Shown: positions 1 to 64,000 of the stretch, piece by piece
Layout of the letters: every line of letters starts with the position of its first letter
Position numbering within the stretch: the first letter of the stretch is position 1
Source of the DNA: Bacteroidia bacterium
GTDB lineage: Bacteria > Bacteroidota > Bacteroidia > Chitinophagales > JAUHXS01
NCBI GenBank assembly: GCA_030426955.1
Contig: JAUHXS010000001.1
Location: forward strand, 82,661-146,660
Direction: 5' to 3'
DNA: 64,000 nt
Program-made: the position numbers and the translations under genes
Notes under the pieces: model-generated
The model's input: the letters and a program-made list of their open reading frames with translations, nothing else
Database searches by the model: none
Told to the model about the DNA's origin: nothing

Positions 1-92
1 CCTTTGTTCCTAAATGCATCAATGTAGTTGAGGAGTCGTGTTTCTAAACCACCCATGTTGACTAAACGATAATGTATTATGGCGATTTTCAT
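1..92 (-). CDS. glycosyltransferase, N-terminal fragment (gene runs off the window start)
   Basis: A reverse-strand ATG at 90-92 opens MKIAIIHYRLVNMGGLETRLLNYIDAFRNKG. This resembles the N-terminus of GT-B/GT4-like glycosyltransferases. It is truncated by the window edge and absent from the ORF track. Confidence 0.4.
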   Translation of the reverse strand, partial: MKIAIIHYRLVNMGGLETRLLNYIDAFRNK

Positions 93-185
93 ATGTGCAC
101 AATTTTGTTAAAATTGCCAGATGGAATTCGCCAACAAAAAACATATAAGTTCTGATTGGTATGAATATTTTTCTTTTGGCTCATT

Positions 186-998
186 TCATACTTTGATTCT
201 GTGAAGATGTTCTTGCTTTATTGCAACTGTATTGCTACCTATCTGAATGGTTTGGTAATCATGGTTATTCAAATAAGCCTTTATCTCATTGTTTTTATCA
301 GTATCGAAATGATGATGTTCAAAAATGATCATGTTGGGTTTGCTAGTAGCAATATCGAACATTTTAATGACTTCAAAGTCAAACCCTTCTGTATCCATCA
401 TTAAAAGGTCTATTTTTTGTAGATCATATTGAGATAAAAGCGTTTTTGGACTGATGGTTTCAATATTTTCCTCTACAATGTGCTTGGAACTATCCTTGGG
501 TATCTCAATTCCTTCTTCTTGAGATTTGGCTTTTACATAACCCGATTCAAATGCACCTTCTAAGACTTTTTTGTTAAAAGTTGCTAAGCCTGTTGCCCAC
601 CTTGCGTTGCTAAAACCAATTTTGTATAAGCTTGTTTGTGCATCACGTTCTCCAATAGCGGCATTTAGTGTGATAATACCTTTATCTTTTTTGTAAATTC
701 TAGAAAGGTATTTTTCAAATACTTCTCTCTGAGGTTCCAATAATACTCCGTTCCATTTATCTCGCTTGATGAACTTGTGAATGGGGTCATTGTTAATGCC
801 ATCATTGGCACCTACTTGAATTACCGTAAATCCTTTTCCGATACTTTTTGAAAATTGATCAATTATTGCGGAGATGCTTCCTGCTTTCGGTTGATACAAC
901 AGCTTATAAAAACCAATAAATAAGATACTATTATTGGCACTAAGCGAAAAACGAAAATTGCTGTAAAATTTCTTTAAAGCTTGCTTCAACATTTTCAA
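186..998 (-). CDS. FkbM-family SAM-dependent methyltransferase
   Basis: 270-aa ORF. The VIQVGANDGINNDPI SAM-binding stretch and overall layout are typical of FkbM-type methyltransferases. It neighbours a glycosyltransferase and a second methyltransferase. Confidence 0.72.
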   Translation of the reverse strand: MKMLKQALKKFYSNFRFSLSANNSILFIGFYKLLYQPKAGSISAIIDQFSKSIGKGFTVIQVGANDGINNDPIHKFIKRDKWNGVLLEPQREVFEKYLSRIYKKDKGIITLNAAIGERDAQTSLYKIGFSNARWATGLATFNKKVLEGAFESGYVKAKSQEEGIEIPKDSSKHIVEENIETISPKTLLSQYDLQKIDLLMMDTEGFDFEVIKMFDIATSKPNMIIFEHHHFDTDKNNEIKAYLNNHDYQTIQIGSNTVAIKQEHLHRIKV

Positions 999-1058
999 CT
1001 TGTAGAACTTATTTTAAGTTGAATGATAATGATAAAATCGAAGTTACAAACCTTTTTT

Positions 1059-1132
1059 GTCATTTCGAACAAAGTGAGAAATCTCACTTTAAATAACTTT
1101 CAAAGGTAGATTCTTCCTAGCGTCAGAATGAC
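1059..1132. repeat. GTCAT...ATGAC long-hairpin intergenic repeat, full unit (74 nt)
   Basis: Sequence is GTCATTTCGAACAAAGTGAGAAATCTCAC...GGTAGATTCTTCCTAGCGTCAGAATGAC. The two halves are imperfect reverse complements. It lies 57 nt downstream of the stop of the 1189-2121 gene. Confidence 0.8.
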
Positions 1133-1188
1133 AAGCCTTTGAGAAGATTTTATAAAGATCAACCAAGCGTTAATCAATGAAATTGTCA

Positions 1189-2121
1189 TCAATTAAATGA
1201 ACTGACGACGTATCCATGACTGATGGCCAGTTCTTCTTTACTGTGTTTTGCATAATCACGGTGCACTTTTACTTTGCTAAGTTCTTCTATGTTTCCCTCT
1301 CTTATTTGTTCTTCGGTAATAGGTATTTGAAGGTCTTCATATATGACTTTATAATCTTTAAATCGCATTCTATTTTGGGGCTGGATGCTGTTGTCTATCA
1401 TTTTCCATTGTGCCTGGCTAAACTTTAAAAAGTTATATATCGTAATGCTTTTATCAAAGTGTGCAAAGTGATCCGATAGATCTATAAAATGACTCATGAT
1501 ACCATTGGTCTTCAAGACTCTTTTAAATTCTATCAGTATATCTATCAATATATTCTTATGAATATGCTCAAAAGTATTATTTGAGCAGACGAAATCTATA
1601 CTTTGTGATGGTATGTTTGTTTTACGGGCATCTGTTACCAATGTATGTAAGCCAATTATATCTTTAATCTTGTTTAAGTCATAATCCAATGGGTGGTTGA
1701 TAATTTGAATTAGCTGTTCCCATTTATCCTGATTAAAGCTATCCAGGTATTGCGTTAGTAAGCCCTTATTTTTCCACTCTTCTAGCTTTTGTAGTGTTGT
1801 CAGTATATTTTCTTTGTTCAGCCAAAGCTGAATATCAATAGATGTTGTTTGACCTAAGTCCTTTAAATAAAAGCAAATGGGTATGATAGGATACCATCCA
1901 GTTCCTAGTTCCAGTATTTCATTGTCAGTTGCTTTCGCACCATATTTTCTCAAGAAATGAATATGATCTCTGGCATGCTCTAGCTTATATCTCAAATGTT
2001 CATCATCTAAAAAGACGCCCTTGGTGACATATCGTTGAAAAAGATAATTTACTTTGTTACTGTAAGGAAGAAATGAAATGGCTTTTTGAGTAATGGCTTT
2101 AGCCTTCCAAAGTAATGACAT
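1189..2121 (-). CDS. class I SAM-dependent methyltransferase
   Basis: 310-aa ORF. ILELGTGWYP looks like motif I and FVCSNNTFEHI like the post-II region of class I methyltransferases. Confidence 0.6.
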   Translation of the reverse strand: MSLLWKAKAITQKAISFLPYSNKVNYLFQRYVTKGVFLDDEHLRYKLEHARDHIHFLRKYGAKATDNEILELGTGWYPIIPICFYLKDLGQTTSIDIQLWLNKENILTTLQKLEEWKNKGLLTQYLDSFNQDKWEQLIQIINHPLDYDLNKIKDIIGLHTLVTDARKTNIPSQSIDFVCSNNTFEHIHKNILIDILIEFKRVLKTNGIMSHFIDLSDHFAHFDKSITIYNFLKFSQAQWKMIDNSIQPQNRMRFKDYKVIYEDLQIPITEEQIREGNIEELSKVKVHRDYAKHSKEELAISHGYVVSSFN

Positions 2122-2191
2122 AAGCTATGTTAATATTGGCTGTAAAGATAACAAATACAAAATCTTCGTAAACCAACCGCAAATATTTAGC

Positions 2192-2199
2192 TAATTTTG
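2192..2199 (+). promoter_or_regulatory. candidate Bacteroidota -7 promoter box (TAATTTTG)
   Basis: Exact match to TAnnTTTG, 7 nt upstream of the ATG at 2207. This implies a very short or absent 5' UTR. Confidence 0.3.
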
Positions 2200-2206
2200 T
2201 TTTGAA

Positions 2207-2899
2207 ATGAATCGCTCGAACAACTTTACTCTGGACCAAGTCATCTATGAAGACAATCACTTAATTGCGATCAATAAGAGATCGGGGCAAATAGTTCAAG
2301 GGGATAAAACAGGAGATACTTCACTTCTTGAACAAGTTAAGCAATACATTAAGGTAAAATATAATAAGCCTGGGGATGTGTTCTTGAATCTAGTACATCG
2401 AATAGATAGACCAGTTACCGGAGTATTATTGTTTGCAAGAACAAGCAAAGCAACGGAAAGGCTTAACAAGGCATTCCAAAACAGAGAAATAAAGAAAACC
2501 TATTGGGCACTAACTAAAAACAAACCAAAGCAGCTTCAAGCTAGACTAGAGCATCATATTTTAAGAGACAGAAAAAATAACGTTTCTAAAGCGTTGATGA
2601 GACCTAAAGGGGATGTTAAGAAAGGCGTTTTAAGCTATGCAGTCTTAAAGATCTATGATGGAAAATGTTTGCTTGAAGTCAAGCCTGAAACAGGTCGGCA
2701 TCATCAGATTCGTGCACAGCTAAGCGCAATGCAATGCCCGATAATCGGAGATTTAAAGTATCACTATCCTAAACCTAATGCCGATAAATCTATTTGTTTG
2801 CATGCAAAGGCACTGGAGCTTATGCATCCAGTAAAAAAGGAGAAACTTGTTATTCAAGCACCAATACCTAAAGTCGGTCCATGGCAAGGGATAAAGTAG
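2207..2899 (+). CDS. RluA-family pseudouridine synthase
   Basis: Contains HRIDRPVTGVLLFARTSKA (catalytic Asp motif) and GRHHQIRAQL, both typical of the RluA family. Confidence 0.85.
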   Translation: MNRSNNFTLDQVIYEDNHLIAINKRSGQIVQGDKTGDTSLLEQVKQYIKVKYNKPGDVFLNLVHRIDRPVTGVLLFARTSKATERLNKAFQNREIKKTYWALTKNKPKQLQARLEHHILRDRKNNVSKALMRPKGDVKKGVLSYAVLKIYDGKCLLEVKPETGRHHQIRAQLSAMQCPIIGDLKYHYPKPNADKSICLHAKALELMHPVKKEKLVIQAPIPKVGPWQGIK

Positions 2900-2905
2900 A
2901 TATTG

Positions 2906-4297
2906 CTATTCTTCGGTAATTCTGGACATTCTTTTGATTTCCTCAATCAAAGCTTCTTTATTTGGCTTAAGTGGAGAAATTGGGATGAAATTGCCTTTGC
3001 CTGAACTTGCTAAAAGTTTCATCGTGTTGATGGCATCTTGATCCTTTCCTAACCCAACAACGGATAAGTAAATAGGTTTGTCTGCCTGAAGCAATTTATT
3101 TGATTCTCTTTTTGCCATTTTGTGTATCTCCTTTTCTGAATCATTTTTATTGCTGAATAAGCCGTCTGTCGCAATAATGATTTGATTATTGCCTTCTAGG
3201 AAGTAATGCTCTCTAGCAATTTTATAAGCTTCTGTAAGGCCATTTACTCCATTGGTTAACCCACCGGATTTCAAGCTGTCAATAATAGTATACAGTAGTT
3301 CTTTATCATCGGCTTTCGTTGGCTCCAATACAATAGTGGGTGAGTACTTGTAGGTAATGATGGAAACTTGGTCTATATCTCTCAACCCCTTTATCATTCG
3401 CTTGATAGACGTTTTTAGCGATTCAAGTTTGTTGTTTTTGCCCATTGATAGAGAGACATCAATCAAGAACACAACATTATTGGGCTTGTATTCTGTAACA
3501 GGGAGTTCTAGGTCGCTCTCTATTATAGGTTTGGGGGATGCTTCCTTTTCTACTATTATATCTTTTTGCTCCTCTTCATCTATAGGTTCATCTCTGGGTA
3601 TTTTGTCCAGTTTTATAATGACTGTCATGATTTCTTTATTGACATCATACTTCATTGTATTGGGTTGATAACCCTCTGCTTTTGTAGAAATAACATACCT
3701 CCCTGGAGTTACTTCTCCTTTAAAAGTGCCGTCTTTTGGGGTGGTCACAGTATATAAAGGTTTGTTGTTGAGGACTAGTTCTACTTCAGCGCCTTCAATT
3801 CTCTTTCTGGTTAATCTGTCAATCACCTTGGCTTGTAAAGTATATTTTTGACCAACAAGACCTGTGGGCGTTTCTTCGTAAATAGCAGAAGGGTTAACGG
3901 TCGGACATTCGGTAACTGCTCCTTTAGCTAGAGATAAAACTTCGCCTTTTAGTTTAATTATTATTGGCTTGCTCGAAGCTGAAATATTTATAGGAACTGT
4001 TTTTTCAAATGCTCCGGCATGATCTGCATAGTAAGTGATCCATACTACGATTGTTTCTCCCGGTTGAATAGGGCGCTTGGGGTGTCTTACAAGTAAATCT
4101 CTGGAATACCTTTGAGGTAGTATGAATGCTGGCTTGCTATCGTTATTCGTTATCCTAAATGGAATTTGTTGAGGTAGCCACTCACTTACGATACCATAGT
4201 CATGTGTTCGTTTATCTATTTTTATCTGAGCAAAAGAGCCTTTTGTAAATATAAAAAAGGACAGGTAGAGTAAAGTAGGGACTGTTTTGAATCTCAT
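2906..4297 (-). CDS. secreted VWA domain protein with N-terminal beta-sandwich domains
   Basis: It has a signal peptide and a DUF1573/PapD-like N-terminal region. A CarboxypepD_reg-like segment (GTFKGEVTPGRYVIS) follows. The C-terminal VWA domain carries a MIDAS-like VVFLIDVSLSMG. Confidence 0.7.
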   Translation of the reverse strand: MRFKTVPTLLYLSFFIFTKGSFAQIKIDKRTHDYGIVSEWLPQQIPFRITNNDSKPAFILPQRYSRDLLVRHPKRPIQPGETIVVWITYYADHAGAFEKTVPINISASSKPIIIKLKGEVLSLAKGAVTECPTVNPSAIYEETPTGLVGQKYTLQAKVIDRLTRKRIEGAEVELVLNNKPLYTVTTPKDGTFKGEVTPGRYVISTKAEGYQPNTMKYDVNKEIMTVIIKLDKIPRDEPIDEEEQKDIIVEKEASPKPIIESDLELPVTEYKPNNVVFLIDVSLSMGKNNKLESLKTSIKRMIKGLRDIDQVSIITYKYSPTIVLEPTKADDKELLYTIIDSLKSGGLTNGVNGLTEAYKIAREHYFLEGNNQIIIATDGLFSNKNDSEKEIHKMAKRESNKLLQADKPIYLSVVGLGKDQDAINTMKLLASSGKGNFIPISPLKPNKEALIEEIKRMSRITEE

Positions 4298-4298
4298 C

Positions 4299-4817
4299 TT
4301 AAATATAACGTCTAAAGTATAAGTAAATTTTAATCGCTTCGTAAAACTTGCTCATCGGAACATGACCAAGATATTTTAGTTGATTGTCGATGTATTCCTT
4401 TAGTGCATCGTAGTTTTCGTAATAAAACTGAGAAACCTGAAGTATCTTTTCTCCGCCTTTATAGAGATAAAGCACTTCGTAGTCAGCATGCTTTGAAGAT
4501 TGAATAACGGTCTTATAACCATCTAAATCTTTAAAATAAAAGCTTACGGTTTTGAAAAAGTGTTTAAAGTATGGATTCACAATTACCTGTTGCTCATCCA
4601 TAGCCAATTTATTGCCCTTTATTATAAGTTCAAAAAAACCAATGATCAGCATGGAGAAAAAGAGAAGTGATAAGCCAATATATAATAATTGTTGTTTGAT
4701 TTGAGTTTCTCCAGAGTATAAATACAACATCATACTAGTGGCACAAATTGAAAATACAATTAATACACTTGGGGCATAAATTGCCCACTCATATTTTGAG
4801 TTTACTTTAGCAGACAT
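4299..4817 (-). CDS. hypothetical membrane protein (2 predicted TM helices plus a soluble C-terminal domain)
   Basis: The track ORF 4299-5027 overlaps the MATE gene. The internal Met (MSAKVNSKYEWAIY...) at 4815-4817 removes that overlap and forms a TGATG stop/start junction with the upstream gene. Confidence 0.5.
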   Translation of the reverse strand: MSAKVNSKYEWAIYAPSVLIVFSICATSMMLYLYSGETQIKQQLLYIGLSLLFFSMLIIGFFELIIKGNKLAMDEQQVIVNPYFKHFFKTVSFYFKDLDGYKTVIQSSKHADYEVLYLYKGGEKILQVSQFYYENYDALKEYIDNQLKYLGHVPMSKFYEAIKIYLYFRRYI

Positions 4818-6115
4818 CAAGTAAATGTATAAATATATCGCTTTGCTAATATGGTTTGTATAAAACCTCTGGAAATCATAAATCCCTGTAGAGCAATCCA
4901 CAAAGCATGATTCCCAACAAAGGGATGCAGTAAATAAAATAATGGGATAAAAACTAAAAAGGTAGAAATAAACATGACATTTCTCATTGGGACAGATGCG
5001 GTAGTACCAATGTAGACTCCATCCCATATATACGGTGCTACATTAATAACTGATCCAATAACAGTCCAAAAGAGAAATGAATTAGCTAAATCAACAATTT
5101 CTGGTTTGTCCGTGAACAGCCCTAATAGACTTTTTCCTCCTAAACCGTATACTAAGGCATATATCATTCCTAATATCATACCCCAATAAAAAGATTTCTT
5201 GATAGCAAGCTTTAAGTTAAGTAAATCCTTTGCTCCATAGTATTTCCCTACAAGACTCTCTGCTGCATAGGCGAATCCATCAATTCCAAAAGACAAGATC
5301 ATAAATAACTGCAATAATATGGCATTGGCTGCCAGTATTTGATCTCCTAAAGTGGCTGACTTGGCAGTAAAGAAAGAAAAGGCAAAGATGAGGCATAATG
5401 TTCGAAGAAAAATATCTCTGTTTACAGTAAAGAATTTTTTTAATTCGTTCAGTTTATGAAAACGCTCTTTACTCCAGTAACTTAGGTAATGTCTATACGT
5501 TTTGAAAAACAAGACAATTGCTAATGTCAATCCTAGGTATTGTGCACAGACTGTACCTAGTGCAACACCATCAGAAGCCATGTTAAACTGGAATATAAAT
5601 AGTAGGTTGAATAGAACGTTAGCTACATTGATGAATATGGTGATATACATAGGGTATTTGGCATTTTGCATCCCGAGAAACCATCCAAGCATAGCATATA
5701 ATCCGACAGTTGCAGGAGCCGCCCAAATTCTAATGTTATAGTATTCTTTGGCAAGAGCCTCTACCTCTTGACTGCCCTCTAGTATATTAAAACTAATCCA
5801 TTCGATGGGAGATTGCAGTAATAAAACTAATATGCCGCCACATAATGCTACTACAGCTGCTCTACCTAATGAAACAATCACACCTCCATCGTCTTTATTG
5901 CCAAAGCTTTGGGCAACTAAACCTGTTGTGCCCATTCTTAAAAAGCTAAAACCGGAATAAATAAAGCTAAAAATGATACCTCCAAGTGCTATTGCACCAA
6001 TGTAGGCGCTTGATTCCATGTGTCCCATTAAGGCAGTATCCACTGCACCTAATAGCGGCACAGAGAGGTTGCTGATAATATTGGGAATGGCTAGGCGAAG
6101 GAGTTGTTTATTCAT
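4817..6115 (-). CDS. MATE family efflux transporter
   Basis: 432 aa and polytopic. The N-terminus NKQLLRLAIPNIISNLSVPLLGAVDTALMGH is the canonical start of a MatE domain, with a second MatE repeat in the C-terminal half. Confidence 0.85.
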   Translation of the reverse strand: MNKQLLRLAIPNIISNLSVPLLGAVDTALMGHMESSAYIGAIALGGIIFSFIYSGFSFLRMGTTGLVAQSFGNKDDGGVIVSLGRAAVVALCGGILVLLLQSPIEWISFNILEGSQEVEALAKEYYNIRIWAAPATVGLYAMLGWFLGMQNAKYPMYITIFINVANVLFNLLFIFQFNMASDGVALGTVCAQYLGLTLAIVLFFKTYRHYLSYWSKERFHKLNELKKFFTVNRDIFLRTLCLIFAFSFFTAKSATLGDQILAANAILLQLFMILSFGIDGFAYAAESLVGKYYGAKDLLNLKLAIKKSFYWGMILGMIYALVYGLGGKSLLGLFTDKPEIVDLANSFLFWTVIGSVINVAPYIWDGVYIGTTASVPMRNVMFISTFLVFIPLFYLLHPFVGNHALWIALQGFMISRGFIQTILAKRYIYTFT

Positions 6116-6145
6116 TTATTACAAGGTAATAAATAATGAGAAGTC

Positions 6146-6937
6146 TTAAGTAAGTCTTTTAATAGACTTTAATTGATGCGAATATTGCTTTGTAGCACTA
6201 TTATAAATGCCATACTGGTCTAGCTTATCTTGCCTTACCTTTCCTGAGGCGTGTATGATGTCAAATTCGCCATCTTCTTTTTTTAAGATAATACCAACAT
6301 GTGTTATTTTATTTTCCTTATTGGCAAAGAATGCCAAATCACCATCCTTTGCCATGGCTAGTATGTCAACGTTTTTTCCTTGTTCTGCTTGTTGATAGGC
6401 ATCTCTTTGAAGTTGTATGCCACAAAGTTTAAAAACTACTTGGGTCAGGCCAGAACAGTCTATGCCGAAAGGGGAACGTCCACCCCAGAGATACGGAGTA
6501 TTGAGATATTTTTTTGCAATTTTTATCAGGATGTCATTGCTTACGGGTGACATGTGAGGTCTGATGGTATTGCCATTATATACCCACTTTTTATTATTCA
6601 GTTTAAAGTTCATGCCATCAAAGAAGGGGAGCGTGCTTCCTATTAATAACTGGATGTGGTTTTTGTTTGAAGTTGCCGGCTGTAACAGACTTAGAGAGTA
6701 ACCTTTATCGGATTGGTTGGTTTTTGTGAACTCTTTTTCGTCTAACTTTAGGCATTGCTTCGAGTCAATCCAACCCGTGTATTGATCATGAAAGCTTTCA
6801 ATTTTAAGCCATTGATCTTTGGTTTGTTGGATAGTAAATGTTTCTCCAAATAGAAGCTGAGAAATCATTTCACTTGCATCTGAAGGCTCTTTTCTGATGG
6901 GGACGACACATAAATTACAAATACCGAACTGATGCAT
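6146..6937 (-). CDS. NlpC/P60 (C40) peptidoglycan peptidase with N-terminal SH3b-like domain
   Basis: Catalytic Cys lies in GIDCSGLTQVVF, with His in ITHVGI and HASG. The likely start is the internal Met (MHQFGICNLCVVPIRKEPS) at 6937 rather than the track start at 6997. Confidence 0.85.
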   Translation of the reverse strand: MHQFGICNLCVVPIRKEPSDASEMISQLLFGETFTIQQTKDQWLKIESFHDQYTGWIDSKQCLKLDEKEFTKTNQSDKGYSLSLLQPATSNKNHIQLLIGSTLPFFDGMNFKLNNKKWVYNGNTIRPHMSPVSNDILIKIAKKYLNTPYLWGGRSPFGIDCSGLTQVVFKLCGIQLQRDAYQQAEQGKNVDILAMAKDGDLAFFANKENKITHVGIILKKEDGEFDIIHASGKVRQDKLDQYGIYNSATKQYSHQLKSIKRLT

Positions 6938-6991
6938 GATTTGCCAAAGATAATAGTTCTTTAGAAATGAACCAGCTAAAGTCAAAAGAGA

Positions 6992-7130
6992 AAACAAACC
7001 TTTCTAAAACCATCTAGTATTAATATTGGTGAAAACGTCATTGCGAAGAACTGAAGCAATCTAAAACCTTTAGCAACGAGACTGCTTCGATACCTCGCAG
7101 TGACGGTAAAGGTTTTAGAAAGGTTTGTTT
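6992..7130. repeat. composite inverted-repeat element: 20-bp perfect IR arms enclosing a GTCAT...GTGAC hairpin unit
   Basis: Bases 6992-7011 (AAACAAACCTTTCTAAAACC) are the exact reverse complement of 7111-7130. The inner unit at 7037-7104 is GTCATTGCGAAGAACTGAAGCAATC...GACTGCTTCGATACCTCGCAGTGAC. Confidence 0.8.
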
Positions 7131-7222
7131 AGGTTGAAGCATTTCTCGTTTTGTTGATATCAAGTTAGTTTCTTTGCTTTTCAAACTATTGAAAGCACTG
7201 CAAATTCAAGTATTTTTATGTT

Positions 7223-10200
7223 ATGCGACTAGTAAGTCTAGAGACGAAGGGTTTTAAAAGTTTTGCCGACAAGACTGTAATTAACTTTAATGATAATATT
7301 ACAGGTATTGTGGGACCAAATGGATGTGGTAAATCCAACGTGATTGACTCTATTCGCTGGGTACTTGGCGAGCAGAAAACTAGCGCATTGCGTTCCGATA
7401 AAATGGAGAATGTCATCTTCAATGGCTCTAAAAAGCGTAAGGCTTCCAGTTTGGCTGAAGTTTCCTTGACATTTGAGAATACAAAAAACGTTTTACCCAC
7501 AGAATATACTACGGTTACCATTACCAGAATGCTTTATCGAAATGGCGAAAGCGAATATAAGCTGAATGGCATTTCGTGTCGGTTAAAAGATATTACCAAT
7601 CTATTCTTGGATACTGGGATTGGCAGTGACTCTTATGCCATTATTGAATTAGGAATGGTCGATGAGATACTAAATGATCGGGAACATTCCAGAAGAAGGT
7701 TGTTTGAGCAGGCTGCTGGAATATCAAAATATAAGACGCGAAAAAGAGAGACGCTGAATAAGCTCTCTGCAACTGAAGGAGATTTGAACAGGGTGGAGGA
7801 TTTACTTTTTGAAATAAATGACAATCTTAAATCTCTAGAATCCCAAGCAAGAAGAACTAAGCGATATTACCAGTTAAAAGAAGAATATCAAACTTTCAGT
7901 GTTGAGCATGCCAAACATACTTTGTCTGGTTTTGGAGAGCAGTTTAAGCGGTTGAAACAACAGCAGCAGGAAAATGAGGACAAACGTTCTAAGGTAGAGG
8001 TGGACTTTAAAAGCATTGACTCAACGGTAGAGAAAGAAAAGCTGCAAAGCTTAGAAAAAGAAAAGCAATTGTCTTCACTTCAAAAAGAGCTGAACGAAAA
8101 GTTGCATAAGCTTAGAGAGCAAGAAAATCAGAAGAACCTATTTTCTGAAAAAGCGAAATTCTTAACTGAAAAGAGAGAGTCCGTAACGCAGCAGATTTCT
8201 GATTTAAAAGATCAAAATAACTTCTTAGCTGAGGAAATAAAAGCATTAGAAGTTAAAAAGAATGAGGAACAAGCTTTATTTGATAAGGCTCAAAAAGAAC
8301 TAGAGCAATTACTAAAAGAAAAAGAGAAGCATTCGACTGAATACGAGAAAGCAAAAAAAGAACTTGGCGAAGTTCGGATTTCTTTACAAACGAAGGAAAG
8401 AGAATACTACGAGCTAGAAAAGAAATTAGAAGTAAATACATCACAATTAGAAAACTTGAAGTCTTCTCTGGAATTAAGTCTGACAGAGAAAGACAGTCGA
8501 GAAGGAGAACTAAAAGCTTTAACAAAAGAACTAAAGGAAAAAGAGCAAGAGCTTGACAGTGAGTCAGCTAAAATAAAAAAGCTAGAAGCGCAACAAGAAA
8601 CTATAGAGCAAGCCATTGGCGAAGCAAGGGGTACTATTGACACGGAACAACAAAAGTTGGTTGATCTTAATCGAAAGTTGGATGCCAAGCAAAACGAGTA
8701 CGATCTTACGAAAGATCTGGTTGATAGCTTAGAGGGCTTTCCTGAGTCCGTTCGTTTTTTGAAAAAGGAAGTTGCCGTAACAAAAAATGCGCCTCTGTTA
8801 TCTGATATTATTTCTTGTGGAGAAGAATATAGAGTTGCTATTGAAAATTATCTTGAGCCATATTTGAATCATTATGTTGTCAATAATAGAGAAGAGGCAA
8901 TCGTTGCAATCAATATTTTAAGTGATGCTTCAAAAGGAAGAGCAAACTTTTTCTTATTAGACCAGTTTAAAGCAGAAAAAGAAAAGAAAGGGAAAGTTGA
9001 CGGAGTATGGGCAACTGATGTGATTGATGTAGAGCAAAGGTATACTAGCTTGTGTCGATACTTGCTAAGAAATGTGGTTTTAGTTGATGGCAATGATGTA
9101 TCACCAAATGACGATGAAATATATGTTTCTAAAAATGGAAAATTTGTTCAATCGAGTCGAATAGTATCTGGAGGGGCAGTCGGACTTTTTGAGGGCAAGC
9201 GCATCGGACGGGGAAAAAATTTAGAAAAGCTCAAAAAAGAAATAGATCAACTTAATACGGAAATTAACAAGTGTAAAAAGCAAATAGACCAAGCTAGTGT
9301 TGCGTTAAAGAAACAGGAGGAGGCTTCTCGGTTGGATGCTATTAGAGGATTTAAAGACAGCTGGAATATTAAAAATAGTCAATTTATTAGCCTTAAGGCT
9401 AAGGTTGAAGGTTTGGCAGAGTTGATTAAAAACAACAATGATAAAGAGGAAGATGCAGCACAAAAGGTAAAGATTCTTGAGGCGGAAAATGAAAACGTAC
9501 AAAAGCAATTGGTAGGTGTAAAGGAATTGAAAAGTAGCTTGCAATTGAGGCTTGAAAAGCGGGAGGAGGGCTTTCGAGAAATTGATAAGCAACATGAATT
9601 GACAAGCCAAACCTACAACTCTAATAATATTGAAGTGCATAAGCTGCAAAATGCTTTGAATAGCACCATTCAGCAATTAACATATAAAGAAGAGCAACTA
9701 AAAAGCAATCAAAGCAAGATTGAAGCAAATCAGCAAGCACTCAAAGATGCGGATGATCAAATTAAAAACTCTTTTTCAAATTCTACCGATCTTGAAAAGT
9801 CTTTGATCAAGCTATATGAAGAGAAAGAGGCTTTTGAGAAAAAGCTCAATGTTTCCGAGGAAAACTACTACAAGTCAAAAGGGAATGTAAACGAGTTAGA
9901 ACAACAACTTAAAGAGCTTAGTCGTCAAAAAGAGCAATTAGATACATTGCTCAATGAGATCAGAGAGAAAGTGAATGAACTGAAGTTGACGACAACAAGT
10001 ATCCGAGAACGATTGTCGGTAGAATTTAATATTGATGTTAATGAAATTATCAATCAAGAGCCTGATCCTAAATACAATGCTGATGTTGTAGCCGAAAAGG
10101 TTGAGAAATTAAAGGGGCGATTGGATAATTATGGAGAGATCAACCCAATGGCAGTTGAAGCCTTTGACGAGATGCAGAAAAGGTTTGATTTTATTACCAA

Positions 10201-10744
10201 TCAAAAGAATGACTTGTTGAATGCCAAGCAGTCACTATTAGATACAATCGATGAGATTGATGGGATTGCCAAAGAAAAATTCTTAAACGCCTTTACTGAA
10301 GCAAGGGAAAACTTCATCAAAGTGTTTCACAGTTTATTTTCGGAGGAAGATCAATGTGATTTGATCTTATCAGATGAAGAAAATCCATTAGAAGCAAAAA
10401 TTGAGATTATTGCAAAGCCAAAAGGAAAGAAACCACTGACAATCAATCAGCTTTCAGGTGGAGAAAAAACGCTGACGGCAACAGCTTTGTTATTTTCATT
10501 ATATCTCTTGAAACCAGCACCTTTCTGTATTTTTGATGAGGTGGATGCTCCTTTAGATGATACGAACATTGCTAAGTTTAACAATATTATCAAAGACTTC
10601 TCTAGCGAGTCTCAGTTTATCATTGTCACACATAATAAACAAACCATGTCTTTTATGGATGTGATTTACGGCGTGACTATGGCCGAGGAAGGTGTGTCGA
10701 AGTTAGTTCCTGTTGATTTCAGGGCTTTGAAGAAGGCGAGTTGA
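7223..10744 (+). CDS. smc: chromosome segregation protein SMC
   Basis: 1173 aa. It has Walker A GPNGCGKSN, long coiled coils with a central hinge, the C-terminal signature LSGGEKTLTA, and Walker B FCIFDEVDAPLD. Confidence 0.95.
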   Translation: MRLVSLETKGFKSFADKTVINFNDNITGIVGPNGCGKSNVIDSIRWVLGEQKTSALRSDKMENVIFNGSKKRKASSLAEVSLTFENTKNVLPTEYTTVTITRMLYRNGESEYKLNGISCRLKDITNLFLDTGIGSDSYAIIELGMVDEILNDREHSRRRLFEQAAGISKYKTRKRETLNKLSATEGDLNRVEDLLFEINDNLKSLESQARRTKRYYQLKEEYQTFSVEHAKHTLSGFGEQFKRLKQQQQENEDKRSKVEVDFKSIDSTVEKEKLQSLEKEKQLSSLQKELNEKLHKLREQENQKNLFSEKAKFLTEKRESVTQQISDLKDQNNFLAEEIKALEVKKNEEQALFDKAQKELEQLLKEKEKHSTEYEKAKKELGEVRISLQTKEREYYELEKKLEVNTSQLENLKSSLELSLTEKDSREGELKALTKELKEKEQELDSESAKIKKLEAQQETIEQAIGEARGTIDTEQQKLVDLNRKLDAKQNEYDLTKDLVDSLEGFPESVRFLKKEVAVTKNAPLLSDIISCGEEYRVAIENYLEPYLNHYVVNNREEAIVAINILSDASKGRANFFLLDQFKAEKEKKGKVDGVWATDVIDVEQRYTSLCRYLLRNVVLVDGNDVSPNDDEIYVSKNGKFVQSSRIVSGGAVGLFEGKRIGRGKNLEKLKKEIDQLNTEINKCKKQIDQASVALKKQEEASRLDAIRGFKDSWNIKNSQFISLKAKVEGLAELIKNNNDKEEDAAQKVKILEAENENVQKQLVGVKELKSSLQLRLEKREEGFREIDKQHELTSQTYNSNNIEVHKLQNALNSTIQQLTYKEEQLKSNQSKIEANQQALKDADDQIKNSFSNSTDLEKSLIKLYEEKEAFEKKLNVSEENYYKSKGNVNELEQQLKELSRQKEQLDTLLNEIREKVNELKLTTTSIRERLSVEFNIDVNEIINQEPDPKYNADVVAEKVEKLKGRLDNYGEINPMAVEAFDEMQKRFDFITNQKNDLLNAKQSLLDTIDEIDGIAKEKFLNAFTEARENFIKVFHSLFSEEDQCDLILSDEENPLEAKIEIIAKPKGKKPLTINQLSGGEKTLTATALLFSLYLLKPAPFCIFDEVDAPLDDTNIAKFNNIIKDFSSESQFIIVTHNKQTMSFMDVIYGVTMAEEGVSKLVPVDFRALKKAS

Positions 10745-10780
10745 TTCCTGCTGATATGTTTCTATTTATTATTTCACTCT

Positions 10781-10916
10781 GTCATATTGATCCGCCAACT
10801 GGCGGAGAAAAATCTACCTTTGAGGTAATAGATGTTAGATGTCTCGTGCCTCGACATGACAAAGGCTTTAGGTTTTTGATTTATCGTGTCATATCGAGCA
10901 GAGCGAGATATCCACC
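10781..10916 (+). repeat. composite repeat: full GTCAT...ATGAC unit (10781-10860), spacer, and a left-half unit (10888-10916)
   Basis: The full unit is GTCATATTGATCCGCCAACTGGCGGAGAAAAATCTACC...GTTAGATGTCTCGTGCCTCGACATGAC, followed by AAAGGCTTTAGGTTTTTGATTT and GTCATATCGAGCAGAGCGAGATATCCACC. The same composite recurs at 11331-11461 and 14328-14448. Confidence 0.85.
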
Positions 10917-10940
10917 TTTGATTAAATAAGGAAAGAAGTT

Positions 10941-11246
10941 TTAATAACTCCAAATACCCTTATTTAAAGAAAGCCAATTAGGATTATCCTTTTCAATGAG
11001 TTTATCCTTTCGCTCCCTTTTCCATCCTTTGATTTCTTTTTCTCGTTCGATAGCATGATTTATATCACTATGCCTTTCCCAATAAACTAAATTGTAACAA
11101 TAATATTTTCTCGCAAAAGTTGCTGATTGACCTCTGTTTTCAAAATGCTCGTTTAATCTTCTTTCCAGATCATTAGTAACACCAGTATATAATGTTGTTT
11201 TCTTTGGATTGGTGACGATGTATACAAAATAGTTGCCAGCGTTCAT
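10941..11246 (-). CDS. stand-alone GIY-YIG nuclease family protein
   Basis: 101 aa. YFVYIVTN...LYTGVTNDLERRLNEH...EREKEIKGWKRERK matches the small single-domain GIY-YIG (URI-domain) family. Confidence 0.85.
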   Translation of the reverse strand: MNAGNYFVYIVTNPKKTTLYTGVTNDLERRLNEHFENRGQSATFARKYYCYNLVYWERHSDINHAIEREKEIKGWKRERKDKLIEKDNPNWLSLNKGIWSY

Positions 11247-11278
11247 GATCTAAAGTTAAGCATTTGTAGCATTACAGA

Positions 11279-11306
11279 AGGTTAGATGCTTCATTCTTCA
11301 GTATGA
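11279..11306. repeat. degenerate right-half repeat unit
   Basis: GGTTAGATGCTTCATTCTTCAGTATGAT resembles the GGTAGAT...ATGAC right half, with a degenerate terminus. Confidence 0.5.
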
Positions 11307-11330
11307 TATTTCTTTTATTATTGAATTGCC

Positions 11331-11461
11331 ATCATTTTTATTTACCGTCTGACGGAGAAAGTTCCCATTTGAGGCAATGAGAAGGTAGATGTCTCGTGCC
11401 TCGACATGACAAAGTGTTTAGGTTTTGATTTTGTCATATTGAGCGTAGCGAAATATCTAAC
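11331..11461 (+). repeat. composite repeat (second copy): 80-nt unit, spacer, and a left-half unit (11433-11461)
   Basis: Sequence is ATCAT...TACCGTCTGACGGAGAAAG...GGTAGATGTCTCGTGCCTCGACATGAC AAAGTGTTTAGGTTTTGATTTT GTCATATTGAGCGTAGCGAAATATCTAAC. It is colinear with 10781-10916. Confidence 0.8.
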
Positions 11462-11503
11462 TTATTTATAGTGTATCACTCACAATGGAAATGTATAAAT
11501 GAG

Positions 11504-14149
11504 TTAGTTCTTTATCACTTTTTTGTAATATTTATTACCGCCTTGTGTGATTTCTAGCATATAAATACCCTGGTCTAACCCTGACAAGTATAACGTTGCT
11601 TTACCATTTGCTTTTGTGTACATCAAATGGTGACCAGATAAATCCGTTAGCCTGACTTCAAAGTTTGATAAGCCCGAAATATTTAGCTCATTTTTAGTAG
11701 GGTTTGGAATAACGTGAAAATCTATCTTGTCTGCATAAGATAAACTGGTTGTATCTTCTACACATTTTTGAAGTGAATTAGAATATTTCAATACAATGTT
11801 TGTTAATTGTTTTGATTCATTCGTAATGGTAAATTCAGGTGGATTACTATTATCAATATTTACATCATCTGCCCAAATGTAATAAGTTCCAAGTGGAAGG
11901 TTTGCAAAAGAAAAGTTGCCCTCAGCATTAGTTTGGGTATATGTCATCGGCTTATCCTGATCATTCATTAAAATTAAAAACAAACTTGACACTGGAGTAC
12001 CATCACAGTCTAAAACCTTTCCTGCTCCTTCATTGATATTGCCACCAATAAAACCAGGGCCACCTGGGTTTTGACCTGCTATCGTTTTGATATTAACTTC
12101 TTCTGTATCACAGCTATTAATAATAATTGGTGTTGCATTCAAGAAGGTTAGCGTGGAATCAAAGTACGTTGGCATTTCATTCGGGTAGGTGACTGAATCA
12201 GGAATTACTTTTAAGTAAATTTTGGGAGCATAAGTATTAAATTGATACATTCCAGCTACATCGGTAAAAGTAGAGTCTAGTAAATAAACACTGTCATTTA
12301 AATTATCGTAACCGACTAGGTAAGTAAGCGTGTTGGGTAACGCGGATGCATTACTAGTAGTTATTACTCCTTTAATATACTTTAATGTATCTTGAATAGT
12401 AAGGTCTAACACCATAAAGCTATCGCAACCTGCATTGTTGAGTATCGTGTCATAGTAGATGCCAGTAGTATCATAAATATCTCCGTTCCAAGTATAGACG
12501 CCACAAGATGTGACAATAGACATGGAGTTGGAATTATTTGTTTCTAAGTTGATTTCGTAAATACAGTCACAGCTATTAACACTTTGAACAGTATCTTTAT
12601 ATACTCCACTTTGAGTCCATGTTTCGCCACTGGGGGATATATATAAATCACAAGTAGCGGTATCAAGTCTATCTAGGTTTGTATTTAGTTTTAGTAAAAA
12701 AATATCCTGATGATCTATGCTATTAGGGTTAGTCGAGCTCATATTAATATTTGCTACCAACGTGGTGTCATAGTCTATTTTTTCTAAGTTTAAAGAATCG
12801 CGAAAAATACCAGCAATGAATAATCCATCAAAGTCATCGCTTACAAAGCTTTGAATAGATTCTTTATAAGCTCCACCAAGTTGCCTCGTCCATTGTACTT
12901 TTCCTGAATCAGAAACTTTTTGAATTATGATATCTGAATACCCATTTGATGCTATATAAATACTATCTTTGTCACACTCACTGACAGTATTTATAGTGTC
13001 CTCAAATATTCCCGCTATATAAATGTTGTTTCGTTTATCTCTGGTTAATAGCCTATGACCATAATTACCAGGCATGGGTATATCAGAAGCCCATTTAAAA
13101 TCTGCATTACTGGTCATTTGTACCAAAAAAATACTTGACGGTTCTTTAGCTATTAATTTAAACTCTGAAGCTCCCAAGTCAAAGTCTACAGTGTCGTTAA
13201 ATGAACCACTTATAGTTATATCATTAGTTTTATCATCTATTACGAGTCCCGACCCTGTCTCGTCTTTTTTTCCTCCTAAACGATGTAGCCAAAGCATATT
13301 GCCATCAGAATCTATCTTAAAGATAAACACATCAGATTCTTCTGTTGGATTTAAGGAAGATAATGTATCAGTTTTAATAGTTGATTTTATAACTAAAGTA
13401 TCAAAGAGATTGCCTAAGAAACAAATGTCTCCCTGTTTAGTGGCATCAAAACTAAAGCTGCTAAAGATTGAAAAATCATTTATTAAATGAGTATACCATT
13501 GGTATGCTCCATATTTATTAAACTTGAGAATACAAGCATTAATCTCATCCCCGAGATATTCAATCAAAGTATCTTGTCCGTAAATCAGGGTATTACGGAA
13601 TACAGAGTTTAAATATAAATTCTCAAAAGTATCTATTGTAAAACTTGGGAAAACGTTAAAGGTTGAAGTTCTCAAACCATTAATCCATACTAAATTACAA
13701 CTAGTATCTAATTTTGCGATAAAGTTGTGTGTAGCTGTGAAGCCAAGGTCGTAGTTATAGGTTATTGAAGTATCGTTATAGAAGTTAAGCGGATTACTAT
13801 TGGAACTTCCAAATAGATAGATATTACCAGTATGTCCAATGGCTAAAGATATTGATGCGTCTTCCTCGCTTCCGCCTATTTGTTTTACCCAAATCAGATT
13901 ACCTACTGTATCTGTTTTAACTATAAAAATATCTGTTTTTCCTTCCGAAACTAGCGTATCATTTTCAATAATGGTAGTGTCTTCAAATACGCCAGTAACA
14001 TATATGTAGCCAAGAGGACCATAGACTATTTCACTTGTAATATCATAATATCCCGCTCCCCAACTTTTCACCCATTCAGCAGATTGCCCATAAGAGGTGA
14101 AGCCACTAAACAAGAACAGTAGTACTGCTAAGGGTATTAATTTTTTCAT
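11504..14149 (-). CDS. T9SS type A sorting domain-containing surface protein with beta-propeller-like repeats
   Basis: 881 aa with a signal peptide. Repeated ...IYVTGVF.../...DIFIVK...G...W segments look like SBBP-type propeller blades. The C-terminal IPNPTKNELNISGL...GIYMLEITQGGNKYYKKVIKN is a Por_Secre_tail-type CTD. Confidence 0.8.
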   Translation of the reverse strand: MKKLIPLAVLLFLFSGFTSYGQSAEWVKSWGAGYYDITSEIVYGPLGYIYVTGVFEDTTIIENDTLVSEGKTDIFIVKTDTVGNLIWVKQIGGSEEDASISLAIGHTGNIYLFGSSNSNPLNFYNDTSITYNYDLGFTATHNFIAKLDTSCNLVWINGLRTSTFNVFPSFTIDTFENLYLNSVFRNTLIYGQDTLIEYLGDEINACILKFNKYGAYQWYTHLINDFSIFSSFSFDATKQGDICFLGNLFDTLVIKSTIKTDTLSSLNPTEESDVFIFKIDSDGNMLWLHRLGGKKDETGSGLVIDDKTNDITISGSFNDTVDFDLGASEFKLIAKEPSSIFLVQMTSNADFKWASDIPMPGNYGHRLLTRDKRNNIYIAGIFEDTINTVSECDKDSIYIASNGYSDIIIQKVSDSGKVQWTRQLGGAYKESIQSFVSDDFDGLFIAGIFRDSLNLEKIDYDTTLVANINMSSTNPNSIDHQDIFLLKLNTNLDRLDTATCDLYISPSGETWTQSGVYKDTVQSVNSCDCIYEINLETNNSNSMSIVTSCGVYTWNGDIYDTTGIYYDTILNNAGCDSFMVLDLTIQDTLKYIKGVITTSNASALPNTLTYLVGYDNLNDSVYLLDSTFTDVAGMYQFNTYAPKIYLKVIPDSVTYPNEMPTYFDSTLTFLNATPIIINSCDTEEVNIKTIAGQNPGGPGFIGGNINEGAGKVLDCDGTPVSSLFLILMNDQDKPMTYTQTNAEGNFSFANLPLGTYYIWADDVNIDNSNPPEFTITNESKQLTNIVLKYSNSLQKCVEDTTSLSYADKIDFHVIPNPTKNELNISGLSNFEVRLTDLSGHHLMYTKANGKATLYLSGLDQGIYMLEITQGGNKYYKKVIKN

Positions 14150-14182
14150 ATATGATCGTATCTATTTCTTAACCAGGTGAGA

Positions 14183-14190
14183 CAAATATA
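14183..14190 (-). promoter_or_regulatory. candidate -7 promoter box (TATATTTG) for the 11504-14149 gene
   Basis: Exact TAnnTTTG on the minus strand, 33 nt upstream of the ATG at 14149. Confidence 0.4.
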
Positions 14191-14241
14191 CTGGAATTGC
14201 TTATTTGATTCAAGTACAAATTATGGCAATTGTACGGATAA

Positions 14242-14300
14242 GTTGCTATGTCTCGTACTCCTGCCTTGCTGGAGTGCAACGCAGGCAGGTCGGCAGGATA
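14242..14300. repeat. partial right-half repeat carrying the CCTGCC...GGCAGG sub-hairpin module
   Basis: Sequence is GTTGCTATGTCTCGTACTCCTGCCTTGCTGGAGTGCAACGCAGGCAGGTCGGCAGG. The sub-hairpin at 14262-14291 matches 14681-14710 at 25 of 30 positions. Confidence 0.7.
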
Positions 14301-14327
14301 AGGGAGGATGAACTTTATAACGATACT

Positions 14328-14399
14328 GTCATATTGAGCGTAGCGAAAAATCTACCTTTGAGGTAATAGAAAGGTGGATGTCTCTTGCCTCGACATGAC
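14328..14399 (+). repeat. GTCAT...ATGAC repeat, full unit (72 nt, the cleanest copy)
   Basis: Sequence is GTCATATTGAGCGTAGCGAAAAATCTACCTTTGAGGTAATAGAAAGGTGGATGTCTCTTGCCTCGACATGAC. Confidence 0.85.
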
Positions 14400-14422
14400 A
14401 AAGGGTTTAGATTTTTGATTTT

Positions 14423-14588
14423 GCTATATTGATCCGCAACGTACCGTCGTCATGTTCCTACGCTGAAGCTTCAGCACAAGCGTAAGGCTATAGCCGTCGG
14501 AGAATGGCGGAGAAACCCGCCTGACGGCGAGGCAGGTATCTATCTTTTTTGACAACAAGAAGTTAGATGCTTCGTGCCTCAGCATGAC
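14423..14588 (+). repeat. left-half fragment (14423-14448) followed by an expanded full unit (14449-14588) with extra internal palindromes
   Basis: Sequence is GCTATATTGATCCGCAACGTACCGTC, then GTCATGTTCCTACGCTGAAGCTTCAGCACAAGCGTAAGG...CCGTCGGAGAATGGCGGAGAAACCCGCCTGACGGCGAGGCAGGTATCTATC...AGTTAGATGCTTCGTGCCTCAGCATGAC. It contains the perfect palindrome GCTGAAGCTTCAGC. Confidence 0.7.
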
Positions 14589-14616
14589 ATTGAAGGATGG
14601 TTTTGCTAATTATCCT

Positions 14617-14718
14617 GTCATATTGAGCGTAGCGAAATATCTACCTTTGGGGTAATGGTAAGGTAGATGTCTCGTGCCTCTGCCTTGCCGGAGCATAACG
14701 CAGGCAGGTTGACATGAC
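14617..14718 (+). repeat. GTCAT...ATGAC repeat, full unit with a 30-nt nested hairpin insertion (14681-14710)
   Basis: Sequence is GTCATATTGAGCGTAGCGAAATATCTACC...GGTAGATGTCTCGTGCCTC[TGCCTTGCCGGAGCATAACGCAGGCAGGTT]GACATGAC. Without the bracketed segment it matches 14328-14399, 10781-10860 and 11331-11410. Confidence 0.85.
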
Positions 14719-14745
14719 ATAACAAGGTGTGGAATTAATATATGT

Positions 14746-15318
14746 CTAATAAGGTGTTCCTTCAGTTCTCTTTTTCTGAAGTGCTTCACAATACCAATTG
14801 TACTCAGACAAGAATTTTTTAATTCTCTTTTCATAAGCTTTATCAATGGCATTGCCGTTTTCGTCAAAGGAATCCTGAACTTTAGAAATTGGAAAAAGAG
14901 AAGGTAGAGTAACCATCCCTAGCTCACCTAATACTGCCCTTAAATGAACCGCTACTCGAACGCCACCGAAAGTGCCGGCAGAATAACAAGCAATACCAGC
15001 CGGCTTGAAGAAATACTCACTTTGGAAGTAGTCTAAAAGATTTTTAAGGGAAGCTGGAATACTATGGTTATATTCTCCAGATACAATCATGAATCCGTCT
15101 GCTTTTTTTAGAATTTGAGCAACTTGCTCTAATGATTCAGGAGCTTGTCCTTCTTCATATTCTTTATACATCTTATCTAAGAATGGTAGGTCATAAGCTT
15201 TGGCATCAACTAAAATTGCTTCGTTTCCTTCGGCATTGATTTGATTTACAATAAACTTGGCCGCTTTTATTCCTTGTCTGTTAGATCTGTGAGATCCGTA
15301 TATTACTGCAGTTGTCAT
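14746..15318 (-). CDS. NAD(P)H-dependent FMN reductase-family oxidoreductase
   Basis: 190 aa and flavodoxin-like. Contains MTTAVIYGSHRSNRQG...MIVSGEYNHSIPASLKNLLD, typical of the PF03358-type family. Confidence 0.8.
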   Translation of the reverse strand: MTTAVIYGSHRSNRQGIKAAKFIVNQINAEGNEAILVDAKAYDLPFLDKMYKEYEEGQAPESLEQVAQILKKADGFMIVSGEYNHSIPASLKNLLDYFQSEYFFKPAGIACYSAGTFGGVRVAVHLRAVLGELGMVTLPSLFPISKVQDSFDENGNAIDKAYEKRIKKFLSEYNWYCEALQKKRTEGTPY

Positions 15319-15349
15319 GTTGTTGAAACGACTTATAGCGTTATAAAGT

Positions 15350-16018
15350 TCATTGCTTTATGAGTAATTGTCTAATTGCAGTAAAATGAGATAATAGTAC
15401 GATAGGAACTACAACGCCTGGTAGCAAACAAAAAGGGTAGTATAAAATACCAATATTGGGTTGATCAAATGATATTTGTTGCATTGGTCCGGGAATGGCT
15501 AAGACAGATGTGATCACCACATTTAATAATAATCCCAAGCAGACAAAGTTCCATATTAATAATCCTTTTTTACCGAGTGACTTCTTTCTAAAAACCAGAT
15601 AAGCCACAATTGGAGCAGATATTCCCGATAGAATGTCCCAGTTACTACCCTCAAATGTTTGCCAAATGGAAATTAAACCAAAGTGGTAAAGTAATGCTAA
15701 TACGATCTCAACAGGTATTCTGATTACACTTAAGTAAGTTATTGTTTCTAAGTTGATTTGATCAATAAAGATTTTGCCCTTTTTAGTATTAAATAAAACT
15801 AACATAGCCACTAGCGTGGGAGCAAAAGCTAAAAAGAGTTTAGGGGGAAATTCTGTGTCCAGAAAAACCTTATTAAGACCAAGTGCTGTAAGTAAGGTTA
15901 TCCAAATACCAGCAATAACTAAGAAATTTGTTGATTTAGATGCTAGATAGAACCATAAAACAGTAACAATAGTAATTGTAATAAACAATATAGAGACGTA
16001 ATATGGTGCGGTGCTCAT
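15350..16018 (-). CDS. hypothetical polytopic membrane protein
   Basis: 222 aa with 6-7 hydrophobic segments. A 4-nt overlap with the upstream SRPBCC gene suggests co-translation. Confidence 0.5.
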   Translation of the reverse strand: MSTAPYYVSILFITITIVTVLWFYLASKSTNFLVIAGIWITLLTALGLNKVFLDTEFPPKLFLAFAPTLVAMLVLFNTKKGKIFIDQINLETITYLSVIRIPVEIVLALLYHFGLISIWQTFEGSNWDILSGISAPIVAYLVFRKKSLGKKGLLIWNFVCLGLLLNVVITSVLAIPGPMQQISFDQPNIGILYYPFCLLPGVVVPIVLLSHFTAIRQLLIKQ

Positions 16019-16485
16019 GATTTTTTCGAAAATTTCTGTTCAACTGCAATTGTTCGGTAATCAAATATTTCCTTTAACTTACTTTTTATAAAAAGACTAT
16101 TGGCAATACTCCCTAAAAAACCAAACGGTGGCTGATAGCTTACTATATCCTTCATTAATACGCTGCCGTATTCTTGTTTGGATAAAATATGTTGATGGTG
16201 CCAAATGTTGTATGGACCAACCCTTTGTTCATCTACAAAGTATTCTTTATCTCTTACGTGTGTGATTTCTGTTACCCACGTTGTTTTGATTCCTAAAAGG
16301 GGGCTAACTTTATATTGAATAATCATACCAGCATACATTTTCTCAGGTAAATCCTTTGACATGATATCAAAACCCATATAGTCTGGGGTAATTTCTTTAA
16401 GGTTTTTAGGAGACGATATAAAATCCCATACTGTATCAATTGATGCGGGGATAAGTTGTTCAGCGGTAAATTGAAATAGTGGCAT
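16015..16485 (-). CDS. SRPBCC (START/Bet v1-like) family protein
   Basis: 156 aa. The size and sequence pattern (IPASIDTVWDFISSPKNLKEITPDYMGF...) are typical of SRPBCC ligand-binding proteins. Confidence 0.6.
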   Translation of the reverse strand: MPLFQFTAEQLIPASIDTVWDFISSPKNLKEITPDYMGFDIMSKDLPEKMYAGMIIQYKVSPLLGIKTTWVTEITHVRDKEYFVDEQRVGPYNIWHHQHILSKQEYGSVLMKDIVSYQPPFGFLGSIANSLFIKSKLKEIFDYRTIAVEQKFSKKS

Positions 16486-16569
16486 TGTCGTATTTTATCT
16501 TGATAAATATACGTTGCCAGTTTTTAAAATACGATCATCAAAGTAGGAATTAGTATTCAAAAGGATATA

Positions 16570-19500
16570 TTATCTTATCAAAGTAACATTGCCCATTAGG
16601 CTGAAGGATTCTCCATTGAGATAGGAGAAATTAGCATGATAAGTGTATATGCCATCAGAATGTAAGTTGCCATTCTTGTTTTTTCCATCCCATTTTATGC
16701 TTTGACTTTGCGATGAAAAGACTAAATTTCCTCTTCTATCAAAAATGTTGGTCTCAATAGCATTAATTCCTTCACCAACTATATAAAAGTAATCATTAAG
16801 GTTGTCACCATTTGGTGAAAAAGCATTTGGGATGTAATATTTGCAATCATTGGCTATAATATAGATAGAGTCTTGACTTGAACATTGCGTGAATGTATCA
16901 ATTTTTATGAGTTTATATAGTTTACTTTCTTGTGGTCTGATGGTTAGCTGACTGAATTGTTCTCCATAGCCGATTATTTCACCATTATTCCAAATATAAT
17001 TTCCTTCATTTTGACTATTACTGGTCTTTAGCACCGTTTCTTGCTCGATGCAGATGGCGCTGTCTGAAGTAGAAAGGTCAAATTCAGGTAAGGAGTTAAC
17101 AGTAACGGTAACATTTTTACCTTGTTGATTGCAAATTGTATTAATGTCTAGCTTCACATTATATGTAGTGGTTTGATCGGGGCTGGCTATCGGAGAGGTT
17201 GATAAGGAGTCGCTTAAACTTGAAGTAGGAGACCAGATAATAGTATCGCTTCCGTTTACAGATAATTGAGCGCTTTCTCCAAAACAAATCGCAGTATCTG
17301 GTGAGGTGAATAGTTCTGGAATGTCTTCTACAGTTACAATCATCGTATCATAGAAGTCACCACATACATCAGTTATTTTTAAAATATACATAGTTGTAGT
17401 ATCGGGAGTGAACGTAGGCTCTACAGAATTTGTGTCACTTATGGTGTTGATATCGCCAGTAGTAAGCCATGAAAATGAAATTCCTTGCATTTCCTCTTCG
17501 CCAATTATTAAACCATCTCCTTTGCATATGATGGTGTCTTCCAATCCTAGTGCTACATCGATTGATTCGTACACGTAAGCATCAAAAAAGTTAGGCAATC
17601 CATAATATACAGCCTTTCCACCTGTTACTATTCCGGGAAGTTTTAGTTCAGGATCCATCCAGTTATTTGGATTATCAATAATACCAACATGCCCAGTGGC
17701 TACTCCAGCTATGTAAATATTTTGATCTGGCCCCATTTGCATAGAGCCGAAAGCGTTTTGTACTGAGTAAGGCCAAGAGGTACTTGGAGGGTCGATCATT
17801 ATTTCCGTTGATACAATGTCAGGATCAAACCTTTTATAACGACATAATCTAGTGCCATCTTCTGAAGATAGATAAAGAATGGAATCATTGGGTGAAAATG
17901 CTGCACCAGCTCCCTTGCAGGATATCGCATCCAGAACAAGGTTTGTAGTTAGTTTGCCATGATCAGCAGGTAGTCCAAATCCATTGTTGAAATCATAGAG
18001 TTCTGGCTCATAGCTATCAAATGAGCTTGCTTCCATCTGACTGACAATCATTTTACCATCTCTACTTGCTACTAAGTCTCCTAATCCCCCGGCATTGGTG
18101 CCTGCAAGGCTTGATATAACTGGAGTATGTGTGACCCCTTGCCCGCAAACCAGAAAGGCGTAAAAAGTATTTTGAAATGCTTTTTCTGCAACAATCCAAT
18201 AATTAAAGTTGTTGTCATGAGATACAGCAACAATTTTTTCTCCAATGGAGTCTATTAACTGTATTTTATTTCCTGAGTATCCTAGGTTTCTGATATAACT
18301 CGTGTCAATATCACCGTATCCATTGTTTAATCGCATATCAACGACCGTATAATATAGCCCGTCGTATTTACCTTGAGGACCTATAAATGGTTTTGCACTT
18401 ACCCCATCTGTTGTGAAAATCCAAAATCTATTTCTGTCACCAATGACGGGAGTAGCAATAACAGACCTTGCTGAGCTCCAATCTCCTGAAAGCATTAAAT
18501 CCCACTCTGCTGGATATTGTGTTCCACTTGCGTTTGGCATAGGGGTATTTGTTCTGTCCCAAATTCTTGTTCCATCTGAATAAAATAGTAAGTTTCCGTC
18601 ATCATCGGCGACGCTAGTGCATCCTTCTTGAGCACTCATTTGGCTTCCAGTTACAGGAGATGGGGGCGTACAGTTAAAGTCTAGCCCAGCATAATTACCA
18701 AAGTACCATTTATGTGAACGAGGGTAAGGAGTTGAGCTAGGATTGCCTATTTGAAAATCTCCTTCTGGATCAGGATTGACAGGAGATGATAGGTTTCCAT
18801 CTATTGTTGCGGTATTAAGTTGAATGTCGATACTATTGCCTTCAATGCCGTTAATATCAGTAGTTATCCAAAAATAATTGATACCCGAATTTAGTGTTGT
18901 ATTTCCGGTTGCATTAAAGTTAAGAGCTGGAGCGTTATTTGTGCTAAATAAAGTTGGTGAGGTAAACTTTTCATTATTACCAGTTGTCCATATTCTTATT
19001 GTGCTAATGTCTGTTACGTTGTCGGTTCCATTGAGAGAACAAGATAGATTGGTTAAGTCTAAGGGGTTTAATGTATAATTAGTGTATACCCTAAACTTCA
19101 TTATCAAAATATCATTTTGCTTAGGGGTAATGCAAACAGAAAAGGGTGTGCCTGCAGTAGGTAAATAGGTGATCGAATCCGGGCAAAAATATTGTTCTGT
19201 TACAATAGAATCAAAAACCATATTGGTGTCGGCTACTATCACCGTATAATCTTCCATATCTCCGTCACCTATGTTGCAAGGCATTAAAGGCGGAACATCT
19301 TGTCCAGAGCCGATTCGCATTCTTGCAGGACCAAGATTTGCAGTTATTGGTACTGTTATTGGTGAAGCGTACATTTGTGCAGCAGAAGTAAGTTCTGTTA
19401 AAGAAAAGTCTTCTCCAGGATCTGCAAAAATACTATCCTGATTCCAGTCTATCCAAGCCTTTGCTGGTTGGTCAATCGTACCGCCACTCAATTCAAGAAA

Positions 19501-19707
19501 ATGGGTTCCTCCTCTGTATACCTTTGTGCTTAAACTTGAATAATCAGCATAGCCTTCTAATAGTGGGCTTCCATTTGAAATACTTCCCATATGAACGGAG
19601 TCTATTCCATTTGCTGTAAACCCAGTCCCAACTGTTGGATTGCAATACTGTGCTTTGGTTAAACTTGGGGTTATTAAAATAAATAAAAATAATAACCTGT
19701 AATTCAT
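16570..19707 (-). CDS. T9SS type B (gliding motility-associated C-terminal domain) giant surface protein with GEVED-like N-terminal domain
   Basis: The C-terminus YIPNAFSPNGDNLNDYFYIVGEGI...FDRRGNLVFSS...WDGKNKNGN...GIYTY is the canonical CHU_C/type B sorting domain. GDMEDYTV is GEVED-like. The start is taken at the internal Met (MNYRLLFLFILITPSLTKAQ, signal peptide) at 19707, not 19767. Confidence 0.85.
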   Translation of the reverse strand: MNYRLLFLFILITPSLTKAQYCNPTVGTGFTANGIDSVHMGSISNGSPLLEGYADYSSLSTKVYRGGTHFLELSGGTIDQPAKAWIDWNQDSIFADPGEDFSLTELTSAAQMYASPITVPITANLGPARMRIGSGQDVPPLMPCNIGDGDMEDYTVIVADTNMVFDSIVTEQYFCPDSITYLPTAGTPFSVCITPKQNDILIMKFRVYTNYTLNPLDLTNLSCSLNGTDNVTDISTIRIWTTGNNEKFTSPTLFSTNNAPALNFNATGNTTLNSGINYFWITTDINGIEGNSIDIQLNTATIDGNLSSPVNPDPEGDFQIGNPSSTPYPRSHKWYFGNYAGLDFNCTPPSPVTGSQMSAQEGCTSVADDDGNLLFYSDGTRIWDRTNTPMPNASGTQYPAEWDLMLSGDWSSARSVIATPVIGDRNRFWIFTTDGVSAKPFIGPQGKYDGLYYTVVDMRLNNGYGDIDTSYIRNLGYSGNKIQLIDSIGEKIVAVSHDNNFNYWIVAEKAFQNTFYAFLVCGQGVTHTPVISSLAGTNAGGLGDLVASRDGKMIVSQMEASSFDSYEPELYDFNNGFGLPADHGKLTTNLVLDAISCKGAGAAFSPNDSILYLSSEDGTRLCRYKRFDPDIVSTEIMIDPPSTSWPYSVQNAFGSMQMGPDQNIYIAGVATGHVGIIDNPNNWMDPELKLPGIVTGGKAVYYGLPNFFDAYVYESIDVALGLEDTIICKGDGLIIGEEEMQGISFSWLTTGDINTISDTNSVEPTFTPDTTTMYILKITDVCGDFYDTMIVTVEDIPELFTSPDTAICFGESAQLSVNGSDTIIWSPTSSLSDSLSTSPIASPDQTTTYNVKLDINTICNQQGKNVTVTVNSLPEFDLSTSDSAICIEQETVLKTSNSQNEGNYIWNNGEIIGYGEQFSQLTIRPQESKLYKLIKIDTFTQCSSQDSIYIIANDCKYYIPNAFSPNGDNLNDYFYIVGEGINAIETNIFDRRGNLVFSSQSQSIKWDGKNKNGNLHSDGIYTYHANFSYLNGESFSLMGNVTLIR

Positions 19708-19867
19708 TTGATTGACAACATTGTTATTGCCAATAATAGGACTTATTTTAATTACTTTTGGGTACAAAATCTATTTATATTAGAAATCTGATATTAATTT
19801 TAAGAATTTATTTTGTTGAAAATCAATAAAATGATTTTATTTTTTGTCCTGAAAAATTGCTCTTTTA

Positions 19868-21358
19868 ATGAAGAAAGATGATTTGACTTTATTACTTAAT
19901 AGGTTGTCTCCTTCCGAAAAGAGATTTTTTAGGTTGTTTGCTGATTTATATGAACGTCCTAAAAAGTACAATACACTATTTGATAAATTACTTGAATCAT
20001 TAGATAATCCAAATTCAAATAAAAACACAATAGGCGCTCCATCAATGAGGCATTACTTGTTGAATCTATTGCTGAAAAGTTTGGTCGTGCAATACAATGG
20101 AAAGTCTTATTATTCGAGCTTTCAAGTATTGTCTGATCAGTTTGTTGTATTGTATGACAAAGGAATGATGTCTAAGCTAATAAGTCAACTGGCAAAAGCT
20201 AAGAAAAGAGCGATTAGAGCAGAGAGCATGTTGTTTTATCTTGATGTCATAAGATGGGAAAAGAGGTTGGTGAGTGATGGGGTTCTGCAAAGAAATATAG
20301 ATGATCTTGTTATAGAAGAACAAGAAGCTATTGATAAAATCACGCAACTTAATAAACAACAGAACGCTGCAATCAAAGTATCACAAAAAATAAAAAAACT
20401 AGGTAAAAGTAGAGCGAAAGAGGATTATCTAGAGATTGAAAAACTAATTGACGAATTAAAAAGCAAATTGAAAAATGGATCTGCTAATACAGCAAGAGGA
20501 TTATATTACCTAAATTATATTCATGGATCCTATGCTTATGCCTGTGGCAAAATAGAAGAAGGAGTGGAATTTCTGAGAAAGGCATTAGAGGTAATTGATC
20601 TATATAAAGAGGATAGTCTAATAGATACAATTGAGTATTTAAGAGTTCGTCATAATTATATATTTTTGCTTGCTATTTCTGGTTTTGAGTTAGATTCAAA
20701 AAAAGAAATGAAACATCTTATGCAGTTTCAAAGCAGTTATGATTCTGCAGCTATTCTTCAAACAGAATCTGTTATTGTTTTAAGTCTATCTGACTTTTCA
20801 TCTAGGACCGCATATGCTGAGTTCGAACTTTTTGTTAAAGAGTATTTTGATCTAAAATGGAAGGCTTATGGATCATATATGTCGAGTTTCTCCAGAATTA
20901 ATATATTTTATTCGATCGGTAACTTGTACTTTGGCCTTGGCAAATTTGAAGAGTCTGTAAGTTGGTTTGATAAACTATTATCTGAGCCAAATACTAAGCA
21001 GAGAAAGGATATGTACAACTTTTCTAAAGTTATCAGTTTGATTTGTCATTTTGAATTAGGACACAGCATTTATGTTCACCAAGTCATGAGTTCTTTGTAT
21101 AAACACCTTTACAGGACGAAACGTTTATATAAAGGAGAAAGTATTATTATCAAGTTTATTAAAGAGTTTCAAAATGCTTCTATAAAAGAGCTAAAACAAG
21201 AAATAGCAAAATCAGCCTTGTTGAACATACAAAGACTGAGAGCAGATCCTTATGAAAAAAACATATTTCACTACTTTCATTTTGACTCCTGGCTGGAAAC
21301 CAAGAGTCAAAAAATAAGTTTTGAGGATGCTGTTAAGAAAAAGAATGCAAATATTTAG
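19868..21358 (+). CDS. hypothetical protein, all-helical (TPR-like)
   Basis: 496-aa ORF with no overlap. The helical repeat character (e.g. YYLNYIHGSYAYACGKIEEGVEFLRKALEV) suggests a TPR-like fold. I recognised no catalytic motif. Confidence 0.4.
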   Translation: MKKDDLTLLLNRLSPSEKRFFRLFADLYERPKKYNTLFDKLLESLDNPNSNKNTIGAPSMRHYLLNLLLKSLVVQYNGKSYYSSFQVLSDQFVVLYDKGMMSKLISQLAKAKKRAIRAESMLFYLDVIRWEKRLVSDGVLQRNIDDLVIEEQEAIDKITQLNKQQNAAIKVSQKIKKLGKSRAKEDYLEIEKLIDELKSKLKNGSANTARGLYYLNYIHGSYAYACGKIEEGVEFLRKALEVIDLYKEDSLIDTIEYLRVRHNYIFLLAISGFELDSKKEMKHLMQFQSSYDSAAILQTESVIVLSLSDFSSRTAYAEFELFVKEYFDLKWKAYGSYMSSFSRINIFYSIGNLYFGLGKFEESVSWFDKLLSEPNTKQRKDMYNFSKVISLICHFELGHSIYVHQVMSSLYKHLYRTKRLYKGESIIIKFIKEFQNASIKELKQEIAKSALLNIQRLRADPYEKNIFHYFHFDSWLETKSQKISFEDAVKKKNANI

Positions 21359-21361
21359 AAG

Positions 21362-21922
21362 CTAAAATAGATGAAGTTTCAAGCCCACACCAGCCGAGAA
21401 ATTTCCATTAGCATGATTTATGAAGCTGGGTTGAATATCTAGACTAAGGTCATCGCTAATATCAAATCCACTTAGATGGGCATCTACATTGGCGTCAATG
21501 ATCTGTAATAGGTAAACACCCGCCATCATGATAACGTTGATTTCCATGTTTTTTCTATAAGCTTCTAGCTCGGATAATGCAAATGCATCGGTAAAACCAC
21601 TGGCTTCATATTGCTTTAGGTTTTGATTGTATAGTACCCTGTTGTTATTAAAAACATATCCAAGTACTCCTAACCCACCATAGATGATAGGCATTTTCCA
21701 GTATTTTCTATTGTAGGCTTGACCTAATCCAGGAAATAGTGAAAGCAAAGTTGCAGTCTTGGGGTTTCTAGGTTTTAGGTCCTTTGAGGTTGTGTCAATA
21801 GCAGGTGCTTTTTGTTTGATTTCGGAAATAGGCTTTATGGTATCTTGTCCTCTCGAAGAAAGGCAGGTAAAAAGTAAAACAACAAATAAAAAGCTAAGCC
21901 TAATCAATGTATTAATCGTCAA
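21362..21922 (-). CDS. DUF5683 domain-containing protein
   Basis: LLSLFPGLGQAYNRKYWKMPIIYGGLG is the signature of DUF5683. In Bacteroidota this family usually sits directly downstream of parB. Confidence 0.65.
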   Translation of the reverse strand: MTINTLIRLSFLFVVLLFTCLSSRGQDTIKPISEIKQKAPAIDTTSKDLKPRNPKTATLLSLFPGLGQAYNRKYWKMPIIYGGLGVLGYVFNNNRVLYNQNLKQYEASGFTDAFALSELEAYRKNMEINVIMMAGVYLLQIIDANVDAHLSGFDISDDLSLDIQPSFINHANGNFSAGVGLKLHLF

Positions 21923-22805
21923 GCAATTCTAATATTCGATTGAGATCATCATCTGAAAAGTAGGAAATAACAATTTCCCCTCTACCATTTGACTTATGTT
22001 TTAAAGCCACTTTCGTGCTTAATCTAGATGTCAGTTGATTTTGTATGTTTTTGTATTCAGTTGGTAAGGATGGGGTAGTAGATTTCTTTCTGCTCTTTGC
22101 AGCACTTTCACTGTATTCTCTTACTAGCTGTTCTGTTCCTCTTACAGAAAGCCCTTTTTGTACAATTGTATTGTAAATATCAGTTTGAGAAATGGGATCA
22201 TCGATACTCACAATAGCCCTTGCATGTCCCATGCTGATCTTTTTATCTTTAATTCCAATTTGAATGCTTGGTGGAAGTTTTAAAAGACGCAAATAATTAG
22301 AAATAGTAGATCGATTTTTTCCAATACGTTCTCCAAGCTCATCCTGTTTTAAGTCACATTCATCAATAAGCCTCTGATAGTTAATCGCCACTTCCAGCGC
22401 ATTAAGGTCCTCTCTTTGAATGTTTTCAATAAGCCCCATTTCCAGCATCCCTTGATCGTCTGCTGTTCTTACATAAGCCGGAACCTCTTTGAGCTTTGCT
22501 AATCTTGATGCTCGAACCCTTCTTTCACCAGAGATTAACTGGAATTTATTTCCTAGCTTTCTAACCGTTATCGGTTGAATAAGTCCATGTACTTTGATAG
22601 ACTGTGAAAGTTCTTCTAATGATTGCTTGTCAAACTCGGTTCTTGGTTGATAGGGATTAACCTCAATTTGATCAACCTTTACCAGTAAAAAATCTTTGTT
22701 ATCTGACTTGCTGCCTAGCGTTGAACTGCTTAAATCAGGTTTGTCATCGATTGTTTCAAGTAAGGCTCTGATTCCCTTGCCTAATGCTTCCTTTTTCTTG
22801 CTCAT
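21912..22805 (-). CDS. parB: chromosome partitioning protein ParB
   Basis: Contains IQPITVRK...FQLISGERRVRAS (ParB box) and an HTH region. It overlaps parA by 4 nt. Confidence 0.92.
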   Translation of the reverse strand: MSKKKEALGKGIRALLETIDDKPDLSSSTLGSKSDNKDFLLVKVDQIEVNPYQPRTEFDKQSLEELSQSIKVHGLIQPITVRKLGNKFQLISGERRVRASRLAKLKEVPAYVRTADDQGMLEMGLIENIQREDLNALEVAINYQRLIDECDLKQDELGERIGKNRSTISNYLRLLKLPPSIQIGIKDKKISMGHARAIVSIDDPISQTDIYNTIVQKGLSVRGTEQLVREYSESAAKSRKKSTTPSLPTEYKNIQNQLTSRLSTKVALKHKSNGRGEIVISYFSDDDLNRILELLDD

Positions 22806-23608
22806 TTTACATCTAATACTTTGTCAGCTTCCTTGATTTTCGTAATGTCATTCTTTTGTAATACCTCCCTAGCAAGGTTGAGGTAATTTTTTGCCCCTGT
22901 ACTAGAGGCATCATACATCAAGATTGGTTTTCCAGTACTTGGTGCTTCAGCAACCTTTGTATTTCTGTGAACGATTGTGTCAAATACTAAGTCTTGAAAA
23001 TGTCGTTGCACTTCAGTTACTACCTCATTAGAGAGTCGGAGTCTTTGATCATACATTGTTAACAGAATGCCTTCAATTTCCAAATCTTCATTTAATCTGT
23101 TTTGTACAATTTTGATCGTGTTTAATAGTTTTCCCAAGCCTTCTAGTGCAAAGAACTCACATTGAACAGGTATTGCAACAGAATCAGAAGCAGATAGGGC
23201 GTTTACTGTAATTAAGCCCAGAGAAGGAGAACAGTCAATGATGATAAAATCATAGATTTTCCTTAATGGTTTAATAACCCGCTTCATGATCTTTTCTCGA
23301 TTGGGATGATTAATCAATTCTATCTCGGCACCGACTAGATCAAGGTGGGAGGGAAGCAAATGAAGAAATGGAATATCTGTTTCTAAAATAATGTCTTTAG
23401 CGTTGGCTTCATCAATTAAGCATTCGTAAACACTTGTTTTTACATTTTTCGGGTCAAAGCCCATTCCCGAGGTTGCATTGGCTTGTGGATCTACATCAAT
23501 GACCAACGTTTTGTATTCAAGAGCTGCAAGGCTTGCAGCAAGATTAATCGTAGAGGTAGTTTTTCCTACACCGCCTTTTTGATTTGCCAGACTAATAACT
23601 TTTGCCAT
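22802..23608 (-). CDS. parA: chromosome partitioning ATPase ParA (Soj)
   Basis: Has the deviant Walker A NQKGGVGKTTSTINLA and VIDVDPQANATSG. Confidence 0.92.
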   Translation of the reverse strand: MAKVISLANQKGGVGKTTSTINLAASLAALEYKTLVIDVDPQANATSGMGFDPKNVKTSVYECLIDEANAKDIILETDIPFLHLLPSHLDLVGAEIELINHPNREKIMKRVIKPLRKIYDFIIIDCSPSLGLITVNALSASDSVAIPVQCEFFALEGLGKLLNTIKIVQNRLNEDLEIEGILLTMYDQRLRLSNEVVTEVQRHFQDLVFDTIVHRNTKVAEAPSTGKPILMYDASSTGAKNYLNLAREVLQKNDITKIKEADKVLDVK

Positions 23609-23611
23609 ATT

Positions 23612-24292
23612 TTAAAATTCCTTCGTTTCTCCAATATTCATTAAAATCAATTCCTTTCCAGATGCTTTAAATGTATTTATTGCTTTCTCTCTATCAATAC
23701 TTATGGGAGGGAATGTATCGTAATGCATTCCTATTACTTTTTTACATTCAGTAAAATCAGCAGCTAAAACAGCATCATTAACTCCCATAGTAAAAGTGTC
23801 TCCAATGGGTAAAAAAGATAAATCAAGTTTTGCTGACATTGGGATTAACTTCATGTCCATTGTTAATGCCGTATCTCCGGCATAGTAGAAATTTTTGTCA
23901 TTGCTTGTGAGAACAAACCCTCCTGGGTTCCCGCCATAAGTGCCATCTGGTAGTATGCTTGAATGCACTGCGTTGACATACTTGGCATTTATGCCTTCAA
24001 GATTTACATTGCCACCATGATTCATTGGGTGAACATTTTTTATTCCTTGAACGGTTAACCAATTAATAATTTCAAAGTTTGAGATAACTCTGGCTCCAGT
24101 ATTCTTAGCTATTGCAACTGCATCGGCAACGTGGTCTTCATGTCCGTGGGAGATAAGTATGTAATCTGCTTTAATCGACATGATGTCAATATCTTTTGCA
24201 AGATCATTAGGAGTAACAAACGGATCAAAAAGCAAATGTTTGCCCTCTAGTAATATGCCAAAACAAGAATGTCCGTAATAAGTGATTTCCAT
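23612..24292 (-). CDS. metal-dependent hydrolase, MBL fold (UPF0173-like)
   Basis: 226 aa with ISHGHEDHVADA (HxHxDH). The size and layout fit the UPF0173 family. Confidence 0.8.
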   Translation of the reverse strand: MEITYYGHSCFGILLEGKHLLFDPFVTPNDLAKDIDIMSIKADYILISHGHEDHVADAVAIAKNTGARVISNFEIINWLTVQGIKNVHPMNHGGNVNLEGINAKYVNAVHSSILPDGTYGGNPGGFVLTSNDKNFYYAGDTALTMDMKLIPMSAKLDLSFLPIGDTFTMGVNDAVLAADFTECKKVIGMHYDTFPPISIDREKAINTFKASGKELILMNIGETKEF

Positions 24293-24486
24293 AAGTGGTG
24301 CAAAATATAATTGAAACCAATTATAAAGTTAGGCATAAAGCCTATTTTGATCAATTTATAAGTAAGCCAATTACTAACGAATTGTTTCAGACTTATCCAC
24401 ATTTCAAAGCTCTTGAGCTATGAATGTTCATTTCTTAGCCACATTTTGAATATATCGAATAGATTTTAATGCTATTTTAGTCGTCC

Positions 24487-25023
24487 ATGAGTAAAGTGGA
24501 TAAGTATGTCGTCATCGCGGGTACTAACCGACCTCAAAGTAATACTAAGAAAGTAGCTAGTCAATACTTTGAAATGGTAAAAAGAAAAGGTGTAGATGTT
24601 GAATTGGTATGTCTTAAAGATGTTGACTGGGCATTTTATGATCCTAATCACTATACCAAAATTCAGCAAAGTGGTATTGACTTTCAGGAAAGGATAATGA
24701 TTCCTGCTACAAAGTTTTTATTCGTTGCTCCTGAGTATAATGGCAGTATTCCTGGGATATTAAAACTGTTTATAGATGCTTGTAATGTAAAGGAATCTTT
24801 TCATTTTAAAAAAGCTTGCTTGGTAGGGTTAGGATCGGGTAGAGGAGGTAATATGAGAGGGCTGGATCATCTAACAGGTATTTTGAATTATTTGAATATT
24901 GACGTTTACCATAAAGAAGTCACTTTGCCCGACATTAATAACAAGTTGAGGGATGGAAGGTTGTTTGATGAAGGTATTTTGAAGCGTATTGAAAAACAAA
25001 TTGAAGGATTTATAAAATTTTAA
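24487..25023 (+). CDS. NAD(P)H-dependent oxidoreductase (FMN reductase family)
   Basis: 178 aa. Contains VVIAGTNRPQSNTKKVA...FVAPEYNGSIPGILKLFID. It is a paralog class of the 14746-15318 gene. Confidence 0.75.
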   Translation: MSKVDKYVVIAGTNRPQSNTKKVASQYFEMVKRKGVDVELVCLKDVDWAFYDPNHYTKIQQSGIDFQERIMIPATKFLFVAPEYNGSIPGILKLFIDACNVKESFHFKKACLVGLGSGRGGNMRGLDHLTGILNYLNIDVYHKEVTLPDINNKLRDGRLFDEGILKRIEKQIEGFIKF

Positions 25024-25024
25024 A

Positions 25025-26674
25025 ATGCAAAAATATTTACGATTATTCTCGATAGTATTTGTTGTTGGATTATTGTCTTCTTGTGGAGGTGGTAAAAAAC
25101 AAGTTCCGAAAAAAATATTTAGATATAACGAATCTGCAGGGCTGATATCTCTAGATCCTGCATTTGCAAAAGATCAGGCAGTTATTTGGGCTACCAACCA
25201 ACTATTTAATGGCTTAGTGCAGATTAGCAATGATTTAGAAATAAAGCCCTGTATTGCCAAGTCCTGGGATATATCTGAAGACGGACTGGTCTACACTTTC
25301 CATCTTCGTAACGATGTTTTTTTTCACGATCATGATTTATTTGAAGGGGGCAAGGGTAGAAGGCTTGTAGCAAACGATGTTGTTTACAGCTTCAAGAGAG
25401 TTATGAATCCCCAAACAGCATCTCCGGGAGCCTGGATATTCAACGATAAAGTCGATACAGAGCAGCCTTTTTTAGCGCTTAACGACTCAACTTTTCAATT
25501 AAAATTAAAAGCGCCGTTTCGTCCAATGCTTGGAGTGCTTACCATGCAGTATTGCTCTGTCGTTCCAGAAGAGATTGTAACACATTATGGTAAAGATTTT
25601 AGAAAAAATCCAATAGGAACCGGACCTTTTAAGTTGAAGATATGGGAAGAAGGAGTCGTTTTGACAATGGTTAAAAATGGTAATTACTTTGAAATGGAAA
25701 ATGGCAAAAAGTTGCCATTCTTGGACGGCGTTAAGATAGAGTTTGCCGAGAATAAACATACTGCATTTTTAAATTTTATGTCGGGTGAATTGGATTTTTT
25801 CTCCGGTATTGATCCAAGTTTTAAAGATGATGTGATTGACAAAGATGGCACACTAAAAAAGGAGTATTCGGATAAAATTAACCTTTACAAAACACCTTAT
25901 CTAAACACAGAATATTTAGGCGTTTTGGTTGATCCGTCAAACCCAGCTATGGAAGAAAATCCGTTAAGCGATAAGTTGGTTAGAAAAGCGATTAATCATG
26001 GGTTTGATAGAAAACAAATGATTTCTTTTATGCGAAACAATATTGGAACACCTGCTGTATCTGGCTTCTTGCCAAAAGGATTACCTTCTTATCACGATCA
26101 TGCGGTTACAGGGTATGAGTACGATCCTGAGTTGGCCAGAAAGCTACTTTCAGATGCAGGTTATCCTAATGGTGAGGATATGCCAGAAGTACTCTTATTT
26201 ACTAATCCTTCTTATGTTGACTTTTGCACCTATATACAACGACAGTTGTCAGAAATAGGTGTCTCCATCGAGTTAGAAATAGTACAACCTGGTTTGCTCA
26301 GGGATTTAATGGCCAGATCAGAAGCAAGTTTTTTCAGAGGTTCTTGGATTGCAGACTATCCGGATGGAGAAAGTTATTTGGGGATGTTTTACAGTAAAAA
26401 CCCTGCTCCTCCAAACTATACCCGATTTTCTAATACAAAATTTGATAGCTTATATGAAGCGTCATTAAATGAAAACAATGATGCTAAACGTTATACAATG
26501 TATCAGGAAATGGATCGGATTGTTATCGAAGAAGCTCCTGTGATCCCGCTTTTTTATGACGAAGTCGTACGATTTATAAGAAAAGACGTTAAAGGATTAG
26601 CAGGTAATCCTATCAATTTGCTGATCTTGAAAAATGTGGACTTTCAATTGAAAAAAAGTGCTAAGACTTCTTAA
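25025..26674 (+). CDS. ABC transporter substrate-binding lipoprotein, family 5 (peptide/nickel type)
   Basis: 549 aa with lipobox LLSSCGGG. The sequence is SBP_bac_5-like throughout (e.g. FRYNESAGLISLDPAFA, WIADYPDGESYL). No permease or ATPase genes are adjacent. Confidence 0.85.
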   Translation: MQKYLRLFSIVFVVGLLSSCGGGKKQVPKKIFRYNESAGLISLDPAFAKDQAVIWATNQLFNGLVQISNDLEIKPCIAKSWDISEDGLVYTFHLRNDVFFHDHDLFEGGKGRRLVANDVVYSFKRVMNPQTASPGAWIFNDKVDTEQPFLALNDSTFQLKLKAPFRPMLGVLTMQYCSVVPEEIVTHYGKDFRKNPIGTGPFKLKIWEEGVVLTMVKNGNYFEMENGKKLPFLDGVKIEFAENKHTAFLNFMSGELDFFSGIDPSFKDDVIDKDGTLKKEYSDKINLYKTPYLNTEYLGVLVDPSNPAMEENPLSDKLVRKAINHGFDRKQMISFMRNNIGTPAVSGFLPKGLPSYHDHAVTGYEYDPELARKLLSDAGYPNGEDMPEVLLFTNPSYVDFCTYIQRQLSEIGVSIELEIVQPGLLRDLMARSEASFFRGSWIADYPDGESYLGMFYSKNPAPPNYTRFSNTKFDSLYEASLNENNDAKRYTMYQEMDRIVIEEAPVIPLFYDEVVRFIRKDVKGLAGNPINLLILKNVDFQLKKSAKTS

Positions 26675-26895
26675 TACGGTCTAGTCTTAGGAGATTTTCT
26701 AAATTAATCGGTATTAGTTGTAGGCGCGATTTCTTTTAAGGTTCGTTAAAGAGAGCGTTTAATTTCTTCTATTCACTACTAGCTGCTGCAAATCATTAAC
26801 ATCTTTTCATTAGGAATAGTAAAATGAAAGGATTTTTATCTCTAAAAAAGGCACTGAAATTACTATCATTGATACAACTAATAAAACTTAAACTC

Positions 26896-27012
26896 ATGAA
26901 CAAGATTAAAACAGTAAAAAAGTTAAACTACAAAGAGCTAGTAAAAATAGCGGGTAAAGGTTTAGACCAAATAGGAGCAATTGGCATGTATAATGCTTTA
27001 AAAAAACGATAA
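26896..27012 (+). CDS. small double-glycine-leader peptide, paralog 1 (38 aa)
   Basis: MNKIKTVKKLNYKELVKIAGKGLDQIGAIGMYNALKKR aligns along its whole length with the two following small ORFs. The start is chosen at the internal Met of track ORF 26824-27012 because it aligns with the paralog N-termini. Confidence 0.6.
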   Translation: MNKIKTVKKLNYKELVKIAGKGLDQIGAIGMYNALKKR

Positions 27013-27026
27013 TAAAAATTAAAAGG

Positions 27027-27170
27027 ATGAAACAAAAAACTTTAAAAGTTAAGTTAAATGAGAAACATCTCTTGAAAATAAAGGGAGGTGGACTTGATGA
27101 AGTAGGCATATTAACGATGTTTAATGTTGTCAAGAAAAAGAAACTGAATAAGGCCTTAAGAGGATATTAA
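27027..27170 (+). CDS. small double-glycine-leader peptide, paralog 2 (47 aa)
   Basis: MKQKTLKVKLNEKHLLKIKGGGLDEVGILTMFNVVKKKKLNKALRGY. It is absent from the ORF track (under 60 aa), lies 14 nt after paralog 1, and has an LxxxxLxKIxGG leader. Confidence 0.65.
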   Translation: MKQKTLKVKLNEKHLLKIKGGGLDEVGILTMFNVVKKKKLNKALRGY

Positions 27171-27184
27171 GTGAAATAATTAAA

Positions 27185-27310
27185 ATGAATGATATGAAAA
27201 CGAATACATTAAACAAAATAAAAGCCAAACACCTTTCAAAAATAAAAGGAGGAGGGATTGAAGAAGTCGGAATCTTAACAGCTACGAGAATACCTAAAAA
27301 AAGAGGCTAA
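27185..27310 (+). CDS. small double-glycine-leader peptide, paralog 3 (41 aa)
   Basis: MNDMKTNTLNKIKAKHLSKIKGGGIEEVGILTATRIPKKRG. It is absent from the ORF track and lies 14 nt after paralog 2. An alternative start at Met4 is position 27194. Confidence 0.65.
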   Translation: MNDMKTNTLNKIKAKHLSKIKGGGIEEVGILTATRIPKKRG

Positions 27311-27334
27311 TTCTATCATTGATCATTAAATTGA

Positions 27335-27380
27335 GGGTTTCTGCTATTGATAATTTAGTAGGAGCCCTTTTTGTTTTTTT
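27335..27380 (+). terminator. rho-independent terminator after the small-peptide array
   Basis: GGGTTTCTGCTA (27335-27346) pairs with TAGTAGGAGCCC (27356-27367), a 12-bp stem including 3 G-U pairs and a 9-nt loop. It is followed by TTTTTGTTTTTTTT. Confidence 0.55.
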
Positions 27381-27425
27381 TAGACTAGAAAAGTTGGTTG
27401 AGATCAGAGTATTTGCATGAACTAA

Positions 27426-28070
27426 CTAAAACAAACCATGCAATTCTGCATTAACCTTGTTGATAATACTTCCAAGGTCTTCTGGATTGGCTTCAAAGTC
27501 TATTTTATCCACGTCAATTATCAATAAATTTCCTTCTTTGTAAGTACTAATCCAAGCCTCGTAGCGCTCATTTAGCCTTTTTAAGTAATCTAGGCGAAGG
27601 TTTTCCTCGTATTCTCTTCCTCTCTTTTGAATACGGTCTACAAGTGTTGGAATGTCACTTCTCAGGTATATTAATAAATCTGGTGCTTTAATTAGAGAGC
27701 TTACCGACTCGAATAGTTTAAGATAACTATTATAATCTCTAGTCGATAGCAAGCCCATTGCGTGTAGATTTGCTGCAAAGATGTACGCATCTTCATAAAT
27801 GGTTCTGTCTTGAACGACGGAAGTCGAGCTATCCAACACTTTTAATAAATGATTAAACCTTAGATTTAGAAAGGATACCTGGAGATTGAAAGACCATCTA
27901 GGCATATCTTCATAAAAATCATATAAATATGGATTTTCTTCAGGACTCTCGTACTGAGCTTCCCAGTTGAAGTGTTTTGCAAGTAGACCCGTAAGAGTTG
28001 TCTTACCTGCACCAATATTGCCTGCAATGGCAATGTATTTATTTTTTGAAGTGCTGTCGTTTTTTTTCAA
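27426..28070 (-). CDS. deoxynucleoside kinase
   Basis: Has the P-loop IAIAGNIGAGKTTL and a dNK-family layout (VVQDRTIYED, ...RGREYE...). Confidence 0.85.
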   Translation of the reverse strand: MKKNDSTSKNKYIAIAGNIGAGKTTLTGLLAKHFNWEAQYESPEENPYLYDFYEDMPRWSFNLQVSFLNLRFNHLLKVLDSSTSVVQDRTIYEDAYIFAANLHAMGLLSTRDYNSYLKLFESVSSLIKAPDLLIYLRSDIPTLVDRIQKRGREYEENLRLDYLKRLNERYEAWISTYKEGNLLIIDVDKIDFEANPEDLGSIINKVNAELHGLF

Positions 28071-28079
28071 AGCTGTTTA

Positions 28080-29075
28080 TTAAAGCGTTCTGATTCCAAT
28101 GGCTTGACGAACCTCAGATAGAGTTTCTCTCGCACTTGCTCTTGCTTTTTCAGTCCCTAACTTAAGGATTTTTTTTAAATTTTCTTCATCTGAAGAAATT
28201 TCTTTGATTCTTTCTTTTATCGGTGTCGTAAAGGCTATTATATCTTCAGCCAATTGTTGTTTCAATTCACCATATCTAATGGAGCAATTATTATATGCAT
28301 CCGTAAAGTGTTGAACGGTTTCCTGTTTGGAAACTATCTTTAGTATGGTAAATATATTTTGGATCGCTTCAGGCATTTCTTGATTAGATTCTGTTGGGCC
28401 GCTATCGGTGACTGCTCTCATTACTTTCTTCCTGATAGACTTTTCCTCCTCAACCAGAAAAATGGCATTCCCTTCTCCCTCAGATTTACCCATCTTACCA
28501 CTACCATCTAATCCCGGAATCTTGATCAGGTCGTCTCCATAATTATAAGCGGTAGGTTCGGGAAAGACCTCAACACCATATAAATTATTAAAACGTTTTA
28601 CGAAATCTCTAGTCATCTCCAAGTGCTGTTCTTGATCTTTGCCTACAGGCACCTTGTTTGCCTTGTGGACAATAATATCAGCGGCTTGAAGTACAGGATA
28701 GGTTAATAATCCTGCATTAATATTTTCTTTTTGTTTTCTGACTTTTTCCTTGAAGGTATTACATCGTTCTAATTCCCCTTTATATGCCATCATATTTAAG
28801 ATGAGATACAACTCTGGGATTTCTGGAATATCACTTTGTACATATATCGTACATTTCTCAGGATCCAAACCACAACCTAAATATTCAGAAAGAATGGTCT
28901 TTACGTTTTCGTGGAGGCTTCCAGGTTTTGGATGGGTTGTAAGTGAGTGATAGTCGGCAACAAAAAAGAAGCAATTGTGTTCTTCCTGCAGACGAATAAA
29001 ATTTTTGACTGCTCCAAAGTAATTTCCTAAATGTAAATTACCCGTAGGTCTTGTCCCGCTTACAATTGTTTCCAT
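28080..29075 (-). CDS. trpS: tryptophan--tRNA ligase
   Basis: Class I motifs GNLHLGNYFG (HIGH-type) and KMGKSEG (KMSKS-type), with a size of 331 aa. Confidence 0.95.
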   Translation of the reverse strand: METIVSGTRPTGNLHLGNYFGAVKNFIRLQEEHNCFFFVADYHSLTTHPKPGSLHENVKTILSEYLGCGLDPEKCTIYVQSDIPEIPELYLILNMMAYKGELERCNTFKEKVRKQKENINAGLLTYPVLQAADIIVHKANKVPVGKDQEQHLEMTRDFVKRFNNLYGVEVFPEPTAYNYGDDLIKIPGLDGSGKMGKSEGEGNAIFLVEEEKSIRKKVMRAVTDSGPTESNQEMPEAIQNIFTILKIVSKQETVQHFTDAYNNCSIRYGELKQQLAEDIIAFTTPIKERIKEISSDEENLKKILKLGTEKARASARETLSEVRQAIGIRTL

Positions 29076-29197
29076 AATGTGAAATTACAAAAAGAAAAAT
29101 GGAAAAGCCTGTGTCAAAAAAAAGAAATTATTTTTTAATTCAACCACTCTCTTTTATAGAGCTTTTTTGTTATATTCAGAGTAGAAAAATATCAACT

Positions 29198-29773
29198 ATG
29201 AACTACAATGAAGGGTTTGGCTTGCTGGGTATGATGATTTCTATGAATAGTAGTATCTTTTTTATTATTTCTATTGCTTCCAGCCTTATTATTTTTCTTT
29301 TAATTCTTTTAGCCAGAATGAATCAGTCAATAGTGCTACCTAATTATGGGGAGGAAGAAGGTACTGTCGCAAGATTGACTAAAATACTTTTAGTAGATGA
29401 TAATGCCACCGTTAGAAAGGGACTAAGATATATCTTGTCTGGTACTGAAAATATTGAAGTTGTAGATGAAGCGGAGAATGGTAAGGTGGCATTAAGGAAG
29501 ATGAAAAGTGACATTGATCTGGTGATGATGGATGTAAGAATGCCAGAGATGGATGGGGTTACCGCGACTAGGCTGGTAAAACAGCGAAATCCCAAAACAA
29601 AGGTTTTAGCACTTTCTTTATATGATGATAAAGCCAGTATTAATTCTATGATGAAGCAAGGTGCAAGTGGTTATGTGCTAAAAGGTGACAGTAAAAGTGA
29701 AATATTAAATGCCATCAATTTGCTTAGTAAAAACCGAACTTATTTTAGTAGGAACATAGCACATGCGAACTAA
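29198..29773 (+). CDS. membrane-anchored response-regulator receiver domain protein (no output domain)
   Basis: One hydrophobic helix (SSIFFIISIASSLIIFLLILLA) is followed by a REC domain: KILLVDDNATVR, DLVMMDVRMPEMDG, VLALSL, YVLKG. It ends in a NarL-type linker (NRTYFSRNIAHAN) with no HTH. The start is uncertain (29099, 29198 or 29324). Confidence 0.7.
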   Translation: MNYNEGFGLLGMMISMNSSIFFIISIASSLIIFLLILLARMNQSIVLPNYGEEEGTVARLTKILLVDDNATVRKGLRYILSGTENIEVVDEAENGKVALRKMKSDIDLVMMDVRMPEMDGVTATRLVKQRNPKTKVLALSLYDDKASINSMMKQGASGYVLKGDSKSEILNAINLLSKNRTYFSRNIAHAN

Positions 29774-29829
29774 TCAAAGTATTCGCTAAATTTTCTCCCG
29801 TAGTATATTCCGTTTATATTAATAAATAT

Positions 29830-29837
29830 TATATTTG
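29830..29837 (+). promoter_or_regulatory. candidate -7 promoter box (TATATTTG) upstream of tRNA-Gly
   Basis: Exact TAnnTTTG, 114 nt upstream of the tRNA-Gly 5' end. Confidence 0.3.
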
Positions 29838-29854
29838 CATTCCTTGTGAGAATA

Positions 29855-29891
29855 CCTGCCTGCCGGCAGGCAGGGCTCAGCTAAGCTGAGC
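29855..29891. repeat. tandem GC-rich palindromes
   Basis: CCTGCCTGCCGGCAGGCAGG (29855-29874) is a perfect 20-nt palindrome. It is followed directly by GCTCAGCTAAGCTGAGC (7-bp stem). The pair is flanked by AATACC/GGTATT and shares the CCTGCC/GGCAGG motif with the dispersed repeat family. Confidence 0.8.
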
Positions 29892-29951
29892 GGTATTTAA
29901 ATAGGTGTTTTTGCTAGGGACAAGCTAAATATTAATTTAGTTTTATCTACT

Positions 29952-30024
<73 letters not shown>

Positions 30025-30025
30025 C

Positions 30026-30051
30026 AAAAGTCTCAACTATTGAGACTTTTT
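30026..30051 (+). terminator. rho-independent terminator after tRNA-Gly
   Basis: AGTCTCA / TGAGACT 7-bp stem followed by TTTTT. Confidence 0.6.
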
Positions 30052-30094
30052 AATTTATAGGTTAGGTTAATGTCTACTTAGTCTAACTTTTGTT

Positions 30095-30178
30095 GCCCTG
30101 GTGGTGGAACTGGTAGACACGCAGGACTTAAAATCCTGTGGCCATTGCGGCCGTGCGGGTTCAAGTCCCGCCCGGGGT
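30095..30178 (+). tRNA. tRNA-Leu (anticodon TAA), type II with long variable arm
   Basis: Acceptor GCCCTGG/CCGGGGT (two G-U pairs), anticodon loop CTTAAAA, variable arm GGCCATTGCGGCCGT, T arm GCGGG-TTCAAGT-CCCGC. It is 84 nt. Confidence 0.92.
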
Positions 30179-30191
30179 ACTTCTTAAAGTA

Positions 30192-30231
30192 AATCCAAAA
30201 TGAGTCATAGTGCTTGTTTTGGATTTTTTTA
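30192..30231 (+). terminator. rho-independent terminator after tRNA-Leu
   Basis: AATCCAAAA / TTTTGGATT 9-bp stem followed by a run of T. Confidence 0.6.
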
Positions 30232-30261
30232 TTTTGTGAATAAATATTTAGTAATACTGAA

Positions 30262-30639
30262 ATGAATTTAGAAATCAATAAAAGTAATGCCATTAATTTT
30301 TATAAGATGGCGTATAATGGGAACCCCCGCGAAGCCATTAAGCAATATGTTGGGGCTGAATACATCCAGCATAACCCTGATGTTGCAAACGGACCACAGG
30401 GCTTTATTGATTACTTTGAGCGGATGAAAAAAGAATATCCAGATAAATCGATCGAATTTGTAAGATGCATTGCTGAAGGAGATATAGTTGCATTACATAC
30501 ACATCAAATATGGCCAGGCAACGATCAATATGTAACGATGGATTTCTTTAGATTTGATGAAAATGGTAAAATATGTGAACATTGGGACGCCATTCAGCAG
30601 ATACCTGAAGAGTCGGCTAATCCAAATACAATGTATTAG
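30262..30639 (+). CDS. SnoaL-like / NTF2-fold family protein
   Basis: 125 aa. The pattern ...YVGAEYIQHNP...G...F...F...I.EGD.V..H... is typical of SnoaL/NTF2-like proteins. Confidence 0.65.
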   Translation: MNLEINKSNAINFYKMAYNGNPREAIKQYVGAEYIQHNPDVANGPQGFIDYFERMKKEYPDKSIEFVRCIAEGDIVALHTHQIWPGNDQYVTMDFFRFDENGKICEHWDAIQQIPEESANPNTMY

Positions 30640-30688
30640 GTGATAAGTTGTGCCTGTTTTTGTCTTGCATATTTATTATTTTTGTTTT

Positions 30689-30976
30689 ATGCATAGAAGT
30701 GATGTAAATAATAAGATTGTTCAATATTTGAAATCTTTTAACCCTAGTAGAATAGGCATTTTTGGATCATTTGCACGTGGAGACGTCAACTCTTCAAGTG
30801 ATATTGACATCTTGGTTTCTTTTAAAGGTGGTCTAGGGCTTTTGCAGTTGGTTAGAATTGAGAGAGAGCTTTCTAACGTGCTAGGCAAAAAAGTAGACCT
30901 TGTGACTGAGCGGTCCTTGAAAAATGAAAAACTAAAGAAATATATATATAATGATCTTCAAATAATTTTTGAATGA
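30689..30976 (+). CDS. nucleotidyltransferase, MntA-type antitoxin (type VII TA)
   Basis: RIGIFGSFARGDVNSSSDIDILVSF is the GSxxRG...DxD minimal nucleotidyltransferase motif. An ATGA 4-nt overlap links it to the downstream DUF86 gene. The start is taken at the ATG at 30689 rather than the upstream GTG. Confidence 0.8.
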   Translation: MHRSDVNNKIVQYLKSFNPSRIGIFGSFARGDVNSSSDIDILVSFKGGLGLLQLVRIERELSNVLGKKVDLVTERSLKNEKLKKYIYNDLQIIFE

Positions 30977-31306
30977 AAAGAGATGATTCCATATACATAG
31001 ATCATATATTGGAATCTTTAAATAAGATTACTGAATATACGGAAGGATACACTGAGAGTAGTTTTCTTGATTCTAATAAAACACAGGATGCTGTAATTCG
31101 ACAATTGGAAATAATCGGTGAAGCCACAAAAAAGATTTCAAAAGAGTTTAAAGAAAAATATTGCGAAATACCTTGGTCAGATATGGCAGGTATGAGAGAT
31201 AAATTGATTCACGACTTATATTGATGTTGATCTTTGGATTGTTTGGCAAACGGTATCTAAAGATATTCCTGAATTGTTAACAATGATAAAGTCCGTCAAT
31301 CCCTAA
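30973..31306 (+). pseudogene. HepT/DUF86 RNase toxin, frameshifted inside the RX4HXY motif
   Basis: The ORF ends ...GMRDKLIHDLY* at 31224. The +1 frame continues from 31220 as IDVDLWIVWQTVSKDIPELLTMIKSVNP* to 31306. Deleting one T at 31216/31217 restores RDKLIHDYIDVD..., a full-length DUF86 of about 110 aa. Confidence 0.7.
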
Positions 31307-31319
31307 TATTGGTCATGCA

Positions 31320-32183
31320 TTAATCTAGTTGTTTCTGCTTCGGAATATAAGAAGCCATATAGTCAGCAACTAGGGGGAAGTTATTTCTAATTATATGGTC
31401 CATATCATTAGAATTGGAAGGCATAATTACAGTTACCACATCTCCATACAGTAGATCGGCATCTGAATTATAAATAGAAAAATGTACTTTTACTTTTCTT
31501 GTGTACTTGTTATTTGCTCTGTCTAGACATACTTCGTAATCCTTTTTGAGTTCAAATTGATTAATAAAAACAAATAAGTCGGTGCCATATTTTTCATTCA
31601 TAAATTGAAGCATCTCAGGATTCTTGATTGTCGCACTCATGTATTCTTTACTTTCGTTTTCCTCTATGTATTTTCCAGTACCTACACCGCCACTAGCTAA
31701 AATATTGCTGTTTTCATGATCATTGATATGTAATTTATCATTAATCCATTGCTCCACTTTTGTTTCTCTGCTTTTATCACTTTCTTGATGAGTATATTTT
31801 CCTTGTACTTCGTAATGATAAGGTTTGTCAAGTTTGTATGAAATTCCACCGTAAATTGCCTTTAGATCGGCAGCCATGTCGGGGTCTGCTTCATCAGTCA
31901 TAGGCAGCGTATTATACATCGATAAGATTCTTGCATTTACATTAAAGTTTAACCCTTCCTTAAACCATTTACTGATTTCATCCGAACTCTTTTTGTTATA
32001 ATCTGCTAATTCTTTGTCTGAGTCCGAAAAATAAAAGTCTTCATTAAAAGGTACGAGCATTACTTTACTGTAATTGACATACTTGTCCTTTTGAGAACCT
32101 AGAACGGATTCTTCCTGCGCAATAGAACTAGTACAAATTATTGATAAAGAAATAGCTAGGACTGACTTATTGAAACTTTTCAT
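31320..32183 (-). CDS. hypothetical secreted protein
   Basis: The internal Met gives signal peptide MKSFNKSVLAISLSIICTSSIAQ. I recognised no motifs. Confidence 0.45.
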   Translation of the reverse strand: MKSFNKSVLAISLSIICTSSIAQEESVLGSQKDKYVNYSKVMLVPFNEDFYFSDSDKELADYNKKSSDEISKWFKEGLNFNVNARILSMYNTLPMTDEADPDMAADLKAIYGGISYKLDKPYHYEVQGKYTHQESDKSRETKVEQWINDKLHINDHENSNILASGGVGTGKYIEENESKEYMSATIKNPEMLQFMNEKYGTDLFVFINQFELKKDYEVCLDRANNKYTRKVKVHFSIYNSDADLLYGDVVTVIMPSNSNDMDHIIRNNFPLVADYMASYIPKQKQLD

Positions 32184-32296
32184 ATTTGAATGATATTTGA
32201 GACAAACAATACTAATGACTTTAAGTATACTTTGCAACGGTACTTAGTGACAGTAAGCTGTATATAAGTCAAAAATGTATGTAAAATTGAACAATA

Positions 32297-32824
32297 TTAT
32301 TGATAGATGTCTAATAGACCCTTTGGAAGCTTTATGCGTAGTTCTTTTTCTTTGGGTTTGACTTCAAGGATGGTGTGTTCTGTAAGGGGAAGTAAAATCT
32401 CATTGTTTTGATATTGAAGCACAGCAACTTGGTGAGATGGTAAATCCATGATCTCACTGATGATTCCTAGTTCTCCTTTTTTCGTGTCTAAAATTTTAAA
32501 TCCGATATAATCGTCTTCAATTTGTGCCAATCTTTCATTAGTGATCACAGTTTCTTTGTTCAGGAAAATGCCTTTGCCTTTTAAGAGGGCAGCTTCTTCT
32601 TTAGAGTTTACTTCATCTAATTTGAGTAGGGCAAAGTTCTCGTAGGTTAACTCAAACGATTCTACAAAGTAGGGCAGCGGTTTTTCATTGCTTTGAATGA
32701 ATACGGATAAAACATCTTGTGGATTTCCAATAGTGACACCATCTTCAAGAGTTATCTTGAACTGACCTTTAAAGCCATGAGGCTTTCCGATATAGCCAAC
32801 TTTGACTAGATCGTTAGTTACCAT
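32297..32824 (-). CDS. rimM: 16S rRNA processing protein RimM
   Basis: 175 aa. It has a RimM N-terminal domain (VKVGYIGKPHGFKGQFK) plus a PRC-barrel-like C-terminus, and sits directly downstream of rpsP as in most bacteria. Confidence 0.9.
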   Translation of the reverse strand: MVTNDLVKVGYIGKPHGFKGQFKITLEDGVTIGNPQDVLSVFIQSNEKPLPYFVESFELTYENFALLKLDEVNSKEEAALLKGKGIFLNKETVITNERLAQIEDDYIGFKILDTKKGELGIISEIMDLPSHQVAVLQYQNNEILLPLTEHTILEVKPKEKELRIKLPKGLLDIYQ

Positions 32825-32838
32825 GTTTAATGAAGTAG

Positions 32839-33573
32839 TTATTTTTCTTTGGAGGCTTCTTCCTCCTTAACTTCTGCTTTGGGAGTCTCTTCTTTTTCAG
32901 CTTTGGTTTCTTCTTTCGCTTCTACTGGCGCTTCTTCTTTCTTGTTGTCTTCGGGCTTTTCCTCGGCTTTCGGAGTTCCTTCTTTAGCTGCTTCAGCAGG
33001 CTTTTCTTCAGCTTTTGGTTCTTCCTTTACCTCTTCAGCAGGAGCCTCTTCTTTAGCTTCAGGCTGTGCAGGAGCTTCTGCATCTGTAGGTGTCTCAGTA
33101 CTTGCTTCGGCGGCTGGTGCTTCCTCAGGAGCATTTGCCGCTTCTTCTTCTTTTAGCTTTGCTGCCAACTCGTCTGCTTTTTTCTTTGCCGCTTCTTCTT
33201 TCTTTTTCTTTTTAGCTTCTACTTGTTTTGCTGTTCTTGATTCTTTGTCTTTTAACCAAGCCTCAACCAGTTTGTCAACTTCTTCTTCTTTGACGGCACC
33301 TTTTGCAACACCTCTCAATAAGTGTTTTTTGTACAATGCGCCTTTAAATGATAAAATTGCTCTAACCGTTTCTGTTGGCTGGGCTCCTTTTTGTAACCAC
33401 TCAACTGACTTGTCAATATCAACATCTATTTGAGCAGGTACGGTTGTTGGATTGTAAACACCTAGCTTTTCAATATATTTTCCATCTCTTGGAGATCTAA
33501 TGTCTGCAACAACTATCTTGTAAAAAGGTCTTGCTTTACGACCGTGTCTTTGTAATCTTATTCTTGTAGCCAT
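32839..33573 (-). CDS. rpsP: 30S ribosomal protein S16 with a long acidic low-complexity C-terminal extension
   Basis: The N-terminus [42 protein letters not shown] is canonical S16. Residues from about 100 to 244 are K/E/A/P-rich. Confidence 0.92.
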
Positions 33574-33624
33574 GTTTTTTTAGGTTTGTGGGCAATTAAT
33601 ACCCGTTAACGAAATTTTGGACTG

Positions 33625-33632
33625 CAAATATA
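33625..33632 (-). promoter_or_regulatory. candidate -7 promoter box (TATATTTG) for rpsP-rimM
   Basis: Exact TAnnTTTG on the minus strand, 51 nt upstream of the rpsP ATG. Confidence 0.4.
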
Positions 33633-33739
33633 GATGTTTTTAAAATAAATACAACACATTGAACCAAAAATGGCATGATTTTTGTTCCTTTTTTAGGATA
33701 TAAGTCATAAATTCAACCCAATTAACCCAAGATAAAGAT

Positions 33740-35236
33740 ATGAGAAAAGGATTTCTTGCTAGTATATTGCTACTATGTTCGTTTTTGATTTTTGCTGCTA
33801 AAGATGGGCATGATATTACAATTAAAGTAGAGGGAGTAAAGAATGCAAAAGGCCAACTAGCCTATCACTACGAAACTAAAAAATATTTAGAGATAGATTC
33901 TTTGCATTTTGACAAAAAAGGGATTGTAAATATTAAAGGAGATAAAAAATTACAAAAAGGAATATACCTTCTTGTTCTGCCAAACCAAAGCTATTTTGAA
34001 TTATTGATTGGGGAAGAACAAGAGTTTTACATGGAGACAGATACGAGCGACCTCATCAAGAGTATGGTCGTAAAAGAATCTATTAATAATGAGCTATTTT
34101 ATGGCTTTCTGCAATTTTGGGGGGAGAAACAGGAAGAAAATAAAAAGCTAAAAAATGAGCTCTCAGGTCTGAAAAAAATTGAAAAACCTAAAAAGGATGA
34201 AAAAGTCAGAATGGAAGAGATTGATAAGAAGCTTTCTGATAATGGAGAGGCAATAAGAAGCTATCAGGAGAAGATTATAACAAGTCACCCTAAAACGTTC
34301 TATGCGCATATTTTAAAGGCAATGAAGGATCCTGAAGTGCCAGATCCTCCAAAAGATAATAATGGCAATTTAATCGATTCCAACTTTACATTTAAATATT
34401 ATAAAGCGCATTACTGGGATAATTTTGACTTTAATGAAGATGGTTTAGTTAGGACGCCTATACTGAAAGGTAAGATGGATCGCTATTTAAATAAAATGAC
34501 GCTTCAAATACCAGATTCAATAATAAAATCGGCTGATTTTATCTTATCTCAAGCTCCAAAAAACTCGGAGATGATGAAGTATTTTCTTGCGAATCTTCTA
34601 AACGAATATGCCAACTCGAAGATTATGGGAATGGATGCTGTTTATGTTCATTTGGTGCAAAACTACTATGATAAGGGTACTGCATATTGGGTAGATGATG
34701 CTAATCTTAAGAAAATTTCAGATCGTGCTAAATCATTGAGTCCACTATTGATTGGAAAGGTACCTCCAAACATGGTGTTGAAAGACCTTGGAGGTAAATA
34801 TGTCTCTATGCACGATGTGGCCTCAAAAAATAAGTATACTGTCTTATTCTTGTATGACTCTGGTTGTGGACATTGTAAGAAAGCTGCTCCTAAACTAAAA
34901 AAGGGAATAGATACACTAAAAGCTAAGAAAATTGACGTTGAAGTTTATGCTGCTTGTACGGAAGTAAATGATCAGGAATGGAGAAAGTTTGTAAAGGATA
35001 AAAGTATAACTGAGTGGATAAATGTGGCAGACATTGATAAGCACAGCTATTTCAGGAGCCAATATGACATTACAAGCACTCCTCAGGTTTATATTGTAGA
35101 TAAGAATAAAAAAATCATAGCTAAGAGGCTTGGTGCAGAGCAAGTGCAAGACTTTATAGAAAGATACGACAAAAGTAAAGATGGTAAGCTTGGACCAGTG
35201 CAAATGAAGGAGGATAATCCAAGTGAAAATCAATAA
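33740..35236 (+). CDS. thioredoxin-fold (TlpA/AhpC-TSA-like) protein with a large N-terminal domain
   Basis: It has a signal peptide. The C-terminal thioredoxin-like domain carries YDSGCGHCKK (CxxC). The N-terminal part resembles DUF5106-type Bacteroidota proteins. Confidence 0.7.
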   Translation: MRKGFLASILLLCSFLIFAAKDGHDITIKVEGVKNAKGQLAYHYETKKYLEIDSLHFDKKGIVNIKGDKKLQKGIYLLVLPNQSYFELLIGEEQEFYMETDTSDLIKSMVVKESINNELFYGFLQFWGEKQEENKKLKNELSGLKKIEKPKKDEKVRMEEIDKKLSDNGEAIRSYQEKIITSHPKTFYAHILKAMKDPEVPDPPKDNNGNLIDSNFTFKYYKAHYWDNFDFNEDGLVRTPILKGKMDRYLNKMTLQIPDSIIKSADFILSQAPKNSEMMKYFLANLLNEYANSKIMGMDAVYVHLVQNYYDKGTAYWVDDANLKKISDRAKSLSPLLIGKVPPNMVLKDLGGKYVSMHDVASKNKYTVLFLYDSGCGHCKKAAPKLKKGIDTLKAKKIDVEVYAACTEVNDQEWRKFVKDKSITEWINVADIDKHSYFRSQYDITSTPQVYIVDKNKKIIAKRLGAEQVQDFIERYDKSKDGKLGPVQMKEDNPSENQ

Positions 35237-35630
35237 CAATACCATGGTCAAGTATCTTGCTTTATTTGTTCTTACGGTTTTTCTTTTAGGTTGTGACCAA
35301 GGGCCGAAAGATGGTAAGTATGTTAGAGAAGATTTTGTGACAATAGATACTTCAAATAAAGCTGCTTTTGGAAGGTTGTTAGGGAAAGCAGCGCAGGCTC
35401 TGACCTCTCAATTGACATTAAGTCAAACCATATATGTAAAGAATGATAAGATTGTAACACATCGTATGATGAGAAATATGGAGTTGCCAATTCAGCGTGA
35501 CAATGATCAGTATTACATCTTGCTTCCTGTTATAGATGATACTATTGAAGTGTCTTTCGTTAAGGAAAACGATAACTTAATATTTGACTTTCAGGATGAA
35601 CTATTGGAGTACACGCTTGTTGAAGAATAG
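35223..35630 (+). CDS. hypothetical lipoprotein
   Basis: Lipobox VFLLGCDQG. The start may be Met8 (35244). It overlaps or abuts the upstream gene. Confidence 0.4.
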   Translation: MKINNNTMVKYLALFVLTVFLLGCDQGPKDGKYVREDFVTIDTSNKAAFGRLLGKAAQALTSQLTLSQTIYVKNDKIVTHRMMRNMELPIQRDNDQYYILLPVIDDTIEVSFVKENDNLIFDFQDELLEYTLVEE

Positions 35631-35633
35631 CTT

Positions 35634-36281
35634 TTACCAGTTTTTACCTTGTAACATTGGGACAAAGGCAAAGTCGCCATGATCTTCCGTTTTTATTTCT
35701 GTATCTGAGATTTTAATAATTCGCTTCATTTTTTGACCATTTTGGTCATCAATAGGTATCACTAATAATCCGTCGACTTTTAATTGTTTTATTAGTTCCT
35801 CTGGAATGTAGGGGGCTCCCGCTGTTACGATTATCCTATCAAAAGGTGCATAAGCAGGTAGGCCTAAATAGCCGTCTCCAAAGAAAAATTTGATGTTTTT
35901 AAAGCCTAATTTATTTAACAATGGCTTGGTTTTATCATGTAGTTTTTTTTGCCGCTCTATAGTAAATATCCTCGCACCTAAATAAGATAAAACGGATGCT
36001 TGGTATCCCGATCCAGTACCAACTTCTAATACCTTATGATTGCGTTCTACATTAAGTAGCTGAGTTTGAAATGCGACGGTATAAGGTTGAGAGATAGTCT
36101 GTCCCTCTCCAATTTGAAATGCCTTGTCTTCGTAAGCTGCTTCTACAAAAGCCTTGTCTAAAAATAAGTGTCTTGGAATTGTAGCAATAGCGCCTAGTAT
36201 TTCTTGATTAGATATACCTTTTTGAACTAGTAACTCTGTTAACTTTTTCCTTAACCCTGCGTGTCTGTAATTATCTTCCAT
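35634..36281 (-). CDS. pcm: protein-L-isoaspartate O-methyltransferase
   Basis: Contains TISQPYTVAFQTQLL and VLEVGTGSGYQASVLS. The start is taken at the internal Met (MEDNYRHAGLRKKL) to avoid overlap with the upstream gene. Confidence 0.88.
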   Translation of the reverse strand: MEDNYRHAGLRKKLTELLVQKGISNQEILGAIATIPRHLFLDKAFVEAAYEDKAFQIGEGQTISQPYTVAFQTQLLNVERNHKVLEVGTGSGYQASVLSYLGARIFTIERQKKLHDKTKPLLNKLGFKNIKFFFGDGYLGLPAYAPFDRIIVTAGAPYIPEELIKQLKVDGLLVIPIDDQNGQKMKRIIKISDTEIKTEDHGDFAFVPMLQGKNW

Positions 36282-36282
36282 T

Positions 36283-38475
36283 TTATACTGTAAACCAATA
36301 AATGAGTTTGGCAATTAAGGCTCTGTTTTTGATGTAAAAAGAAGTTGGGTCATAATTGTCTGTATAAACAATATATAAATCAGATAGAGGCTTAAAGCGC
36401 CATTGTAGCCGACAATTTACGCTGATATTATCTAGCTGAACATTATATTGTAAGTAGTTTCTTAAAAATAGCTTTTTATTGAAAGAAAGTATTGTCTTAA
36501 GGTTTATACTTAGAAAGTCTGTTGTGCCATAAGGATCGGGCAGTTCAATAAGATTTCTTGTGGCGCCTAGCGTAAATACCCCAAGTGGTTGAAGCCGATA
36601 GTTAACATTGGCACCATAGGTTGTTTTGTGACCATTAAAAAATGTTCCCCAGTCAATATTTCCCTCAACACTGAATAGCTTTCTATTATCTGACGAATAT
36701 GATCCGCTAATGTTTTCATAATAATATTTCCCTTTTGGTAATTCAGCAGTACCTGTTCTCGTTATATCTACTGGAAATAAGAGCCTTGTCATAAAATTAT
36801 TATGTGTAAGAGTAAGGCTACTCGTATTTGAGAACACAATATTATATTGCTGTTGATATTGCTCATCACTTATATTGTAGTTAATGTCATAATAATTGTT
36901 TAAATATAATTTGAAAGATTGCTGAATAATCCAAGGTGTTTTAGGATAGAATGTATATTGAGCTGAAGGCTCTAATCTCCAATAAGCAAATCTTATAGTC
37001 GAATCATTTTCAGTATCTCTTCTAAAAAGCCTGGGAACAAAGCCAACTTCTGCAATATAGTTATTGCCTACATATTCGTGATTCCATGCAATAGCTAGAT
37101 TACGGGTGTTATAAGCTAAAAAAGAGGCATGCGCTTTATTATCATTTAGCTTTTCGTTCGTAAAAGATTTGTGGTAAAAAAAGATTCCACTCCATTTATT
37201 GTTGTTAGAGGTAAGCTTATAGTCTAATCCTACAATAGTATTATAGTCCCCAGCAATGGGTTGGTAGCCCTTAAATCCTTGTTTGTTGACAACAATCAAT
37301 CCAATATTTGACTGATCAAAAATCCTTCGCTGTACAGCACCTACAAAGTAATTTTGAGATGCTAGATTTAATTCGCTGACACCTTCTGTTTGTATATCCA
37401 TCAAGCCAACTCTCCAGTTTTTATTTACCTTTCCACTTAGTCGTGCTCCAGCTAAAATAGGCACTTGCATACCTTGCGATATGCCTATTCTTCTTGAAAA
37501 GAATGGCCTGATTCGACTGAATCCGAAATTTCCGAAGAGGTCGCTATTTTCAATAAAAAATTGTCTTTTTTCTGGTAGGTTTAGTTCAAAGCGTGTCAAA
37601 TTGGTTTGTTGCTGATCAACTTCTACCTGACTGAAATCTGGATTAAATGTTAGGTCAAGATTAAGAGATGATGTAACTGCTATTTTTGCATCTCCACCCA
37701 CATTAGTTCTTAAGTTGAATTTTTCTTCAGATTGATAATTTCTATCTGTGCCAAGTAATGTGTAGGGGATAATAGATATATTGTTTCCCGCTTTTTTAGG
37801 GGATGCGTCCCATTTTAAAATTCCCGTAAAACCCAATGAGGCAACATTAAAGTTTCGAGGTACTGGTGACCATGCAGAGTTTTCATTAATCTTTAAATTA
37901 TTTCTAGAGAAGTTTACTCTCCAAGTATCGCTGCCCTCTTTATATCTGATAGATTTGAATGGGATAGCCATTTCAACAATCCAACGATCATGATATCTTT
38001 TGACTTCAGAAAACCATCTATTATCCCAACTTGTTGTAACGCCAAATCGACCATTGTTGGCAATGAGCCCTTCTCTTTGTACACCCATTGGGCTTACTGT
38101 GAAGTTAAACCCATTGGTCTGATCTCCAAATGGATCTAAATAAATTGCAAAAGCATCATTAGCTGGATAGGAGAAATCTCGAATGAGTGAACGTATAATG
38201 TAGTCACCTCCAAAAGTATCATAGCATATAGCTCCCACATAGATAAATTTATCATCATAAGTCATCTTGACTTCTGTTTTTGTGACGGATAATGAAGTAT
38301 CATAAGGTGTTTGCTGCTGAAAGCCTCCTGTTGTTTCGGCTATTTGCCAATCTGATTCATCTAATTGACCGTCAAGTGCTATTTTTCCTTTAGCCTTTTG
38401 TATTTGATAGTTCCTTTCCTGTGCATATAGAGATAAAGAAAATAATATAAGGATTAATGAAAGGTTAAATTTCAA
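36283..38475 (-). CDS. DUF5916 / carbohydrate-binding family 9-like outer-membrane-associated protein
   Basis: 730 aa with a signal peptide. The N-terminal CBM9-like region (KIALDGQLDESDWQ) is followed by a large beta-rich C-terminal part that ends in aromatic residues. Confidence 0.55.
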   Translation of the reverse strand: MKFNLSLILILFSLSLYAQERNYQIQKAKGKIALDGQLDESDWQIAETTGGFQQQTPYDTSLSVTKTEVKMTYDDKFIYVGAICYDTFGGDYIIRSLIRDFSYPANDAFAIYLDPFGDQTNGFNFTVSPMGVQREGLIANNGRFGVTTSWDNRWFSEVKRYHDRWIVEMAIPFKSIRYKEGSDTWRVNFSRNNLKINENSAWSPVPRNFNVASLGFTGILKWDASPKKAGNNISIIPYTLLGTDRNYQSEEKFNLRTNVGGDAKIAVTSSLNLDLTFNPDFSQVEVDQQQTNLTRFELNLPEKRQFFIENSDLFGNFGFSRIRPFFSRRIGISQGMQVPILAGARLSGKVNKNWRVGLMDIQTEGVSELNLASQNYFVGAVQRRIFDQSNIGLIVVNKQGFKGYQPIAGDYNTIVGLDYKLTSNNNKWSGIFFYHKSFTNEKLNDNKAHASFLAYNTRNLAIAWNHEYVGNNYIAEVGFVPRLFRRDTENDSTIRFAYWRLEPSAQYTFYPKTPWIIQQSFKLYLNNYYDINYNISDEQYQQQYNIVFSNTSSLTLTHNNFMTRLLFPVDITRTGTAELPKGKYYYENISGSYSSDNRKLFSVEGNIDWGTFFNGHKTTYGANVNYRLQPLGVFTLGATRNLIELPDPYGTTDFLSINLKTILSFNKKLFLRNYLQYNVQLDNISVNCRLQWRFKPLSDLYIVYTDNYDPTSFYIKNRALIAKLIYWFTV

Positions 38476-38562
38476 AAGTGACGGTTTGTTCCTGATAAAA
38501 TGTCTTAACTTTAACCGTTAAGAAGCAAACAAAAATAATTAATTGAAATAAGAAATTGAGTT

Positions 38563-39966
38563 ATGAGCTTGATTAAGTTTGGCACAGACGGATGGAGAGC
38601 TATTATCGCAAAAGATTATACGGTAGACAACTTGATGCGTGTAACGAAAGCTACTGCTGATTGGTTGAATGAAAAGTATGATAATCCGATTGCAGTAATT
38701 GGATATGATTGTCGTTTTGGAGGACAGATGTTTCAGGATGTTGTGATTCAGGTTTTGTGTTCCCAAGGAGTAAAAGTGATCATCTCTGATAGTTTTAGTT
38801 CTACTCCGATGGTTTCATTAGCTGCTAAAAAGCTCGGTGCTAATATTGGCGTAGTGATTACTGCGAGCCATAATCCACCTTCCTATAATGGATTTAAATT
38901 AAAAGGTCATTATGGCGGGCCATCATTACCAAATGTTATTAGTGAGATAGAGAATTTGATACCAGAATCAACAAACTTATTATTATCAAGTGTTGATGAA
39001 TATAAAAGCAAAGGCTTTATCGAAGTGCAAAACTTAGAGCAGCTATATCTAGAGCATGCTAAAAGCAGCTTTAATCTTGATAAGATAAAGTCTACAGATA
39101 TCCATTTAGCATACGATGCAATGTATGGTGCAGGGCAAAGTATTGTGAAAAGATTATTCGATAAAAATGTCAGCTACTTGCACGCTGAGTTTAACCCTTC
39201 CTTTAATGATCAAGCGCCAGAGCCTTTGCATAAAAACTTATCAGAATTGTCTGCGCTAATAAAAGGAGACAACAATTTAAAATTTGGTTTTGCAACAGAT
39301 GGAGATGCTGATAGAATTGGTGTTTATGATGAGAATGGTGTTTTTATAGACTCACATCATGTCATTTTACTTTTAGTGCATTATTTGCATAAATATAAAG
39401 ACATGGATGGTAAAGTAGTTATTTCATTCTCATGCTCTAATAAAATTAAAAAGCTTTGTGAAGTTTATGGATTACAGTATGAGATTACTAAGATTGGATT
39501 TAAGTACATTTGCGGGCATATGGTTGACGAGGATGTGTTGGTAGGAGGGGAAGAGTCAGGAGGCATTGCTGTTAAGGGACACGTTCCAGAGCGCGATGGT
39601 GTATGGAATGCATTGCTTTTGTTAGAGTTTATGGCAGAGACGGGTAAAACGATTAGTGAGTTAATTCAGGAGGTCTACGATATTGTTGGCTCATTTTCAT
39701 TTGAAAGAAACGACTTACACATTGATGAAGACCTTAAACTAAAGATTGTTGAAAATTGTAAAAACAATACGTATAATTCATTTGGTAGTTATACTGTTCA
39801 ATCTGTAGAGAGTGTCGATGGGTTTAAATTCTTTTTTGAAGATGATAGTTGGGTAATGATACGCCCATCGGGTACAGAGCCTGTTTTGAGGGTTTATGCT
39901 GAGGCGGAGAACATAGATAAGGTTAATGATATATTGAGTAGTGTAAAAGCTACTCTATTAAGCTGA
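38563..39966 (+). CDS. phosphoglucomutase/phosphomannomutase family protein
   Basis: Has the phosphoserine loop ITASHNPPSYNGFK, the metal loop FATDGDADR, and the sugar-binding GGEESGG. Confidence 0.87.
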   Translation: MSLIKFGTDGWRAIIAKDYTVDNLMRVTKATADWLNEKYDNPIAVIGYDCRFGGQMFQDVVIQVLCSQGVKVIISDSFSSTPMVSLAAKKLGANIGVVITASHNPPSYNGFKLKGHYGGPSLPNVISEIENLIPESTNLLLSSVDEYKSKGFIEVQNLEQLYLEHAKSSFNLDKIKSTDIHLAYDAMYGAGQSIVKRLFDKNVSYLHAEFNPSFNDQAPEPLHKNLSELSALIKGDNNLKFGFATDGDADRIGVYDENGVFIDSHHVILLLVHYLHKYKDMDGKVVISFSCSNKIKKLCEVYGLQYEITKIGFKYICGHMVDEDVLVGGEESGGIAVKGHVPERDGVWNALLLLEFMAETGKTISELIQEVYDIVGSFSFERNDLHIDEDLKLKIVENCKNNTYNSFGSYTVQSVESVDGFKFFFEDDSWVMIRPSGTEPVLRVYAEAENIDKVNDILSSVKATLLS

Positions 39967-40162
39967 TTTTGTTTAGAACCCGAAGTTTACCAGATAATAT
40001 TTCTATAACTTAAAAAATAACTATTATATCTTTTCTAAGCTAGTTCTATTGATTATCTCATAGAGGCTAAAGTGAAGTTAACTTTAATACATAATCAATT
40101 GGACTTGTAACAATATTTAAATAATGTTTCGGATTATTAACTAAAAAGATGTTTATTTTAGC

Positions 40163-42265
40163 ATGGTGAGGTTTATCGTTAAAGTCTTTGTCTATTTATT
40201 ATTAATTACACCAGTATTTTCACAAAATGAATTTGCCAACTGGGCTTTTGGAAAGGAAGCTGGATTGAGTTTTATCTCAGGAACACCGATTCCAATTGAT
40301 GGTTTAAAAGGAAATGCCTCGGAAGGAACTGCAACTATATCAGATTTTTCTGGGAATCTGTTGTTTTATGTCTCCAATAGGTTTACAACAAACTACTTTA
40401 CTATTTATAATAGAGACAATCAAATCATGTTGAATGGAGATAGCTTATTAGGACAGAAATCATCGGCACAAGGTGCCTTGATAGTTCCTCAACCTGGAAA
40501 TAACTGCTTGTACTATGTTTTTACGCAAGCAGCTCAGGGAGGTGACTTTGGAGGATCTCAGCTTTTTGGAGGATTGGCATATTCAGTTGTTAACATCAAT
40601 GGGGATAATGGGCTTGGAGAGGTTACGGTTAAAAATGATACATTATTGAACAAAAGCACAGAGAAGATGGCAGCTACTATGCATGCCAACGGCAAAGATG
40701 TTTGGATCATGGCACATGGGCTAGATAGTGATAGTTTCTATGCTTATCTGTTGACTCAGGATGGGCTAAGTACCCCAGTAATTTCTAAGCAAGGAGCAAT
40801 TCATCCTAGTGTGAACATCCCAGGGCAAATGAGGTTTTCCCCTAATGGTCAAAGGTTAGCTATTACTAACAGGCCAATGACTTTTGAGGTGTTCGATTTT
40901 AATAATGCATCGGGATTGGTAAACTACAATTACACTCTTAACTCTATTTCAAATTCTATTTATGGTTTAGAATTTTCTCCAAATAGTAATGTTTTATATA
41001 CAACACATGATGATAGTACAAAGATCGTACAGTATGATTTGTCGTCGGGTGTGCCAGCTACAGTTGATGCTAGTAAATACAAGATTGCAATGCCAGCGAC
41101 TAGTGCTGGCATACAGCTTGCTATTGATGGAAAGATATACTGTGCAAGAAGGTTGCAAGATTCTATAGATTGTATACATGATCCAAATGTTTTAGGAGTA
41201 GGGTGTAACTATCAATATAACATGATTTCGGTAAGCAATGTACCGACCAGCAGTTGTGAGAGTGGTCTTTCTAGTGTTATCAGTAATTACACCTCTAGAG
41301 GAGATTTGTCAATTAATTCTAGTTTTACTTTATCAAATATAAACTGTAGTGATACCATTTCCTTTAATACCGATATTGATACTTGCATTAAAATTGTTAA
41401 CAGAAAGTGGGACTTCGGTGATCCTGCTTCAGGTGCTTTAAATATAGATTCTGTAGTAAACCCTACTCATTACTATACTAGTACAGGAGAATATATTATT
41501 ACATTAATAGAAGAAGGTATTTGTGAGGTTGATACCTTCGTTGATACAATATTTATTACAAAAGAAAGCTTTTTTAATCTAGACTCAGTTAATGTTTGCG
41601 CTGGAGATTCTGCATCAATCGATAGCATTCCAGATTATTATGATAACTATTTATGGTCGCCATCTACAGGCTTGGATATTGATACCACTGCTAAACCAAC
41701 ATTTGTTGGAACTGTAAATGAACGATATTTAGTGGAAACTTCTTACTTAGGTTGTATTGATACCTATGCTATAGATGTTTTAATATCAAGTATTACAGTA
41801 GATGCAGGTAAGGATACAACTATCAACTTTGGAGAAAATATTACCCTAATGGCAACAGGTGCAATGGGTTATATTTGGACAGATAGCAGTACTTTGAGCT
41901 GTGGTAATTGCGTTGCCCCCAATGCCATTCCACAAGAGACGACTACATATTATGTTACAGGCACAGATAAAAATGGATGTTCTGATATTGATAGTATAAC
42001 AGTAAATGTTCTCAAACAATTCTTCTTGCCCAATGCACTCTCTCTTAATAACGATGAAAATAATGAGCTTGAGTGGGACTTAAGAGGGATAACCAACAAT
42101 GTCCATGTTTTAATAGCTGATAGGTTAGGGAACATAATATATGAATCCAAAAAACTTGTTGATCAATGGGAGGTAAAAGATTTTTCAGACCTAACAACGG
42201 TTGTTGTATCTATAGATATGGGAGATCAAAAAAGGTTTGTTTCAAACGTTACGATTCTTAAATAG
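40163..42265 (+). CDS. surface protein paralogous to 16570-19707, with a PKD domain and a divergent type B sorting-like C-terminus
   Basis: The N-terminal WAFGKEAGLSFISGTP...GNLLFYVSN aligns with WYFGNYAGLDFNCTP...GNLLFYSDG of the other protein. WDFGDPASG...NPTHYYTSTGEYIITL is a PKD domain. The C-terminus FLPNALSLNNDENNELEW...ADRLGNIIYES...SNVTILK has the type B CTD skeleton with degenerate residues. Confidence 0.65.
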   Translation: MVRFIVKVFVYLLLITPVFSQNEFANWAFGKEAGLSFISGTPIPIDGLKGNASEGTATISDFSGNLLFYVSNRFTTNYFTIYNRDNQIMLNGDSLLGQKSSAQGALIVPQPGNNCLYYVFTQAAQGGDFGGSQLFGGLAYSVVNINGDNGLGEVTVKNDTLLNKSTEKMAATMHANGKDVWIMAHGLDSDSFYAYLLTQDGLSTPVISKQGAIHPSVNIPGQMRFSPNGQRLAITNRPMTFEVFDFNNASGLVNYNYTLNSISNSIYGLEFSPNSNVLYTTHDDSTKIVQYDLSSGVPATVDASKYKIAMPATSAGIQLAIDGKIYCARRLQDSIDCIHDPNVLGVGCNYQYNMISVSNVPTSSCESGLSSVISNYTSRGDLSINSSFTLSNINCSDTISFNTDIDTCIKIVNRKWDFGDPASGALNIDSVVNPTHYYTSTGEYIITLIEEGICEVDTFVDTIFITKESFFNLDSVNVCAGDSASIDSIPDYYDNYLWSPSTGLDIDTTAKPTFVGTVNERYLVETSYLGCIDTYAIDVLISSITVDAGKDTTINFGENITLMATGAMGYIWTDSSTLSCGNCVAPNAIPQETTTYYVTGTDKNGCSDIDSITVNVLKQFFLPNALSLNNDENNELEWDLRGITNNVHVLIADRLGNIIYESKKLVDQWEVKDFSDLTTVVVSIDMGDQKRFVSNVTILK

Positions 42266-42285
42266 AAATAAACGTCCATTTTTTA

Positions 42286-42293
42286 TACCTTTG
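42286..42293 (+). promoter_or_regulatory. candidate -7 promoter box (TACCTTTG) for the M42 peptidase gene
   Basis: Exact TAnnTTTG, 28 nt upstream of the ATG at 42322. Confidence 0.45.
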
Positions 42294-42321
42294 CAATCCT
42301 TTCTTAAATAAAATTAATAGT

Positions 42322-43404
42322 ATGGATTTTGTTACCAAAGAGTCAGAGAAGTTTTTAGAAAAGTATATAAATAACCCATCACCAACAGGTTATGAGGTAG
42401 AAGGTCAAAAGCTTTGGCTAGATTATATCAAGCCTTATATAGACGATCATTATGTTGATAAATATGGCACAGCGGTTGGCATCATAAACCCTGGTTCAGA
42501 CTATAAGGTAGTTATAGAGGCACACTCTGATGAAATTTCTTGGTATGTAAATTATATATCTGATGAAGGTTTAATTTATGTATGTCGAAATGGAGGATCT
42601 GATCATCAAATAGCACCATCCAAAAGAGTTAATATTCACACCAAAAAAGGTATTGTTAAAGCAATTTTTGGGTGGCCAGCAATTCATACAAGAAAAGGTG
42701 GTACAAAGGAAAAAGCCCCTGAATTAACTAATATTTTCTTAGACTGTGGTTGCACATCACCAGAAGAAGTTAAGGAATTAGGTATTCATGTGGGTTGTGT
42801 CATTACTTACGAGGATGAGTTTATCGTCTTAAATGATCGCTATTATACAGGTCGTGCATTGGATAATAGGGCAGGAGGATTTATGATTGCTCAAGTAGCC
42901 AGACTACTGAAAGAAAATAACATTAAACTGCCATATAGTTTGTATGTCGTCAATGCAGTTCAGGAAGAAGTTGGATTAAGAGGAGCTCAAATGATAACAG
43001 AGACAATCAAGCCTGATGTTGCCATTATTACAGATGTTTGCCATGATACTACAACGCCAATGATTGACCAGAAGGAGCAAGGCTATTTTAAATGTGGTAA
43101 AGGACCAGTCTTATTACATGCACCGTCTGTTCATAATACTCTTCTAGATATATTAATAGATACAGCAGAAAAGGCAGGTGTTCAATTTCAGCATGCAGCT
43201 GCTTCACGCTTTACGGGCACTGATACGGATGCTTTTGCATATTCAAATGGTGGTGTGCCATCCGCTCTGATTTCATTGCCCATGCGATATATGCATACTA
43301 CAGTAGAAAGTGTTCACAAGGACGATGTAAAAGGAGTAATACAGTTGATGTATGAGGCTTTGCAAAATATTGAGGTTAATCACGACTTTCAGTATTTGAA
43401 ATAG
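42322..43404 (+). CDS. M42 family metallopeptidase (glutamyl aminopeptidase-like)
   Basis: 360 aa. Contains VIEAHSDEISW, GRALDNRAGG, QEEVGLRGA and ITDVCHDT, the metal-ligand pattern of the M42/FrvX family. Confidence 0.85.
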   Translation: MDFVTKESEKFLEKYINNPSPTGYEVEGQKLWLDYIKPYIDDHYVDKYGTAVGIINPGSDYKVVIEAHSDEISWYVNYISDEGLIYVCRNGGSDHQIAPSKRVNIHTKKGIVKAIFGWPAIHTRKGGTKEKAPELTNIFLDCGCTSPEEVKELGIHVGCVITYEDEFIVLNDRYYTGRALDNRAGGFMIAQVARLLKENNIKLPYSLYVVNAVQEEVGLRGAQMITETIKPDVAIITDVCHDTTTPMIDQKEQGYFKCGKGPVLLHAPSVHNTLLDILIDTAEKAGVQFQHAAASRFTGTDTDAFAYSNGGVPSALISLPMRYMHTTVESVHKDDVKGVIQLMYEALQNIEVNHDFQYLK

Positions 43405-43412
43405 CACACCCT

Positions 43413-44258
43413 TTGATATTAGTACGTAAAGTATTGTCTTGGGTTTTAGTAAGCAATCTTTACATTTCTTTTTGTGCATTATCACTAACGTGTTCTACTT
43501 ATATTCTACTTGAAGAGAGCATCATTCAATTTGAAGTTCTAGCATTTGTTTTTTCTGGGACGTGGCTGATGTATGCTTTATGCAGTATTTGGGAGCGAAG
43601 CAATGCAGTCTCCGTTTCATATGATAGTAATTTTATAAGCCGCAGGCAATGGCTAAAATCAAATCCGAATATAGCTAGAGTAACCATAGGTCTAAACTCC
43701 ATTGTTGCTATAGTATCTTTTCTTTTATTAGATAGTAAAGCCCAAATAGTGGTTGTTCCATTTGGATTGCTTGCTCTAGGGTATGCCTTTCCTTTTCTAA
43801 ATAAAGGCAAGAAGAGTTTCAGAGAGCTTTGGGGATTGAAAATATTCCTGATAGCGATATCATGGACTGGTGTGACTGCATTGTTGCCTATTATTTCTTC
43901 TAGTCAAAATATTACATTGCTTGAAACGATTTATTTAGTAGCAGAGCGTTTTGTTTTCATTTTAGCAATTACGCTGCCTTTTGATATTCGTGATATTGAA
44001 TATGACATGAAGGCAGGAATGACTACCATTCCTTCAATATTGGGTGAGTACAAGTCTATGCTACTAAGTGTTGCTTTATTGATTTTGTGGTGCGCAGTAG
44101 GATATTTTGCATTTGATTATATAAGTGCAATAATATTGACATTTGCTTTTACATTAGCCGCTATATTGTTAAGTTATAAAAGGAGAAACGATTATTTTTA
44201 TTTAGGTGTTTTAGATGGAACAATGATCTTGTTTTTTCTGTTGTTAAAGTTGATGTAA
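43413..44258 (+). CDS. putative UbiA-like prenyltransferase family membrane protein
   Basis: Polytopic membrane protein. AITLPFDIRDIEYDMKAGMTTIPSILG resembles the second Asp-rich motif of UbiA-type enzymes. I did not recognise the first motif. The start codon is TTG, so the start is uncertain. Confidence 0.4.
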   Translation: MILVRKVLSWVLVSNLYISFCALSLTCSTYILLEESIIQFEVLAFVFSGTWLMYALCSIWERSNAVSVSYDSNFISRRQWLKSNPNIARVTIGLNSIVAIVSFLLLDSKAQIVVVPFGLLALGYAFPFLNKGKKSFRELWGLKIFLIAISWTGVTALLPIISSSQNITLLETIYLVAERFVFILAITLPFDIRDIEYDMKAGMTTIPSILGEYKSMLLSVALLILWCAVGYFAFDYISAIILTFAFTLAAILLSYKRRNDYFYLGVLDGTMILFFLLLKLM

Positions 44259-44259
44259 A

Positions 44260-45036
44260 GTGTATAAGATTATGATAATGAGAATGGCTCTTTTTATAGG
44301 CTTGATAGTGTTCATATCAAGCTGTAGTAATACAACAGCTAAGAAAAGGTACGAGGTTGCTTCTAGTTCAGTTGCTGTAGTTGAGCTATTTACATCAGAG
44401 GGATGTTCTAGTTGCCCCCCAGCAGATAAGTTGTTGAATGAACTTGTTGAAAATGTGGTAGATAATGACTTGCCAATATATGTGCTTGGTTTTCACGTAG
44501 ATTATTGGAACTATATTGGTTGGGAAGATCGATTTAGCGATCCTATCTATGCCACAAAGCAAAAGAGCTATGCGCAGATTTTAAATAGTAGTGTATATAC
44601 GCCACAAATGATTGTTAATGGCAGTCAGCAGTTTTTAGGATCGAGTAGACCCAAAATGGAATCGGCTTTGGAAAGCGCACTTAAAGTTCCAGCTAAAACA
44701 AATATTACTGTGCTTGGTAAAAAGACTGGAGCACAGGGGCAGTTGATTTTTGATTATCAGGTAAAGAATGTTCCTGAAAATAGTTATCTCAGTATTGGCA
44801 TTGTAGAAAGTAGCTTAAGTAGTGATATTCAAGCAGGAGAGAATAATGGTAAAAGTATTACGCATGCCAATGTTGTCAGGGCATATCGTGCTATTAACCT
44901 GAAAAAAGGAAATGGTGAGGGAGAGATAGGAATTGCTTTACCTAAAGAACTAAATCAGGCAAATTCTAAGGCCATATTATATGTGCAAAATAGAGGAGAT
45001 TTAGAAATTACAGGCGCAATTCAAATTGATTTATAG
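44260..45036 (+). CDS. DUF1223 domain-containing (thioredoxin-like) lipoprotein
   Basis: VVELFTSEGCSSCPPAD is the DUF1223 signature. The lipobox is VFISSCSN. The track start is GTG, and nearby in-frame ATG codons are alternatives. Confidence 0.7.
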   Translation: MYKIMIMRMALFIGLIVFISSCSNTTAKKRYEVASSSVAVVELFTSEGCSSCPPADKLLNELVENVVDNDLPIYVLGFHVDYWNYIGWEDRFSDPIYATKQKSYAQILNSSVYTPQMIVNGSQQFLGSSRPKMESALESALKVPAKTNITVLGKKTGAQGQLIFDYQVKNVPENSYLSIGIVESSLSSDIQAGENNGKSITHANVVRAYRAINLKKGNGEGEIGIALPKELNQANSKAILYVQNRGDLEITGAIQIDL

Positions 45037-45107
45037 CGCAGACTACTTGTGAATCATCAACTACTTTAGCTATATTAGCTTTCATATTAGGTATATAAAT
45101 ACCTCTA

Positions 45108-45629
45108 ATGAATAATATTATCCTCAAGTACGGAGGTTTAGCAGGCGGATTTATCGTAATGGCCTTTACGTTGGCGTTCATTGCCATAGGTACCAGTACC
45201 TATTCATTTAGAATTTTTGAATTATTTGGAATAGCTTCGATATTGGGTGGAACTGCTTTGGGTACTTATTTTTCCACCATGAGAGTTCGAGATTATCATT
45301 CTGGTGGAATATTGACATTCTCCAACGGGTTTAAAGTTTGTGTTCAAACTATAATGCTAGCAGCTTTTATTTCAGGGGGATATGTATATATCCATCTAGG
45401 TTTTATTGATCCGTCTTTTATGGAGATATATTATGAATTTAGTATTGAGCAAATACAGCAAAGCGGTGCTTCAGCAGAAGATATCGCTATTTTATTGAAG
45501 GACCTTGAAGCAAGCAGTGCACTCATTTTTAGACCCTCTTTTCATAGTATGGTTGTTTTTGCAACAGTCCTGTTTATTGGGTTGTTGGTTTCGCTTATTG
45601 TGACATTGGTTCAAAGAAGAGAGCACTAA
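45108..45629 (+). CDS. DUF4199-like membrane protein
   Basis: 173 aa with 4 TM segments. The start MNNIILKYGGLAGGFIV is typical of the Bacteroidota DUF4199 family. Confidence 0.5.
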   Translation: MNNIILKYGGLAGGFIVMAFTLAFIAIGTSTYSFRIFELFGIASILGGTALGTYFSTMRVRDYHSGGILTFSNGFKVCVQTIMLAAFISGGYVYIHLGFIDPSFMEIYYEFSIEQIQQSGASAEDIAILLKDLEASSALIFRPSFHSMVVFATVLFIGLLVSLIVTLVQRREH

Positions 45630-45633
45630 GAAA

Positions 45634-46596
45634 ATGATAGTTGTTACAGGAGCTGCCGGGTTTATTGCCAGTTGTTTAGTTTCAAAGCTCAATTCGTCAG
45701 GATATGACAATTTGATCTTAGTTGACGATTTTTCTCGTGAAAATAAGAGCAGAAACCTTGATGGTAAAAAGTTTATAGAAAAAATAGAGCGTTCTGTTTT
45801 TTTAGACTGGTTTAAAGAAAATGTAATTAATGTTGAGTTTGTTTATCACATAGGTGCTCGAACCGATACTACAGAGTTTGATAAATCTATATTTGACGAA
45901 CTCAACTTGAATTATTCTAAGCGTGTCTGGACAATCTGTGTAGAAAATCAAATCCCATTAGTGTATGCCTCATCAGCGGCTACCTATGGCTTAGGGGAGT
46001 TAGGTTATGACGACAATCACAATATAATCTCAGAATTAAAGCCTTTAAACCCCTATGGAGAGTCTAAAAACGGTTTTGATAAATGGGTTTTAGAACAAAA
46101 GCGAACACCTCCTAAGTGGCATGGTCTTAAGTTTTTTAACGTATATGGCCCGAATGAATATCACAAAGGAAGGATGGCTTCGGTCATTTTACATGCTTTT
46201 AACCAAATTAATGAAACTGGTGGCGTTAAGCTATTTAAGTCGCATCATAAAGATTACAAAGATGGAGAACAGCTTAGAGACTTTGTATATGTCAAAGACA
46301 TTGTTAATGTATGCACCTTTTTAATGAGTGATAAACCTAATTCAGGTATATATAATTTAGGAACGGGAGAAGCTAGAACATTTTTGGTATTAGCGAAAGC
46401 ATGCTTTGAGGCACTTAATAAGACAGAAAACATATCTTTTATCGATACTCCAGAGGATATCAGGGACAAATATCAATATTTTACGGAAGCTAATATGAAT
46501 AAACTGAGGTCAGTTGGGTATGAAAAGCCGTTTTATAGTCTAGAGGATGGGATTGCAGATTACATGAAATACCTTCAGGGGGGGCAAATCTATTAG
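45634..46596 (+). CDS. hldD: ADP-glyceromanno-heptose 6-epimerase
   Basis: Has the Rossmann motif IVVTGAAGFIAS, ASSAATYG, YGESK, and LKFFNVYGPNEYHKGRMASV, which is characteristic of HldD/RfaD. Confidence 0.85.
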   Translation: MIVVTGAAGFIASCLVSKLNSSGYDNLILVDDFSRENKSRNLDGKKFIEKIERSVFLDWFKENVINVEFVYHIGARTDTTEFDKSIFDELNLNYSKRVWTICVENQIPLVYASSAATYGLGELGYDDNHNIISELKPLNPYGESKNGFDKWVLEQKRTPPKWHGLKFFNVYGPNEYHKGRMASVILHAFNQINETGGVKLFKSHHKDYKDGEQLRDFVYVKDIVNVCTFLMSDKPNSGIYNLGTGEARTFLVLAKACFEALNKTENISFIDTPEDIRDKYQYFTEANMNKLRSVGYEKPFYSLEDGIADYMKYLQGGQIY

Positions 46597-46648
46597 AATA
46601 ATCGATGATACTCTGTTGGTTGAGTACAAATGAATTTAATATAAATTC

Positions 46649-46713
46649 GTCATGCTGAGGCACGAAGCACCTACCTTAAATAAAGTTAGATATTTCACTT
46701 CGTTCAATATGAC
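46649..46713. repeat. GTCAT...ATGAC repeat, full unit (65 nt)
   Basis: Sequence is GTCATGCTGAGGCACGAAGCACCTACC...GTTAGATATTTCACTTCGTTCAATATGAC. It lies 53 nt downstream of the hldD stop. Confidence 0.8.
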
Positions 46714-46886
46714 AAATTAGTGTTGATTCTGTGATAAACTATCCTGTGGATATTTATCTACAAGCCCTTATTGGGTGATCTAGGGCATTGTTGTTGATAA
46801 GTTCCATCTCCATAAGTCTTGTGCAGGCACAAAAATTATAGAAGTATATTTGAAAAACTAAATCTATTAGAACCCTTTATAGAATT

Positions 46887-47825
46887 CTAGTCTAGTACCA
46901 ATGTAGACTTTCCAGACAAGTAGTTGTCGTTATAGACCTCAATTTTATATGTTCCAGCAATAAACTCTGTTTCTTGACTCCAAGACATTGACATTGCCTT
47001 AGATTCATTGTTAAAGTTGATTGTCTTTCGAAGAGAATACTTAATCTGAGAATTCATCCCCTCAGGTGTAAACATTCCTGATCCTTTGCTATCAACAGAC
47101 AGTGTTGTGCCATCAGGTGCTACTATTCTCAATAGTAATTCTTTCTCTCCTGGTTCTGCTACTTTATTCTCTGCTACTACAAAATTTACATCAATTTTGT
47201 TTGTCTTTTTAGCTTTTGTTGTCTCTTTTTCCTTGCCACTTCCTTTTACCTGAATGCCAGAAGCATTGATCTCTACTGCTTTTAAAATAGAGCCCACTGC
47301 TACTTTAGCCGATAGTTCATCATTTGTTTGCATTAGCTTTTCATTTTCCTCCAATCCAGCAGCAATTTTTTGATTGAGCGTATCAACCGTAATGGCAAAT
47401 GCCTTCTTCATAGAATCAATTCTGGCAATATAGTTGTCAATAGAGCGATTCAGACCATCTACAAGGGCTTTCTTCTTATAATATTGCCCTTTGAAATAAA
47501 TGAGCTTTTTGATTTCCTCTTTTTGGCTTGCTAGCTCTTCCAATTGCATTTGAATAACACTATCTAGTTCGGCATTTTTTCCTAATTGAGCCTCAAGGTC
47601 AGCTTTTGCTTGGTTATAGTCTTGCTCTAATTTGATTTTTAATGTTTCAATAGAATCTCTTTGAATTGTTAGCTTTTCATTACTCTCATTGGCTTGCCAG
47701 TTGTAAAATAGAAGAAAGCCATTTAATATTAGTAATACTACAATGAATATTACTGGCAATATGGGCTTTTTGCTTTTCTTTTTAGCTTCCGTTGGAGTAG
47801 CTTCTTTGGTGGTTTTTTCAGCCAT
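46887..47825 (-). CDS. hypothetical membrane-anchored coiled-coil protein with a C-terminal beta-rich domain
   Basis: It has an N-terminal TM helix (ILPVIFIVVLLILNGFLLFY), about 150 aa of heptad-like coiled coil, and a C-terminal beta domain. I recognised no family. Confidence 0.45.
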   Translation of the reverse strand: MAEKTTKEATPTEAKKKSKKPILPVIFIVVLLILNGFLLFYNWQANESNEKLTIQRDSIETLKIKLEQDYNQAKADLEAQLGKNAELDSVIQMQLEELASQKEEIKKLIYFKGQYYKKKALVDGLNRSIDNYIARIDSMKKAFAITVDTLNQKIAAGLEENEKLMQTNDELSAKVAVGSILKAVEINASGIQVKGSGKEKETTKAKKTNKIDVNFVVAENKVAEPGEKELLLRIVAPDGTTLSVDSKGSGMFTPEGMNSQIKYSLRKTINFNNESKAMSMSWSQETEFIAGTYKIEVYNDNYLSGKSTLVLD

Positions 47826-47851
47826 TATCGTATTGTTATTTTACAACTATT

Positions 47852-47859
47852 CAAATTTA
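47852..47859 (-). promoter_or_regulatory. candidate -7 promoter box (TAAATTTG) for the 46887-47825 gene
   Basis: Exact TAnnTTTG on the minus strand, 26 nt upstream of the ATG. Confidence 0.4.
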
Positions 47860-47922
47860 GTTTTGTCTAACGTAAAATAACGTCATTTTTTTTACATTTA
47901 CAACCAATTCAAAGCTTTAAAA

Positions 47923-48645
47923 ATGTTAGCAGAATTAAATATTGCAAATGTACTTGTCTTAGACATTGAAACGGTTCCCATTACAAGTACTTTTGATGAA
48001 TTATCGGATGATTTTAAGGCATTGTGGGAGAAAAAGTCTTCCAATATTGCTGATGGTGAAGATCCTAGAGAAACATTTTTTGATAAAGCTGGAATCTACG
48101 CTGAGTTTTCAAAGATCGTTTGTATTTCAGTAGGGGCTTTTGTTACCAACAACGAAAATGGTAATACAGGGCTTCGAATTAAGTCTTTTGCTGGTGGTAA
48201 TGAGCAGAAAATATTATCAGACTTCGCTGAACTGCTAAACTTGAAATACAGTCATGCCAGTAGTAGCCTCTGCGGACATAATATCAAAGAGTTCGATGTT
48301 CCTTTCGTTTGCAGAAGAATGTTGGTGAATGGGGTTAGACTTCCTAAAATTCTTGATATCGCAGGAAAAAAGCCGTGGGAAGTAAATTATATAGATACCA
48401 TGCAGTTATGGAAGTTTGGAGACTATAAAAGCTATACTTCCTTAAATCTTTTAGCAGCATTATTCAATATTCCAACTCCTAAAGATGATATTGACGGGAG
48501 CCAGGTAGCAGGAGTTTATTGGAGGGATAATGATTTGGATAGAATTGTAACTTATTGTCAGAAAGATGTGATAACAACAGCACAAATTTTATTAAAGTAT
48601 AAGAGTATTCCGATTATTAAAGAGCAGGATATTGCCTTTGTCTAG
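47923..48645 (+). CDS. RNase H-like fold 3'-5' exonuclease domain protein
   Basis: VLDIETVP (ExoI-like DxE), GHNIKEFDVPF (ExoII-like) and YCQKDV (ExoIII-like) resemble PolB-type exonuclease domains. Confidence 0.6.
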   Translation: MLAELNIANVLVLDIETVPITSTFDELSDDFKALWEKKSSNIADGEDPRETFFDKAGIYAEFSKIVCISVGAFVTNNENGNTGLRIKSFAGGNEQKILSDFAELLNLKYSHASSSLCGHNIKEFDVPFVCRRMLVNGVRLPKILDIAGKKPWEVNYIDTMQLWKFGDYKSYTSLNLLAALFNIPTPKDDIDGSQVAGVYWRDNDLDRIVTYCQKDVITTAQILLKYKSIPIIKEQDIAFV

Positions 48646-48710
48646 TTTTCAGTAGCCAATAGCCATAAGGTAGTAGTAAAGAGTTATCTCGCAAAACCTA
48701 AGCTATAGTC

Positions 48711-49550
48711 TTAAGCAATTAAAATTGCGTGATCTGAGACAACATTACAGGTTGATAGTAATTTATTTACAGCTGCCTTGCCCGTCTCACCTAAGTCTAA
48801 AGTAAATTGATTGACATATAAATCAATATGTTGCTGACAAACATGCTCATCCATTTCTTGAGCATTTTCTCTAATGAAGCTTTTAGCCGACTCAGGGGTT
48901 TCAAAAGCAAAAGCTATGCTTCGTTTTAAGACCCGGTCAATCTTTTGAATGATCTCTGTTTTAAGAGACCGCTTAGCAACGATGCCTCCTAATGGGATAG
49001 GAAGTCCTGTTTTTTTCTCCCAATATTCGCCCAAGTCCATTATTTTCTTTAACCCTTTTTCCTGATAAGTAAATCTATTCTCATGGATAATGACTCCTAA
49101 ATGAACTTTGCCAGACAGGACTGCATCCTCTATCTCCGAGAATAAAAACGCCTGTTTCTGTATTATCTCAGGATAAGCAAATTGTAATAAAAAGTTAGCT
49201 GTAGTATATTTTCCAGGAATAGCAACCGATATTTCAGATTGTGGGTTTACGAGTTTGGATTTTAATTCGTCAATCGACATTCTGAAATCTGAAATTAAGA
49301 GTGGTCCACAATTGTTTCCTAGTGCACTTCCAGAGTTAAGCAAAACATAATCTCGAATACAATATGCAAAAGCGTGGTAACTCAATTTTGTTATGTCAAG
49401 TTCATTGTTAAGTGCTCGTTGATTAAGCGCCTCGACATCTTCCATAATTACTTTAAATGTTAAACCTTCTGTGTCGATCTTTTCATGAATCAATGCATCG
49501 AAAATAAAGGTATCATTTGGGCACGGGGAGAAGCCAAGTGTTAATTCCAT
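48711..49550 (-). CDS. mqnD: 1,4-dihydroxy-6-naphthoate synthase (futalosine pathway)
   Basis: The N-terminus LTLGFSPCPNDTFIFDALIHEKID is characteristic of MqnD (VitK2_biosynth family). It is 279 aa. Confidence 0.82.
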   Translation of the reverse strand: MELTLGFSPCPNDTFIFDALIHEKIDTEGLTFKVIMEDVEALNQRALNNELDITKLSYHAFAYCIRDYVLLNSGSALGNNCGPLLISDFRMSIDELKSKLVNPQSEISVAIPGKYTTANFLLQFAYPEIIQKQAFLFSEIEDAVLSGKVHLGVIIHENRFTYQEKGLKKIMDLGEYWEKKTGLPIPLGGIVAKRSLKTEIIQKIDRVLKRSIAFAFETPESAKSFIRENAQEMDEHVCQQHIDLYVNQFTLDLGETGKAAVNKLLSTCNVVSDHAILIA

Positions 49551-49552
49551 AA

Positions 49553-50179
49553 CTATTTTTGTATTATTCTGAACGAAAATCCTGCTGAAACATAGAAATC
49601 GTTAAAATCTAAAAGTCCACCTGATAGGTCAATTTGTATATCATTATTTATACGATGAGTAATTCCCGCATTTAGTTGCTCGTAATTATTTCCCAAGTAT
49701 AACTCAACATAAGATGCCGTTTTATCTCCTAAGCTTTTTCCCAATAGGTAAATAGTATACCAGTCTGTATCGTGACCTAGGTTAAAAGTGTAAAAGAATG
49801 AGCTTCCTAAACTATTACTTGTAGAGAAGGTGTAATTCTGAACACCTTTGTGAAAATCATAGTTTAGTATAAAAGATATTCCAGGTCTTGCTTTTTGACT
49901 ATGAAGTAAGACTACTTTTGCTCCTAAATCAAGAAATCTGGATGTAAAATCTGTGGCCGCCCTGAACTCAATTCTTTCAGATAACCCTAGCCTGAAAAAT
50001 GTATTGCCATATAAGGTATCTATGGAGCTGTAGCCAATACCATTTTCAGCTTGAATAACACCTGGTGCAATTATCGTATAAGACTCTGTTTGTGTTGGTC
50101 TTTGCACATCGATAAATTCTTGTGAAAAGATCTTAAGGCTAAATAATGCAAGAAATAATAATGGAATAAGTTTATTCAT
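49553..50179 (-). CDS. hypothetical exported beta-rich protein (possible small outer-membrane beta-barrel)
   Basis: It has a signal peptide (LIPLLFLALFSLKIFSQ), alternating beta-strand-like segments, and a C-terminal ...YVSAGFSFRIIQK. It is packed between mqnB and mqnD with 7-nt and 2-nt gaps. Confidence 0.45.
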   Translation of the reverse strand: MNKLIPLLFLALFSLKIFSQEFIDVQRPTQTESYTIIAPGVIQAENGIGYSSIDTLYGNTFFRLGLSERIEFRAATDFTSRFLDLGAKVVLLHSQKARPGISFILNYDFHKGVQNYTFSTSNSLGSSFFYTFNLGHDTDWYTIYLLGKSLGDKTASYVELYLGNNYEQLNAGITHRINNDIQIDLSGGLLDFNDFYVSAGFSFRIIQK

Positions 50180-50186
50180 AAATTAA

Positions 50187-50840
50187 TTAAATAAAGGTTA
50201 AGGTCTCTTGATTTAAGTTCTTGATGGCCTTGTTGATTTTCCAATTGTCTCTATTTCTAGGTTCAACATAGTTTGAAATGGCTCTAATCGCAGAGAATGG
50301 AACTTGCTCTTGCAAGCAACAATAAAAGAATGCGGCACTTTCCATGCTCTCTACATCAGGATGATATTTATCAATCATAGCTTGTATAGCGCTTTCTTCA
50401 CCATTTACCTTGTTGACTGTTATACCAGAAACTTTTTTCAATCCGTTATCCTCGATACTAGGATTGATGAATTTGCCATTTTTGAGAGGGAATGAATCGG
50501 GAGACTCTAGCCCCAATTCAAAACTATCTAGAAACTTACCATTGTCATCTGCACCTAGGTCGCCCAATCTATCTTCATTTATATTAACAACTTCTCCAAT
50601 GTTTAAGCTTTTATTATAAGCTCCACAAATGCCAATATTTATGGCCTCGTCATACTTTTTTGATAGTAATTGCTTAGTTAGATGATAGGTTGTGTTGAGT
50701 ATGCCAATTCCCGTAATTAGAATGTCTAATGTACCATTCGATAAAAGATTATTTTCGTTAGTGTTAGGTGGGCTTATCTTAAGATGTTTAACAAGTGGCG
50801 CAATTTCTTGATATGTCGCACTAACAATCAATTTAGACAT
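50187..50840 (-). CDS. mqnB: futalosine hydrolase (PNP/MTAN-fold nucleosidase)
   Basis: 217 aa. Contains ILITGIGILNT, NIGICGAYN and ESMESAAFFYCC...PFSAIRAISNYV, typical of the MqnB/MTA nucleosidase family. It shares an operon with mqnD. Confidence 0.75.
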   Translation of the reverse strand: MSKLIVSATYQEIAPLVKHLKISPPNTNENNLLSNGTLDILITGIGILNTTYHLTKQLLSKKYDEAINIGICGAYNKSLNIGEVVNINEDRLGDLGADDNGKFLDSFELGLESPDSFPLKNGKFINPSIEDNGLKKVSGITVNKVNGEESAIQAMIDKYHPDVESMESAAFFYCCLQEQVPFSAIRAISNYVEPRNRDNWKINKAIKNLNQETLTFI

Positions 50841-50876
50841 CCGACGAAATTAAGTATAAAATCGTTATTTATTTAC

Positions 50877-50884
50877 TAATTTTG
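50877..50884 (+). promoter_or_regulatory. candidate -7 promoter box (TAATTTTG) abutting the queD-like start codon
   Basis: Exact TAnnTTTG, only 4 nt upstream of the ATG at 50889. This predicts a leaderless or near-leaderless mRNA. Confidence 0.35.
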
Positions 50885-50888
50885 CACC

Positions 50889-51299
50889 ATGCTTTATATT
50901 ACCAGGAAAGAACATTTTAACGCAGCACATCGTTTGCACAATCCTGATTGGACGCATGAACAAAATGAAGCAGTCTTTGGCAAGTGCAATAATGCCAATT
51001 GGCATGGACATAATTATAACCTTTATGTAACAATAAAAGGGCAACCAAACCCTGATACAGGATTCATTATGAATGTCAAAGAACTTAGTGATATAATAAA
51101 CGAACATGTCTTGGAAAAGCTAGACCATAAGAATCTAAACGTAGATGTTGCCTTTATGAAGGGTATTTTACCATCAACAGAAAATCTGGCAAAAGCCATA
51201 TGGCAACAATTAGAGCCTCATATCAAGGAGTGCCAACTACATGCTATAAAATTGTATGAAACAGAGGCAATCTATGCTGAATATTTTGGCGAAAACTAA
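50889..51299 (+). CDS. queD: 6-carboxytetrahydropterin / 6-pyruvoyl-tetrahydropterin synthase family protein
   Basis: 136 aa. Contains FNAAHRL and [11 protein letters not shown] (Cys plus His zinc/catalytic motif). It is adjacent to folE. I cannot separate the QueD and PTPS subtypes by eye. Confidence 0.8.
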
Positions 51300-51307
51300 A
51301 AACACAA

Positions 51308-51907
51308 GTGACAACATATAAAAAGGTAGATAACTATAACGATCAGTTGACTAATGAACTTTCAGATCATTATAAGTCAATTATAGATAAGCTTGGTGAA
51401 GATGTGAATAGGGAAGGATTAGAGAAAACTCCCGAGCGTATTTCTAAAGCCATGCAGTTTTTTATGCAAGGTTATGACCAAGATCCTGTAGCAATATTAA
51501 ATTCAGCTAAGTTTAAAGAGGAGTACAGCGAAATGGTCATTGTAAAAGATATCGAACTGTATTCGCTTTGCGAACATCACATGGTGCCTTTTTTCGGGAA
51601 AGCACATATTGCATACATTCCTAATGGTCATATTGTTGGACTGAGCAAAATACCGAGAATTGTAGATGTGTTTGCAAGAAGGTTGCAAGTTCAAGAACGA
51701 TTGACAGGACAGATCAGAGACTGTATTAACGAGACGCTCAAGCCATTAGGAGTTGCTGTGGTTGTAGAGGCTAAACATTTATGTATGATGATGCGCGGGG
51801 CGCAAAAACAAAATTCAGTAACGACCACTTCCGCATTTGTAGGAGAGTTTGAGAAAGAAGCAACAAGAAACGAATTTATTAATCTAATTGAAGCAAAGTT
51901 GAGCTAA
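51308..51907 (+). CDS. folE: GTP cyclohydrolase I (FolE type I)
   Basis: Contains [19 protein letters not shown] and [23 protein letters not shown]. The start codon is GTG. Confidence 0.93.
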
Positions 51908-51980
51908 TTGAGCAGTTTGGAGTTTGTAATTCATAATTGAAAGCTACAAATTCTGAATTCTAAACTATAAACTAAAAAAC

Positions 51981-52853
51981 ATGAAAGCGTACATTTTTCC
52001 AGGGCAGGGAGCACAATTTGTAGGAATGGGTAAAGAGCTTTATGACTCTTCCGCTGAGGCTAAAGCATTATTTGATAAAGCAAATGAAGTATTAGGATTT
52101 AATATAACCAATACCATGTTTGCAGGAACAGATGAGGAATTGAAGCAGACTAAAGTAACACAACCCGCTATTTTTCTACACTCGGTTATTTTAGCTACAA
52201 ACATCGAGGACTTTAAACCTAATATGGTTGCAGGGCACTCATTAGGAGAGTTTTCCTCTTTAGTAGCCAATGGGACTTTATCTTTTGAAGATGGTCTTTC
52301 TTTGGTAAGCAAAAGAGCATTGGCCATGCAAAAAGCGTGTGAAGCAAATCCTTCTACTATGGCTGCGATATTAGGATTGGAAGATAAAGTGGTTGAAGAA
52401 ATTTGCAATAATATTGATGAGGTCGTAGTTGCCGCAAATTACAACTGTCCCGGACAGTTAGTTATATCAGGTTCAAATAAAGGAATCGAAATAGCTTGCG
52501 AGCAGTTGAAAGAGGCTGGTGCAAAAAGAGCTTTGCCATTAAATGTAGGAGGTGCTTTTCACTCACCTTTAATGGAATCGGCTAGAGTAGAACTAGAGGA
52601 GGCGATTAATCATGTTACTTTCAATGAGCCGATTTGCCCAGTTTATCAAAACTATACAGCCAGACCAACTAGCAATGCTGACGAGATTAAGGAAAACCTA
52701 ATTGCACAATTGACAGCACCGGTTAGATGGACACAGACCGTTGAAAATATGATTGCCGATGGGGCATCAAGCTTTACTGAAGTTGGTCCAGGAAAGGTAT
52801 TACAAGGATTAGTGAAAAAAGTAAGTAGAGAAATGGAAACAATGAGTGCGTAA
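51981..52853 (+). CDS. fabD: malonyl CoA-acyl carrier protein transacylase
   Basis: Contains FPGQGAQFVGMG, the active-site GHSLGEFS, and GAFHSPLM. Confidence 0.93.
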   Translation: MKAYIFPGQGAQFVGMGKELYDSSAEAKALFDKANEVLGFNITNTMFAGTDEELKQTKVTQPAIFLHSVILATNIEDFKPNMVAGHSLGEFSSLVANGTLSFEDGLSLVSKRALAMQKACEANPSTMAAILGLEDKVVEEICNNIDEVVVAANYNCPGQLVISGSNKGIEIACEQLKEAGAKRALPLNVGGAFHSPLMESARVELEEAINHVTFNEPICPVYQNYTARPTSNADEIKENLIAQLTAPVRWTQTVENMIADGASSFTEVGPGKVLQGLVKKVSREMETMSA

Positions 52854-52897
52854 GTTAATAAATGACAAAAGACACAAAAAATAAATAAAAACCTCTT

Positions 52898-52996
52898 GTC
52901 ATTTCTCATCCGCCAACTGGCGGATGAGAAATCCACCTTGATGAAAAGTTAGACCTGCCTGACGGCTAGGCAGGTTTCTCCTATCGTCGAAATGAC
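52898..52996. repeat. GTCAT...ATGAC repeat, full unit (99 nt) with two internal palindromic modules
   Basis: Sequence is GTCATTTCTCATCCGCCAACTGGCGGATGAGAAATCCACC...GACCTGCCTGACGGCTAGGCAGGTTTCTCCTATCGTCGAAATGAC. It lies 45 nt downstream of the fabD stop. Confidence 0.8.
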
Positions 52997-53042
52997 TGGG
53001 CTTTGTTAGGCTTAGCTTTAACAAGCTCTCAAAAAAACAATT

Positions 53043-55043
53043 ATGAAAAAAGTATTTACAATAACATTATTATCGCTAAGCTTAGGTTTATTTGCACAAC
53101 CTACCACTTTGCTATTTGAAGATTTTAACGCAGGAATGCCTGCTGGATTCACATTAAGGGATTTGGATGGACATACGCCTGAAGATACAGTTGCACATAT
53201 TAATGATGCTTGGGTAGCGGATACAAATGCCTTTAATGGCGACTTAGTAGCTGTAAGTACATGCTTTTATACAGATGGGGTCTTTTCTGATGATTGGATG
53301 ATAACATCATCAGTAGTATTTACGAAAAATGGAGTACTGTCTTATAAAATTGCAAGGCTTAATGACGCTGATTTTAGTAGGGTAGAGGTTCGGATTGCCA
53401 GAGATACCGCCATTGATAGTTTTATGGCAACTTTGCCGATTGATGAAGTCACTCCTGCCCTCTCAGACTATACAGGAGAAACTAGAATAGTTGACCTTGG
53501 AGCCTTAGGATATAATAATGATACATTTTATATTGCCTTCCGCAATAACACAACAGAGTTTGTACATCAACATGTTGAGTTGTATATTGATTCTATTCAT
53601 GTCTATGAAGTCACCACTTTAGATGCAGCAGTAACTAGCGCTGATATAGGATTTATTGGCTCAGGAGTAAATCACCCTGTTGCTGGAGTGTTAAAAAATG
53701 AGGGCGCAGACACGATGCGATTTTTTAACTTGAGATGGCAAATAGATGGTGGAACTGTCAATACGGATTTCATCGCATCTGAAAATATTGCTCCGCAAGC
53801 AAGCTATAGCTTTGATCATACAACTATGTTGAACGTTACGGCAACTGGAGAACACACTTTAAAAATATGGGCTGATAGCATCAACGGAATGGAGGATCAA
53901 AACCATGTGAATGATACATTAGAGGTTTCATTTTATGTGATGAGTGAAATTCCAACTAAGCGCGTTTTGTTAGAGCAGTTTTCAGGAACATGGCACGGCT
54001 GGATTCCTGATGGAGATTACAGGGTAGCGCAAATGGAGGCGGACAATGTAATAGGCGTAAGTATTCACTTACAAGACTCTATGGAAATACTGCCACCCCT
54101 AGGAACAACTGACGTTATATTAGAGTATAGTGAAAACTTAGATCCCTTTAGAATTGGCTCTAATAATAGAGCGTTGATTGACAGAAGTGGTTTTAACAAC
54201 TTACCATATGTAGACATGGCATATCCGGATACTACATCCTGGAAAGAGAAAGTAGATGAACAACTTAATGAGATCACCAATGTGTCCTTATCTGCAACCA
54301 ATAGCTTTGATACCATTGATAGAAGTTGGGTGATAGATGTTGACGTAGAATTTCTCGCTCCAGGTGATGGAGGGGAATATAGAGTAAATTGCTACATTGT
54401 TGAAGATGGCGTTCAGGGTACGGGAACATTGTTTGACCAGACCAATTTGCTAAATTCTACTGCGGGGCATCCATTTGAAGGAGCTGGCGATCCTATTGTC
54501 GACTATGAGCATAATAATGTGTTGCGTCATGCATTTGGGGGTACTTGGGGTACAGCAGGTTCAATAAGTGGTACAATTGATGCCAATGATGAATTTGATT
54601 ATCAATACAATTTTCCAGTCGGTGGAATACCAGAAACCTGGGCTGAAGCTAACCTATCGGTAGTTGTATTTGTGCAGAAGTTTAATAACTCAGATAGTAG
54701 CGATCGTTTCGTATTGAATGCATTTAAGATGCCATTAACTTATGGCTCCAATAGTGTGGGTATTGAATTGGTCGCAGATAACAATATAGATGCGAAAATA
54801 TATCCAAATCCAGTTAAAGACTTTGCTGTTATTGACTTGAATTTAGAAGAGCGAAGCGAAGTCAGGATTGATATTTATGATATAACAGGCAGAAGGGTTG
54901 AGTTATTGTCACAGAAAATACTAGAAAATGGGAACCATCGTTATATGATTAACAGAAGCGAGATGGCACTAAACTCAGGAATGTACTTTGTTAGTATTGT
55001 CACTGATGACATTGCTCATGTAAGAAGAATAATCATTGAATAA
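53043..55043 (+). CDS. T9SS type A sorting domain-containing surface protein (choice-of-anchor-J-like N-terminus, Omp28-related middle domain)
   Basis: It has a signal peptide, and FEDFNAGMPAGFTLRDLDGHTP resembles a choice-of-anchor J domain. EQFSGTWHGWIPDG aligns with the (E)xFTxxxCxxCP box of Omp28-related proteins, but both Cys residues are lost. The C-terminal CTD is KIYPNPVKDFAVIDL...GMYFVSIV. Confidence 0.72.
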   Translation: MKKVFTITLLSLSLGLFAQPTTLLFEDFNAGMPAGFTLRDLDGHTPEDTVAHINDAWVADTNAFNGDLVAVSTCFYTDGVFSDDWMITSSVVFTKNGVLSYKIARLNDADFSRVEVRIARDTAIDSFMATLPIDEVTPALSDYTGETRIVDLGALGYNNDTFYIAFRNNTTEFVHQHVELYIDSIHVYEVTTLDAAVTSADIGFIGSGVNHPVAGVLKNEGADTMRFFNLRWQIDGGTVNTDFIASENIAPQASYSFDHTTMLNVTATGEHTLKIWADSINGMEDQNHVNDTLEVSFYVMSEIPTKRVLLEQFSGTWHGWIPDGDYRVAQMEADNVIGVSIHLQDSMEILPPLGTTDVILEYSENLDPFRIGSNNRALIDRSGFNNLPYVDMAYPDTTSWKEKVDEQLNEITNVSLSATNSFDTIDRSWVIDVDVEFLAPGDGGEYRVNCYIVEDGVQGTGTLFDQTNLLNSTAGHPFEGAGDPIVDYEHNNVLRHAFGGTWGTAGSISGTIDANDEFDYQYNFPVGGIPETWAEANLSVVVFVQKFNNSDSSDRFVLNAFKMPLTYGSNSVGIELVADNNIDAKIYPNPVKDFAVIDLNLEERSEVRIDIYDITGRRVELLSQKILENGNHRYMINRSEMALNSGMYFVSIVTDDIAHVRRIIIE

Positions 55044-56313
55044 TAAAAACAAATGGTTATTTGTTGTTCTTACGCTCGTATTCATTGGAGCGGTTGTTTT
55101 ATGGTATTATAGCCCCTGGAGGAATGTCTATGAAGTACGTGGTAAGATAACTGAGCCAAATAGCCTATCAATTCAGGAAGAAGTTATTATTCCTGTAGAA
55201 TTACAATACGGCATTCCAGTTGATTCATTTATAATAGAGGAGGGACGAGTAAGACGAAATGAAACACTGGCTTCCATATTACAAAAACTGGGCGTTTCCA
55301 ATCAATCTATTTACGAAACGACTCAAAAGGGTAAAGGAATATTTAATCCTAGAAGAATTGTAAGAGGGCAAAAATATACTACCTTTTTTACCCTAGATAC
55401 TATATCTGAGTTAGCATACCTGGTTTATGAAGAAGACAAGGCCAACTTTATCGTGTTTCAATTTATAGACTCCATATCGGTCTATCCCTATCATAAAAAG
55501 ATAGATACCGTATTGACAAAAAGAAGTGGTGTGATTACCACATCGCTTTATGTAGATATGATGGCTCAGGATGCCTCTCCACTCTTGGTTAATGATTTGG
55601 CCGATATCTTTGGCTGGGAGATCGACTTCTTTCGTTTAAATAAAGGAGATATTTTTAAGGTAATTTATAATGAACATCGCATAGATAGTCAGTTAGTTGG
55701 GATAGGAAGAATACACGGAGCCTATTTCGAAAGCTTTGGCAAGCAGAGTTATGCAGTATATTTTGAGCAAGACAGCATTGGCGATTATTTTGACACAACA
55801 GGTAATAGCTTACAAAAGTCACTTTTAAAGTATCCTATTAAGTTTTCCAGAATCAGTTCAAGGTATACGGGCAGACGTTATCATCCAGTGTTAAAAAGGT
55901 TCAAAGCGCATTTAGGTACTGATTTTGCTGCTCCAACAGGTACACCAATAAGGTCGGTTGGTACTGGTATTGTCGAAAAAGCAGGGTATACTAGGGGGAA
56001 TGGTAATTACGTTAAAATAAGACATAACAGCACTTATACGACGGGGTATTTGCACATGTCCAGAATTGCTAAAGGCATTAGAAGTGGTGTCAAAGTCAAG
56101 CAAGGTCAACTTATTGGTTATGTGGGGAGTACAGGGTTGGCAACGGGCCCCCACTTATGTTATCGTTTTTGGAAGCATGGCACTCAGGTAGATGCGCTTA
56201 AAGTCGATCTGCCACCTGCAAATCCAGTTAAAAAAGACAATTTGAGTGATTATAAAAAGTCAATGAATGAGATGAGGGCAGAATTGGATGAAATAGAAGT
56301 ACGATATGAATAA
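55036..56313 (+). CDS. M23 family peptidoglycan metalloendopeptidase, N-terminally membrane-anchored
   Basis: It has a TM helix (WLFVVLTLVFIGAVVLWYY). HLGTDFAAPTGTPI and GYVGSTGLATGPHLCYRF are the LytM-type HxxxD and HxH motifs. It overlaps the upstream gene by 8 nt. Confidence 0.85.
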   Translation: MNNKNKWLFVVLTLVFIGAVVLWYYSPWRNVYEVRGKITEPNSLSIQEEVIIPVELQYGIPVDSFIIEEGRVRRNETLASILQKLGVSNQSIYETTQKGKGIFNPRRIVRGQKYTTFFTLDTISELAYLVYEEDKANFIVFQFIDSISVYPYHKKIDTVLTKRSGVITTSLYVDMMAQDASPLLVNDLADIFGWEIDFFRLNKGDIFKVIYNEHRIDSQLVGIGRIHGAYFESFGKQSYAVYFEQDSIGDYFDTTGNSLQKSLLKYPIKFSRISSRYTGRRYHPVLKRFKAHLGTDFAAPTGTPIRSVGTGIVEKAGYTRGNGNYVKIRHNSTYTTGYLHMSRIAKGIRSGVKVKQGQLIGYVGSTGLATGPHLCYRFWKHGTQVDALKVDLPPANPVKKDNLSDYKKSMNEMRAELDEIEVRYE

Positions 56314-57541
56314 AGTACTTTGCATATTCCTGTTGTTCATGAATTTGACTGTTTTCTCAAGCGAGAATATAGATCAGCTAAGCTTCTTTTTATCTAAAGA
56401 TTCCATGAAACATATTCAACTTGATCAGCAATATTCTAGCATTGTCTTTGAGTTTGAAGCATCTTTCTCTGATGCTGAAGTTTACGTTGAAATTAATCAT
56501 GAAAAGATTCAACTAATAGAGGATCCTCATGCTCGTGAAGGGGTGATAAGATCACAACTGATTGTTCCACGGGAAATGTTCGATCGTTTGACCATTATTT
56601 CCAATGAAACAATTGATAATATTAGTATTTATACATTTTTCGTCCCTAAGCCTGCTCTGAATAAAGCAGATGAAAAAAAAAGCATACTGAATAATTGTGA
56701 CAAACCTACTACAATTGATCAGGCTACTTGGCGATCCGGATTACCCGCACCAGCCGTTTCTCCAACAGAAACAGACGTGCAGCATATCATAGTGCATCAT
56801 TCGGCTGGTTCTAATACCAATACTAATTATACAGAAGTGGTCAGAAATATATATACCTATCACACCTCAGCACCACCCGCTGGGAATGGGTGGGATGACA
56901 TTGGTTATAATTTTGTCATTGCACAAGATGGCAGCATTTTTGAGGGTAGAGATGGACAAGGATTGTATGATGGAGACAATGTTCAAGGGGCGCATTACTG
57001 CAGTAAAAACTCAGGCACAATGGGTGTATGTCTTTTGGGAACATACACTAGTGAAACACCAGCAGATACTATGATGAGAAGCCTATTGAGCTTATGTGCG
57101 TGGAAATGTGATAAAGAAAACATCGATCCTATTTCCAGCTTTATTCACCCTGTTTCATCAGGAAGTCAATTGGATGTGATTGCAGGACATCGACAAGGGT
57201 GTGCTACAGAATGCCCTGGACAAGAAGTGTTTGATAGGTTAGGTGAGTTGAGAAATAATACTTCCGCCAAGTGGGCTGATTGTAATACAATTGCTAGTGT
57301 AGGGGAGGAGATAAACCCTTTATTTGACCTTCAAGCAAGGGATAATATTCTTTATGTAACGAATGCTTCCAATAATCCGTTAGATATAGTGCTATATAGT
57401 TTGACGGGAGCCGTTATTTTTAGTCAAGATAATGTTTTAGGAGAAGTAGGTTTTGATATAAAGCATTTGCCTATTGGGGTATATGTAGTATTGGTTGAGG
57501 GCAATGGAAAAAGTGTAATTGAGAAGGTTATGAGATTTTAG
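56306..57541 (+). CDS. N-acetylmuramoyl-L-alanine amidase (Amidase_2/PGRP-type) with a T9SS type A sorting domain
   Basis: IIVHHSAG...GWDDIGYNFVIAQDGSIFEGRDG...QGAH...GVCLLG is the Amidase_2 pattern. The C-terminal LYVTNASNNPLDIVLYSLTG...GVYVVLVEGNGKSVIEKVMRF is CTD-like. It overlaps the M23 gene by 8 nt. Confidence 0.8.
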   Translation: MNKVLCIFLLFMNLTVFSSENIDQLSFFLSKDSMKHIQLDQQYSSIVFEFEASFSDAEVYVEINHEKIQLIEDPHAREGVIRSQLIVPREMFDRLTIISNETIDNISIYTFFVPKPALNKADEKKSILNNCDKPTTIDQATWRSGLPAPAVSPTETDVQHIIVHHSAGSNTNTNYTEVVRNIYTYHTSAPPAGNGWDDIGYNFVIAQDGSIFEGRDGQGLYDGDNVQGAHYCSKNSGTMGVCLLGTYTSETPADTMMRSLLSLCAWKCDKENIDPISSFIHPVSSGSQLDVIAGHRQGCATECPGQEVFDRLGELRNNTSAKWADCNTIASVGEEINPLFDLQARDNILYVTNASNNPLDIVLYSLTGAVIFSQDNVLGEVGFDIKHLPIGVYVVLVEGNGKSVIEKVMRF

Positions 57542-57565
57542 TTCTTAAACTTTGGACAAGCTTAT

Positions 57566-58408
57566 TTAAAGAACTTTATCTAATCCAAACATCTCATCAG
57601 GTCTGACTCCTCTATCGGTAAATTGAAGCGTGCAACATTCATGTTCTTTCTCATGTTCAAAGAATAATGTGTAGTTTTCTTTGGTTGCGCTTTTTAAGAA
57701 AGCTTCTTTTTCCTTTAGTGTTTGTAAAGGATTCGTATCATAAGCCATTACATAAGGTACAGGAATATGTCCTGGAGAGGGCAGTAGATCGGCCATATAA
57801 ACGATCATTTGCCCATTGTATTCTATATGAGGAATCATCATTGCAGCGGTGTGACCATGTACGAAGTGAATTTTGAAATTGGGAAATAATTCAATCATAT
57901 CTGTTTCATCAACAAACTCAAGCTTACCACTTTCCTGAATTGGTAAGATATTTTCCTTTAAAAAAGATGCCTTTTCTCTTGGATTAGGATTTACCGCCCA
58001 TTCCCAATGTGTTTTGTTAGACCAATAGGTAGCATTAGGAAATGCTGGAGTCAAATCTTCTCCATTCTTTTGAATGGCGCCTCCACAATGGTCAAAATGA
58101 AGATGAGTTAAAAAGACATCTGTTATTTCACCAGGTGTATACCCTTTGGCTTGTAAGGATGATATTAAAGAATTTTTTCCATGAGGCTCGTAATAGCTAA
58201 AGAACTTTTCACTTTGTTTATCTCCAATTCCTGTATCTATAAGCACTTTTCTATCTCCGTAATCAATCAGAAGACATCTCATCGCCCAAGTGCATAGATT
58301 ATTATCATCAGGAGGGTTGATGTTTTTCCAAATCGTTTTTGGCACGACACCAAACATCGCACCACCGTCTAGTTTGAAGAAACCAGTGTCTATTACGTGT
58401 AATTGCAT
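57566..58408 (-). CDS. MBL-fold metallo-hydrolase
   Basis: 280 aa with FLTHLHFDHCGG (HxHxDH) and downstream His/Asp ligands. Confidence 0.8.
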   Translation of the reverse strand: MQLHVIDTGFFKLDGGAMFGVVPKTIWKNINPPDDNNLCTWAMRCLLIDYGDRKVLIDTGIGDKQSEKFFSYYEPHGKNSLISSLQAKGYTPGEITDVFLTHLHFDHCGGAIQKNGEDLTPAFPNATYWSNKTHWEWAVNPNPREKASFLKENILPIQESGKLEFVDETDMIELFPNFKIHFVHGHTAAMMIPHIEYNGQMIVYMADLLPSPGHIPVPYVMAYDTNPLQTLKEKEAFLKSATKENYTLFFEHEKEHECCTLQFTDRGVRPDEMFGLDKVL

Positions 58409-58472
58409 GATTATTTAAAATAGATAAAATTTTGAAGTCATGATAGATGAATAAAAGTAAAATTTTTATTCT

Positions 58473-58504
58473 AAATCTTCCCCTCCCATGGGAGAGGAAG
58501 ATTT
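58473..58504. terminator. near-perfect 32-nt palindrome downstream of the 58531-59571 gene (possible terminator)
   Basis: AAATCTTCCCCTCCCATGGGAGAGGAAGATTT forms a 16-bp stem with one mismatch, centred on CCATGG. There is no clean U-tract on either strand. Confidence 0.4.
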
Positions 58505-58530
58505 AGTCTGCTATAGAATTCTTTTTCTAG

Positions 58531-59571
58531 TTATAGCTTAATCATTTTTTGCCTAAACACAGTTTCATTATTCGTTTTGGCTTCAAAAAAGTATATACCA
58601 CTGTCTAGTTCGTCTGTATTGATAGCTCCTTGATTGTTGTTATTCTTATGTAAGATGATTTTACCTAAACTATTGTATACTACTATCTCGTAATTGTCTG
58701 ATGTGAAAGCATATACAGACTCAGAGAAAGGGTTTGGATAAAAGAGCTTAAGGCGCTCATTAGCTTTTTGATTGGAAATAGCTGTTGTTCCATTTCCTCC
58801 AGAATTATTTCCAGAAGTATCATGGATATATGTTTCGTTATAGCTCGTTCCATAACCGACTAGCTTATTAGACTGGTATACCTCTTTGGTTACTGAATCT
58901 TGTACTATTACAATGATTTCTAGCTCATTTTCATTCCATGCCCCGTCTATTGCAATTGTTGTGTTGAAAACTAAGGAGTCATTCATACTAGGCATTTCAA
59001 AACTTTGATTCTCAAACAACATTCTTCTAAATACATTGTGATGAACATCTTCGCCATTTGGTGCATTGTAATCGACAGTTTCTTCTGCTACAACAGCGTA
59101 AAGTTGCAATTTGCCACCTAGCACAGTCCCCTCCGACTTCAAAATGATGGTTGTTGCGATAGAGTCTCCATTCTTATTATTAGAAATAAGCCCAATATTT
59201 ATAGACATGGAATCGCCACTAACACTAGTAAAAAGAGTGCTGTCTCCATAGTTTGTTCCAGAAGATATGACATCTCCTTGTATAACTAATCTAGGTGTAC
59301 CGAGATTTCCATAATAACTAGCCCTTGCATCATTTTCACTAGGGTTATGCAAATGTAAAAAGCAGTTGCTATAAGGCGTGCTAGGATGTATAGATAGGTG
59401 AATCACTTCGGGGTAATTATTCAAATTGCTAAAGAATCCTGGGTTTCTGCTTGCACAAACCGAGCATCTTGTGTTCGTAAAGTGTTCAACAACAACTTTT
59501 TTTTGCATTTGGCTTGTGCCAATTGTTATACTTCCAATGACTATTAGTAGAACTAGGTTGATTTTTTTCAT
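58531..59571 (-). CDS. T9SS type A sorting domain-containing, Omp28-related thioredoxin-like protein
   Basis: It has a signal peptide, and VVVEHFTNTRCSVCASRNP is a CxxC box. The C-terminal CTD is LFYPNPFSESVYAF...GIYFFEAKTNNETVFRQKMIKL. Confidence 0.7.
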   Translation of the reverse strand: MKKINLVLLIVIGSITIGTSQMQKKVVVEHFTNTRCSVCASRNPGFFSNLNNYPEVIHLSIHPSTPYSNCFLHLHNPSENDARASYYGNLGTPRLVIQGDVISSGTNYGDSTLFTSVSGDSMSINIGLISNNKNGDSIATTIILKSEGTVLGGKLQLYAVVAEETVDYNAPNGEDVHHNVFRRMLFENQSFEMPSMNDSLVFNTTIAIDGAWNENELEIIVIVQDSVTKEVYQSNKLVGYGTSYNETYIHDTSGNNSGGNGTTAISNQKANERLKLFYPNPFSESVYAFTSDNYEIVVYNSLGKIILHKNNNNQGAINTDELDSGIYFFEAKTNNETVFRQKMIKL

Positions 59572-59638
59572 GAACGTGAAGTTTGATTTTTTATGAGCTT
59601 GTCTAAAGCTAACTCAATGAGGTTTTCTAAAAAGTACT

Positions 59639-59712
59639 GTCATTTCGACGTTAGGAGAAATCTAACTTAGTATTTTCCCTAAAGGTAGATTTTTCACTTC
59701 GTTCAAAATGAC
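59639..59712. repeat. GTCAT...ATGAC repeat, full unit (74 nt)
   Basis: Sequence is GTCATTTCGACGTTAGGAGAAATCTAAC...GGTAGATTTTTCACTTCGTTCAAAATGAC. It lies 92 nt downstream of the mutS stop. Its right half is nearly identical to that of 46649-46713. Confidence 0.8.
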
Positions 59713-59803
59713 AAAGAGATTTACTCATGTTAGTTTTAGAAAATTTTAATTTATTAGTAAATTATTACAACTTTAATTAATACAATTTGTAAACTGAAAT
59801 AGT

Positions 59804-62443
59804 TCACTTTTTTATCACATTCTTGATCTCATTCAGCTTCATCAGAGCTTCTACAGGAGTGAGTGTGTTAATATCAACTGCTTCAAGAAGTTCTTTGATT
59901 TGTAATAAACTAGGATCATCTAATTGAAAAAAGCTAAGTTGGTAATCTTGGGTTGAAGGGGGTGGAGTAGCAGGTGCTTTTTCTAAGGTGGTAGAAATAT
60001 CTGTACCTAAGCTCTTTTTTTCAAGTTCGCTCAGTATACTATTTGCCTTTTTGACTATTTCATTTGGCATTCCCGCCATTTTTGCAACGTGAATACCAAA
60101 GCTATGTTTGCTACCACCAGGAACTAGTTTTCTGAGGAAGATAACTTTATTACCAACTTCTTTGGTAGCAATATTATAGTTCTTTACTCTAGGGAGTTTG
60201 TTTTCTAGCTCATTCAGTTCGTGATAATGCGTAGCGAATAGTGTTTTCGGCTTCAAGTCTTTGGCATTATGAAGGTATTCAGCAATAGACCACGCAATAG
60301 AGATTCCATCATAAGTGCTTGTGCCTCTTCCAATCTCATCTAGCAAGATCAAGCTTTTTGAAGATATGTTATTAACAATACTAGCTGTCTCATTCATTTC
60401 AACCATGAAGGTAGACTCCCCAGAAGAAATATTATCTGACGCACCAACTCGGGTAAATATTTTATCAACGATACCGATAGTTGCCTTTGCAGGCACAAAA
60501 GAGCCTATTTGGGCAAGCAAAACGATCAAGGCTGTTTGTCTTAATACAGCAGACTTTCCAGCCATGTTTGGTCCTGTAATGATGATGATTTGCTGTTCTT
60601 CATTGTCCAAGTAAATGTCATTTGGGATATACTCTTCGCTAACATCTAATTGTTGCTCAATAACTGGATGTCGACCTTCTTTTATTTCCAATTTATGGTC
60701 GTCAGTAATGACTGGCTTATGATAATTATACTTTAGAGCTATTTGTGAAAAGTTTAGTAAGCAATCCAAATGTGCAATCCAAGAAGCATTGGTTTGAATA
60801 GGTTGTATGTAATCATTTAATGCCAATACAAGCTCTCCAAAGATTTTTGTTTCTAAGGCTAATATCTTTTCCTCAGCTCCTAAAATCTTTTCCTCGTACT
60901 CTTTGAGTTCTTCTGTAATGTAACGCTCGGCATTAGTGAGTGTTTGCTTTCTAACCCAATTTTGGGGCACTTTGTCTTTATGCGAATTGGTTACTTCGAG
61001 ATAATAGCCAAAAACATTGTTAAACTTTACCTTTAAAGAGGGGATACCTGTGTTTTTTATCTCCCTTTCCTGAATTTCTATTAAATATTCTTTTCCTGAA
61101 GTAGTAATAGACCTCAGGTCATCTAATTCTTTTGAGACGCTTTCTTTTATTACATTGCCCTTGTTAAGCAATACAGAAGCATCTTCCTGTATTTCGCTGT
61201 CAATTCTGTCTCTTATAATTGCGCATGGGTTGAGTTGCTCAGCAATTTGCTTTAGTTGCTTGTTAGAAGATTGCTTACACAACTCAATAATTGGATTTAT
61301 AGCAATCAGCGCTTTTTTCAACTGTAATACCTCTCTTGGATTGATTTTCCCTAATGGTACTTTTGAAATCAATCGCTCTAGATCACCGATGGTGCTTATT
61401 TGCTCAACTAAAGCGTTGGAAAGTGTTTGGTCTTTTATGAGCGATTCAACTACCTCTAGTCGTTGGTCAATTAAGCTTTTTTCTTTTAGTGGGAGGATAA
61501 GCCATCTTCTTAATAAGCGAGCACCCATTGGAGAAATGGTATGATCTAATATGTCTAATAAGCTTTTTCCATCTTCATGTGTACTATAGATAAGTTCTAA
61601 GTTTCTTATGGTGAACTTGTCCAGCCAAACATATTTATCTTCCTCAATTCTAGAAATATTACTGATGTGACCAACGTTAGGGTGCTCGGTTTCTTCCAAA
61701 TAATGTAAAATAGTACCAGCTGCAGAAATACCAGGCTGAAAAGTATCTATCCCAAATCCCTTTAATGATTTAACTTCAAAATGCTTAGTCAGTTTTTCTT
61801 TTCCAAAGTCATAATCAAAGAGCCACTCGTCTAGCGTATAGGTATAAAACTTAGAGCCAAAGTGATTCCTGAAATCCTTTTGTTTGTTTTTTGAAAAAAG
61901 CACTTCAGATGGTTGAAAGCCTTGCAATAGCTTGTCAATATATTCCTCGTTTCCCTCTGCCACTAAGAATTCTCCAGTTGAAATATCTAGGAAGGCGATG
62001 CCTAACTTATCTTTTTCAAATGCAACTGCCGCTAAGAAGTTATTTGCTTTATTGTTAAGGATTTGATCATTGTGAGCAACACCAGGAGTGATTAATTCTG
62101 TAACACCTCTTTTGACAATTGTTTTTGTCATTTTGGGGTCTTCCAATTGATCGCAAATGGCCACTCGATACCCAGCTCTTACCAGCTTAGGCAGATAGGT
62201 GTCAAGAGAATGGTGGGGAAAGCCAGCTAACTCCATTTCTGAAGCAGCTCCATTGGATCTTTTGGTTAGAATGATACCTAGAGTTTCTGAAGCCTTGATC
62301 GCATCTTGTCCAAATGTTTCGTAAAAATCGCCGACTCTAAAAAGCAATATCGCATCTGGATATTTCGATTTGATTGTATTGTATTGCGCCATTAATGGCG
62401 TCTCCTTTTTTGCTTTTAGCTTACTCTTTGCTTTGGTAGACAT
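59804..62443 (-). CDS. mutS: DNA mismatch repair protein MutS
   Basis: 879 aa. Has the mismatch-binding N-terminus [30 protein letters not shown], Walker [11 protein letters not shown], and [16 protein letters not shown]. Confidence 0.96.
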
Positions 62444-62612
62444 AGATTGTATAAAAATACAACTACTACATGTGTCTTGATAATATAGTATTAACTATTT
62501 ATGAACAATTAAATTCATTAATAGGGGGAAGTATAATCCATCCTAATTTTATCATTTTCCATAAATTATGTTTCATATTTTATGAAATGCATTTTATGTA
62601 ATATAAAATATA

Positions 62613-62620
62613 TATCTTTG
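62613..62620 (+). promoter_or_regulatory. candidate -7 promoter box (TATCTTTG) abutting the ATPase start codon
   Basis: Exact TAnnTTTG, 4 nt upstream of the ATG at 62625. Confidence 0.35.
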
Positions 62621-62624
62621 TGTA

Positions 62625-63743
62625 ATGAAAAAAGATAATCCATTTCCGGTCTCTGGTTACTTAGGTCCTAAGCTATTTTGTGATAGAAATGATGAGACAG
62701 ATCGAATTATCCAAGCGATTGATAATGGTCGAAACCTGACACTTTTTTCTAAAAGAAGGATTGGAAAAACGGGCTTGTTGAATCATGTGGCCTATCATTT
62801 AGCAAAGCGTAAAAATACTTTGCCGATATATATAGATATAATGGGGACAACAAGTTTGAAAGACTTTGTATCTGCCCTTGGAGTAGCCGTGATTGAAAAA
62901 ATAAACCAAAAGGATAAAAACATATTTAAACGTGCATTACAGTTTTTTGCCAATATCCGTCCTACCATTAGCTTCGATAGCATTACAGGAGAACCTCAAG
63001 TTACTGTTGATGTGGCAGAAAATAGGGGAGGTCAGACATTGAAACAAATATTTGCATACTTGAAAGAGCAAAAATATAATGGCATTCTTATTATAGACGA
63101 ATTTCAACAGATTATCAACTATGAAGAAAAGAATGTTGAAGCACTTTTAAGGTCAGAGATTCAGCAAATACCTGAGGTAAACTTTATCTTTTCTGGGAGT
63201 CATCAACACCTCATCGTTCCGATGTTTAACAAATATAGTCGGCCATTTTATCAAAGCACGGAGATGATGTATTTGGATAAGATTGATGCTAAAATTTATA
63301 AGCAATTTATCAAAAGAAAATTCAGACAGAAAAAGGTGTCTATTGAAAAAGATGCTTTAGAGTTAATCATGGAGTGGACTCGCGGACACACATACTATAC
63401 ACAGTATTTATGTAACAAATTGTATAATAGTGCTGATAGAAATATTGATGAAAAGTTTGCATACATCGCTATGAAAAACATTTTAAAAGAAAATGAGCAT
63501 ATTTATTATGGCTTTAGAAGCTTACTCACTGATCTACAGTTTAATGTGCTGAAAGCCATTGCTAAGGAAGGTTCAGAAGATGAGCCTACCTCTAAGCGTT
63601 TTATTGGCGGCCATCAGCTTGGAGCGCCTTCATCTGTAAAACTAGCTATTTCAGCACTTATTGATAAAGAGATGGTGTATGAGGAAAGTGGTGCTTATTG
63701 GGTATATGATGTATTTCTTTCGAGGTGGTTGGAAAAGTATTGA
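62625..63743 (+). CDS. AAA-type ATP-binding protein (Arch_ATPase/DUF234-like architecture)
   Basis: 372 aa. Has a Walker A-like FSKRRIGKTGLL and Walker B ILIIDEFQ, plus a C-terminal helical (winged-helix-like) region. Confidence 0.65.
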   Translation: MKKDNPFPVSGYLGPKLFCDRNDETDRIIQAIDNGRNLTLFSKRRIGKTGLLNHVAYHLAKRKNTLPIYIDIMGTTSLKDFVSALGVAVIEKINQKDKNIFKRALQFFANIRPTISFDSITGEPQVTVDVAENRGGQTLKQIFAYLKEQKYNGILIIDEFQQIINYEEKNVEALLRSEIQQIPEVNFIFSGSHQHLIVPMFNKYSRPFYQSTEMMYLDKIDAKIYKQFIKRKFRQKKVSIEKDALELIMEWTRGHTYYTQYLCNKLYNSADRNIDEKFAYIAMKNILKENEHIYYGFRSLLTDLQFNVLKAIAKEGSEDEPTSKRFIGGHQLGAPSSVKLAISALIDKEMVYEESGAYWVYDVFLSRWLEKY

Positions 63744-63810
63744 CTCGGTTAGTATATATCAGAGGTTTAAAGTTTAAGACATCATCAATTTAAATTCTAA
63801 AAATTGTTCT

Positions 63811-64000
63811 TTATTGCAATCGAATTCCAATTAACAAGATATCGTCAATTTGATCATGATTCCCTTTCCATGAGATAAGTGCTTCTTCCAATTGTTTCTT
63901 TTGTTGCTCCATGGGAAGTTGGCTTATTTCTACTAATAGTGCTTTTAATTTTTTTGTCATGAATTTTTTGCCATTTTCTCCTCCAAACTGATCTGCATAT
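63811..64000 (-). CDS. PP2C/SpoIIE-type phosphatase domain protein, C-terminal fragment (gene starts beyond the window end)
   Basis: The reverse translation ...YADQFGGENGKKFMTKKLKALLVEISQLPMEQQKKQLEEALISWKGNHDQIDDILLIGIRLQ* is the typical C-terminal end of SpoIIE-family phosphatase domains. The stop codon is at 63811-63813. It is absent from the ORF track. Confidence 0.6.
   Translation of the reverse strand, partial: YADQFGGENGKKFMTKKLKALLVEISQLPMEQQKKQLEEALISWKGNHDQIDDILLIGIRLQ

Follow-up and report, generated by a model that had tools for sequence, protein, structure and literature searches.

Short GA-mismatch hairpin modules around an ssn-like gene in a Bacteroidia genome, a probable variant of the NTS/SRM class of ssDNA repeats

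We analysed a stretch of 64,000 nucleotides from a Bacteroidia bacterium (the window), which carries dispersed repeats with GTCAT...ATGAC ends. The evolutionary unit of this family is a DNA hairpin module of 27-29 nt (~28 nt) and not a pair of 65-140 nt. Most probably the repeats are ssDNA hairpin modules of the NTS/SRM class, the same class as the CGTC-tagged REPs, partnered with a local Ssn nuclease. The family is linked to the Ssn/NTS system by an ssn-like gene (10941-11246, minus strand), whose 101-aa single-domain GIY-YIG product is the proposed protein partner of the repeats.

The repeats are short hairpin modules restricted to intergenic DNA

The window contains 24 module copies spread over 8 separate intergenic regions and none in coding DNA (P~1e-8, non-coding DNA representing ~10% of the window), in line with the earlier observation that no unit lies in a credible CDS. 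The strict structural pattern GTCAT-xxx-N7-45-x'x'x'-ATC matched 17 times, compared to 1.69 ± 1.37 matches (maximum 7) in 100 dinucleotide shuffles. A covariance model trained on 17 modules recovered 3 further copies, and gave no match at E<1 in the coding DNA of the window. Module GC content was 0.48 versus 0.32 for intergenic DNA, as expected from their description as GC-rich islands.

Read on the GTCAT strand, the module has the form (T/C)GTC-AT-xxx-GA-(1-2 bp + GNA triloop)-GA-x'x'x'-AT-C-TAC. An unpaired (T/C)GTC tag at the 5' end is followed by a stem whose first pairs are A-T and T-A and whose next three vary freely but in concert. Inside lies a conserved GA...GA (G opposite A, A opposite G), then one or two extra pairs closing a triloop, mostly GNA; the 3' end is an unpaired C-T-A-C tail. 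In the alignment of 17 modules, the invariant or near-invariant columns were G13, T14 and C15 of the tag, and C37, the C right after the palindrome. For xxx/x'x'x', 96.5% of the cells were paired within the window, with 24 double-sided changes, a result matched in 0 of 500 shuffles; among 138 distinct sequences from other genomes, 98% were paired with 133 double-sided changes. The GA...GA was kept in 200 and 207 of 240 modules, and 92 of 109 triloops were GNA.

Since the variable triplet covaries with its partner in the same arm and not with the opposite arm, the 65-140-nt unit of the original prediction is in fact two modules, tags facing outward. All ten such units were found where they had been placed, with GTCAT...ATGAC ends, and six or seven of them are heterodimers. 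Dimers with tags outward (61) outnumber those with tags inward (36) or in tandem (31), and arrays of tag-outward dimers surround the nuclease gene. Each unit had been proposed to fold into one long hairpin; this holds for 4-5 of the ten and not for the remainder (z -0.7 to -6.9, only 3 of 10 beating all 200 shuffles). For plain modules, nearest-neighbour DNA energy was no better than that of shuffles (z -1.2 to +0.9). The evidence for structure is therefore covariation and not predicted stability.

Module copies in the window

The first unit is composed of 1059-1087 (+, GTCAT-TTC-GA..GA-GAA-ATC, 47.7 bits in the covariance model) and 1105-1132 (-, xxx = TCT, 39.4 bits). A divergent intergenic region carries 7037-7066 (+, 30.9 bits) and the GTCAC tag variant 7076-7104 (-, 29.8 bits), both with xxx = TGC. 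Around the ssn-like gene are 10834-10860 (-, xxx = GTC, core G-GCA-C), the single module 10888-10916 (+), which has its tail on the gene side and lies 24 nt from the ssn stop, 11384-11410 (-, xxx = GTC) and the single module 11433-11461 (+), with a GCGTAGC mini-hairpin core. The same core is present in 14328-14356 (+) and 14617-14645 (+), which lie near 14373-14399 (-, xxx = GTC) and 14562-14588 (-, xxx = GCT). Further along are 46649-46677 (+, xxx = GCT, tail CCTACC) and 46685-46713 (-, AC-GAA-GT core, 49.4 bits), then 59639-59666 (+, xxx = TTC) and 59684-59712 (-, xxx = TTT, AC-GAA-GT core, 48.9 bits).

Other copies deviate from this form. In 10781-10818 (+; 26 bits in the covariance model, outside the training set) the GC hairpin TCCGCCAACTGGCGGA replaces the loop, and 14424-14448 (+) is, by direct reading, a remnant of the 5' half of such a module (CTATATTGATCCGC...). 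The single module 11281-11307 (-, 35.4 bits), an ATCAT tag variant, lies 34 nt upstream of the ssn start, tail towards the gene. Degenerate copies are 11331-11366 (+), which reads ATCAT...GGAGAAAGTTCCC with a nested hairpin ACCGTCTGACGG, and 14248-14298 (-), which has a GC-rich insert and a lost tag (family D6, 80% identical to 14667-14717). The composite or degenerate module 14449-14544 (+) shows a GTCAT tag, nested GC-rich hairpins, then an ATCTATC tail, and in 14662-14718 (-) an inserted 30-nt GC-rich hairpin separates the core from the 5' stem. The stem of module 52898-52937 (+) is Watson-Crick over all its 14 bp, with a DNA fold predicted at -15.3 kcal/mol (z -8.4); in 52948-52996 (-, 20.3 bits in the covariance model) the GC hairpin CCTGCCTGACGGCTAGGCAGG is inserted beside the tail. 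The single or degenerate copies starting at 10888, 11281, 11433, 14248 and 14424 account for the half units, at least five, reported before.

The conserved features point to DNA and not RNA

At seven of the 8 module loci a stop codon lies 27-91 nt upstream, as had been stated, and the neighbouring gene names were backed by Pfam (SMC, MutS, Acyl_transf_1, Epimerase, FMN_red, methyltransferase). This placement, together with the strong hairpins formed by copies with GC-rich inserts, would suit RNA-level elements, either rho-independent terminators or 3'-end mRNA stabilisers, as proposed originally. Indeed, REP-like elements elsewhere in bacteria can stabilise upstream mRNA. However, a gene 3' end was present in 7 of 8 module-bearing intergenic regions versus 5 of 8 module-free regions of at least 120 nt, so that the claimed 3'-end bias is not significant (Fisher p=0.57, 8 versus 8 regions), and the locus 7037-7104 is located between divergent genes, in a divergent promoter region. 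In positions 1-16000, all 13 terminator-like sites lie outside the units, and the hairpins are not followed by a 3' T-tract. Plain modules are not predicted to be stable by energy models, comparison with Rfam returned no match even at E<=1, and SsnA, the characterised Neisseria enzyme, does not bind RNA. Conservation falls instead on unpaired tags and on GNA triloops of the kind typical for ssDNA mini-hairpins. An RNA-level role is thus unlikely as the main explanation, while a secondary effect of the modules on transcripts is possible. The signature as a whole (GA...GA, GNA triloops, GCGNAGC cores) points to a DNA-level element.

The GCGNAGC motif is described in PMC13037366 as an extraordinarily stable DNA mini-hairpin. 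The GCGTAGC cores at 11443-11449, 14338-14344 and 14627-14633 match it exactly, as do GCGAAGC cores in two related loci (L012, L021). The motif is physico-chemical and not a genetic element; in the modules it forms part of a longer, protein-associated hairpin.

An ssn-like nuclease gene is associated with the modules

The product of 10941-11246 matches Pfam PF01541 (E 1e-17) and is 39% identical over 87 aa to the 94-aa SsnA ORF of N. gonorrhoeae (pairwise E 7e-19; tblastn 6e-10 against 7.3 Gb), which is itself flanked by 9 exact NTS copies. The UPF0213 structure 1zg2 is more distant (E 7e-6, 27% identity). An AlphaFold model of the protein (pLDDT 85) had GIY-YIG folds as closest PDB matches (1zg2, Slx1, UvrC-N, I-TevI), and Y9, Y20, G22, R30, H34, E69 and N88 are invariant across 22 homologues. 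The gene is bracketed by 7 modules (3 + 4). It lies inside the repeat cluster and had been overlooked in the original prediction.

Gene and repeat are associated across the phylum. Among 80 homologous loci from Cytophagales, Sphingobacteriales, Chitinophagales and Flavobacteriales, a strict module was found within 500 bp of the gene in 46 (58%), and on both sides in 30. Module density was 2.23/kb within 500 bp of the gene and 0.13/kb beyond 1 kb, a 17-fold difference. These figures are comparable to those published for SRMs, 71% with a flanking motif and 42% with motifs on both sides (PMC11893778). Direct reading of the sequences showed this arrangement also in Bernardetia, Fulvivirga, a Spirosoma plasmid and the cyanobacterium Planktothrix. 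Across genomes the module tail shows no conservation beyond ATC-T. As a strict module is near just 58% of the loci, the protein may act on other sites, or the pattern may under-count.

Alternatively, modules and gene could be adjacent because they share permissive intergenic sites, the modules being selfish or bound by another factor. The 34 of 80 loci without a strict module within 500 bp are compatible with such hotspots, as is the fact that the repeats form arrays anyway. Against this stand the 17-fold density near the gene, recurring in four orders and a cyanobacterium, and the experimental demonstration of the gene-repeat pairing for four proteobacterial homologues. Moreover, mutagenesis in Neisseria showed that three upstream nucleotides are critical for cleavage and the C for binding; the invariant G13, T14, C15 and C37 of the window modules correspond to these positions, which counts in favour of the Ssn nuclease as partner and makes shared hotspots quite improbable.

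Comparison with NTS/SRM, CGTC-tagged REPs and classical REPs

The NTS reads CGTCAT-TCCCGCG-MAV-GCGGGA-ATC-YRG (PMC11893778), and is paralleled by the window copy tGTCAT-TTCGACG-TTA-GGAGAA-ATC-TAAC, with the same tags. The AT-to-AT span is 19-21 nt in the window modules and 20 nt in NTS. Window modules and NTS/SRM (Chenal et al. 2025, Nat Commun, PMC11893778) share an unpaired 5' (H)GTC, then an AT-initiated palindrome with a C directly 3', a hairpin span of ~20 nt, intergenic clusters with inverted pairs, and a ~100-aa single-domain GIY-YIG gene with a repeat on both sides. They differ in the stem: that of NTS/SRM has 8-9 GC-rich pairs below a loop of 4-5 nt, whereas the window modules have 5 Watson-Crick pairs, a GA/AG tandem mismatch, and 1-2 bp with a GNA triloop. 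At the GA...GA site, the Neisseria and Sinorhizobium copies carry Watson-Crick CG/CG pairs. Unlike in NTS/SRM, the preferred base before GTC is T and not C. The window modules are known from the sequence of a low-GC member of the Bacteroidota, while the NTS/SRM experiments were done in Pseudomonadota. The published SRM search pattern matched 0 times in the window and once in the 80 related loci; taken as an operational definition, this pattern excludes the modules from the SRMs.

The suggested REP/BIME likeness, once separated from the terminator or stabiliser role, fits the CGTC-tagged REP superfamily (Di Nocera et al. 2013, PMC3733652), reported in Bacteroidetes and including Neisseria dRS3/NIME arrays and Rickettsia RPE-4/-6. 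Both have a terminal CGTC/TGTC tag, a stem whose positions 1-2 are complementary A-T, a short tail left unpaired, predominantly tag-outward dimers, common heterodimers and no transposase association. As defined, however, the CGTC families have stems of 8-9 bp, loops of 4-5 nt and a tail resembling CCA, as opposed to a 5-bp Watson-Crick stem, a non-Watson-Crick interior of 9-11 nt and the tail TAC here. Arrays are frequent among the window modules; for CGTC repeats they have been called rare except in Neisseria and Wolbachia.

Like REP/BIME/REPIN elements, the modules are short intergenic hairpins with an unpaired tag and occur as inverted doublets and mosaic arrays. In both cases a small nuclease gene has its own repeats on its flanks, and recognition is presumably on ssDNA. 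Classical REPs or REPINs mobilised by a RAYT (IS200/IS605-like Y1 HUH transposase) could also be suggested by the reverse complement of the tail, GGTAG, which resembles the REP GTAG tag and includes GTAG in most window copies, and by the inverted dimers and arrays. Yet the conserved unpaired tag is GTC, at the opposite end, and since the tail is unconserved beyond ATC-T across genomes, GTAG is a local feature. The flanked gene encodes a GIY-YIG and not an HUH/Y1 protein, here and in 46 of 80 related loci; no Y1_Tnp or other transposase Pfam match was found in the ~55 window ORFs, and CGTC-tagged repeats are never associated with RAYT genes (PMC3733652). A RAYT origin is thus very improbable. 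Equally so are MITEs, with GTCAT.../...ATGAC as terminal inverted repeats and a DDE transposase encoded elsewhere: dispersed intergenic units of 65-140 nt with inverted ends would agree with them, but the two arms usually carry different stems, so that the unit is not one copied element, conservation takes the form of intra-arm covariation, copies range from single modules through dimers of either orientation to arrays and do not form one element of fixed length, neither consistent unit length nor flanking direct repeats were seen, and no transposase was found among the window ORFs.

A probable structural variant of the Ssn/NTS system

Whether the family had already been catalogued was left undecided by the original prediction. 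It is catalogued in kind (2013, 2025), while its GA-mismatch variant escapes both the published SRM motif and Rfam. In Neisseria, binding and cutting by SsnA at NTS modulates recombination of incoming ssDNA. By homology, a module here would fold once the DNA becomes single-stranded, e.g. during replication, repair, or ssDNA uptake or transfer, and the GIY-YIG protein would bind the folded module and make a cut in that strand, a few nucleotides to the 5' side of the tag, as suggested by its 39% identity to the characterised enzyme. The modules would thus most likely serve the local Ssn nuclease as ssDNA hairpin sites for binding and cleavage and, with this nuclease gene flanked by the repeats, constitute a new structural variant of a known system.

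Identity and distribution of the repeat modules

The ten units of the original prediction were all found in the window, each beginning with GTCAT and ending with ATGAC. Once all copies are read in one orientation, the recurring object is not a repeat of 65-140 nt, as had been proposed, but a module of 27-29 nt with the form (T/C)GTC-AT-xxx-GA-N5-7-GA-x'x'x'-AT-C-TA(A/C)C, where xxx and x'x'x' are a variable stem triplet and its partner. Grouping into repeat families showed left arms to be the reverse complements of right arms from other units. A strict pattern, in which GTCAT and any triplet are separated by 7-45 nt from the complementary triplet and ATC, occurred 17 times, compared to 1.69 +/- 1.37 (maximum 7) in 100 dinucleotide-preserving shuffles. 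A covariance model built from 17 modules recovered them together with three further copies carrying insertions, and produced no match at E<1 in the coding DNA of the window. Including degenerate copies, there are 24 modules and one remnant, distributed over eight intergenic regions.

As anticipated, none of the copies overlaps a gene, although about 90% of the window is coding (P~1e-8 for eight independent loci), and the modules form GC-rich islands (GC 0.48 compared to 0.32 in intergenic DNA). The window has 35.7% GC over its 64 kb and belongs to a Bacteroidota-type genome, as judged by T9SS C-terminal sorting domains, ParAB and nearest protein relatives in Cytophagales and Chitinophagales. 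The one further copy located is a Logan contig of run ERR3420974. In the alignment of the 17 window modules, the GTC tag is near-invariant, AT follows it in 16 of 17, and the C directly 3' of the palindrome (C37) is invariant. Position -1 is a T in 83% of 240 modules collected from related loci.

Several features accompany the modules. In arrays, a linker, AAAGGNTTTAGGTTTTTGATTT, is conserved 3' of ATGAC, and at the gonococcal ssnA locus ATGACgggattttaggtttctgatttt adjoins copies of the Neisseria repeat NTS (window 10861-10885, 11411-11432 and 14400-14423; locus L004 at about 1180-1215), a 17-mer with one mismatch that could be due to chance in AT-rich DNA. Of the genes with a T9SS sorting domain, the three of type A (Por_Secre_tail; 11504-14149, 53043-55043 and 58531-59571) all adjoin module-bearing intergenic regions, while the two of CHU_C type (16570-19767 and 40163-42265) are without adjoining modules; post-hoc hypergeometric P values are 0.011 (3/3) and 0.08 (3/5), from a sample too small to conclude. 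This adjacency is reminiscent of the NTS clusters near surface-protein genes in Neisseria (PMC11893778). Elsewhere in the window, two tRNA genes (29952-30024 and 30095-30179) lie directly upstream of an MNT/HepT-type toxin-antitoxin pair at 30650-31224, composed of an NTP_transf_2 nucleotidyltransferase and an adjacent HepT-like RNase. The 751-nt region 26675-27425, with convergent genes on either side, contains neither an ORF of >=80 aa nor repeat modules.

A covarying stem within each arm

The partner of the stem triplet lies within the same arm, with 96.5% of cells paired in the window modules. Compensatory changes were observed at four of the five pairs, with 24 double-sided cells, a result matched by none of 500 shuffles, and shifting the stem register by one to three positions reduced pairing to 20-60%. 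The related loci displayed the same covariation (98% paired, 133 double-sided changes). Since the two arms usually carry different triplets (for instance ATT/AAT with GTC/GAC), two unlike modules make up the 65-140-nt unit, as a heterodimer. For this reason few units fold as one long hairpin: the single hairpin predicted for each unit held for 4-5 of the ten, and support was weak for most units when DNA folding was compared with shuffles (z-scores -0.7 to -6.9, three of ten units beating all 200 shuffles).

Plain modules showed no extra stability over shuffles with nearest-neighbour DNA energies (z -1.2 to +0.9); only GC-extended copies were stable by this measure (z -3.8 and -8.4). The case for structure thus comes from covariation, not from energy. 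Loops accommodate GC-rich hairpin insertions (10791-10806, 52909-52924, 52953-52973 and 14677-14707), in agreement with the published dispensability of NTS loop identity for SsnA, the GIY-YIG ssDNA nuclease of Neisseria (PMC11893778). Further GC-rich perfect hairpins are located inside module loops or beside tags (11344-11356, 14258-14290 and 14505-14535). One nested hairpin, TCCGCCAACTGGCGGA, is present twice in the window and several others are of the CCTGCC...GGCAGG type; the strongest predicted folds in the window are due to such nested hairpins.

Tandem GA and a GNA triloop inside the stem

After five Watson-Crick pairs, a GA is conserved on the 5' side in 200 and on the 3' side in 207 of 240 modules. 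Because GA is present on both strands of the stem, G opposes A and A opposes G. Contiguous Watson-Crick pairing stops at the 5-bp stem in 233 of 240 modules. Interior lengths peak at 9 and 11 nt. Inside GA/AG, one or two pairs close a triloop, a GNA in 92 of 109 cases. Treating GA/AG and the inner 1-2 bp as paired would give a stem of 8-9 'pairs' and a loop of 3 nt; Sinorhizobium and Neisseria copies carry Watson-Crick CG/CG at the GA positions, within 8-9-bp stems. The tandem GA of the modules presumably forms sheared pairs, which energy models do not capture, and this may explain the poor z-scores. Module cores GCGTAGC and GCGAAGC conform to GCGNAGC, described as a 'mini-hairpin DNA' motif of extraordinary stability (PMC13037366). 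The GA/GNA mini-hairpin features speak for a function as DNA, not as RNA.

A small GIY-YIG gene is flanked by modules

A 101-aa ORF at 10941-11246(-), between smc and the gene of a T9SS-secreted protein, encodes a GIY-YIG protein (PF01541, E 1e-17). Modules flank it on both sides, three at 10781-10916 and four at 11281-11461, and the closest module on either side has its tail oriented to the gene. The protein shares 39% identity over 87 aa with gonococcal SsnA (pairwise E 7e-19). In tblastn the E value was 6e-10 for a 7.3-Gb database, the criterion of Chenal 2025 (PMC11893778) being E<1e-10; the target was a plasmid collection and the match came from two gonococcal chromosomes filed as plasmids. 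The matching 94-aa ORF lies amid nine exact NTS copies within 3.2 kb and is thus the gonococcal ssnA.

UPF0213 structures are farther from the window protein than gonococcal SsnA is. An AlphaFold model (pLDDT 85) matched exclusively GIY-YIG folds, and residues of the GIY-YIG catalytic type are invariant across 22 homologues. Sequence and fold searches of the PDB returned UPF0213, Slx1, UvrC and I-TevI and no Ssn structure. Two other assignments were discarded: a group-I-intron endonuclease, whose single NCBIfam match was sub-threshold, and a homing endonuclease, for which PADLOC and PHROGs matches were weak.

Modules accompany the gene across genomes

One genome per species was scanned and the best 80 homologous loci were returned, belonging to Cytophagales, Sphingobacteriales, Chitinophagales and Flavobacteriales and not including the source genome of the window. 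In these best 80 loci, the window-derived covariance model gave 219 matches, concentrated beside the gene. A strict module was present within 500 bp of the gene in 46 of 80 loci, and on both sides in 30. Module density was 2.23/kb near the gene compared to 0.13/kb more than 1 kb away. The module-gene-module layout was read directly in Bernardetia, Fulvivirga, a Spirosoma plasmid and a plasmid of the cyanobacterium Planktothrix agardhii. Among dimers, 61 had tags outward, 36 had tags inward and 31 were in tandem.

Two of these neighbourhoods are defence loci. In Bernardetia sp. OM2101 (L002/L012, 1859-6303), the ssn homologue and its modules lie between Cas7- and Cas3-type genes, and on Planktothrix agardhii plasmid p1 (L006, 1-3264) between an MmeI-type RM gene and DISARM drmA.

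Relation to NTS, SRM and CGTC-tagged REPs

In Neisseria meningitidis, SsnA is a GIY-YIG protein of 94 aa with a single domain, assigned to CDD family cd10448. It binds NTS (CGTCATTCCCGCGMAVGCGGGAATCYRG) as ssDNA only and on one strand only, and cuts a few nt upstream; mutagenesis of NTS showed that binding depends most on the C following the palindrome, and cleavage on the three nt preceding it (PMC11893778). The system restricts integration of NTS-bearing transforming ssDNA in Neisseria. Ssn homologues occur in many bacteria, with at least one flanking Ssn-related motif (SRM) in 71% and SRMs on both sides in 42%, and three further homologues cut their own motif (PMC11893778).

A window copy, tGTCAT-TTCGACG-TTA-GGAGAA-ATC-TAAC, matches NTS (cGTCAT-TCCCGCG-CAG-GCGGGA-ATC-TAGA) position by position, and the columns that are invariant or nearly so in the window alignment, namely the GTC tag together with the C that follows the stem, are the positions critical for SsnA. 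In common with SRMs, the modules carry an unpaired HGTCWY tag directly 5' of the palindrome, are inverted repeats of 20-50 nt capable of forming a hairpin, here with a 5-bp covarying stem, and lie on both sides of a small single-domain GIY-YIG gene. Their tail, ATCTAC, is compatible with the SRM 3' motif RNCYNB.

The modules also resemble the CGTC-tagged REPs, the name under which Di Nocera 2013 had earlier catalogued such repeats (PMC3733652). The CGTC-tagged REPs have a CGTC/TGTC tag, a short tail and a stem that opens with A-T pairs, and they form dimers whose tags face outward; they occur without associated transposase in five phyla including Bacteroidetes, and Neisseria dRS3 is one of them. 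Both have an unpaired terminal tag, A-T pairs in the first two stem positions and a predominance of tags-outside (HH) dimers, and are transposase-free (as judged by the window ORFs for the modules). In contrast, the CGTC-tagged REPs have an 8-9-bp stem and a 4-5-nt loop, whereas the Watson-Crick stem of the modules is 5 bp.

The published SRM search sequence, HGTCWYN(0-2)YYVSBRHN(0-5)WNVSBRGN(0-2)RNCYNB, does not match the window modules. Neither the NTS nor the SRM pattern had any match in the window, although both detected the repeats of the gonococcal control. The NTS pattern also had none in the 80 Bacteroidota loci, where the SRM pattern matched once, compared to nine times in the 3.2-kb control. 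The hairpin interior, with its tandem GA and mini-hairpin loop, is the reason that GA-type modules are missed. On Sinorhizobium meliloti pSymB (L087, 860-1169), three fully Watson-Crick copies with 9-bp stems (GTCATCCTCGGGCTTGACCCGAGGATCC) lie ahead of a homologue that shares 55% identity with the window protein. Only one of the three fits the published SRM pattern, which suggests that the pattern under-counts even in Alphaproteobacteria. Rfam had nothing corresponding: the whole window at gathering thresholds gave two tRNAs only, and 10700-14800 at E<=1 no match.

The kind of module is thus already known, the repeats since 2013 and the nuclease partnership since 2025. The modules are a structural variant, with a short Watson-Crick stem, tandem GA and a GNA mini-hairpin. 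This variant extends across the phylum Bacteroidota and to at least one cyanobacterium, escapes the published SRM pattern and is without an Rfam match. Some GA-type examples may be among the 29 curated genomes of Chenal 2025.

Proposed mechanism and alternative readings

We consider it probable that the modules belong to the NTS/SRM class and that the window protein is their partner. When the GTCAT strand becomes single-stranded, the module would fold; the Ssn-like nuclease would then bind the stem and the 3' C, and would cleave 5' of the tag.

Rather doubtful is the further proposal that the nuclease also spreads the modules. The pair would then be 'REPIN-RAYT-like', selfish or domesticated, with a GIY-YIG fold in place of an HUH transposase. 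Compatible with this proposal, without being proof, are the IS-like module-gene-module architecture and the arrays around the gene, the sharing of identical module subtypes between distant loci, the location of homologues in defence islands (Bernardetia CRISPR-Cas, Planktothrix MmeI/DISARM) and recurrent 5'-half 'stutter' duplications.

A stutter begins with a truncated copy, GTCAT-xxx-GA with 2-5 further nt, that breaks off in the loop; a T-rich linker and a full module of the same triplet follow, and the pattern is sometimes repeated two or three times in succession. We counted 20 cases at six loci, which belong to different orders and include a cyanobacterium (L012 2342-2870; L021 2136-2940; L064 1233-2850; L043 2814; L025 2197; L006 1192-1900), and the window contains a degenerate analogue at 14424-14453. 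The duplication spans from just upstream of GTCAT, the SsnA cut site in Neisseria, to the loop apex. Stutters could have been left behind by cleavage and repair, or by template switching.

There is little probability that the modules act primarily as terminators or mRNA stabilisers, as their placement past stop codons had suggested, although a side-effect on transcripts is possible. A gene 3' end is contained in seven of eight module-bearing regions and, among regions of >=120 nt that are free of modules, in five of eight, so that the 3'-end bias is not significant (p=0.57); at 7037-7104 the modules even separate two divergent genes. A consensus scan of 1-16000 gave 13 terminator-like sites, none overlapping a unit, and an RNA-level role is further disfavoured by the GA/GNA mini-hairpin features, which point to DNA, and by plain modules being energetically no better than shuffles. 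That modules and GIY-YIG gene lie together by coincidence is very improbable, being contradicted by a 17-fold local enrichment of modules across orders. The inverted dimers and arrays recall REP/REPIN elements mobilised by a RAYT transposase, but this origin is scarcely credible: Pfam scans of about 55 window ORFs revealed no Y1/RAYT (Y1_Tnp, PF01797) or any other transposase, the conserved tag is the wrong one and the flanked gene encodes a GIY-YIG protein. The same negligible likelihood applies to a MITE, since single modules, dimers in both orientations and arrays all occur, the arms differ and the window is without transposase.

Implications

The assignment to the NTS/SRM class extends a system described in 2025; it introduces no new principle and should be a modest surprise for specialists. 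An otherwise anonymous repeat family gains a probable function, and a small gene annotated 'GIY-YIG nuclease family protein', widespread in Bacteroidota and found in at least one cyanobacterium, is reassigned. A large clade of Ssn-repeat pairs systematically escapes the published SRM pattern. In this clade a tandem G·A/A·G mismatch takes the place of two stem pairs, and the loop is a GNA mini-hairpin; GA-type copies are recovered by TGTCAT-N3-GA-N5-8-GA-N3'-ATCT, with N3 and N3' complementary. Ssn enzymes are under development as sequence-specific ssDNA cutters, and the GA-type clade provides candidate new ssDNA-nuclease specificities, as well as a natural test of how a non-canonical DNA hairpin is read by a protein of 100 aa.

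Follow-up and report, generated by a model that had tools for sequence, protein, structure and literature searches.

A tandem array of three paralogous small genes with candidate double-glycine leaders in a Bacteroidota genome

Three small ORFs of 38, 47 and 41 aa, here called P1, P2 and P3, lie on the same strand at positions 26896-27310 of a 64-kb stretch of Bacteroidota DNA (64,000 nucleotides, referred to below as the window) and are diverged paralogues of one another. We give an even chance to the reading that they form a lineage-specific tandem array of precursors of small secreted peptides with leaders of the double-glycine (GG) type, a class that spans unmodified class II bacteriocins and pheromones of the ComC/BlpC type. 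Predictions of class II peptides with GG leaders abound in Bacteroidota, 4,494 unique sequences having been reported (PMC12648112). The array and the elements around it are the following:

26824..26895, + strand: possible 24-codon N-terminal extension of P1 (62-aa version); the Logan gene call uses the start at 26824
26864..26871, + strand: candidate Bacteroidota -7 box TATCATTG, with one mismatch to TAnnTTTG and TTTA at 26835
26896..27012, + strand: P1, 38 aa, MNKIKTVKKLNYKELVKIAGK / GLDQIGAIGMYNALKKR; ORF with an identical NCBI gene call (P0001)
27027..27170, + strand: P2, 47 aa, MKQKTLKVKLNEKHLLKIKGG / GLDEVGILTMFNVVKKKKLNKALRGY; ORF called by both NCBI and Logan (P0003)
27185..27310, + strand: P3, 41 aa, MNDMKTNTLNKIKAKHLSKIKGG / GIEEVGILTATRIPKKRG; ORF whose Logan call is the 41-aa form
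27333..27381, + strand: intrinsic terminator closing the array, with a 14-bp stem, a 9-nt loop and a T-run, found by folding

Gene structure, coding evidence and transcription signals

The three consecutive ORFs were recovered exactly at the coordinates given in the initial annotation. That annotation had described them as unannotated, but all three are already called in the NCBI genome, on a contig of 674,394 bp, and in a Logan assembly whose sequence matches the window at 100% identity. The start of P1 at 26824 is supported neither by the NCBI call nor by the paralogue alignment. The internal Met at 26896, which had been favoured before, is also the NCBI start, and the sequence upstream of it repeats the P1-P2 spacer: the 22 nt that end at ATGAA (26879-26900) and the spacer sequence at 27010-27031 are 82% identical. 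Positions 26824-26895 are probably untranslated 5' region rather than P1 coding sequence; the candidate -7 box sits inside this possible extension. For P3, an alternative start at 27194 (MKTNTL...), which is used by the NCBI call (P0002), gives a product of 38 aa and aligns better with the P2 start MKQKTL. The uniform spacing of 14 nt reported earlier holds for both spacers with the P3 start at 27185, but the spacer before P3 becomes 23 nt under the NCBI start. An antisense ORF of 75 aa (26906-27133) was rejected as a Phe/Leu-rich mirror of Lys codons with no conservation opposite P3.

As had been noted, the paralogues align without gaps, and a 30-codon block is common to P1, P2 and P3. Over these gapless codons dN and dS were computed pairwise, giving a dN of 0.45 and a dS of 1.42 for P1-P2, a dN of 0.77 and a dS of 1.35 for P1-P3, and a dN of 0.32 with saturated dS for P2-P3. 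Differences between P2 and P3 number 7, 7 and 21 at codon positions 1, 2 and 3, respectively. Conservation is specific to the coding frame and the remaining two frames of the array contain multiple stops, which upholds the earlier argument that frame conservation marks these as real genes. At the level of sequence comparison, P1, P2 and P3 are thereby shown to be coding and under purifying selection; the comparison draws on the three paralogues alone, the family being known from one genome only.

The rho-independent terminator that had been placed at the end of the array has both the hairpin and the T-run. Its stem-loop (27333-27369) contains 5 G-C and 4 G-U pairs in the stem and is followed by TTTGTTTTTTTT to position 27381, and folding of the 91 nt from 27305 to 27395 gives a minimum free energy of -23 kcal/mol (z = -2.6 relative to shuffled sequence, with 1 of 200 shuffles folding equally well). 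A consensus scanner missed this terminator because it permitted loops of at most 8 nt, and the loop here is 9 nt. At the other end of the array, the sequence at 26864-26871 is a weak candidate for a -7 promoter box, and sites found in a scan for sigma-70-type promoters were no more frequent than in shuffled sequence. The terminator 3' of the upstream gene, which encodes a lipoprotein of the SBP_bac_5 family (SBP), is not significant (z = -1.5), so the SBP gene and the array may be co-transcribed. A search of 26400-27700 against Rfam at E up to 1 returned no known RNA.

Leaders, cores and family models

The putative leaders are the Lys-rich N-terminal 21-23 residues, with a net charge of +5 to +6 that makes them more basic than typical GG leaders. 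The motif (PMC6363468) consists of an N-terminal leader of about 15-30 residues whose last two are Gly-Gly, Gly-Ala or Gly-Ser and whose helix carries hydrophobic residues along one face, at -4, -7 and -12. These residues are the ones read by the C39 domain, as established by mutagenesis and by a co-crystal structure of LahT150, Glu at -8 being dispensable (PMC6363468). The hydrophobic positions are present in all three peptides in a common register, where position -12 is occupied by L, L and I, and positions -7, -4 and -2 by L, I and G throughout. The leaders of P2 (21 aa) and P3 (23 aa) both end in GG. P1, the most diverged of the three copies, reads G-K-G and carries Lys in place of Gly at -1, which leaves it with no double glycine and with none of Gly, Ala or Ser at that position. 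The glycines invariant across the paralogues are G20 and G22, not the pair G20-G21.

Leader similarity was scored with a matrix derived from 13 canonical leaders, whose sequences were entered by hand. P1, P2 and P3 scored 10.9, 19.1 and 14.2 bits, against a maximum of 9.2 bits in a background of 3480 small ORFs taken from Bacteroidota DNA totalling 0.98 Mb; in leave-one-out tests of the matrix, true leaders scored from -2.3 to 32 bits. By this measure the leader match of all three exceeds chance, and P2 is the best match among them. The assignment of a double-glycine leader in the initial annotation thus stands in so far as the hydrophobic register is present and the scores lie above 3480 of 3480 background ORFs, but it does not extend to the Gly-Lys of P1 or to the curated models, whose thresholds none of P1, P2 or P3 reaches. 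The sequences of P1-P3 contain no hydrophobic signal of the Sec type, and if the peptides are secreted they would have to rely on a dedicated exporter. AlphaFold2 predicted a helix at residues 3-18, a break at GGG and a helix at 23-45, with low confidence (pLDDT 66).

The cores are 17-26 aa long, contain no Cys and have a low amphipathic moment; they start acidic, are hydrophobic in the middle and end basic. Conservation that continues past the cleavage site had been regarded as atypical of bacteriocins, but class IIa bacteriocins set a clear precedent with their YGNGVxC box (PMC6671954).

Among the weak family matches, three were to GG-leader families (ComC twice and BLP_Lacticasei once). P2 matched the ComC model NF033214 with E = 0.002 and 17.7 bits, against a curated cut-off of 50, and P3 matched the Pfam ComC model PF03047 with E = 0.058 and 13.6 bits, against a cut-off of 20.4; the BLP_Lacticasei match had E = 0.053. 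A BLASTP alignment of P2 with ComC1 gave 10 identities in 16 positions at the leader end (E = 2e-4 for a single comparison, with the ComC1 sequence entered by hand). The HMM check proposed earlier, with TIGR04149 (GG-Bacteroidales) and leader models of the TIGR01847 type, yielded no match. TIGR04149 and the other NCBIfam Bacteroidota leader models returned nothing at E up to 10, a range in which HMMER filters may hide very weak matches. Models of Bacteroidota RiPP precursors did not match P1-P3, and neither did PHROGs, leaving a phage origin unsupported. A search of solved structures gave chance matches to uridylate kinase only (E = 0.2).

Genomic neighbourhood and distribution

All stand-alone ORFs of at least 100 aa in the window were scanned against Pfam, ten longer ORFs lying wholly inside one being left out. 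None of the scanned ORFs of the 64-kb window encodes a C39 peptidase, ABC exporter, HlyD protein or outer-membrane factor, nor a histidine kinase, radical SAM enzyme, LanM or ATP-grasp protein. The earlier statement that processing and export machinery are not linked to the array therefore agrees with the scan of these ORFs, and the C39-peptidase ABC exporter that serves as a criterion of the leader class is absent at the locus. The scanned ORFs likewise include neither the radical SAM/SPASM maturase expected for GG-Bacteroidales precursors nor the adjacent ATP-grasp ligase expected for graspetides. An adjacent pair of histidine kinase and response regulator of the comDE kind is also absent, there being no kinase domain in the window. 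Its sole receiver-domain protein (29099-29773) is encoded 1.8 kb off, beyond trpS-dNK, and is without an output domain; a functional tie between it and the array found no support. No candidate gene for a small membrane protein that might confer immunity was found on either strand of 26675-27425. A tie to the upstream SBP_bac_5 lipoprotein was rejected, as its gene is kept together with ParA/ParB/FMN reductase in relatives that do not have the peptides.

The scattered precursors of the prochlorosins offer one case of precursors encoded away from their peptidase. The absence of a linked exporter is no anomaly by itself: a GG peptidase with many substrates is frequently encoded at a distance from them (PMC8939145).

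A word-indexed search of 5.8 billion proteins returned nothing but P1, P2 and P3 themselves. An exhaustive profile search of 1.84 billion representative proteins added P0006, which was dismissed as an artefact: this repeat protein of 1693 aa owes its score to the sum of about 20 matches to 'ATKIAGAGPASVGI' that each lie below threshold. When metagenome contigs (JGI) and viral contigs (IMG/VR) were scanned with degenerate patterns, matches turned up, and 0 of them were confirmed by tblastn. Relatives of dNK (63-71% identity) led to at least 80 genome loci scattered over Bacteroidota, and no peptide relatives occur among the loci listed. The nearest relatives, reached through SBP at 72% and 67% identity and through dNK at 89%, 76% and 75%, have other genes at both flanks and no HMM match to the peptides. 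In the closest relative genome the array is missing from both syntenic flanks, and its SBP and trpS-dNK blocks lie on separate contigs, neither of which carries peptide genes; the position of the array is a synteny break. On these searches the peptide family appears to be lineage-specific and known from one genome. The nearest named relatives of the SBP of the window are MAGs of Chitinophagales and Saprospiraceae. The source belongs to the Bacteroidota, has a type IX secretion system and shows a GC content of 35.7%.

Proposed function, rival explanations and related systems

If the peptides are indeed GG-leader precursors, a predicted PCAT (peptidase-containing ABC exporter) encoded elsewhere in the genome would bind the leader helix, cut P2 and P3 after Gly-Gly and export the cores together with a periplasmic adaptor and an outer-membrane factor. 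That the source genome encodes such a PCAT is an assumption of ours. The predicted products would be linear, Cys-free and cationic, with 26 (P2) and 18 (P3) residues, and would begin with the conserved box G-[LI]-[DE]-[EQ]-[VI]-G-[AI]-[IL] and end in KK[KR]. P1, with Lys at -1, would be poorly cleaved or may be a decaying copy. As far as a role can be predicted, an inducing or signalling peptide fits slightly better than a pore-forming bacteriocin, because the cores are short, have a low amphipathic moment and the charge layout described above, and are accompanied by no immunity gene. The narrower proposal of secreted ComC-like pheromones in Bacteroidota, with a remote PCAT and an unlinked receptor, is distinctly doubtful. 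We know of no GG-leader peptide pheromone system described in Bacteroidota.

We consider it rather unlikely, if by no means negligible, that the three peptides belong to a new family of small proteins that are neither secreted nor cleaved and only mimic a GG leader, each forming a basic hairpin of two helices joined by a G-x-G turn that would have an intracellular role, such as binding to a membrane, to nucleic acid or to a protein partner. Such a fold would make the invariant G20 and G22 its turn, and P1 lacks the GG; it also accords with the helix-break-helix model of AlphaFold2, with strongest conservation that crosses the proposed cleavage site (about -9 to +9), with unusually basic N-terminal halves, with family models that are not reached, and with 64 kb that hold no exporter or immunity gene. 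The turn alone, however, leaves unexplained the hydrophobic spacing at -12, -7 and -4 relative to Gly -2, which is kept in all three peptides and beats 3480 background ORFs. Moreover, the C-terminal tails vary in sequence and length (17, 26 and 18), unlike those of a hairpin with a fixed partner helix, and the low confidence of the structural model (pLDDT 66) weakens it as support.

The synteny break, with the SBP and trpS-dNK blocks of the closest relative on different, peptide-free contigs, would also suit a non-functional remnant stranded after rearrangement and loss of the exporter or partner genes, or spurious ORFs in an AT-rich spacer. The loss of Gly at -1 in P1, the lack of homologues elsewhere in the databases searched and the low GC of the array region (29% vs 36% for the window) point the same way, but decay would not keep three frames open at such divergence with dN below dS, differences concentrated at third codon positions, and start contexts and terminator intact, and we think this explanation improbable. 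Slightly more improbable is that the genes encode RiPP precursors with tailoring enzymes encoded at another site of the genome, for example precursors that receive graspetide-like side-chain links from the conserved acidic pair after GG to the C-terminal lysines and are then cleaved at GG. Three of three cores retain the [DE][EQ] pair and the KK[KR] tail, and graspetide loci of Bacteroidota often have tandem precursor duplications and GG motifs, with the GG peptidase usually unlinked (PMC8939145). Tailoring enzymes, unlike the peptidase, normally adjoin their precursors, yet the 64 kb contain no ATP-grasp, radical SAM/SPASM, LanM or other maturase; the peptides have no Cys and few Ser/Thr, and the Bacteroidota RiPP precursor models are unmatched.

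If exported, the peptides encoded by the array would give the GG-leader peptides of Bacteroidota a further core type, linear, Cys-free and very short, and would provide a clean case in which precursor genes and exporter are completely uncoupled. Genome-mining tools that are anchored on context miss such precursors by design, a limitation listed in PMC12648112. The practical value is small, given one uncultured-looking lineage, no comparative series and a function that is predicted only; the main use of this finding is as a calibrated example in which a leader-only signal beats chance, yet settles neither family membership nor function.

Among known systems, the ComC/BlpC precursors of streptococci (PF03047, NF033214) give the best database hint. 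They resemble the array in their total length of about 40 aa, in a leader of about 21-24 aa that ends ...EK-x-L-x-KIKGG (10/16 identical to ComC1), and in a short, Cys-free mature part (17-26 aa) that begins acidic, turns hydrophobic and finishes rich in Lys/Arg. The array differs in scoring far under the family cut-offs, in belonging to a Gram-negative host of the Bacteroidota, in the absence of an adjacent kinase/regulator pair or ComAB-type exporter from the 64 kb, and in having three tandem copies instead of one, with P1 lacking GG.

Class II bacteriocins, including the bacteroidetocins (PMC6671954), share with P2 and P3 a leader ending in GG and with all three peptides the hydrophobic residues at -4, -7 and -12, cationic cores, and a conserved N-terminal core box followed by a divergent C-terminus, as in the class IIa YGNGVxC box; tandem paralogous genes are common in their loci. 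The low amphipathic moment of the array cores sets them apart. Bacteroidetocins lack an immunity gene, for which no candidate was found at 26675-27425 either, but their leaders are 15-16 aa long, their cores are 42 aa with 2-4 Cys, and they are always linked to a PCAT and a transmembrane protein and usually to a thiol oxidoreductase (PMC6671954), whereas the array cores are 17-26 aa and Cys-free and none of these genes is linked.

Precursors of the prochlorosin ProcA/LahT type (PMC6363468) have long leaders of the Nif11 or nitrile-hydratase type and modified cores rich in Cys, Ser and Thr, in contrast to the minimal leader of the array and a core with no sign of modification sites. They are like the array in that recognition involves only about the last 13 leader residues, in that multiple diverged paralogues occur per genome, and in that their genes lie far from the C39 peptidase/exporter, as the array lies in a window without an exporter.

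Coding status of the tandem array

Three small genes, P1, P2 and P3, lie in tandem between the stop codons of an SBP_bac_5 lipoprotein gene (SBP) and a convergent deoxynucleoside kinase gene (dNK).

Features of the array and its flanks
25025-26674, + strand: SBP lipoprotein gene, upstream flank
26896-27012, + strand: P1, 38 aa (62 aa if the upstream ATG at 26824 is used)
27027-27170, + strand: P2, 47 aa
27185-27310, + strand: P3, 41 aa (38 aa if the start is 27194)
27333-27369, + strand: terminator hairpin directly behind the array, 14-bp stem and 9-nt loop, then TTTGTTTTTTTT
27426-28070, - strand: dNK gene, convergent flank

The initial annotation gave both gaps as 14 nt, which is correct provided that P3 starts at 27185, and began P1 at an internal methionine. 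The 22 nt ending in ATGAA at that methionine share 82% identity with the spacer between P1 and P2, which supports 26896 as the start, and the NCBI call is the same. The terminator said to close the array was also found, as the hairpin with its T-run; the surrounding 91 nt (27305-27395) fold at -23 kcal/mol, a value equalled by 1 of 200 shuffles. Because it caps loops at 8 nt, a consensus terminator scanner overlooked this hairpin.

Frame conservation had been taken as a sign of real genes, and the substitution pattern agrees. A 30-codon block aligns without gaps across all three copies, and both alternative frames of this block are stop-rich. Between P2 and P3, substitutions number 7 at first, 7 at second and 21 at third codon positions; 11 codon changes are synonymous and 12 non-synonymous. 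Nei-Gojobori estimates of dN/dS are 0.45/1.42 (P1-P2) and 0.77/1.35 (P1-P3), and for P2-P3 dN is 0.32 with dS saturated. Judged from sequence, this is the pattern of translated sequence under purifying selection rather than of a non-coding repeat; Rfam searches of the array region at E up to 1 gave no match. An antisense TTG-start ORF of 75 aa opposite P1 and P2 (26906-27133, - strand) was judged spurious: it is unconserved opposite P3, and it is rich in Phe and Leu because it mirrors Lys codons. All three genes are already called in the NCBI genome (P0001-P0003, on a 674,394-bp contig), so their description as unannotated holds only for the ORF track first consulted. Over 5,955 bases, the window matches a Logan assembly of run ERR3420974 at 100% identity.

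Leader-like N-termini and short cores

Double-glycine (GG) leaders end in GG, GA or GS, and the consensus for ComA is Leu(-12)-x3-Glu(-8)-Leu(-7) (PMC6363468). The hydrophobic groove of LahT150 reads positions -4, -7 and -12, and cleavage is abolished or much reduced when these are mutated to Lys or Asp; neither Glu at -8 nor position -3 is required by this enzyme, and recognition needs just the last 13 leader residues (PMC6363468).

Leader residues counted back from the putative cut
P1: -12 L, -8 E, -7 L, -4 I, -2 G, -1 K
P2: -12 L, -8 H, -7 L, -4 I, -2 G, -1 G
P3: -12 I, -8 H, -7 L, -4 I, -2 G, -1 G

Taken alone, a loose pattern with G[GAS] behind hydrophobic residues at -12, -7 and -4 is weak evidence, since 0.93 Mb of Bacteroidota DNA yields it in 0.7% of the frames of 30-90 aa that begin with Met. 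A 13-column matrix built from 13 canonical leaders chooses one identical cleavage register in P1, P2 and P3. It scores them at 10.9, 19.1 and 14.2 bits, against 9.2 for the top of 3480 background small ORFs and -2.3 to 32 for the canonical leaders in leave-one-out scoring. When ComC is omitted the scores become 10.4, 14.2 and 9.5, and one background ORF reaches at least 9.5. Three weak curated-library matches are to GG-leader families, namely NCBIfam ComC_Streptococcus (E = 0.002, 17.7 bits vs a cut-off of 50), BLP_Lacticasei (E = 0.053) and Pfam ComC (E = 0.058, 13.6 bits vs 20.4); others, to SecE, DUF5836 and DUF7645, look like chance. In BLASTP, VKLNEKHLLKIKGGGL of P2 aligned to VALKEKDLQKIKGGEM of S. 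pneumoniae ComC1 with 10/16 identities.

The shared register and the scores above background thus uphold the proposed leader fit, but no family cut-off was reached in the curated libraries, P1 has an aberrant Lys at -1 (G-K), and the GG-Bacteroidales model suggested as a check did not match. The leader-like architecture is, on these comparisons, real and beyond chance. Net charges of +5 to +6 make the leaders unusually basic, and the P1-P3 sequences contain no Sec-type hydrophobic signal.

The putative cut is followed by G-[LI]-[DE]-[EQ]-[VI]-G-[AI]-[IL], divergent stretches and a terminal KK[KR]. The cores of P1, P2 and P3 are Cys-free, measure 17, 26 and 18 aa and carry net charges of +2, +4 and +2; their helical hydrophobic moments, taken over whole cores, are low (0.06-0.18). 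Conservation past the cleavage site had been called atypical, which the class IIa bacteriocins contradict: their members share a YGNGVxC box directly behind the leader and, like P1-P3, keep the core N-terminus and vary the C-terminus (PMC6671954). AlphaFold2, run on the three-sequence alignment, predicts helices at 3-18 and 23-45 with a break at GGG (pLDDT 66), a model compatible with a leader helix plus core helix or with a hairpin.

Distribution, setting and interpretation

No P1-P3 homologue was found in a word-indexed search of 5.8 billion proteins, in an exhaustive profile search of 1.84 billion representatives (its single extra match was a repeat-protein artefact), or among JGI metagenome and IMG/VR viral contigs. 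The closest relative genome, assembly ERZ25070591 (dNK 89% and SBP 72% identical; about 74% DNA identity over trpS-dNK), has the SBP and trpS-dNK blocks on separate contigs, with a peptidase S9 gene directly behind SBP and a convergent TPR/PD40 gene behind dNK. The peptide profile matched nothing there, nor in more distant relatives, nor at the dNK loci among the matches listed (at least 80). The missing homologues and the different flanks indicate a lineage-specific array at a synteny break. Array GC is 29% against 36-37% in the flanks, much of the difference owing to Lys-rich coding.

Pfam scans covered all stand-alone window ORFs of at least 100 aa, leaving out ten longer ORFs nested inside these. 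They returned ordinary chromosomal genes, with a housekeeping set (SMC, MutS, ParA/ParB, TrpS, S16, RimM, phosphoglucomutase, folate/queuosine-type enzymes) and type IX secretion sorting domains on several proteins, a trait that assigns the organism to Bacteroidota. Among these ORFs there was no C39 peptidase, ABC exporter, HlyD, outer-membrane factor, histidine kinase, radical SAM, LanM or ATP-grasp protein, in line with the earlier statement that the 64 kb hold no processing or export machinery. This had been presented as an anomaly; GG peptidases serving many precursors are, however, commonly encoded elsewhere (PMC8939145), so missing linkage is not in itself anomalous. SBP was rejected as a functional partner because its grouping with ParA, ParB and FMN reductase persists in relatives where the peptides are absent.

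The initial observation therefore stands with corrections, and its interpretation in part. P1-P3 belong to no curated family. We give about even credence to their being paralogous precursors of secreted GG-leader peptides, in which a remotely encoded peptidase (C39)-containing ABC exporter would cut P2 and P3 behind GG and P1 would be impaired in cleavage. On this reading they are, in kind, a new, so far single-genome case of this well-known precursor class. Small size, an acidic-hydrophobic-basic layout, low amphipathicity and the lack of an immunity gene make an inducing or signalling role look somewhat likelier than a pore-forming one, and ComC-like signalling in Bacteroidota seems improbable.

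A non-secreted family of basic helix-turn-helix micro-proteins is a rather unlikely alternative, based on the conserved G-x-G (G20 and G22 in all copies), usable as a turn, on the conservation spanning the putative cleavage site and on the lack of machinery in the window. That the array is a stranded, non-functional remnant is improbable, given intact frames and dN below dS, and RiPP precursors acted on by unlinked enzymes are slightly less likely still, no maturase being adjacent.

Other features of the window and a related locus

In a relative from run SRR28552070 (L085, 7186-11039; dNK 76% identical), trpS-dNK is followed by a Porin_10 gene and then by a converging outer-membrane factor, membrane-fusion protein and 565-aa ABC exporter. 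The exporter matches only ABC_membrane and ABC_tran in Pfam and is too short for a peptidase-containing exporter; the window has no counterpart of this tripartite system at the same position.

Two NADPH-dependent FMN reductase paralogues lie 9 kb apart (14746-15318, - strand; 24487-25023, + strand), the second keeping its place immediately upstream of SBP in the closest relative. A 224-aa protein (29099-29773, + strand) has a transmembrane-like hydrophobic N-terminus and only a receiver domain (96-207), without an output domain; one dNK locus among the matches listed (at least 80) encodes a weak relative (33% identity). In the stretch 29952-31224, tRNA-Gly(GCC) and tRNA-Leu(TAA) precede a SnoaL-like gene and then an MNT-type nucleotidyltransferase gene (30650-30976). 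The last shares 4 nt with an 83-aa ORF (30973-31224) whose RDKLIH resembles the HEPN R-x4-H motif, and the two are probably an MNT/putative HEPN toxin-antitoxin pair beside a tRNA site. The ribosomal protein S16 ORF (32839-33573, - strand) encodes 244 aa, with the S16 model covering residues 9-67 and a long C-terminal extension. Two long same-strand ORFs, 4299-5027 (242 aa, without family match) and 4817-6115 (a MatE transporter), both on the - strand, share about 210 nt, which could reflect start-codon ambiguity or a frameshift. GC content of the whole window is 35.7%.

What the first reader, a model, noticed from the sequence alone, without database searches (positions are those of the whole stretch)
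30689..31306. MntA/HepT type VII toxin-antitoxin pair with the toxin frameshifted exactly in its RX4HXY active-site motif
**What the sequence shows**
- The antitoxin-type nucleotidyltransferase (GSFARGD...DIDILV) is intact.
- It overlaps the DUF86/HepT gene by ATGA, the classic TA operon arrangement.
- The HepT frame reads ...GMRDKLIHDLY* and stops at 31224.
- The +1 frame continues with IDVDLWIVWQTVSKDIPELLTMIKSVNP*, the expected DUF86 C-terminus.
- Removing one T from the TT at 31216-31217 restores RDKLIHDY-IDVD..., a canonical R-x4-H-x-Y.

**Interpretation**
- In characterised HepT toxins this motif is the RNase active site. Its Tyr is the residue that MntA nucleotidylates.
- The lesion therefore both displaces the Tyr and removes about 28 C-terminal residues.
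- Three explanations are possible:
  - a toxin inactivated by selection, leaving an orphan antitoxin
  - a sequencing error, although a TT to T slip is not a long homopolymer
  - a programmed frameshift
- The pair lies in a small island (SnoaL-like, MntA, HepT) directly 3' of two tRNA genes, a typical integration hotspot.
Basis: partly seen in the sequence, partly recalled or inferred. Interest (0 to 1): 0.55.

Follow-up and report, generated by a model that had tools for sequence, protein, structure and literature searches.

The report
Frameshifted HepT toxin beside intact MntA
This is an ordinary MntA/HepT toxin-antitoxin gene pair in a Bacteroidota chromosome whose toxin gene has been knocked out by a single extra base, a kind of decay that also shows up in roughly one in five related loci.

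Summary
mntA (30689-30976) is intact and has the GSX10DXD motif. It overlaps hepT by ATGA. hepT stops at 31224 after ...RDKLIHDLY. The next frame (31217-31306) encodes the missing HepT C-terminus and hits a HepT profile on its own (E 1e-9).

One extra base within GACTTAT (31214-31217) causes the shift. It may be the C rather than a T, because relatives read GAT-TAY.

The lesion is most likely a real and recent toxin-inactivating mutation:
- An independent Logan assembly of run ERR3420974 carries the same base.
- The site is not a homopolymer.
- I saw no other broken gene in the 64 kb, though I did not screen every gene.
- All eight near-invariant C-terminal positions are still encoded.

The 83-aa form is a singleton. 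All 119 other top homologues are 106-115 aa. It is therefore not a conserved short variant. No slippery site, RNA structure or conservation supports programmed frameshifting.

Among 58 metagenome loci chosen by MntA similarity, 13 have a broken hepT next to an intact mntA. Toxin decay is therefore routine in this family.

The tRNA "island" idea has no support: no integrase, no att repeat and no GC shift. Interest is low.

The parts
30689..30976 (+). mntA: intact minimal nucleotidyltransferase antitoxin gene (95 aa) with the GSX10DXD motif (G26 S27 ... D38 I D40)
   Evidence: PF01909 at E 8.6e-17 and PF18765 at E 9.1e-16. NCBIfam MntA_antitoxin is the best hit at 45.7 bits, below its cutoff of 60. 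It is 70% and 59% identical to the MntA of the two closest intact pairs.
30973..31224 (+). hepT 5' part as now encoded: an 83-aa truncated product ending RDKLIHDLY*. Its start overlaps the mntA stop (ATGA).
   Evidence: PF01934 positions 1-93 of 120, 73.3 bits. The ORF is listed. The same 83-aa product is called on Logan contig ERR3420974_1048416.
31214..31217 (+). Site of the single-base insertion (ACTT inside GACTTAT). The extra base is C31215 or one of T31216/T31217.
   Evidence: DNA alignment with L003 and L004, which read GA-TTAC and GA-TTAT. Not a homopolymer: the longest runs in the gene are A6 at 31128 and A5 at 31154.
31217..31306 (+). hepT 3' remnant in the +1 frame (YIDVDLWIVWQTVSKDIPELLTMIKSVNP*). 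It encodes the motif Tyr and the last core helix. It has no start codon of its own.
   Evidence: Translation. Profile hit at E 1.1e-9 on its own. All eight invariant or near-invariant C-terminal positions (I83 V85 D86 V90 W91 T93 P99 L101) are retained. The AF2 model places helix 87-106 here.
30262..30639 (+). SnoaL-like gene between tRNA-Leu and mntA (context only; no shown link to the TA pair)
   Evidence: PF07366 at E 8.5e-15 and PF12680 at E 3.3e-13. It is absent from the contexts of the two closest MntA-HepT pairs.
29952..30180 (+). tRNA-Gly(GCC) at 29952-30025 and tRNA-Leu(TAA) at 30095-30180, upstream of the pair (context)
   Evidence: ARAGORN and Rfam RF00005. No repeat of either tRNA 3' end lies downstream of the TA pair.

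Best explanation
The locus is a chromosomal class I MntA/HepT (type VII) toxin-antitoxin module. A real, evolutionarily recent one-base insertion in codons 81-82, inside the RX4HXY motif, has inactivated its RNase toxin gene.

Translation now ends after 83 residues. R75 and H80 are kept. The Tyr that MntA would adenylylate is pushed one residue out of register (HDLY instead of HDY). The final 28 residues are lost, including a 20-residue helix that is one of the three long helices of the HEPN bundle. The product is very probably unfolded and non-toxic.

mntA remains intact, so it is now an orphan antitoxin gene.

- **Shown:** gene identities, motifs, the exact lesion, the intact downstream frame, the singleton status of the short form, and the frequency of comparable lesions in relatives.
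- **Inferred:** that the lesion is biological rather than a read error, that the truncated protein is inactive, and that the intact ancestor worked like the S. oneidensis system (HepT cleaves mRNA; MntA neutralises it by oligo-AMPylating the Tyr).
For: **Identity**
- The pair hits PF01909 and PF01934, and the repaired HepT covers positions 1-119 of 120 of the profile.
- R75, H80 and Y82 are invariant in 120 homologues.
- The profile aligns to S. oneidensis HepT R97/H102/Y104 in 5YEP/6M6U.
- The AF2 model has pLDDT 91.4. Its top Foldseek hits are all HepT/HEPN toxins of MntA-HepT crystal structures, with TM 0.64-0.71 and prob 1.00.
- The mechanism of the family is taken from PMC7641770.

**The lesion is probably real**
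- A Logan assembly of run ERR3420974, recorded in 2 samples, is 100% identical to the window over 11,098 nt including the extra base.
- The site is not a homopolymer.
- A rough ORF map of the 64-kb window shows about 55 long uninterrupted ORFs. The places that looked suspicious in it showed no other frameshift.

**The lesion is recent**
- The out-of-frame C-terminus still carries all eight conserved positions and scores E 1e-9 on its own.

**Not a conserved variant**
- The 83-aa form is a one-member cluster.
- The other 119 top hits are 106-115 aa.

**Base rate in relatives**
- Of 58 metagenome loci picked by MntA similarity that have room for hepT, 13 have a hepT with a nonsense codon, a frameshift or a truncation. 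All 13 sit next to an uninterrupted mntA with GSX10DXD.
- L160 carries a comparable one-base frameshift just after the motif.
Against: - Only one strain is available. The Logan assembly may derive from the same reads as the deposited genome, so a read-level artefact is not formally excluded.
- A pristine downstream frame is also exactly what a sequencing error would leave.
- Inactivity of the 83-aa product is inferred from a structure model, not measured.
- Both proteins fall below the NCBIfam equivalog cutoffs (45.7 and 50.5 bits against 60). Functional equivalence to the S. oneidensis system is therefore an extrapolation.
Confidence: 0.75

Rival explanations
1. Sequencing or consensus error: the organism actually has an intact 110-aa hepT, and the extra base is an artefact of the reads or of polishing.
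For: - The lesion is a single-base indel.
- The downstream frame is completely undecayed.
- No second strain is available to confirm it. The closest HepT is 73% identical. An exact-pattern scan of metagenome contigs that allowed either allele found nothing.
Against: - Two assemblies, an NCBI 674-kb contig and a Logan contig from ERR3420974 recorded in 2 samples, agree base for base over 11 kb.
- The context GACTTAT is not a homopolymer.
- I saw no other frameshifted gene in about 58 kb of coding sequence, so the indel error rate is at most about 1 per 60 kb.
- Genuine hepT lesions occur in about 22% of related loci. The prior therefore strongly favours a real mutation.
Confidence: 0.17
2. Programmed +1 ribosomal frameshifting, or transcriptional slippage, restores a full-length toxin at low frequency as a regulatory device.
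For: - The two frames overlap so that a +1 shift near UAU-UGA would join them.
- The downstream frame is intact.
Against: - None of the in-frame codons GAC-UUA-UAU-UGA allows P-site tRNA re-pairing in the +1 frame (direct reading).
- A shift at the stop codon would give HDLY-DVD rather than the invariant HDY-IDVD.
- There is no A/T run of 7 or more at the site for transcriptional slippage.
- There is no significant downstream RNA structure (z = -0.56).
- No homologue shares the frameshift. All 119 other top hits are single full-length ORFs. The broken relatives carry different lesions at different places.
Confidence: 0.02
3. The 83-aa protein is a functional short HepT variant, for example a decoy or dominant-negative subunit or a regulator of mntA, maintained by selection.
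For: - It keeps R75 and H80 and the first long helices.
- mntA is retained intact, both here and next to other broken hepT genes.
Against: - It is a singleton with no conserved 83-aa family.
- It lacks the 87-106 core helix.
- The discarded frame still encodes a perfect C-terminus, which argues that the truncation is too young to have been shaped by selection.
- Lesions in relatives are heterogeneous, not convergent on this form.
Confidence: 0.03

Closest known systems
Shewanella oneidensis HepT/MntA (SO_3166/SO_3165), type VII TA; PDB 5YEP, 6M6U, 7BXO; Yao et al. 2020, PMC7641770
   Same: - Two-gene module with the MNT gene upstream of the HEPN gene.
- GSX10DXD in MntA.
- R-x4-H-x-Y in the repaired HepT, aligning to R97/H102/Y104.
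- Same fold by Foldseek.
   Different: - Only about 19% sequence identity.
- The window HepT is shorter: 110 aa repaired, against 133.
- Both proteins fall below the NCBIfam equivalog cutoffs.
- Here the toxin ORF is frameshifted inside the motif, so no functional toxin is encoded.
Aphanizomenon flos-aquae HEPN/MNT (PDB 7AE2, 7AE6, 7AE8, 7AE9)
   Same: HEPN toxin fold with an AMPylated Tyr next to Rx4H. These structures are among the top structural matches (TM about 0.63-0.66).
   Different: Distant in sequence (18-22% identity). The toxin is intact in that system.
Closest sequence relatives: P0001 (L003, Logan SRR30410469) and P0005 (MBK7128557.1, Crocinitomicaceae MAG, L004)
   Same: - HepT is 73% and 68% identical; MntA is 70% and 59% identical.
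- Same overlapping mntA-hepT arrangement.
   Different: - Their hepT is an intact 110-111-aa ORF.
- Their genomic neighbourhoods are unrelated to the window's (no tRNAs, no SnoaL gene), so the module is mobile or shuffled at this evolutionary distance.
Decayed TA loci and orphan antitoxins (general phenomenon; solo toxins and antitoxins are noted as abundant in Makarova et al. 2009, PMC2701414)
   Same: The antitoxin gene is intact while the toxin gene is broken. I saw this in 13 of 58 MntA-selected metagenome loci.
   Different: The window's lesion is unusually young: a single base, with no secondary decay. The pre-mutation sequence can therefore be reconstructed exactly.

Membership tests
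Class I HEPN/MNT (HepT/MntA, type VII TA) as defined by Yao et al. 2020 | Antitoxin is a PF01909 minimal nucleotidyltransferase carrying GSX10DXD | tested here: met
   PF01909 at 61.8 bits against a cutoff of 21. The sequence GSFARGDVNSSSDID fits G-S-x10-D-x-D.
Class I HEPN/MNT (HepT/MntA, type VII TA) as defined by Yao et al. 2020 | Toxin is a PF01934 (DUF86/HepT-like) protein | tested here: met
   The 83-aa ORF scores 73.3 bits and the repaired 110 aa score 105.7 bits, against a cutoff of 23.5.
Class I HEPN/MNT (HepT/MntA, type VII TA) as defined by Yao et al. 2020 | Toxin ORF carries an intact RX4HXY motif followed by the C-terminal helix | tested here: not met
   As encoded, the ORF reads RDKLIHDLY* (R-x4-H-x-x-Y, then stop). 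The motif RDKLIHDY, and the rest of the domain, are recovered only after deleting one base. The gene is therefore a pseudogene of a family member, not a functional member.
Class I HEPN/MNT (HepT/MntA, type VII TA) as defined by Yao et al. 2020 | The two genes are adjacent, with the MNT gene upstream and co-directional | tested here: met
   There is a 4-nt ATGA overlap at 30973-30976. The closest relatives have the same arrangement.
Class I HEPN/MNT (HepT/MntA, type VII TA) as defined by Yao et al. 2020 | HEPN fold resembling solved HepT structures | tested here: met
   The AF2 model of the repaired protein has pLDDT 91.4. The best 13 Foldseek PDB hits are HepT or HEPN toxins, with prob 0.98-1.00 and TMq 0.63-0.71.
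Class I HEPN/MNT (HepT/MntA, type VII TA) as defined by Yao et al. 2020 | HepT is growth-inhibitory (RNase), and MntA neutralises it by oligo-AMPylating the Tyr | not testable with these tools
   This needs expression and toxicity assays and mass spectrometry.
NCBIfam equivalogs NF047752 (MntA_antitoxin) and NF047751 (HepT_toxin) | Score at or above the curated cutoff (60 bits) | tested here: not met
   MntA scores 45.7 bits, repaired HepT 50.5 bits and the 83-aa ORF 31 bits. These are the best hits but fall below the cutoff.
Programmed +1 frameshift genes (prfB-type) | Slippery codon allowing P-site re-pairing, a stimulatory element, and conservation of the shift among homologues | tested here: not met
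   No re-pairing codon in GAC-UUA-UAU-UGA. RNA fold z = -0.56. None of the other 119 listed homologues is truncated; all are 106-115 aa.
tRNA-linked genomic island | Integrase gene, direct repeat of the tRNA 3' end at the far border, compositional deviation, and an empty site in relatives | tested here: not met
   No integrase ORF lies between 30180 and 32300. No tRNA-derived direct repeat. GC is 32-34% against 35.7% for the window. The empty-site test is impossible because no syntenic relative was found.

The most novel reading that the evidence does not exclude
The one-base insertion is not a dead end. It is decoded at low efficiency by +1 ribosomal frameshifting at UAU-UGA, or the 83-aa fragment acts as a decoy subunit. 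Either way the cell would keep a tunable trace of HepT activity under MntA control.
Probability: 0.02. Interest if true: 0.6.

Novelty: new member of a known kind. Interest (0 to 1): 0.12.

Why it matters
It matters little beyond annotation. The locus should be annotated as an mntA gene plus a hepT pseudogene, not as a short "DUF86 protein".

It has one practical use. Only one base separates the native sequence from an intact toxin, so the native and repaired alleles make a clean natural pair for testing whether the C-terminal helix and the register of the Tyr are needed for HepT toxicity and AMPylation.

The side observation is that about one in five hepT genes next to an intact mntA are broken in metagenomes. 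This could feed into the broader question of why antitoxins outlive their toxins. It rests on a small, quickly classified sample.

Tried and rejected
- **Orthologous locus in relatives:** a RimM-based scan of GTDB representative genomes found no relative. A TrpRS-based scan found 80 loci, all 71% identical or less. By tblastn, none shares synteny with the tRNA/SnoaL/MntA/HepT/RimM region. No empty-site or allele comparison is therefore possible.\n- **Either allele in metagenomes:** an exact DNA pattern spanning the site, with N{1,2} to catch both alleles, returned 0 hits in JGI metagenome contigs.\n- **Provenance:** a literature search for the run accession ERR3420974 returned 0 papers. The sample type and sequencing platform remain unknown.\n- **Conserved neighbour:** the 305-aa downstream gene was compared with the 300-aa gene downstream of the Crocinitomicaceae pair. 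There was no similarity (E 1.7), so the adjacency is not conserved.\n- **RNA features:** an Rfam scan of the window returned only the two tRNAs. Folding 31205-31300 gave no significant structure.\n- **Island signatures:** direct and inverted repeats around 29800-32400 were only short chance-level matches. The GC profile is unremarkable.\n- **Split gene:** I rejected this because the +1 frame has no ATG, GTG or TTG before the conserved block, and no ORF is listed there.\n- **Alternative genetic code for broken relatives:** I rejected this because the in-frame stops are a mix of TAA, TAG and TGA replacing different residues.

Full report
**1. What is in the sequence**

Window 30689-30976 (+) is a 95-aa ORF. 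It hits the minimal nucleotidyltransferase families PF01909 (E 8.6e-17) and PF18765 (E 9.1e-16). It reads GIFGSFARGDVNSSSDIDILV, so it carries the GSX10DXD motif that Yao et al. 2020 (PMC7641770) define for MntA antitoxins.

Its stop overlaps the ATG of the next ORF (ATGA at 30973-30976). That ORF, 30973-31224, gives 83 aa ending GMRDKLIHDLY*. It matches the HepT-like family PF01934 over profile positions 1-93 of 120 (73.3 bits).

The +1 frame from 31217 to 31306 reads YIDVDLWIVWQTVSKDIPELLTMIKSVNP*. Deleting one base gives a 110-aa protein that matches PF01934 over positions 1-119 of 120 (105.7 bits).

The out-of-frame fragment is not a chance open frame. When all six-frame segments of the window are searched with a profile of 120 close homologues, it scores E 1.1e-9 on its own. 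The window holds no other MntA or HepT gene.

**2. The lesion**

In an alignment of the repaired protein with 119 homologues, R75, H80 and Y82 are invariant. The consensus GMRDKLIHDYIDVDLWIVW of the closest subfamily is reproduced exactly.

At the DNA level the two nearest relatives read CAY-GAT-TAY-RTY-GAT. The window reads CAC-GAC-TTA-TAT-TGA.

The context is not a homopolymer. The longest runs in the gene are A6 and A5, 60-90 nt upstream.

All eight invariant or near-invariant positions downstream of the shift (I83, V85, D86, V90, W91, T93, P99, L101) are still encoded in the discarded frame. The event is therefore either very recent or artefactual.

**3. Real or artefact**

- The 83-aa product occurs in the protein collection as a one-member cluster, from an NCBI genome (674-kb contig) and from a Logan assembly.
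- The Logan contig (run ERR3420974, 29.5 kb, recorded in 2 samples) is 100% identical to the window over 11,098 nt, including the extra base. At least two assembly procedures therefore agree.
- A rough ORF map of the window shows about 55 long uninterrupted ORFs, up to 1173 aa. The three places that looked suspicious in that map showed no frameshift. They were an ORF overlap at 4299-6115, a 596-nt gap at 14150-14745 and a 751-nt gap at 26675-27425.. This was not a gene-by-gene screen.
- On that basis the assembly's indel error rate is at most about one per 60 kb.

I could not inspect reads, and I do not know whether the two assemblies use the same reads. A read-level error therefore keeps a minority probability (0.17).

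**4. Is the short form conserved or recoded?**

It is not conserved. The other 119 best homologues are all 106-115 aa, and the nearest is only 73% identical. No family of 83-aa forms exists.

Nothing supports programmed frameshifting:
- None of the codons GAC-UUA-UAU-UGA allows +1 re-pairing.
- A shift at the stop codon would give HDLYDVD instead of the invariant HDYIDVD.
- There is no A/T run at the site for transcriptional slippage.
- The downstream RNA folds no better than shuffles (z = -0.56).
- No homologue shares the shift.

The C-terminal fragment cannot be a separate gene, because no start codon precedes the conserved block.

**5. What the lesion does (inferred)**

The profile of the subfamily aligns to S. 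oneidensis HepT, so that window R75/H80/Y82 correspond to R97/H102/Y104 (PDB 5YEP, 6M6U). In that system Y104 receives three AMPs from MntA. The Y104A substitution leaves toxicity intact but prevents neutralisation (PMC7641770). Moving the Tyr one residue out of register would therefore not by itself detoxify the protein.

An AlphaFold2 model of the repaired protein (pLDDT 91.4, pTM 0.85) has long helices at 5-22, 35-53 and 87-106. Its best 13 PDB matches are HepT or HEPN toxins from MntA-HepT and MNT-HEPN crystal structures (prob 0.98-1.00, TM 0.63-0.71). The frameshift removes helix 87-106 entirely. I therefore infer that the 83-aa product cannot form the HEPN bundle and is inactive.

**6. 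How unusual this is**

I fetched 80 metagenome loci by similarity to MntA only, so the sample is not biased by the state of hepT. I then searched their six-frame translations with the HepT profile. The classification was quick and by hand.

Of 58 loci with room for hepT and a detectable hepT:
- 45 have a single full-length ORF.
- 13 have a broken hepT.
- Two further loci (L112, L126) are ambiguous and are not counted among the 58.

The 13 broken genes fall into these groups:
- Nonsense codons: L091 (Glu to TAA), L095 (Arg to TGA), L117 (Trp to TGA), L110 and L151 (TAA).
- Several lesions: L090.
- Frameshifts: L119, L125 and L160. L160 has lost one G of a GG relative to L151, just after the motif.
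- 3' truncations: L085, L109, L113, L140.

In all of them mntA is an uninterrupted ORF with GSX10DXD. The lesions are scattered along the gene, so the position inside RX4HXY in the window is most simply a coincidence.

A broken toxin next to an intact antitoxin is thus routine in this family. This agrees with the abundance of solo antitoxins noted by Makarova et al. 2009 (PMC2701414). The base rate also makes a real mutation a far better prior than a sequencing error.

**7. The "island" idea**

tRNA-Gly(GCC) and tRNA-Leu(TAA) do lie just upstream. However:
- There is no integrase.
- There is no repeat of a tRNA 3' end beyond the pair.
- GC is 32-34%, against 35.7% for the whole window.
- The closest MntA-HepT pairs sit in unrelated neighbourhoods.
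- No syntenic relative was found in GTDB representative genomes.

The module is clearly mobile over evolutionary time. Integration at these tRNAs is not shown. The only weak hint is that the Logan contig ends inside tRNA-Leu (window 30127). That could equally reflect a multicopy tRNA gene.

**8. Verdict**

This is an MntA/HepT type VII toxin-antitoxin module whose toxin gene is a very young pseudogene caused by a single-base insertion (confidence 0.75).

The rivals are:
- sequencing error (0.17);
- a functional short variant (0.03);
- programmed frameshifting (0.02).

The pair meets the Pfam and motif definition of class I HEPN/MNT modules, except that the toxin ORF as encoded lacks an intact RX4HXY and C-terminus. 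It falls below the NCBIfam equivalog cutoffs.

It is a new, decayed member of a well-known kind. Interest is low (0.12).

Noticed in passing
L085, L090, L091, L095, L109, L110, L113, L117, L119, L125, L140, L151, L160 (metagenome loci): Of 58 loci retrieved by MntA similarity, 13 carry a hepT broken by a nonsense codon, a frameshift or a truncation. Each sits next to an uninterrupted mntA with GSX10DXD. Three related loci (L140, L151, L160) each carry a different lesion. This suggests that toxin loss with antitoxin retention is recurrent in this family. The reciprocal control (broken mntA next to intact hepT) was not done.
   Followed up: partly
window 26824-27310 (+): Three tandem small ORFs (62, 47 and 41 aa) lie in a very AT-rich stretch (GC 27-29%). 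The second and third share ...KHL(L/S)KIKGGG(L/I)(D/E)EVGILT..., and the first is looser (KIAGKGLDQIGAIG). They look like double-glycine-leader peptide precursors. Only weak NCBIfam hits were found: ComC at E 0.002 and a bacteriocin-like peptide at E 0.05.
   Followed up: partly
window 14248-14717: A 596-nt non-coding gap contains a composite direct repeat. One part is 102 nt (14290-14391 and 14579-14680, 80% identical). The other is 51 nt (14248-14298 and 14667-14717, 80%). There is no Rfam match. It could be a small repeated element or an uncatalogued RNA.
   Followed up: partly
window 29855-29874: A perfect 20-nt GC-rich palindrome, CCTGCCTGCCGGCAGGCAGG, lies about 80 nt upstream of tRNA-Gly. 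It is unique in the window, with 0 matches expected by chance. It may be a terminator or operator-like hairpin between the response-regulator gene and the tRNA genes.
   Followed up: no
window 30127 (inside tRNA-Leu 30095-30180): The independent Logan contig of ERR3420974 ends exactly inside the tRNA-Leu gene. This could reflect a multicopy tRNA gene or strain-level variation at this junction.
   Followed up: no
window 32839-33573 (-): The ribosomal protein S16 homologue is 244 aa long. It has a long Lys/Glu/Ala/Pro-rich low-complexity C-terminal extension.
   Followed up: no
L085 440-679 and L112 3300-3577: In two unrelated metagenome loci, hepT homology ends right after GMRDV, within the Rx4H motif. 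In L085 a convergent 174-aa gene (696-1220, minus strand) lies in the place of the missing hepT 3' end. L112 is too close to its contig end to judge.
   Followed up: partly
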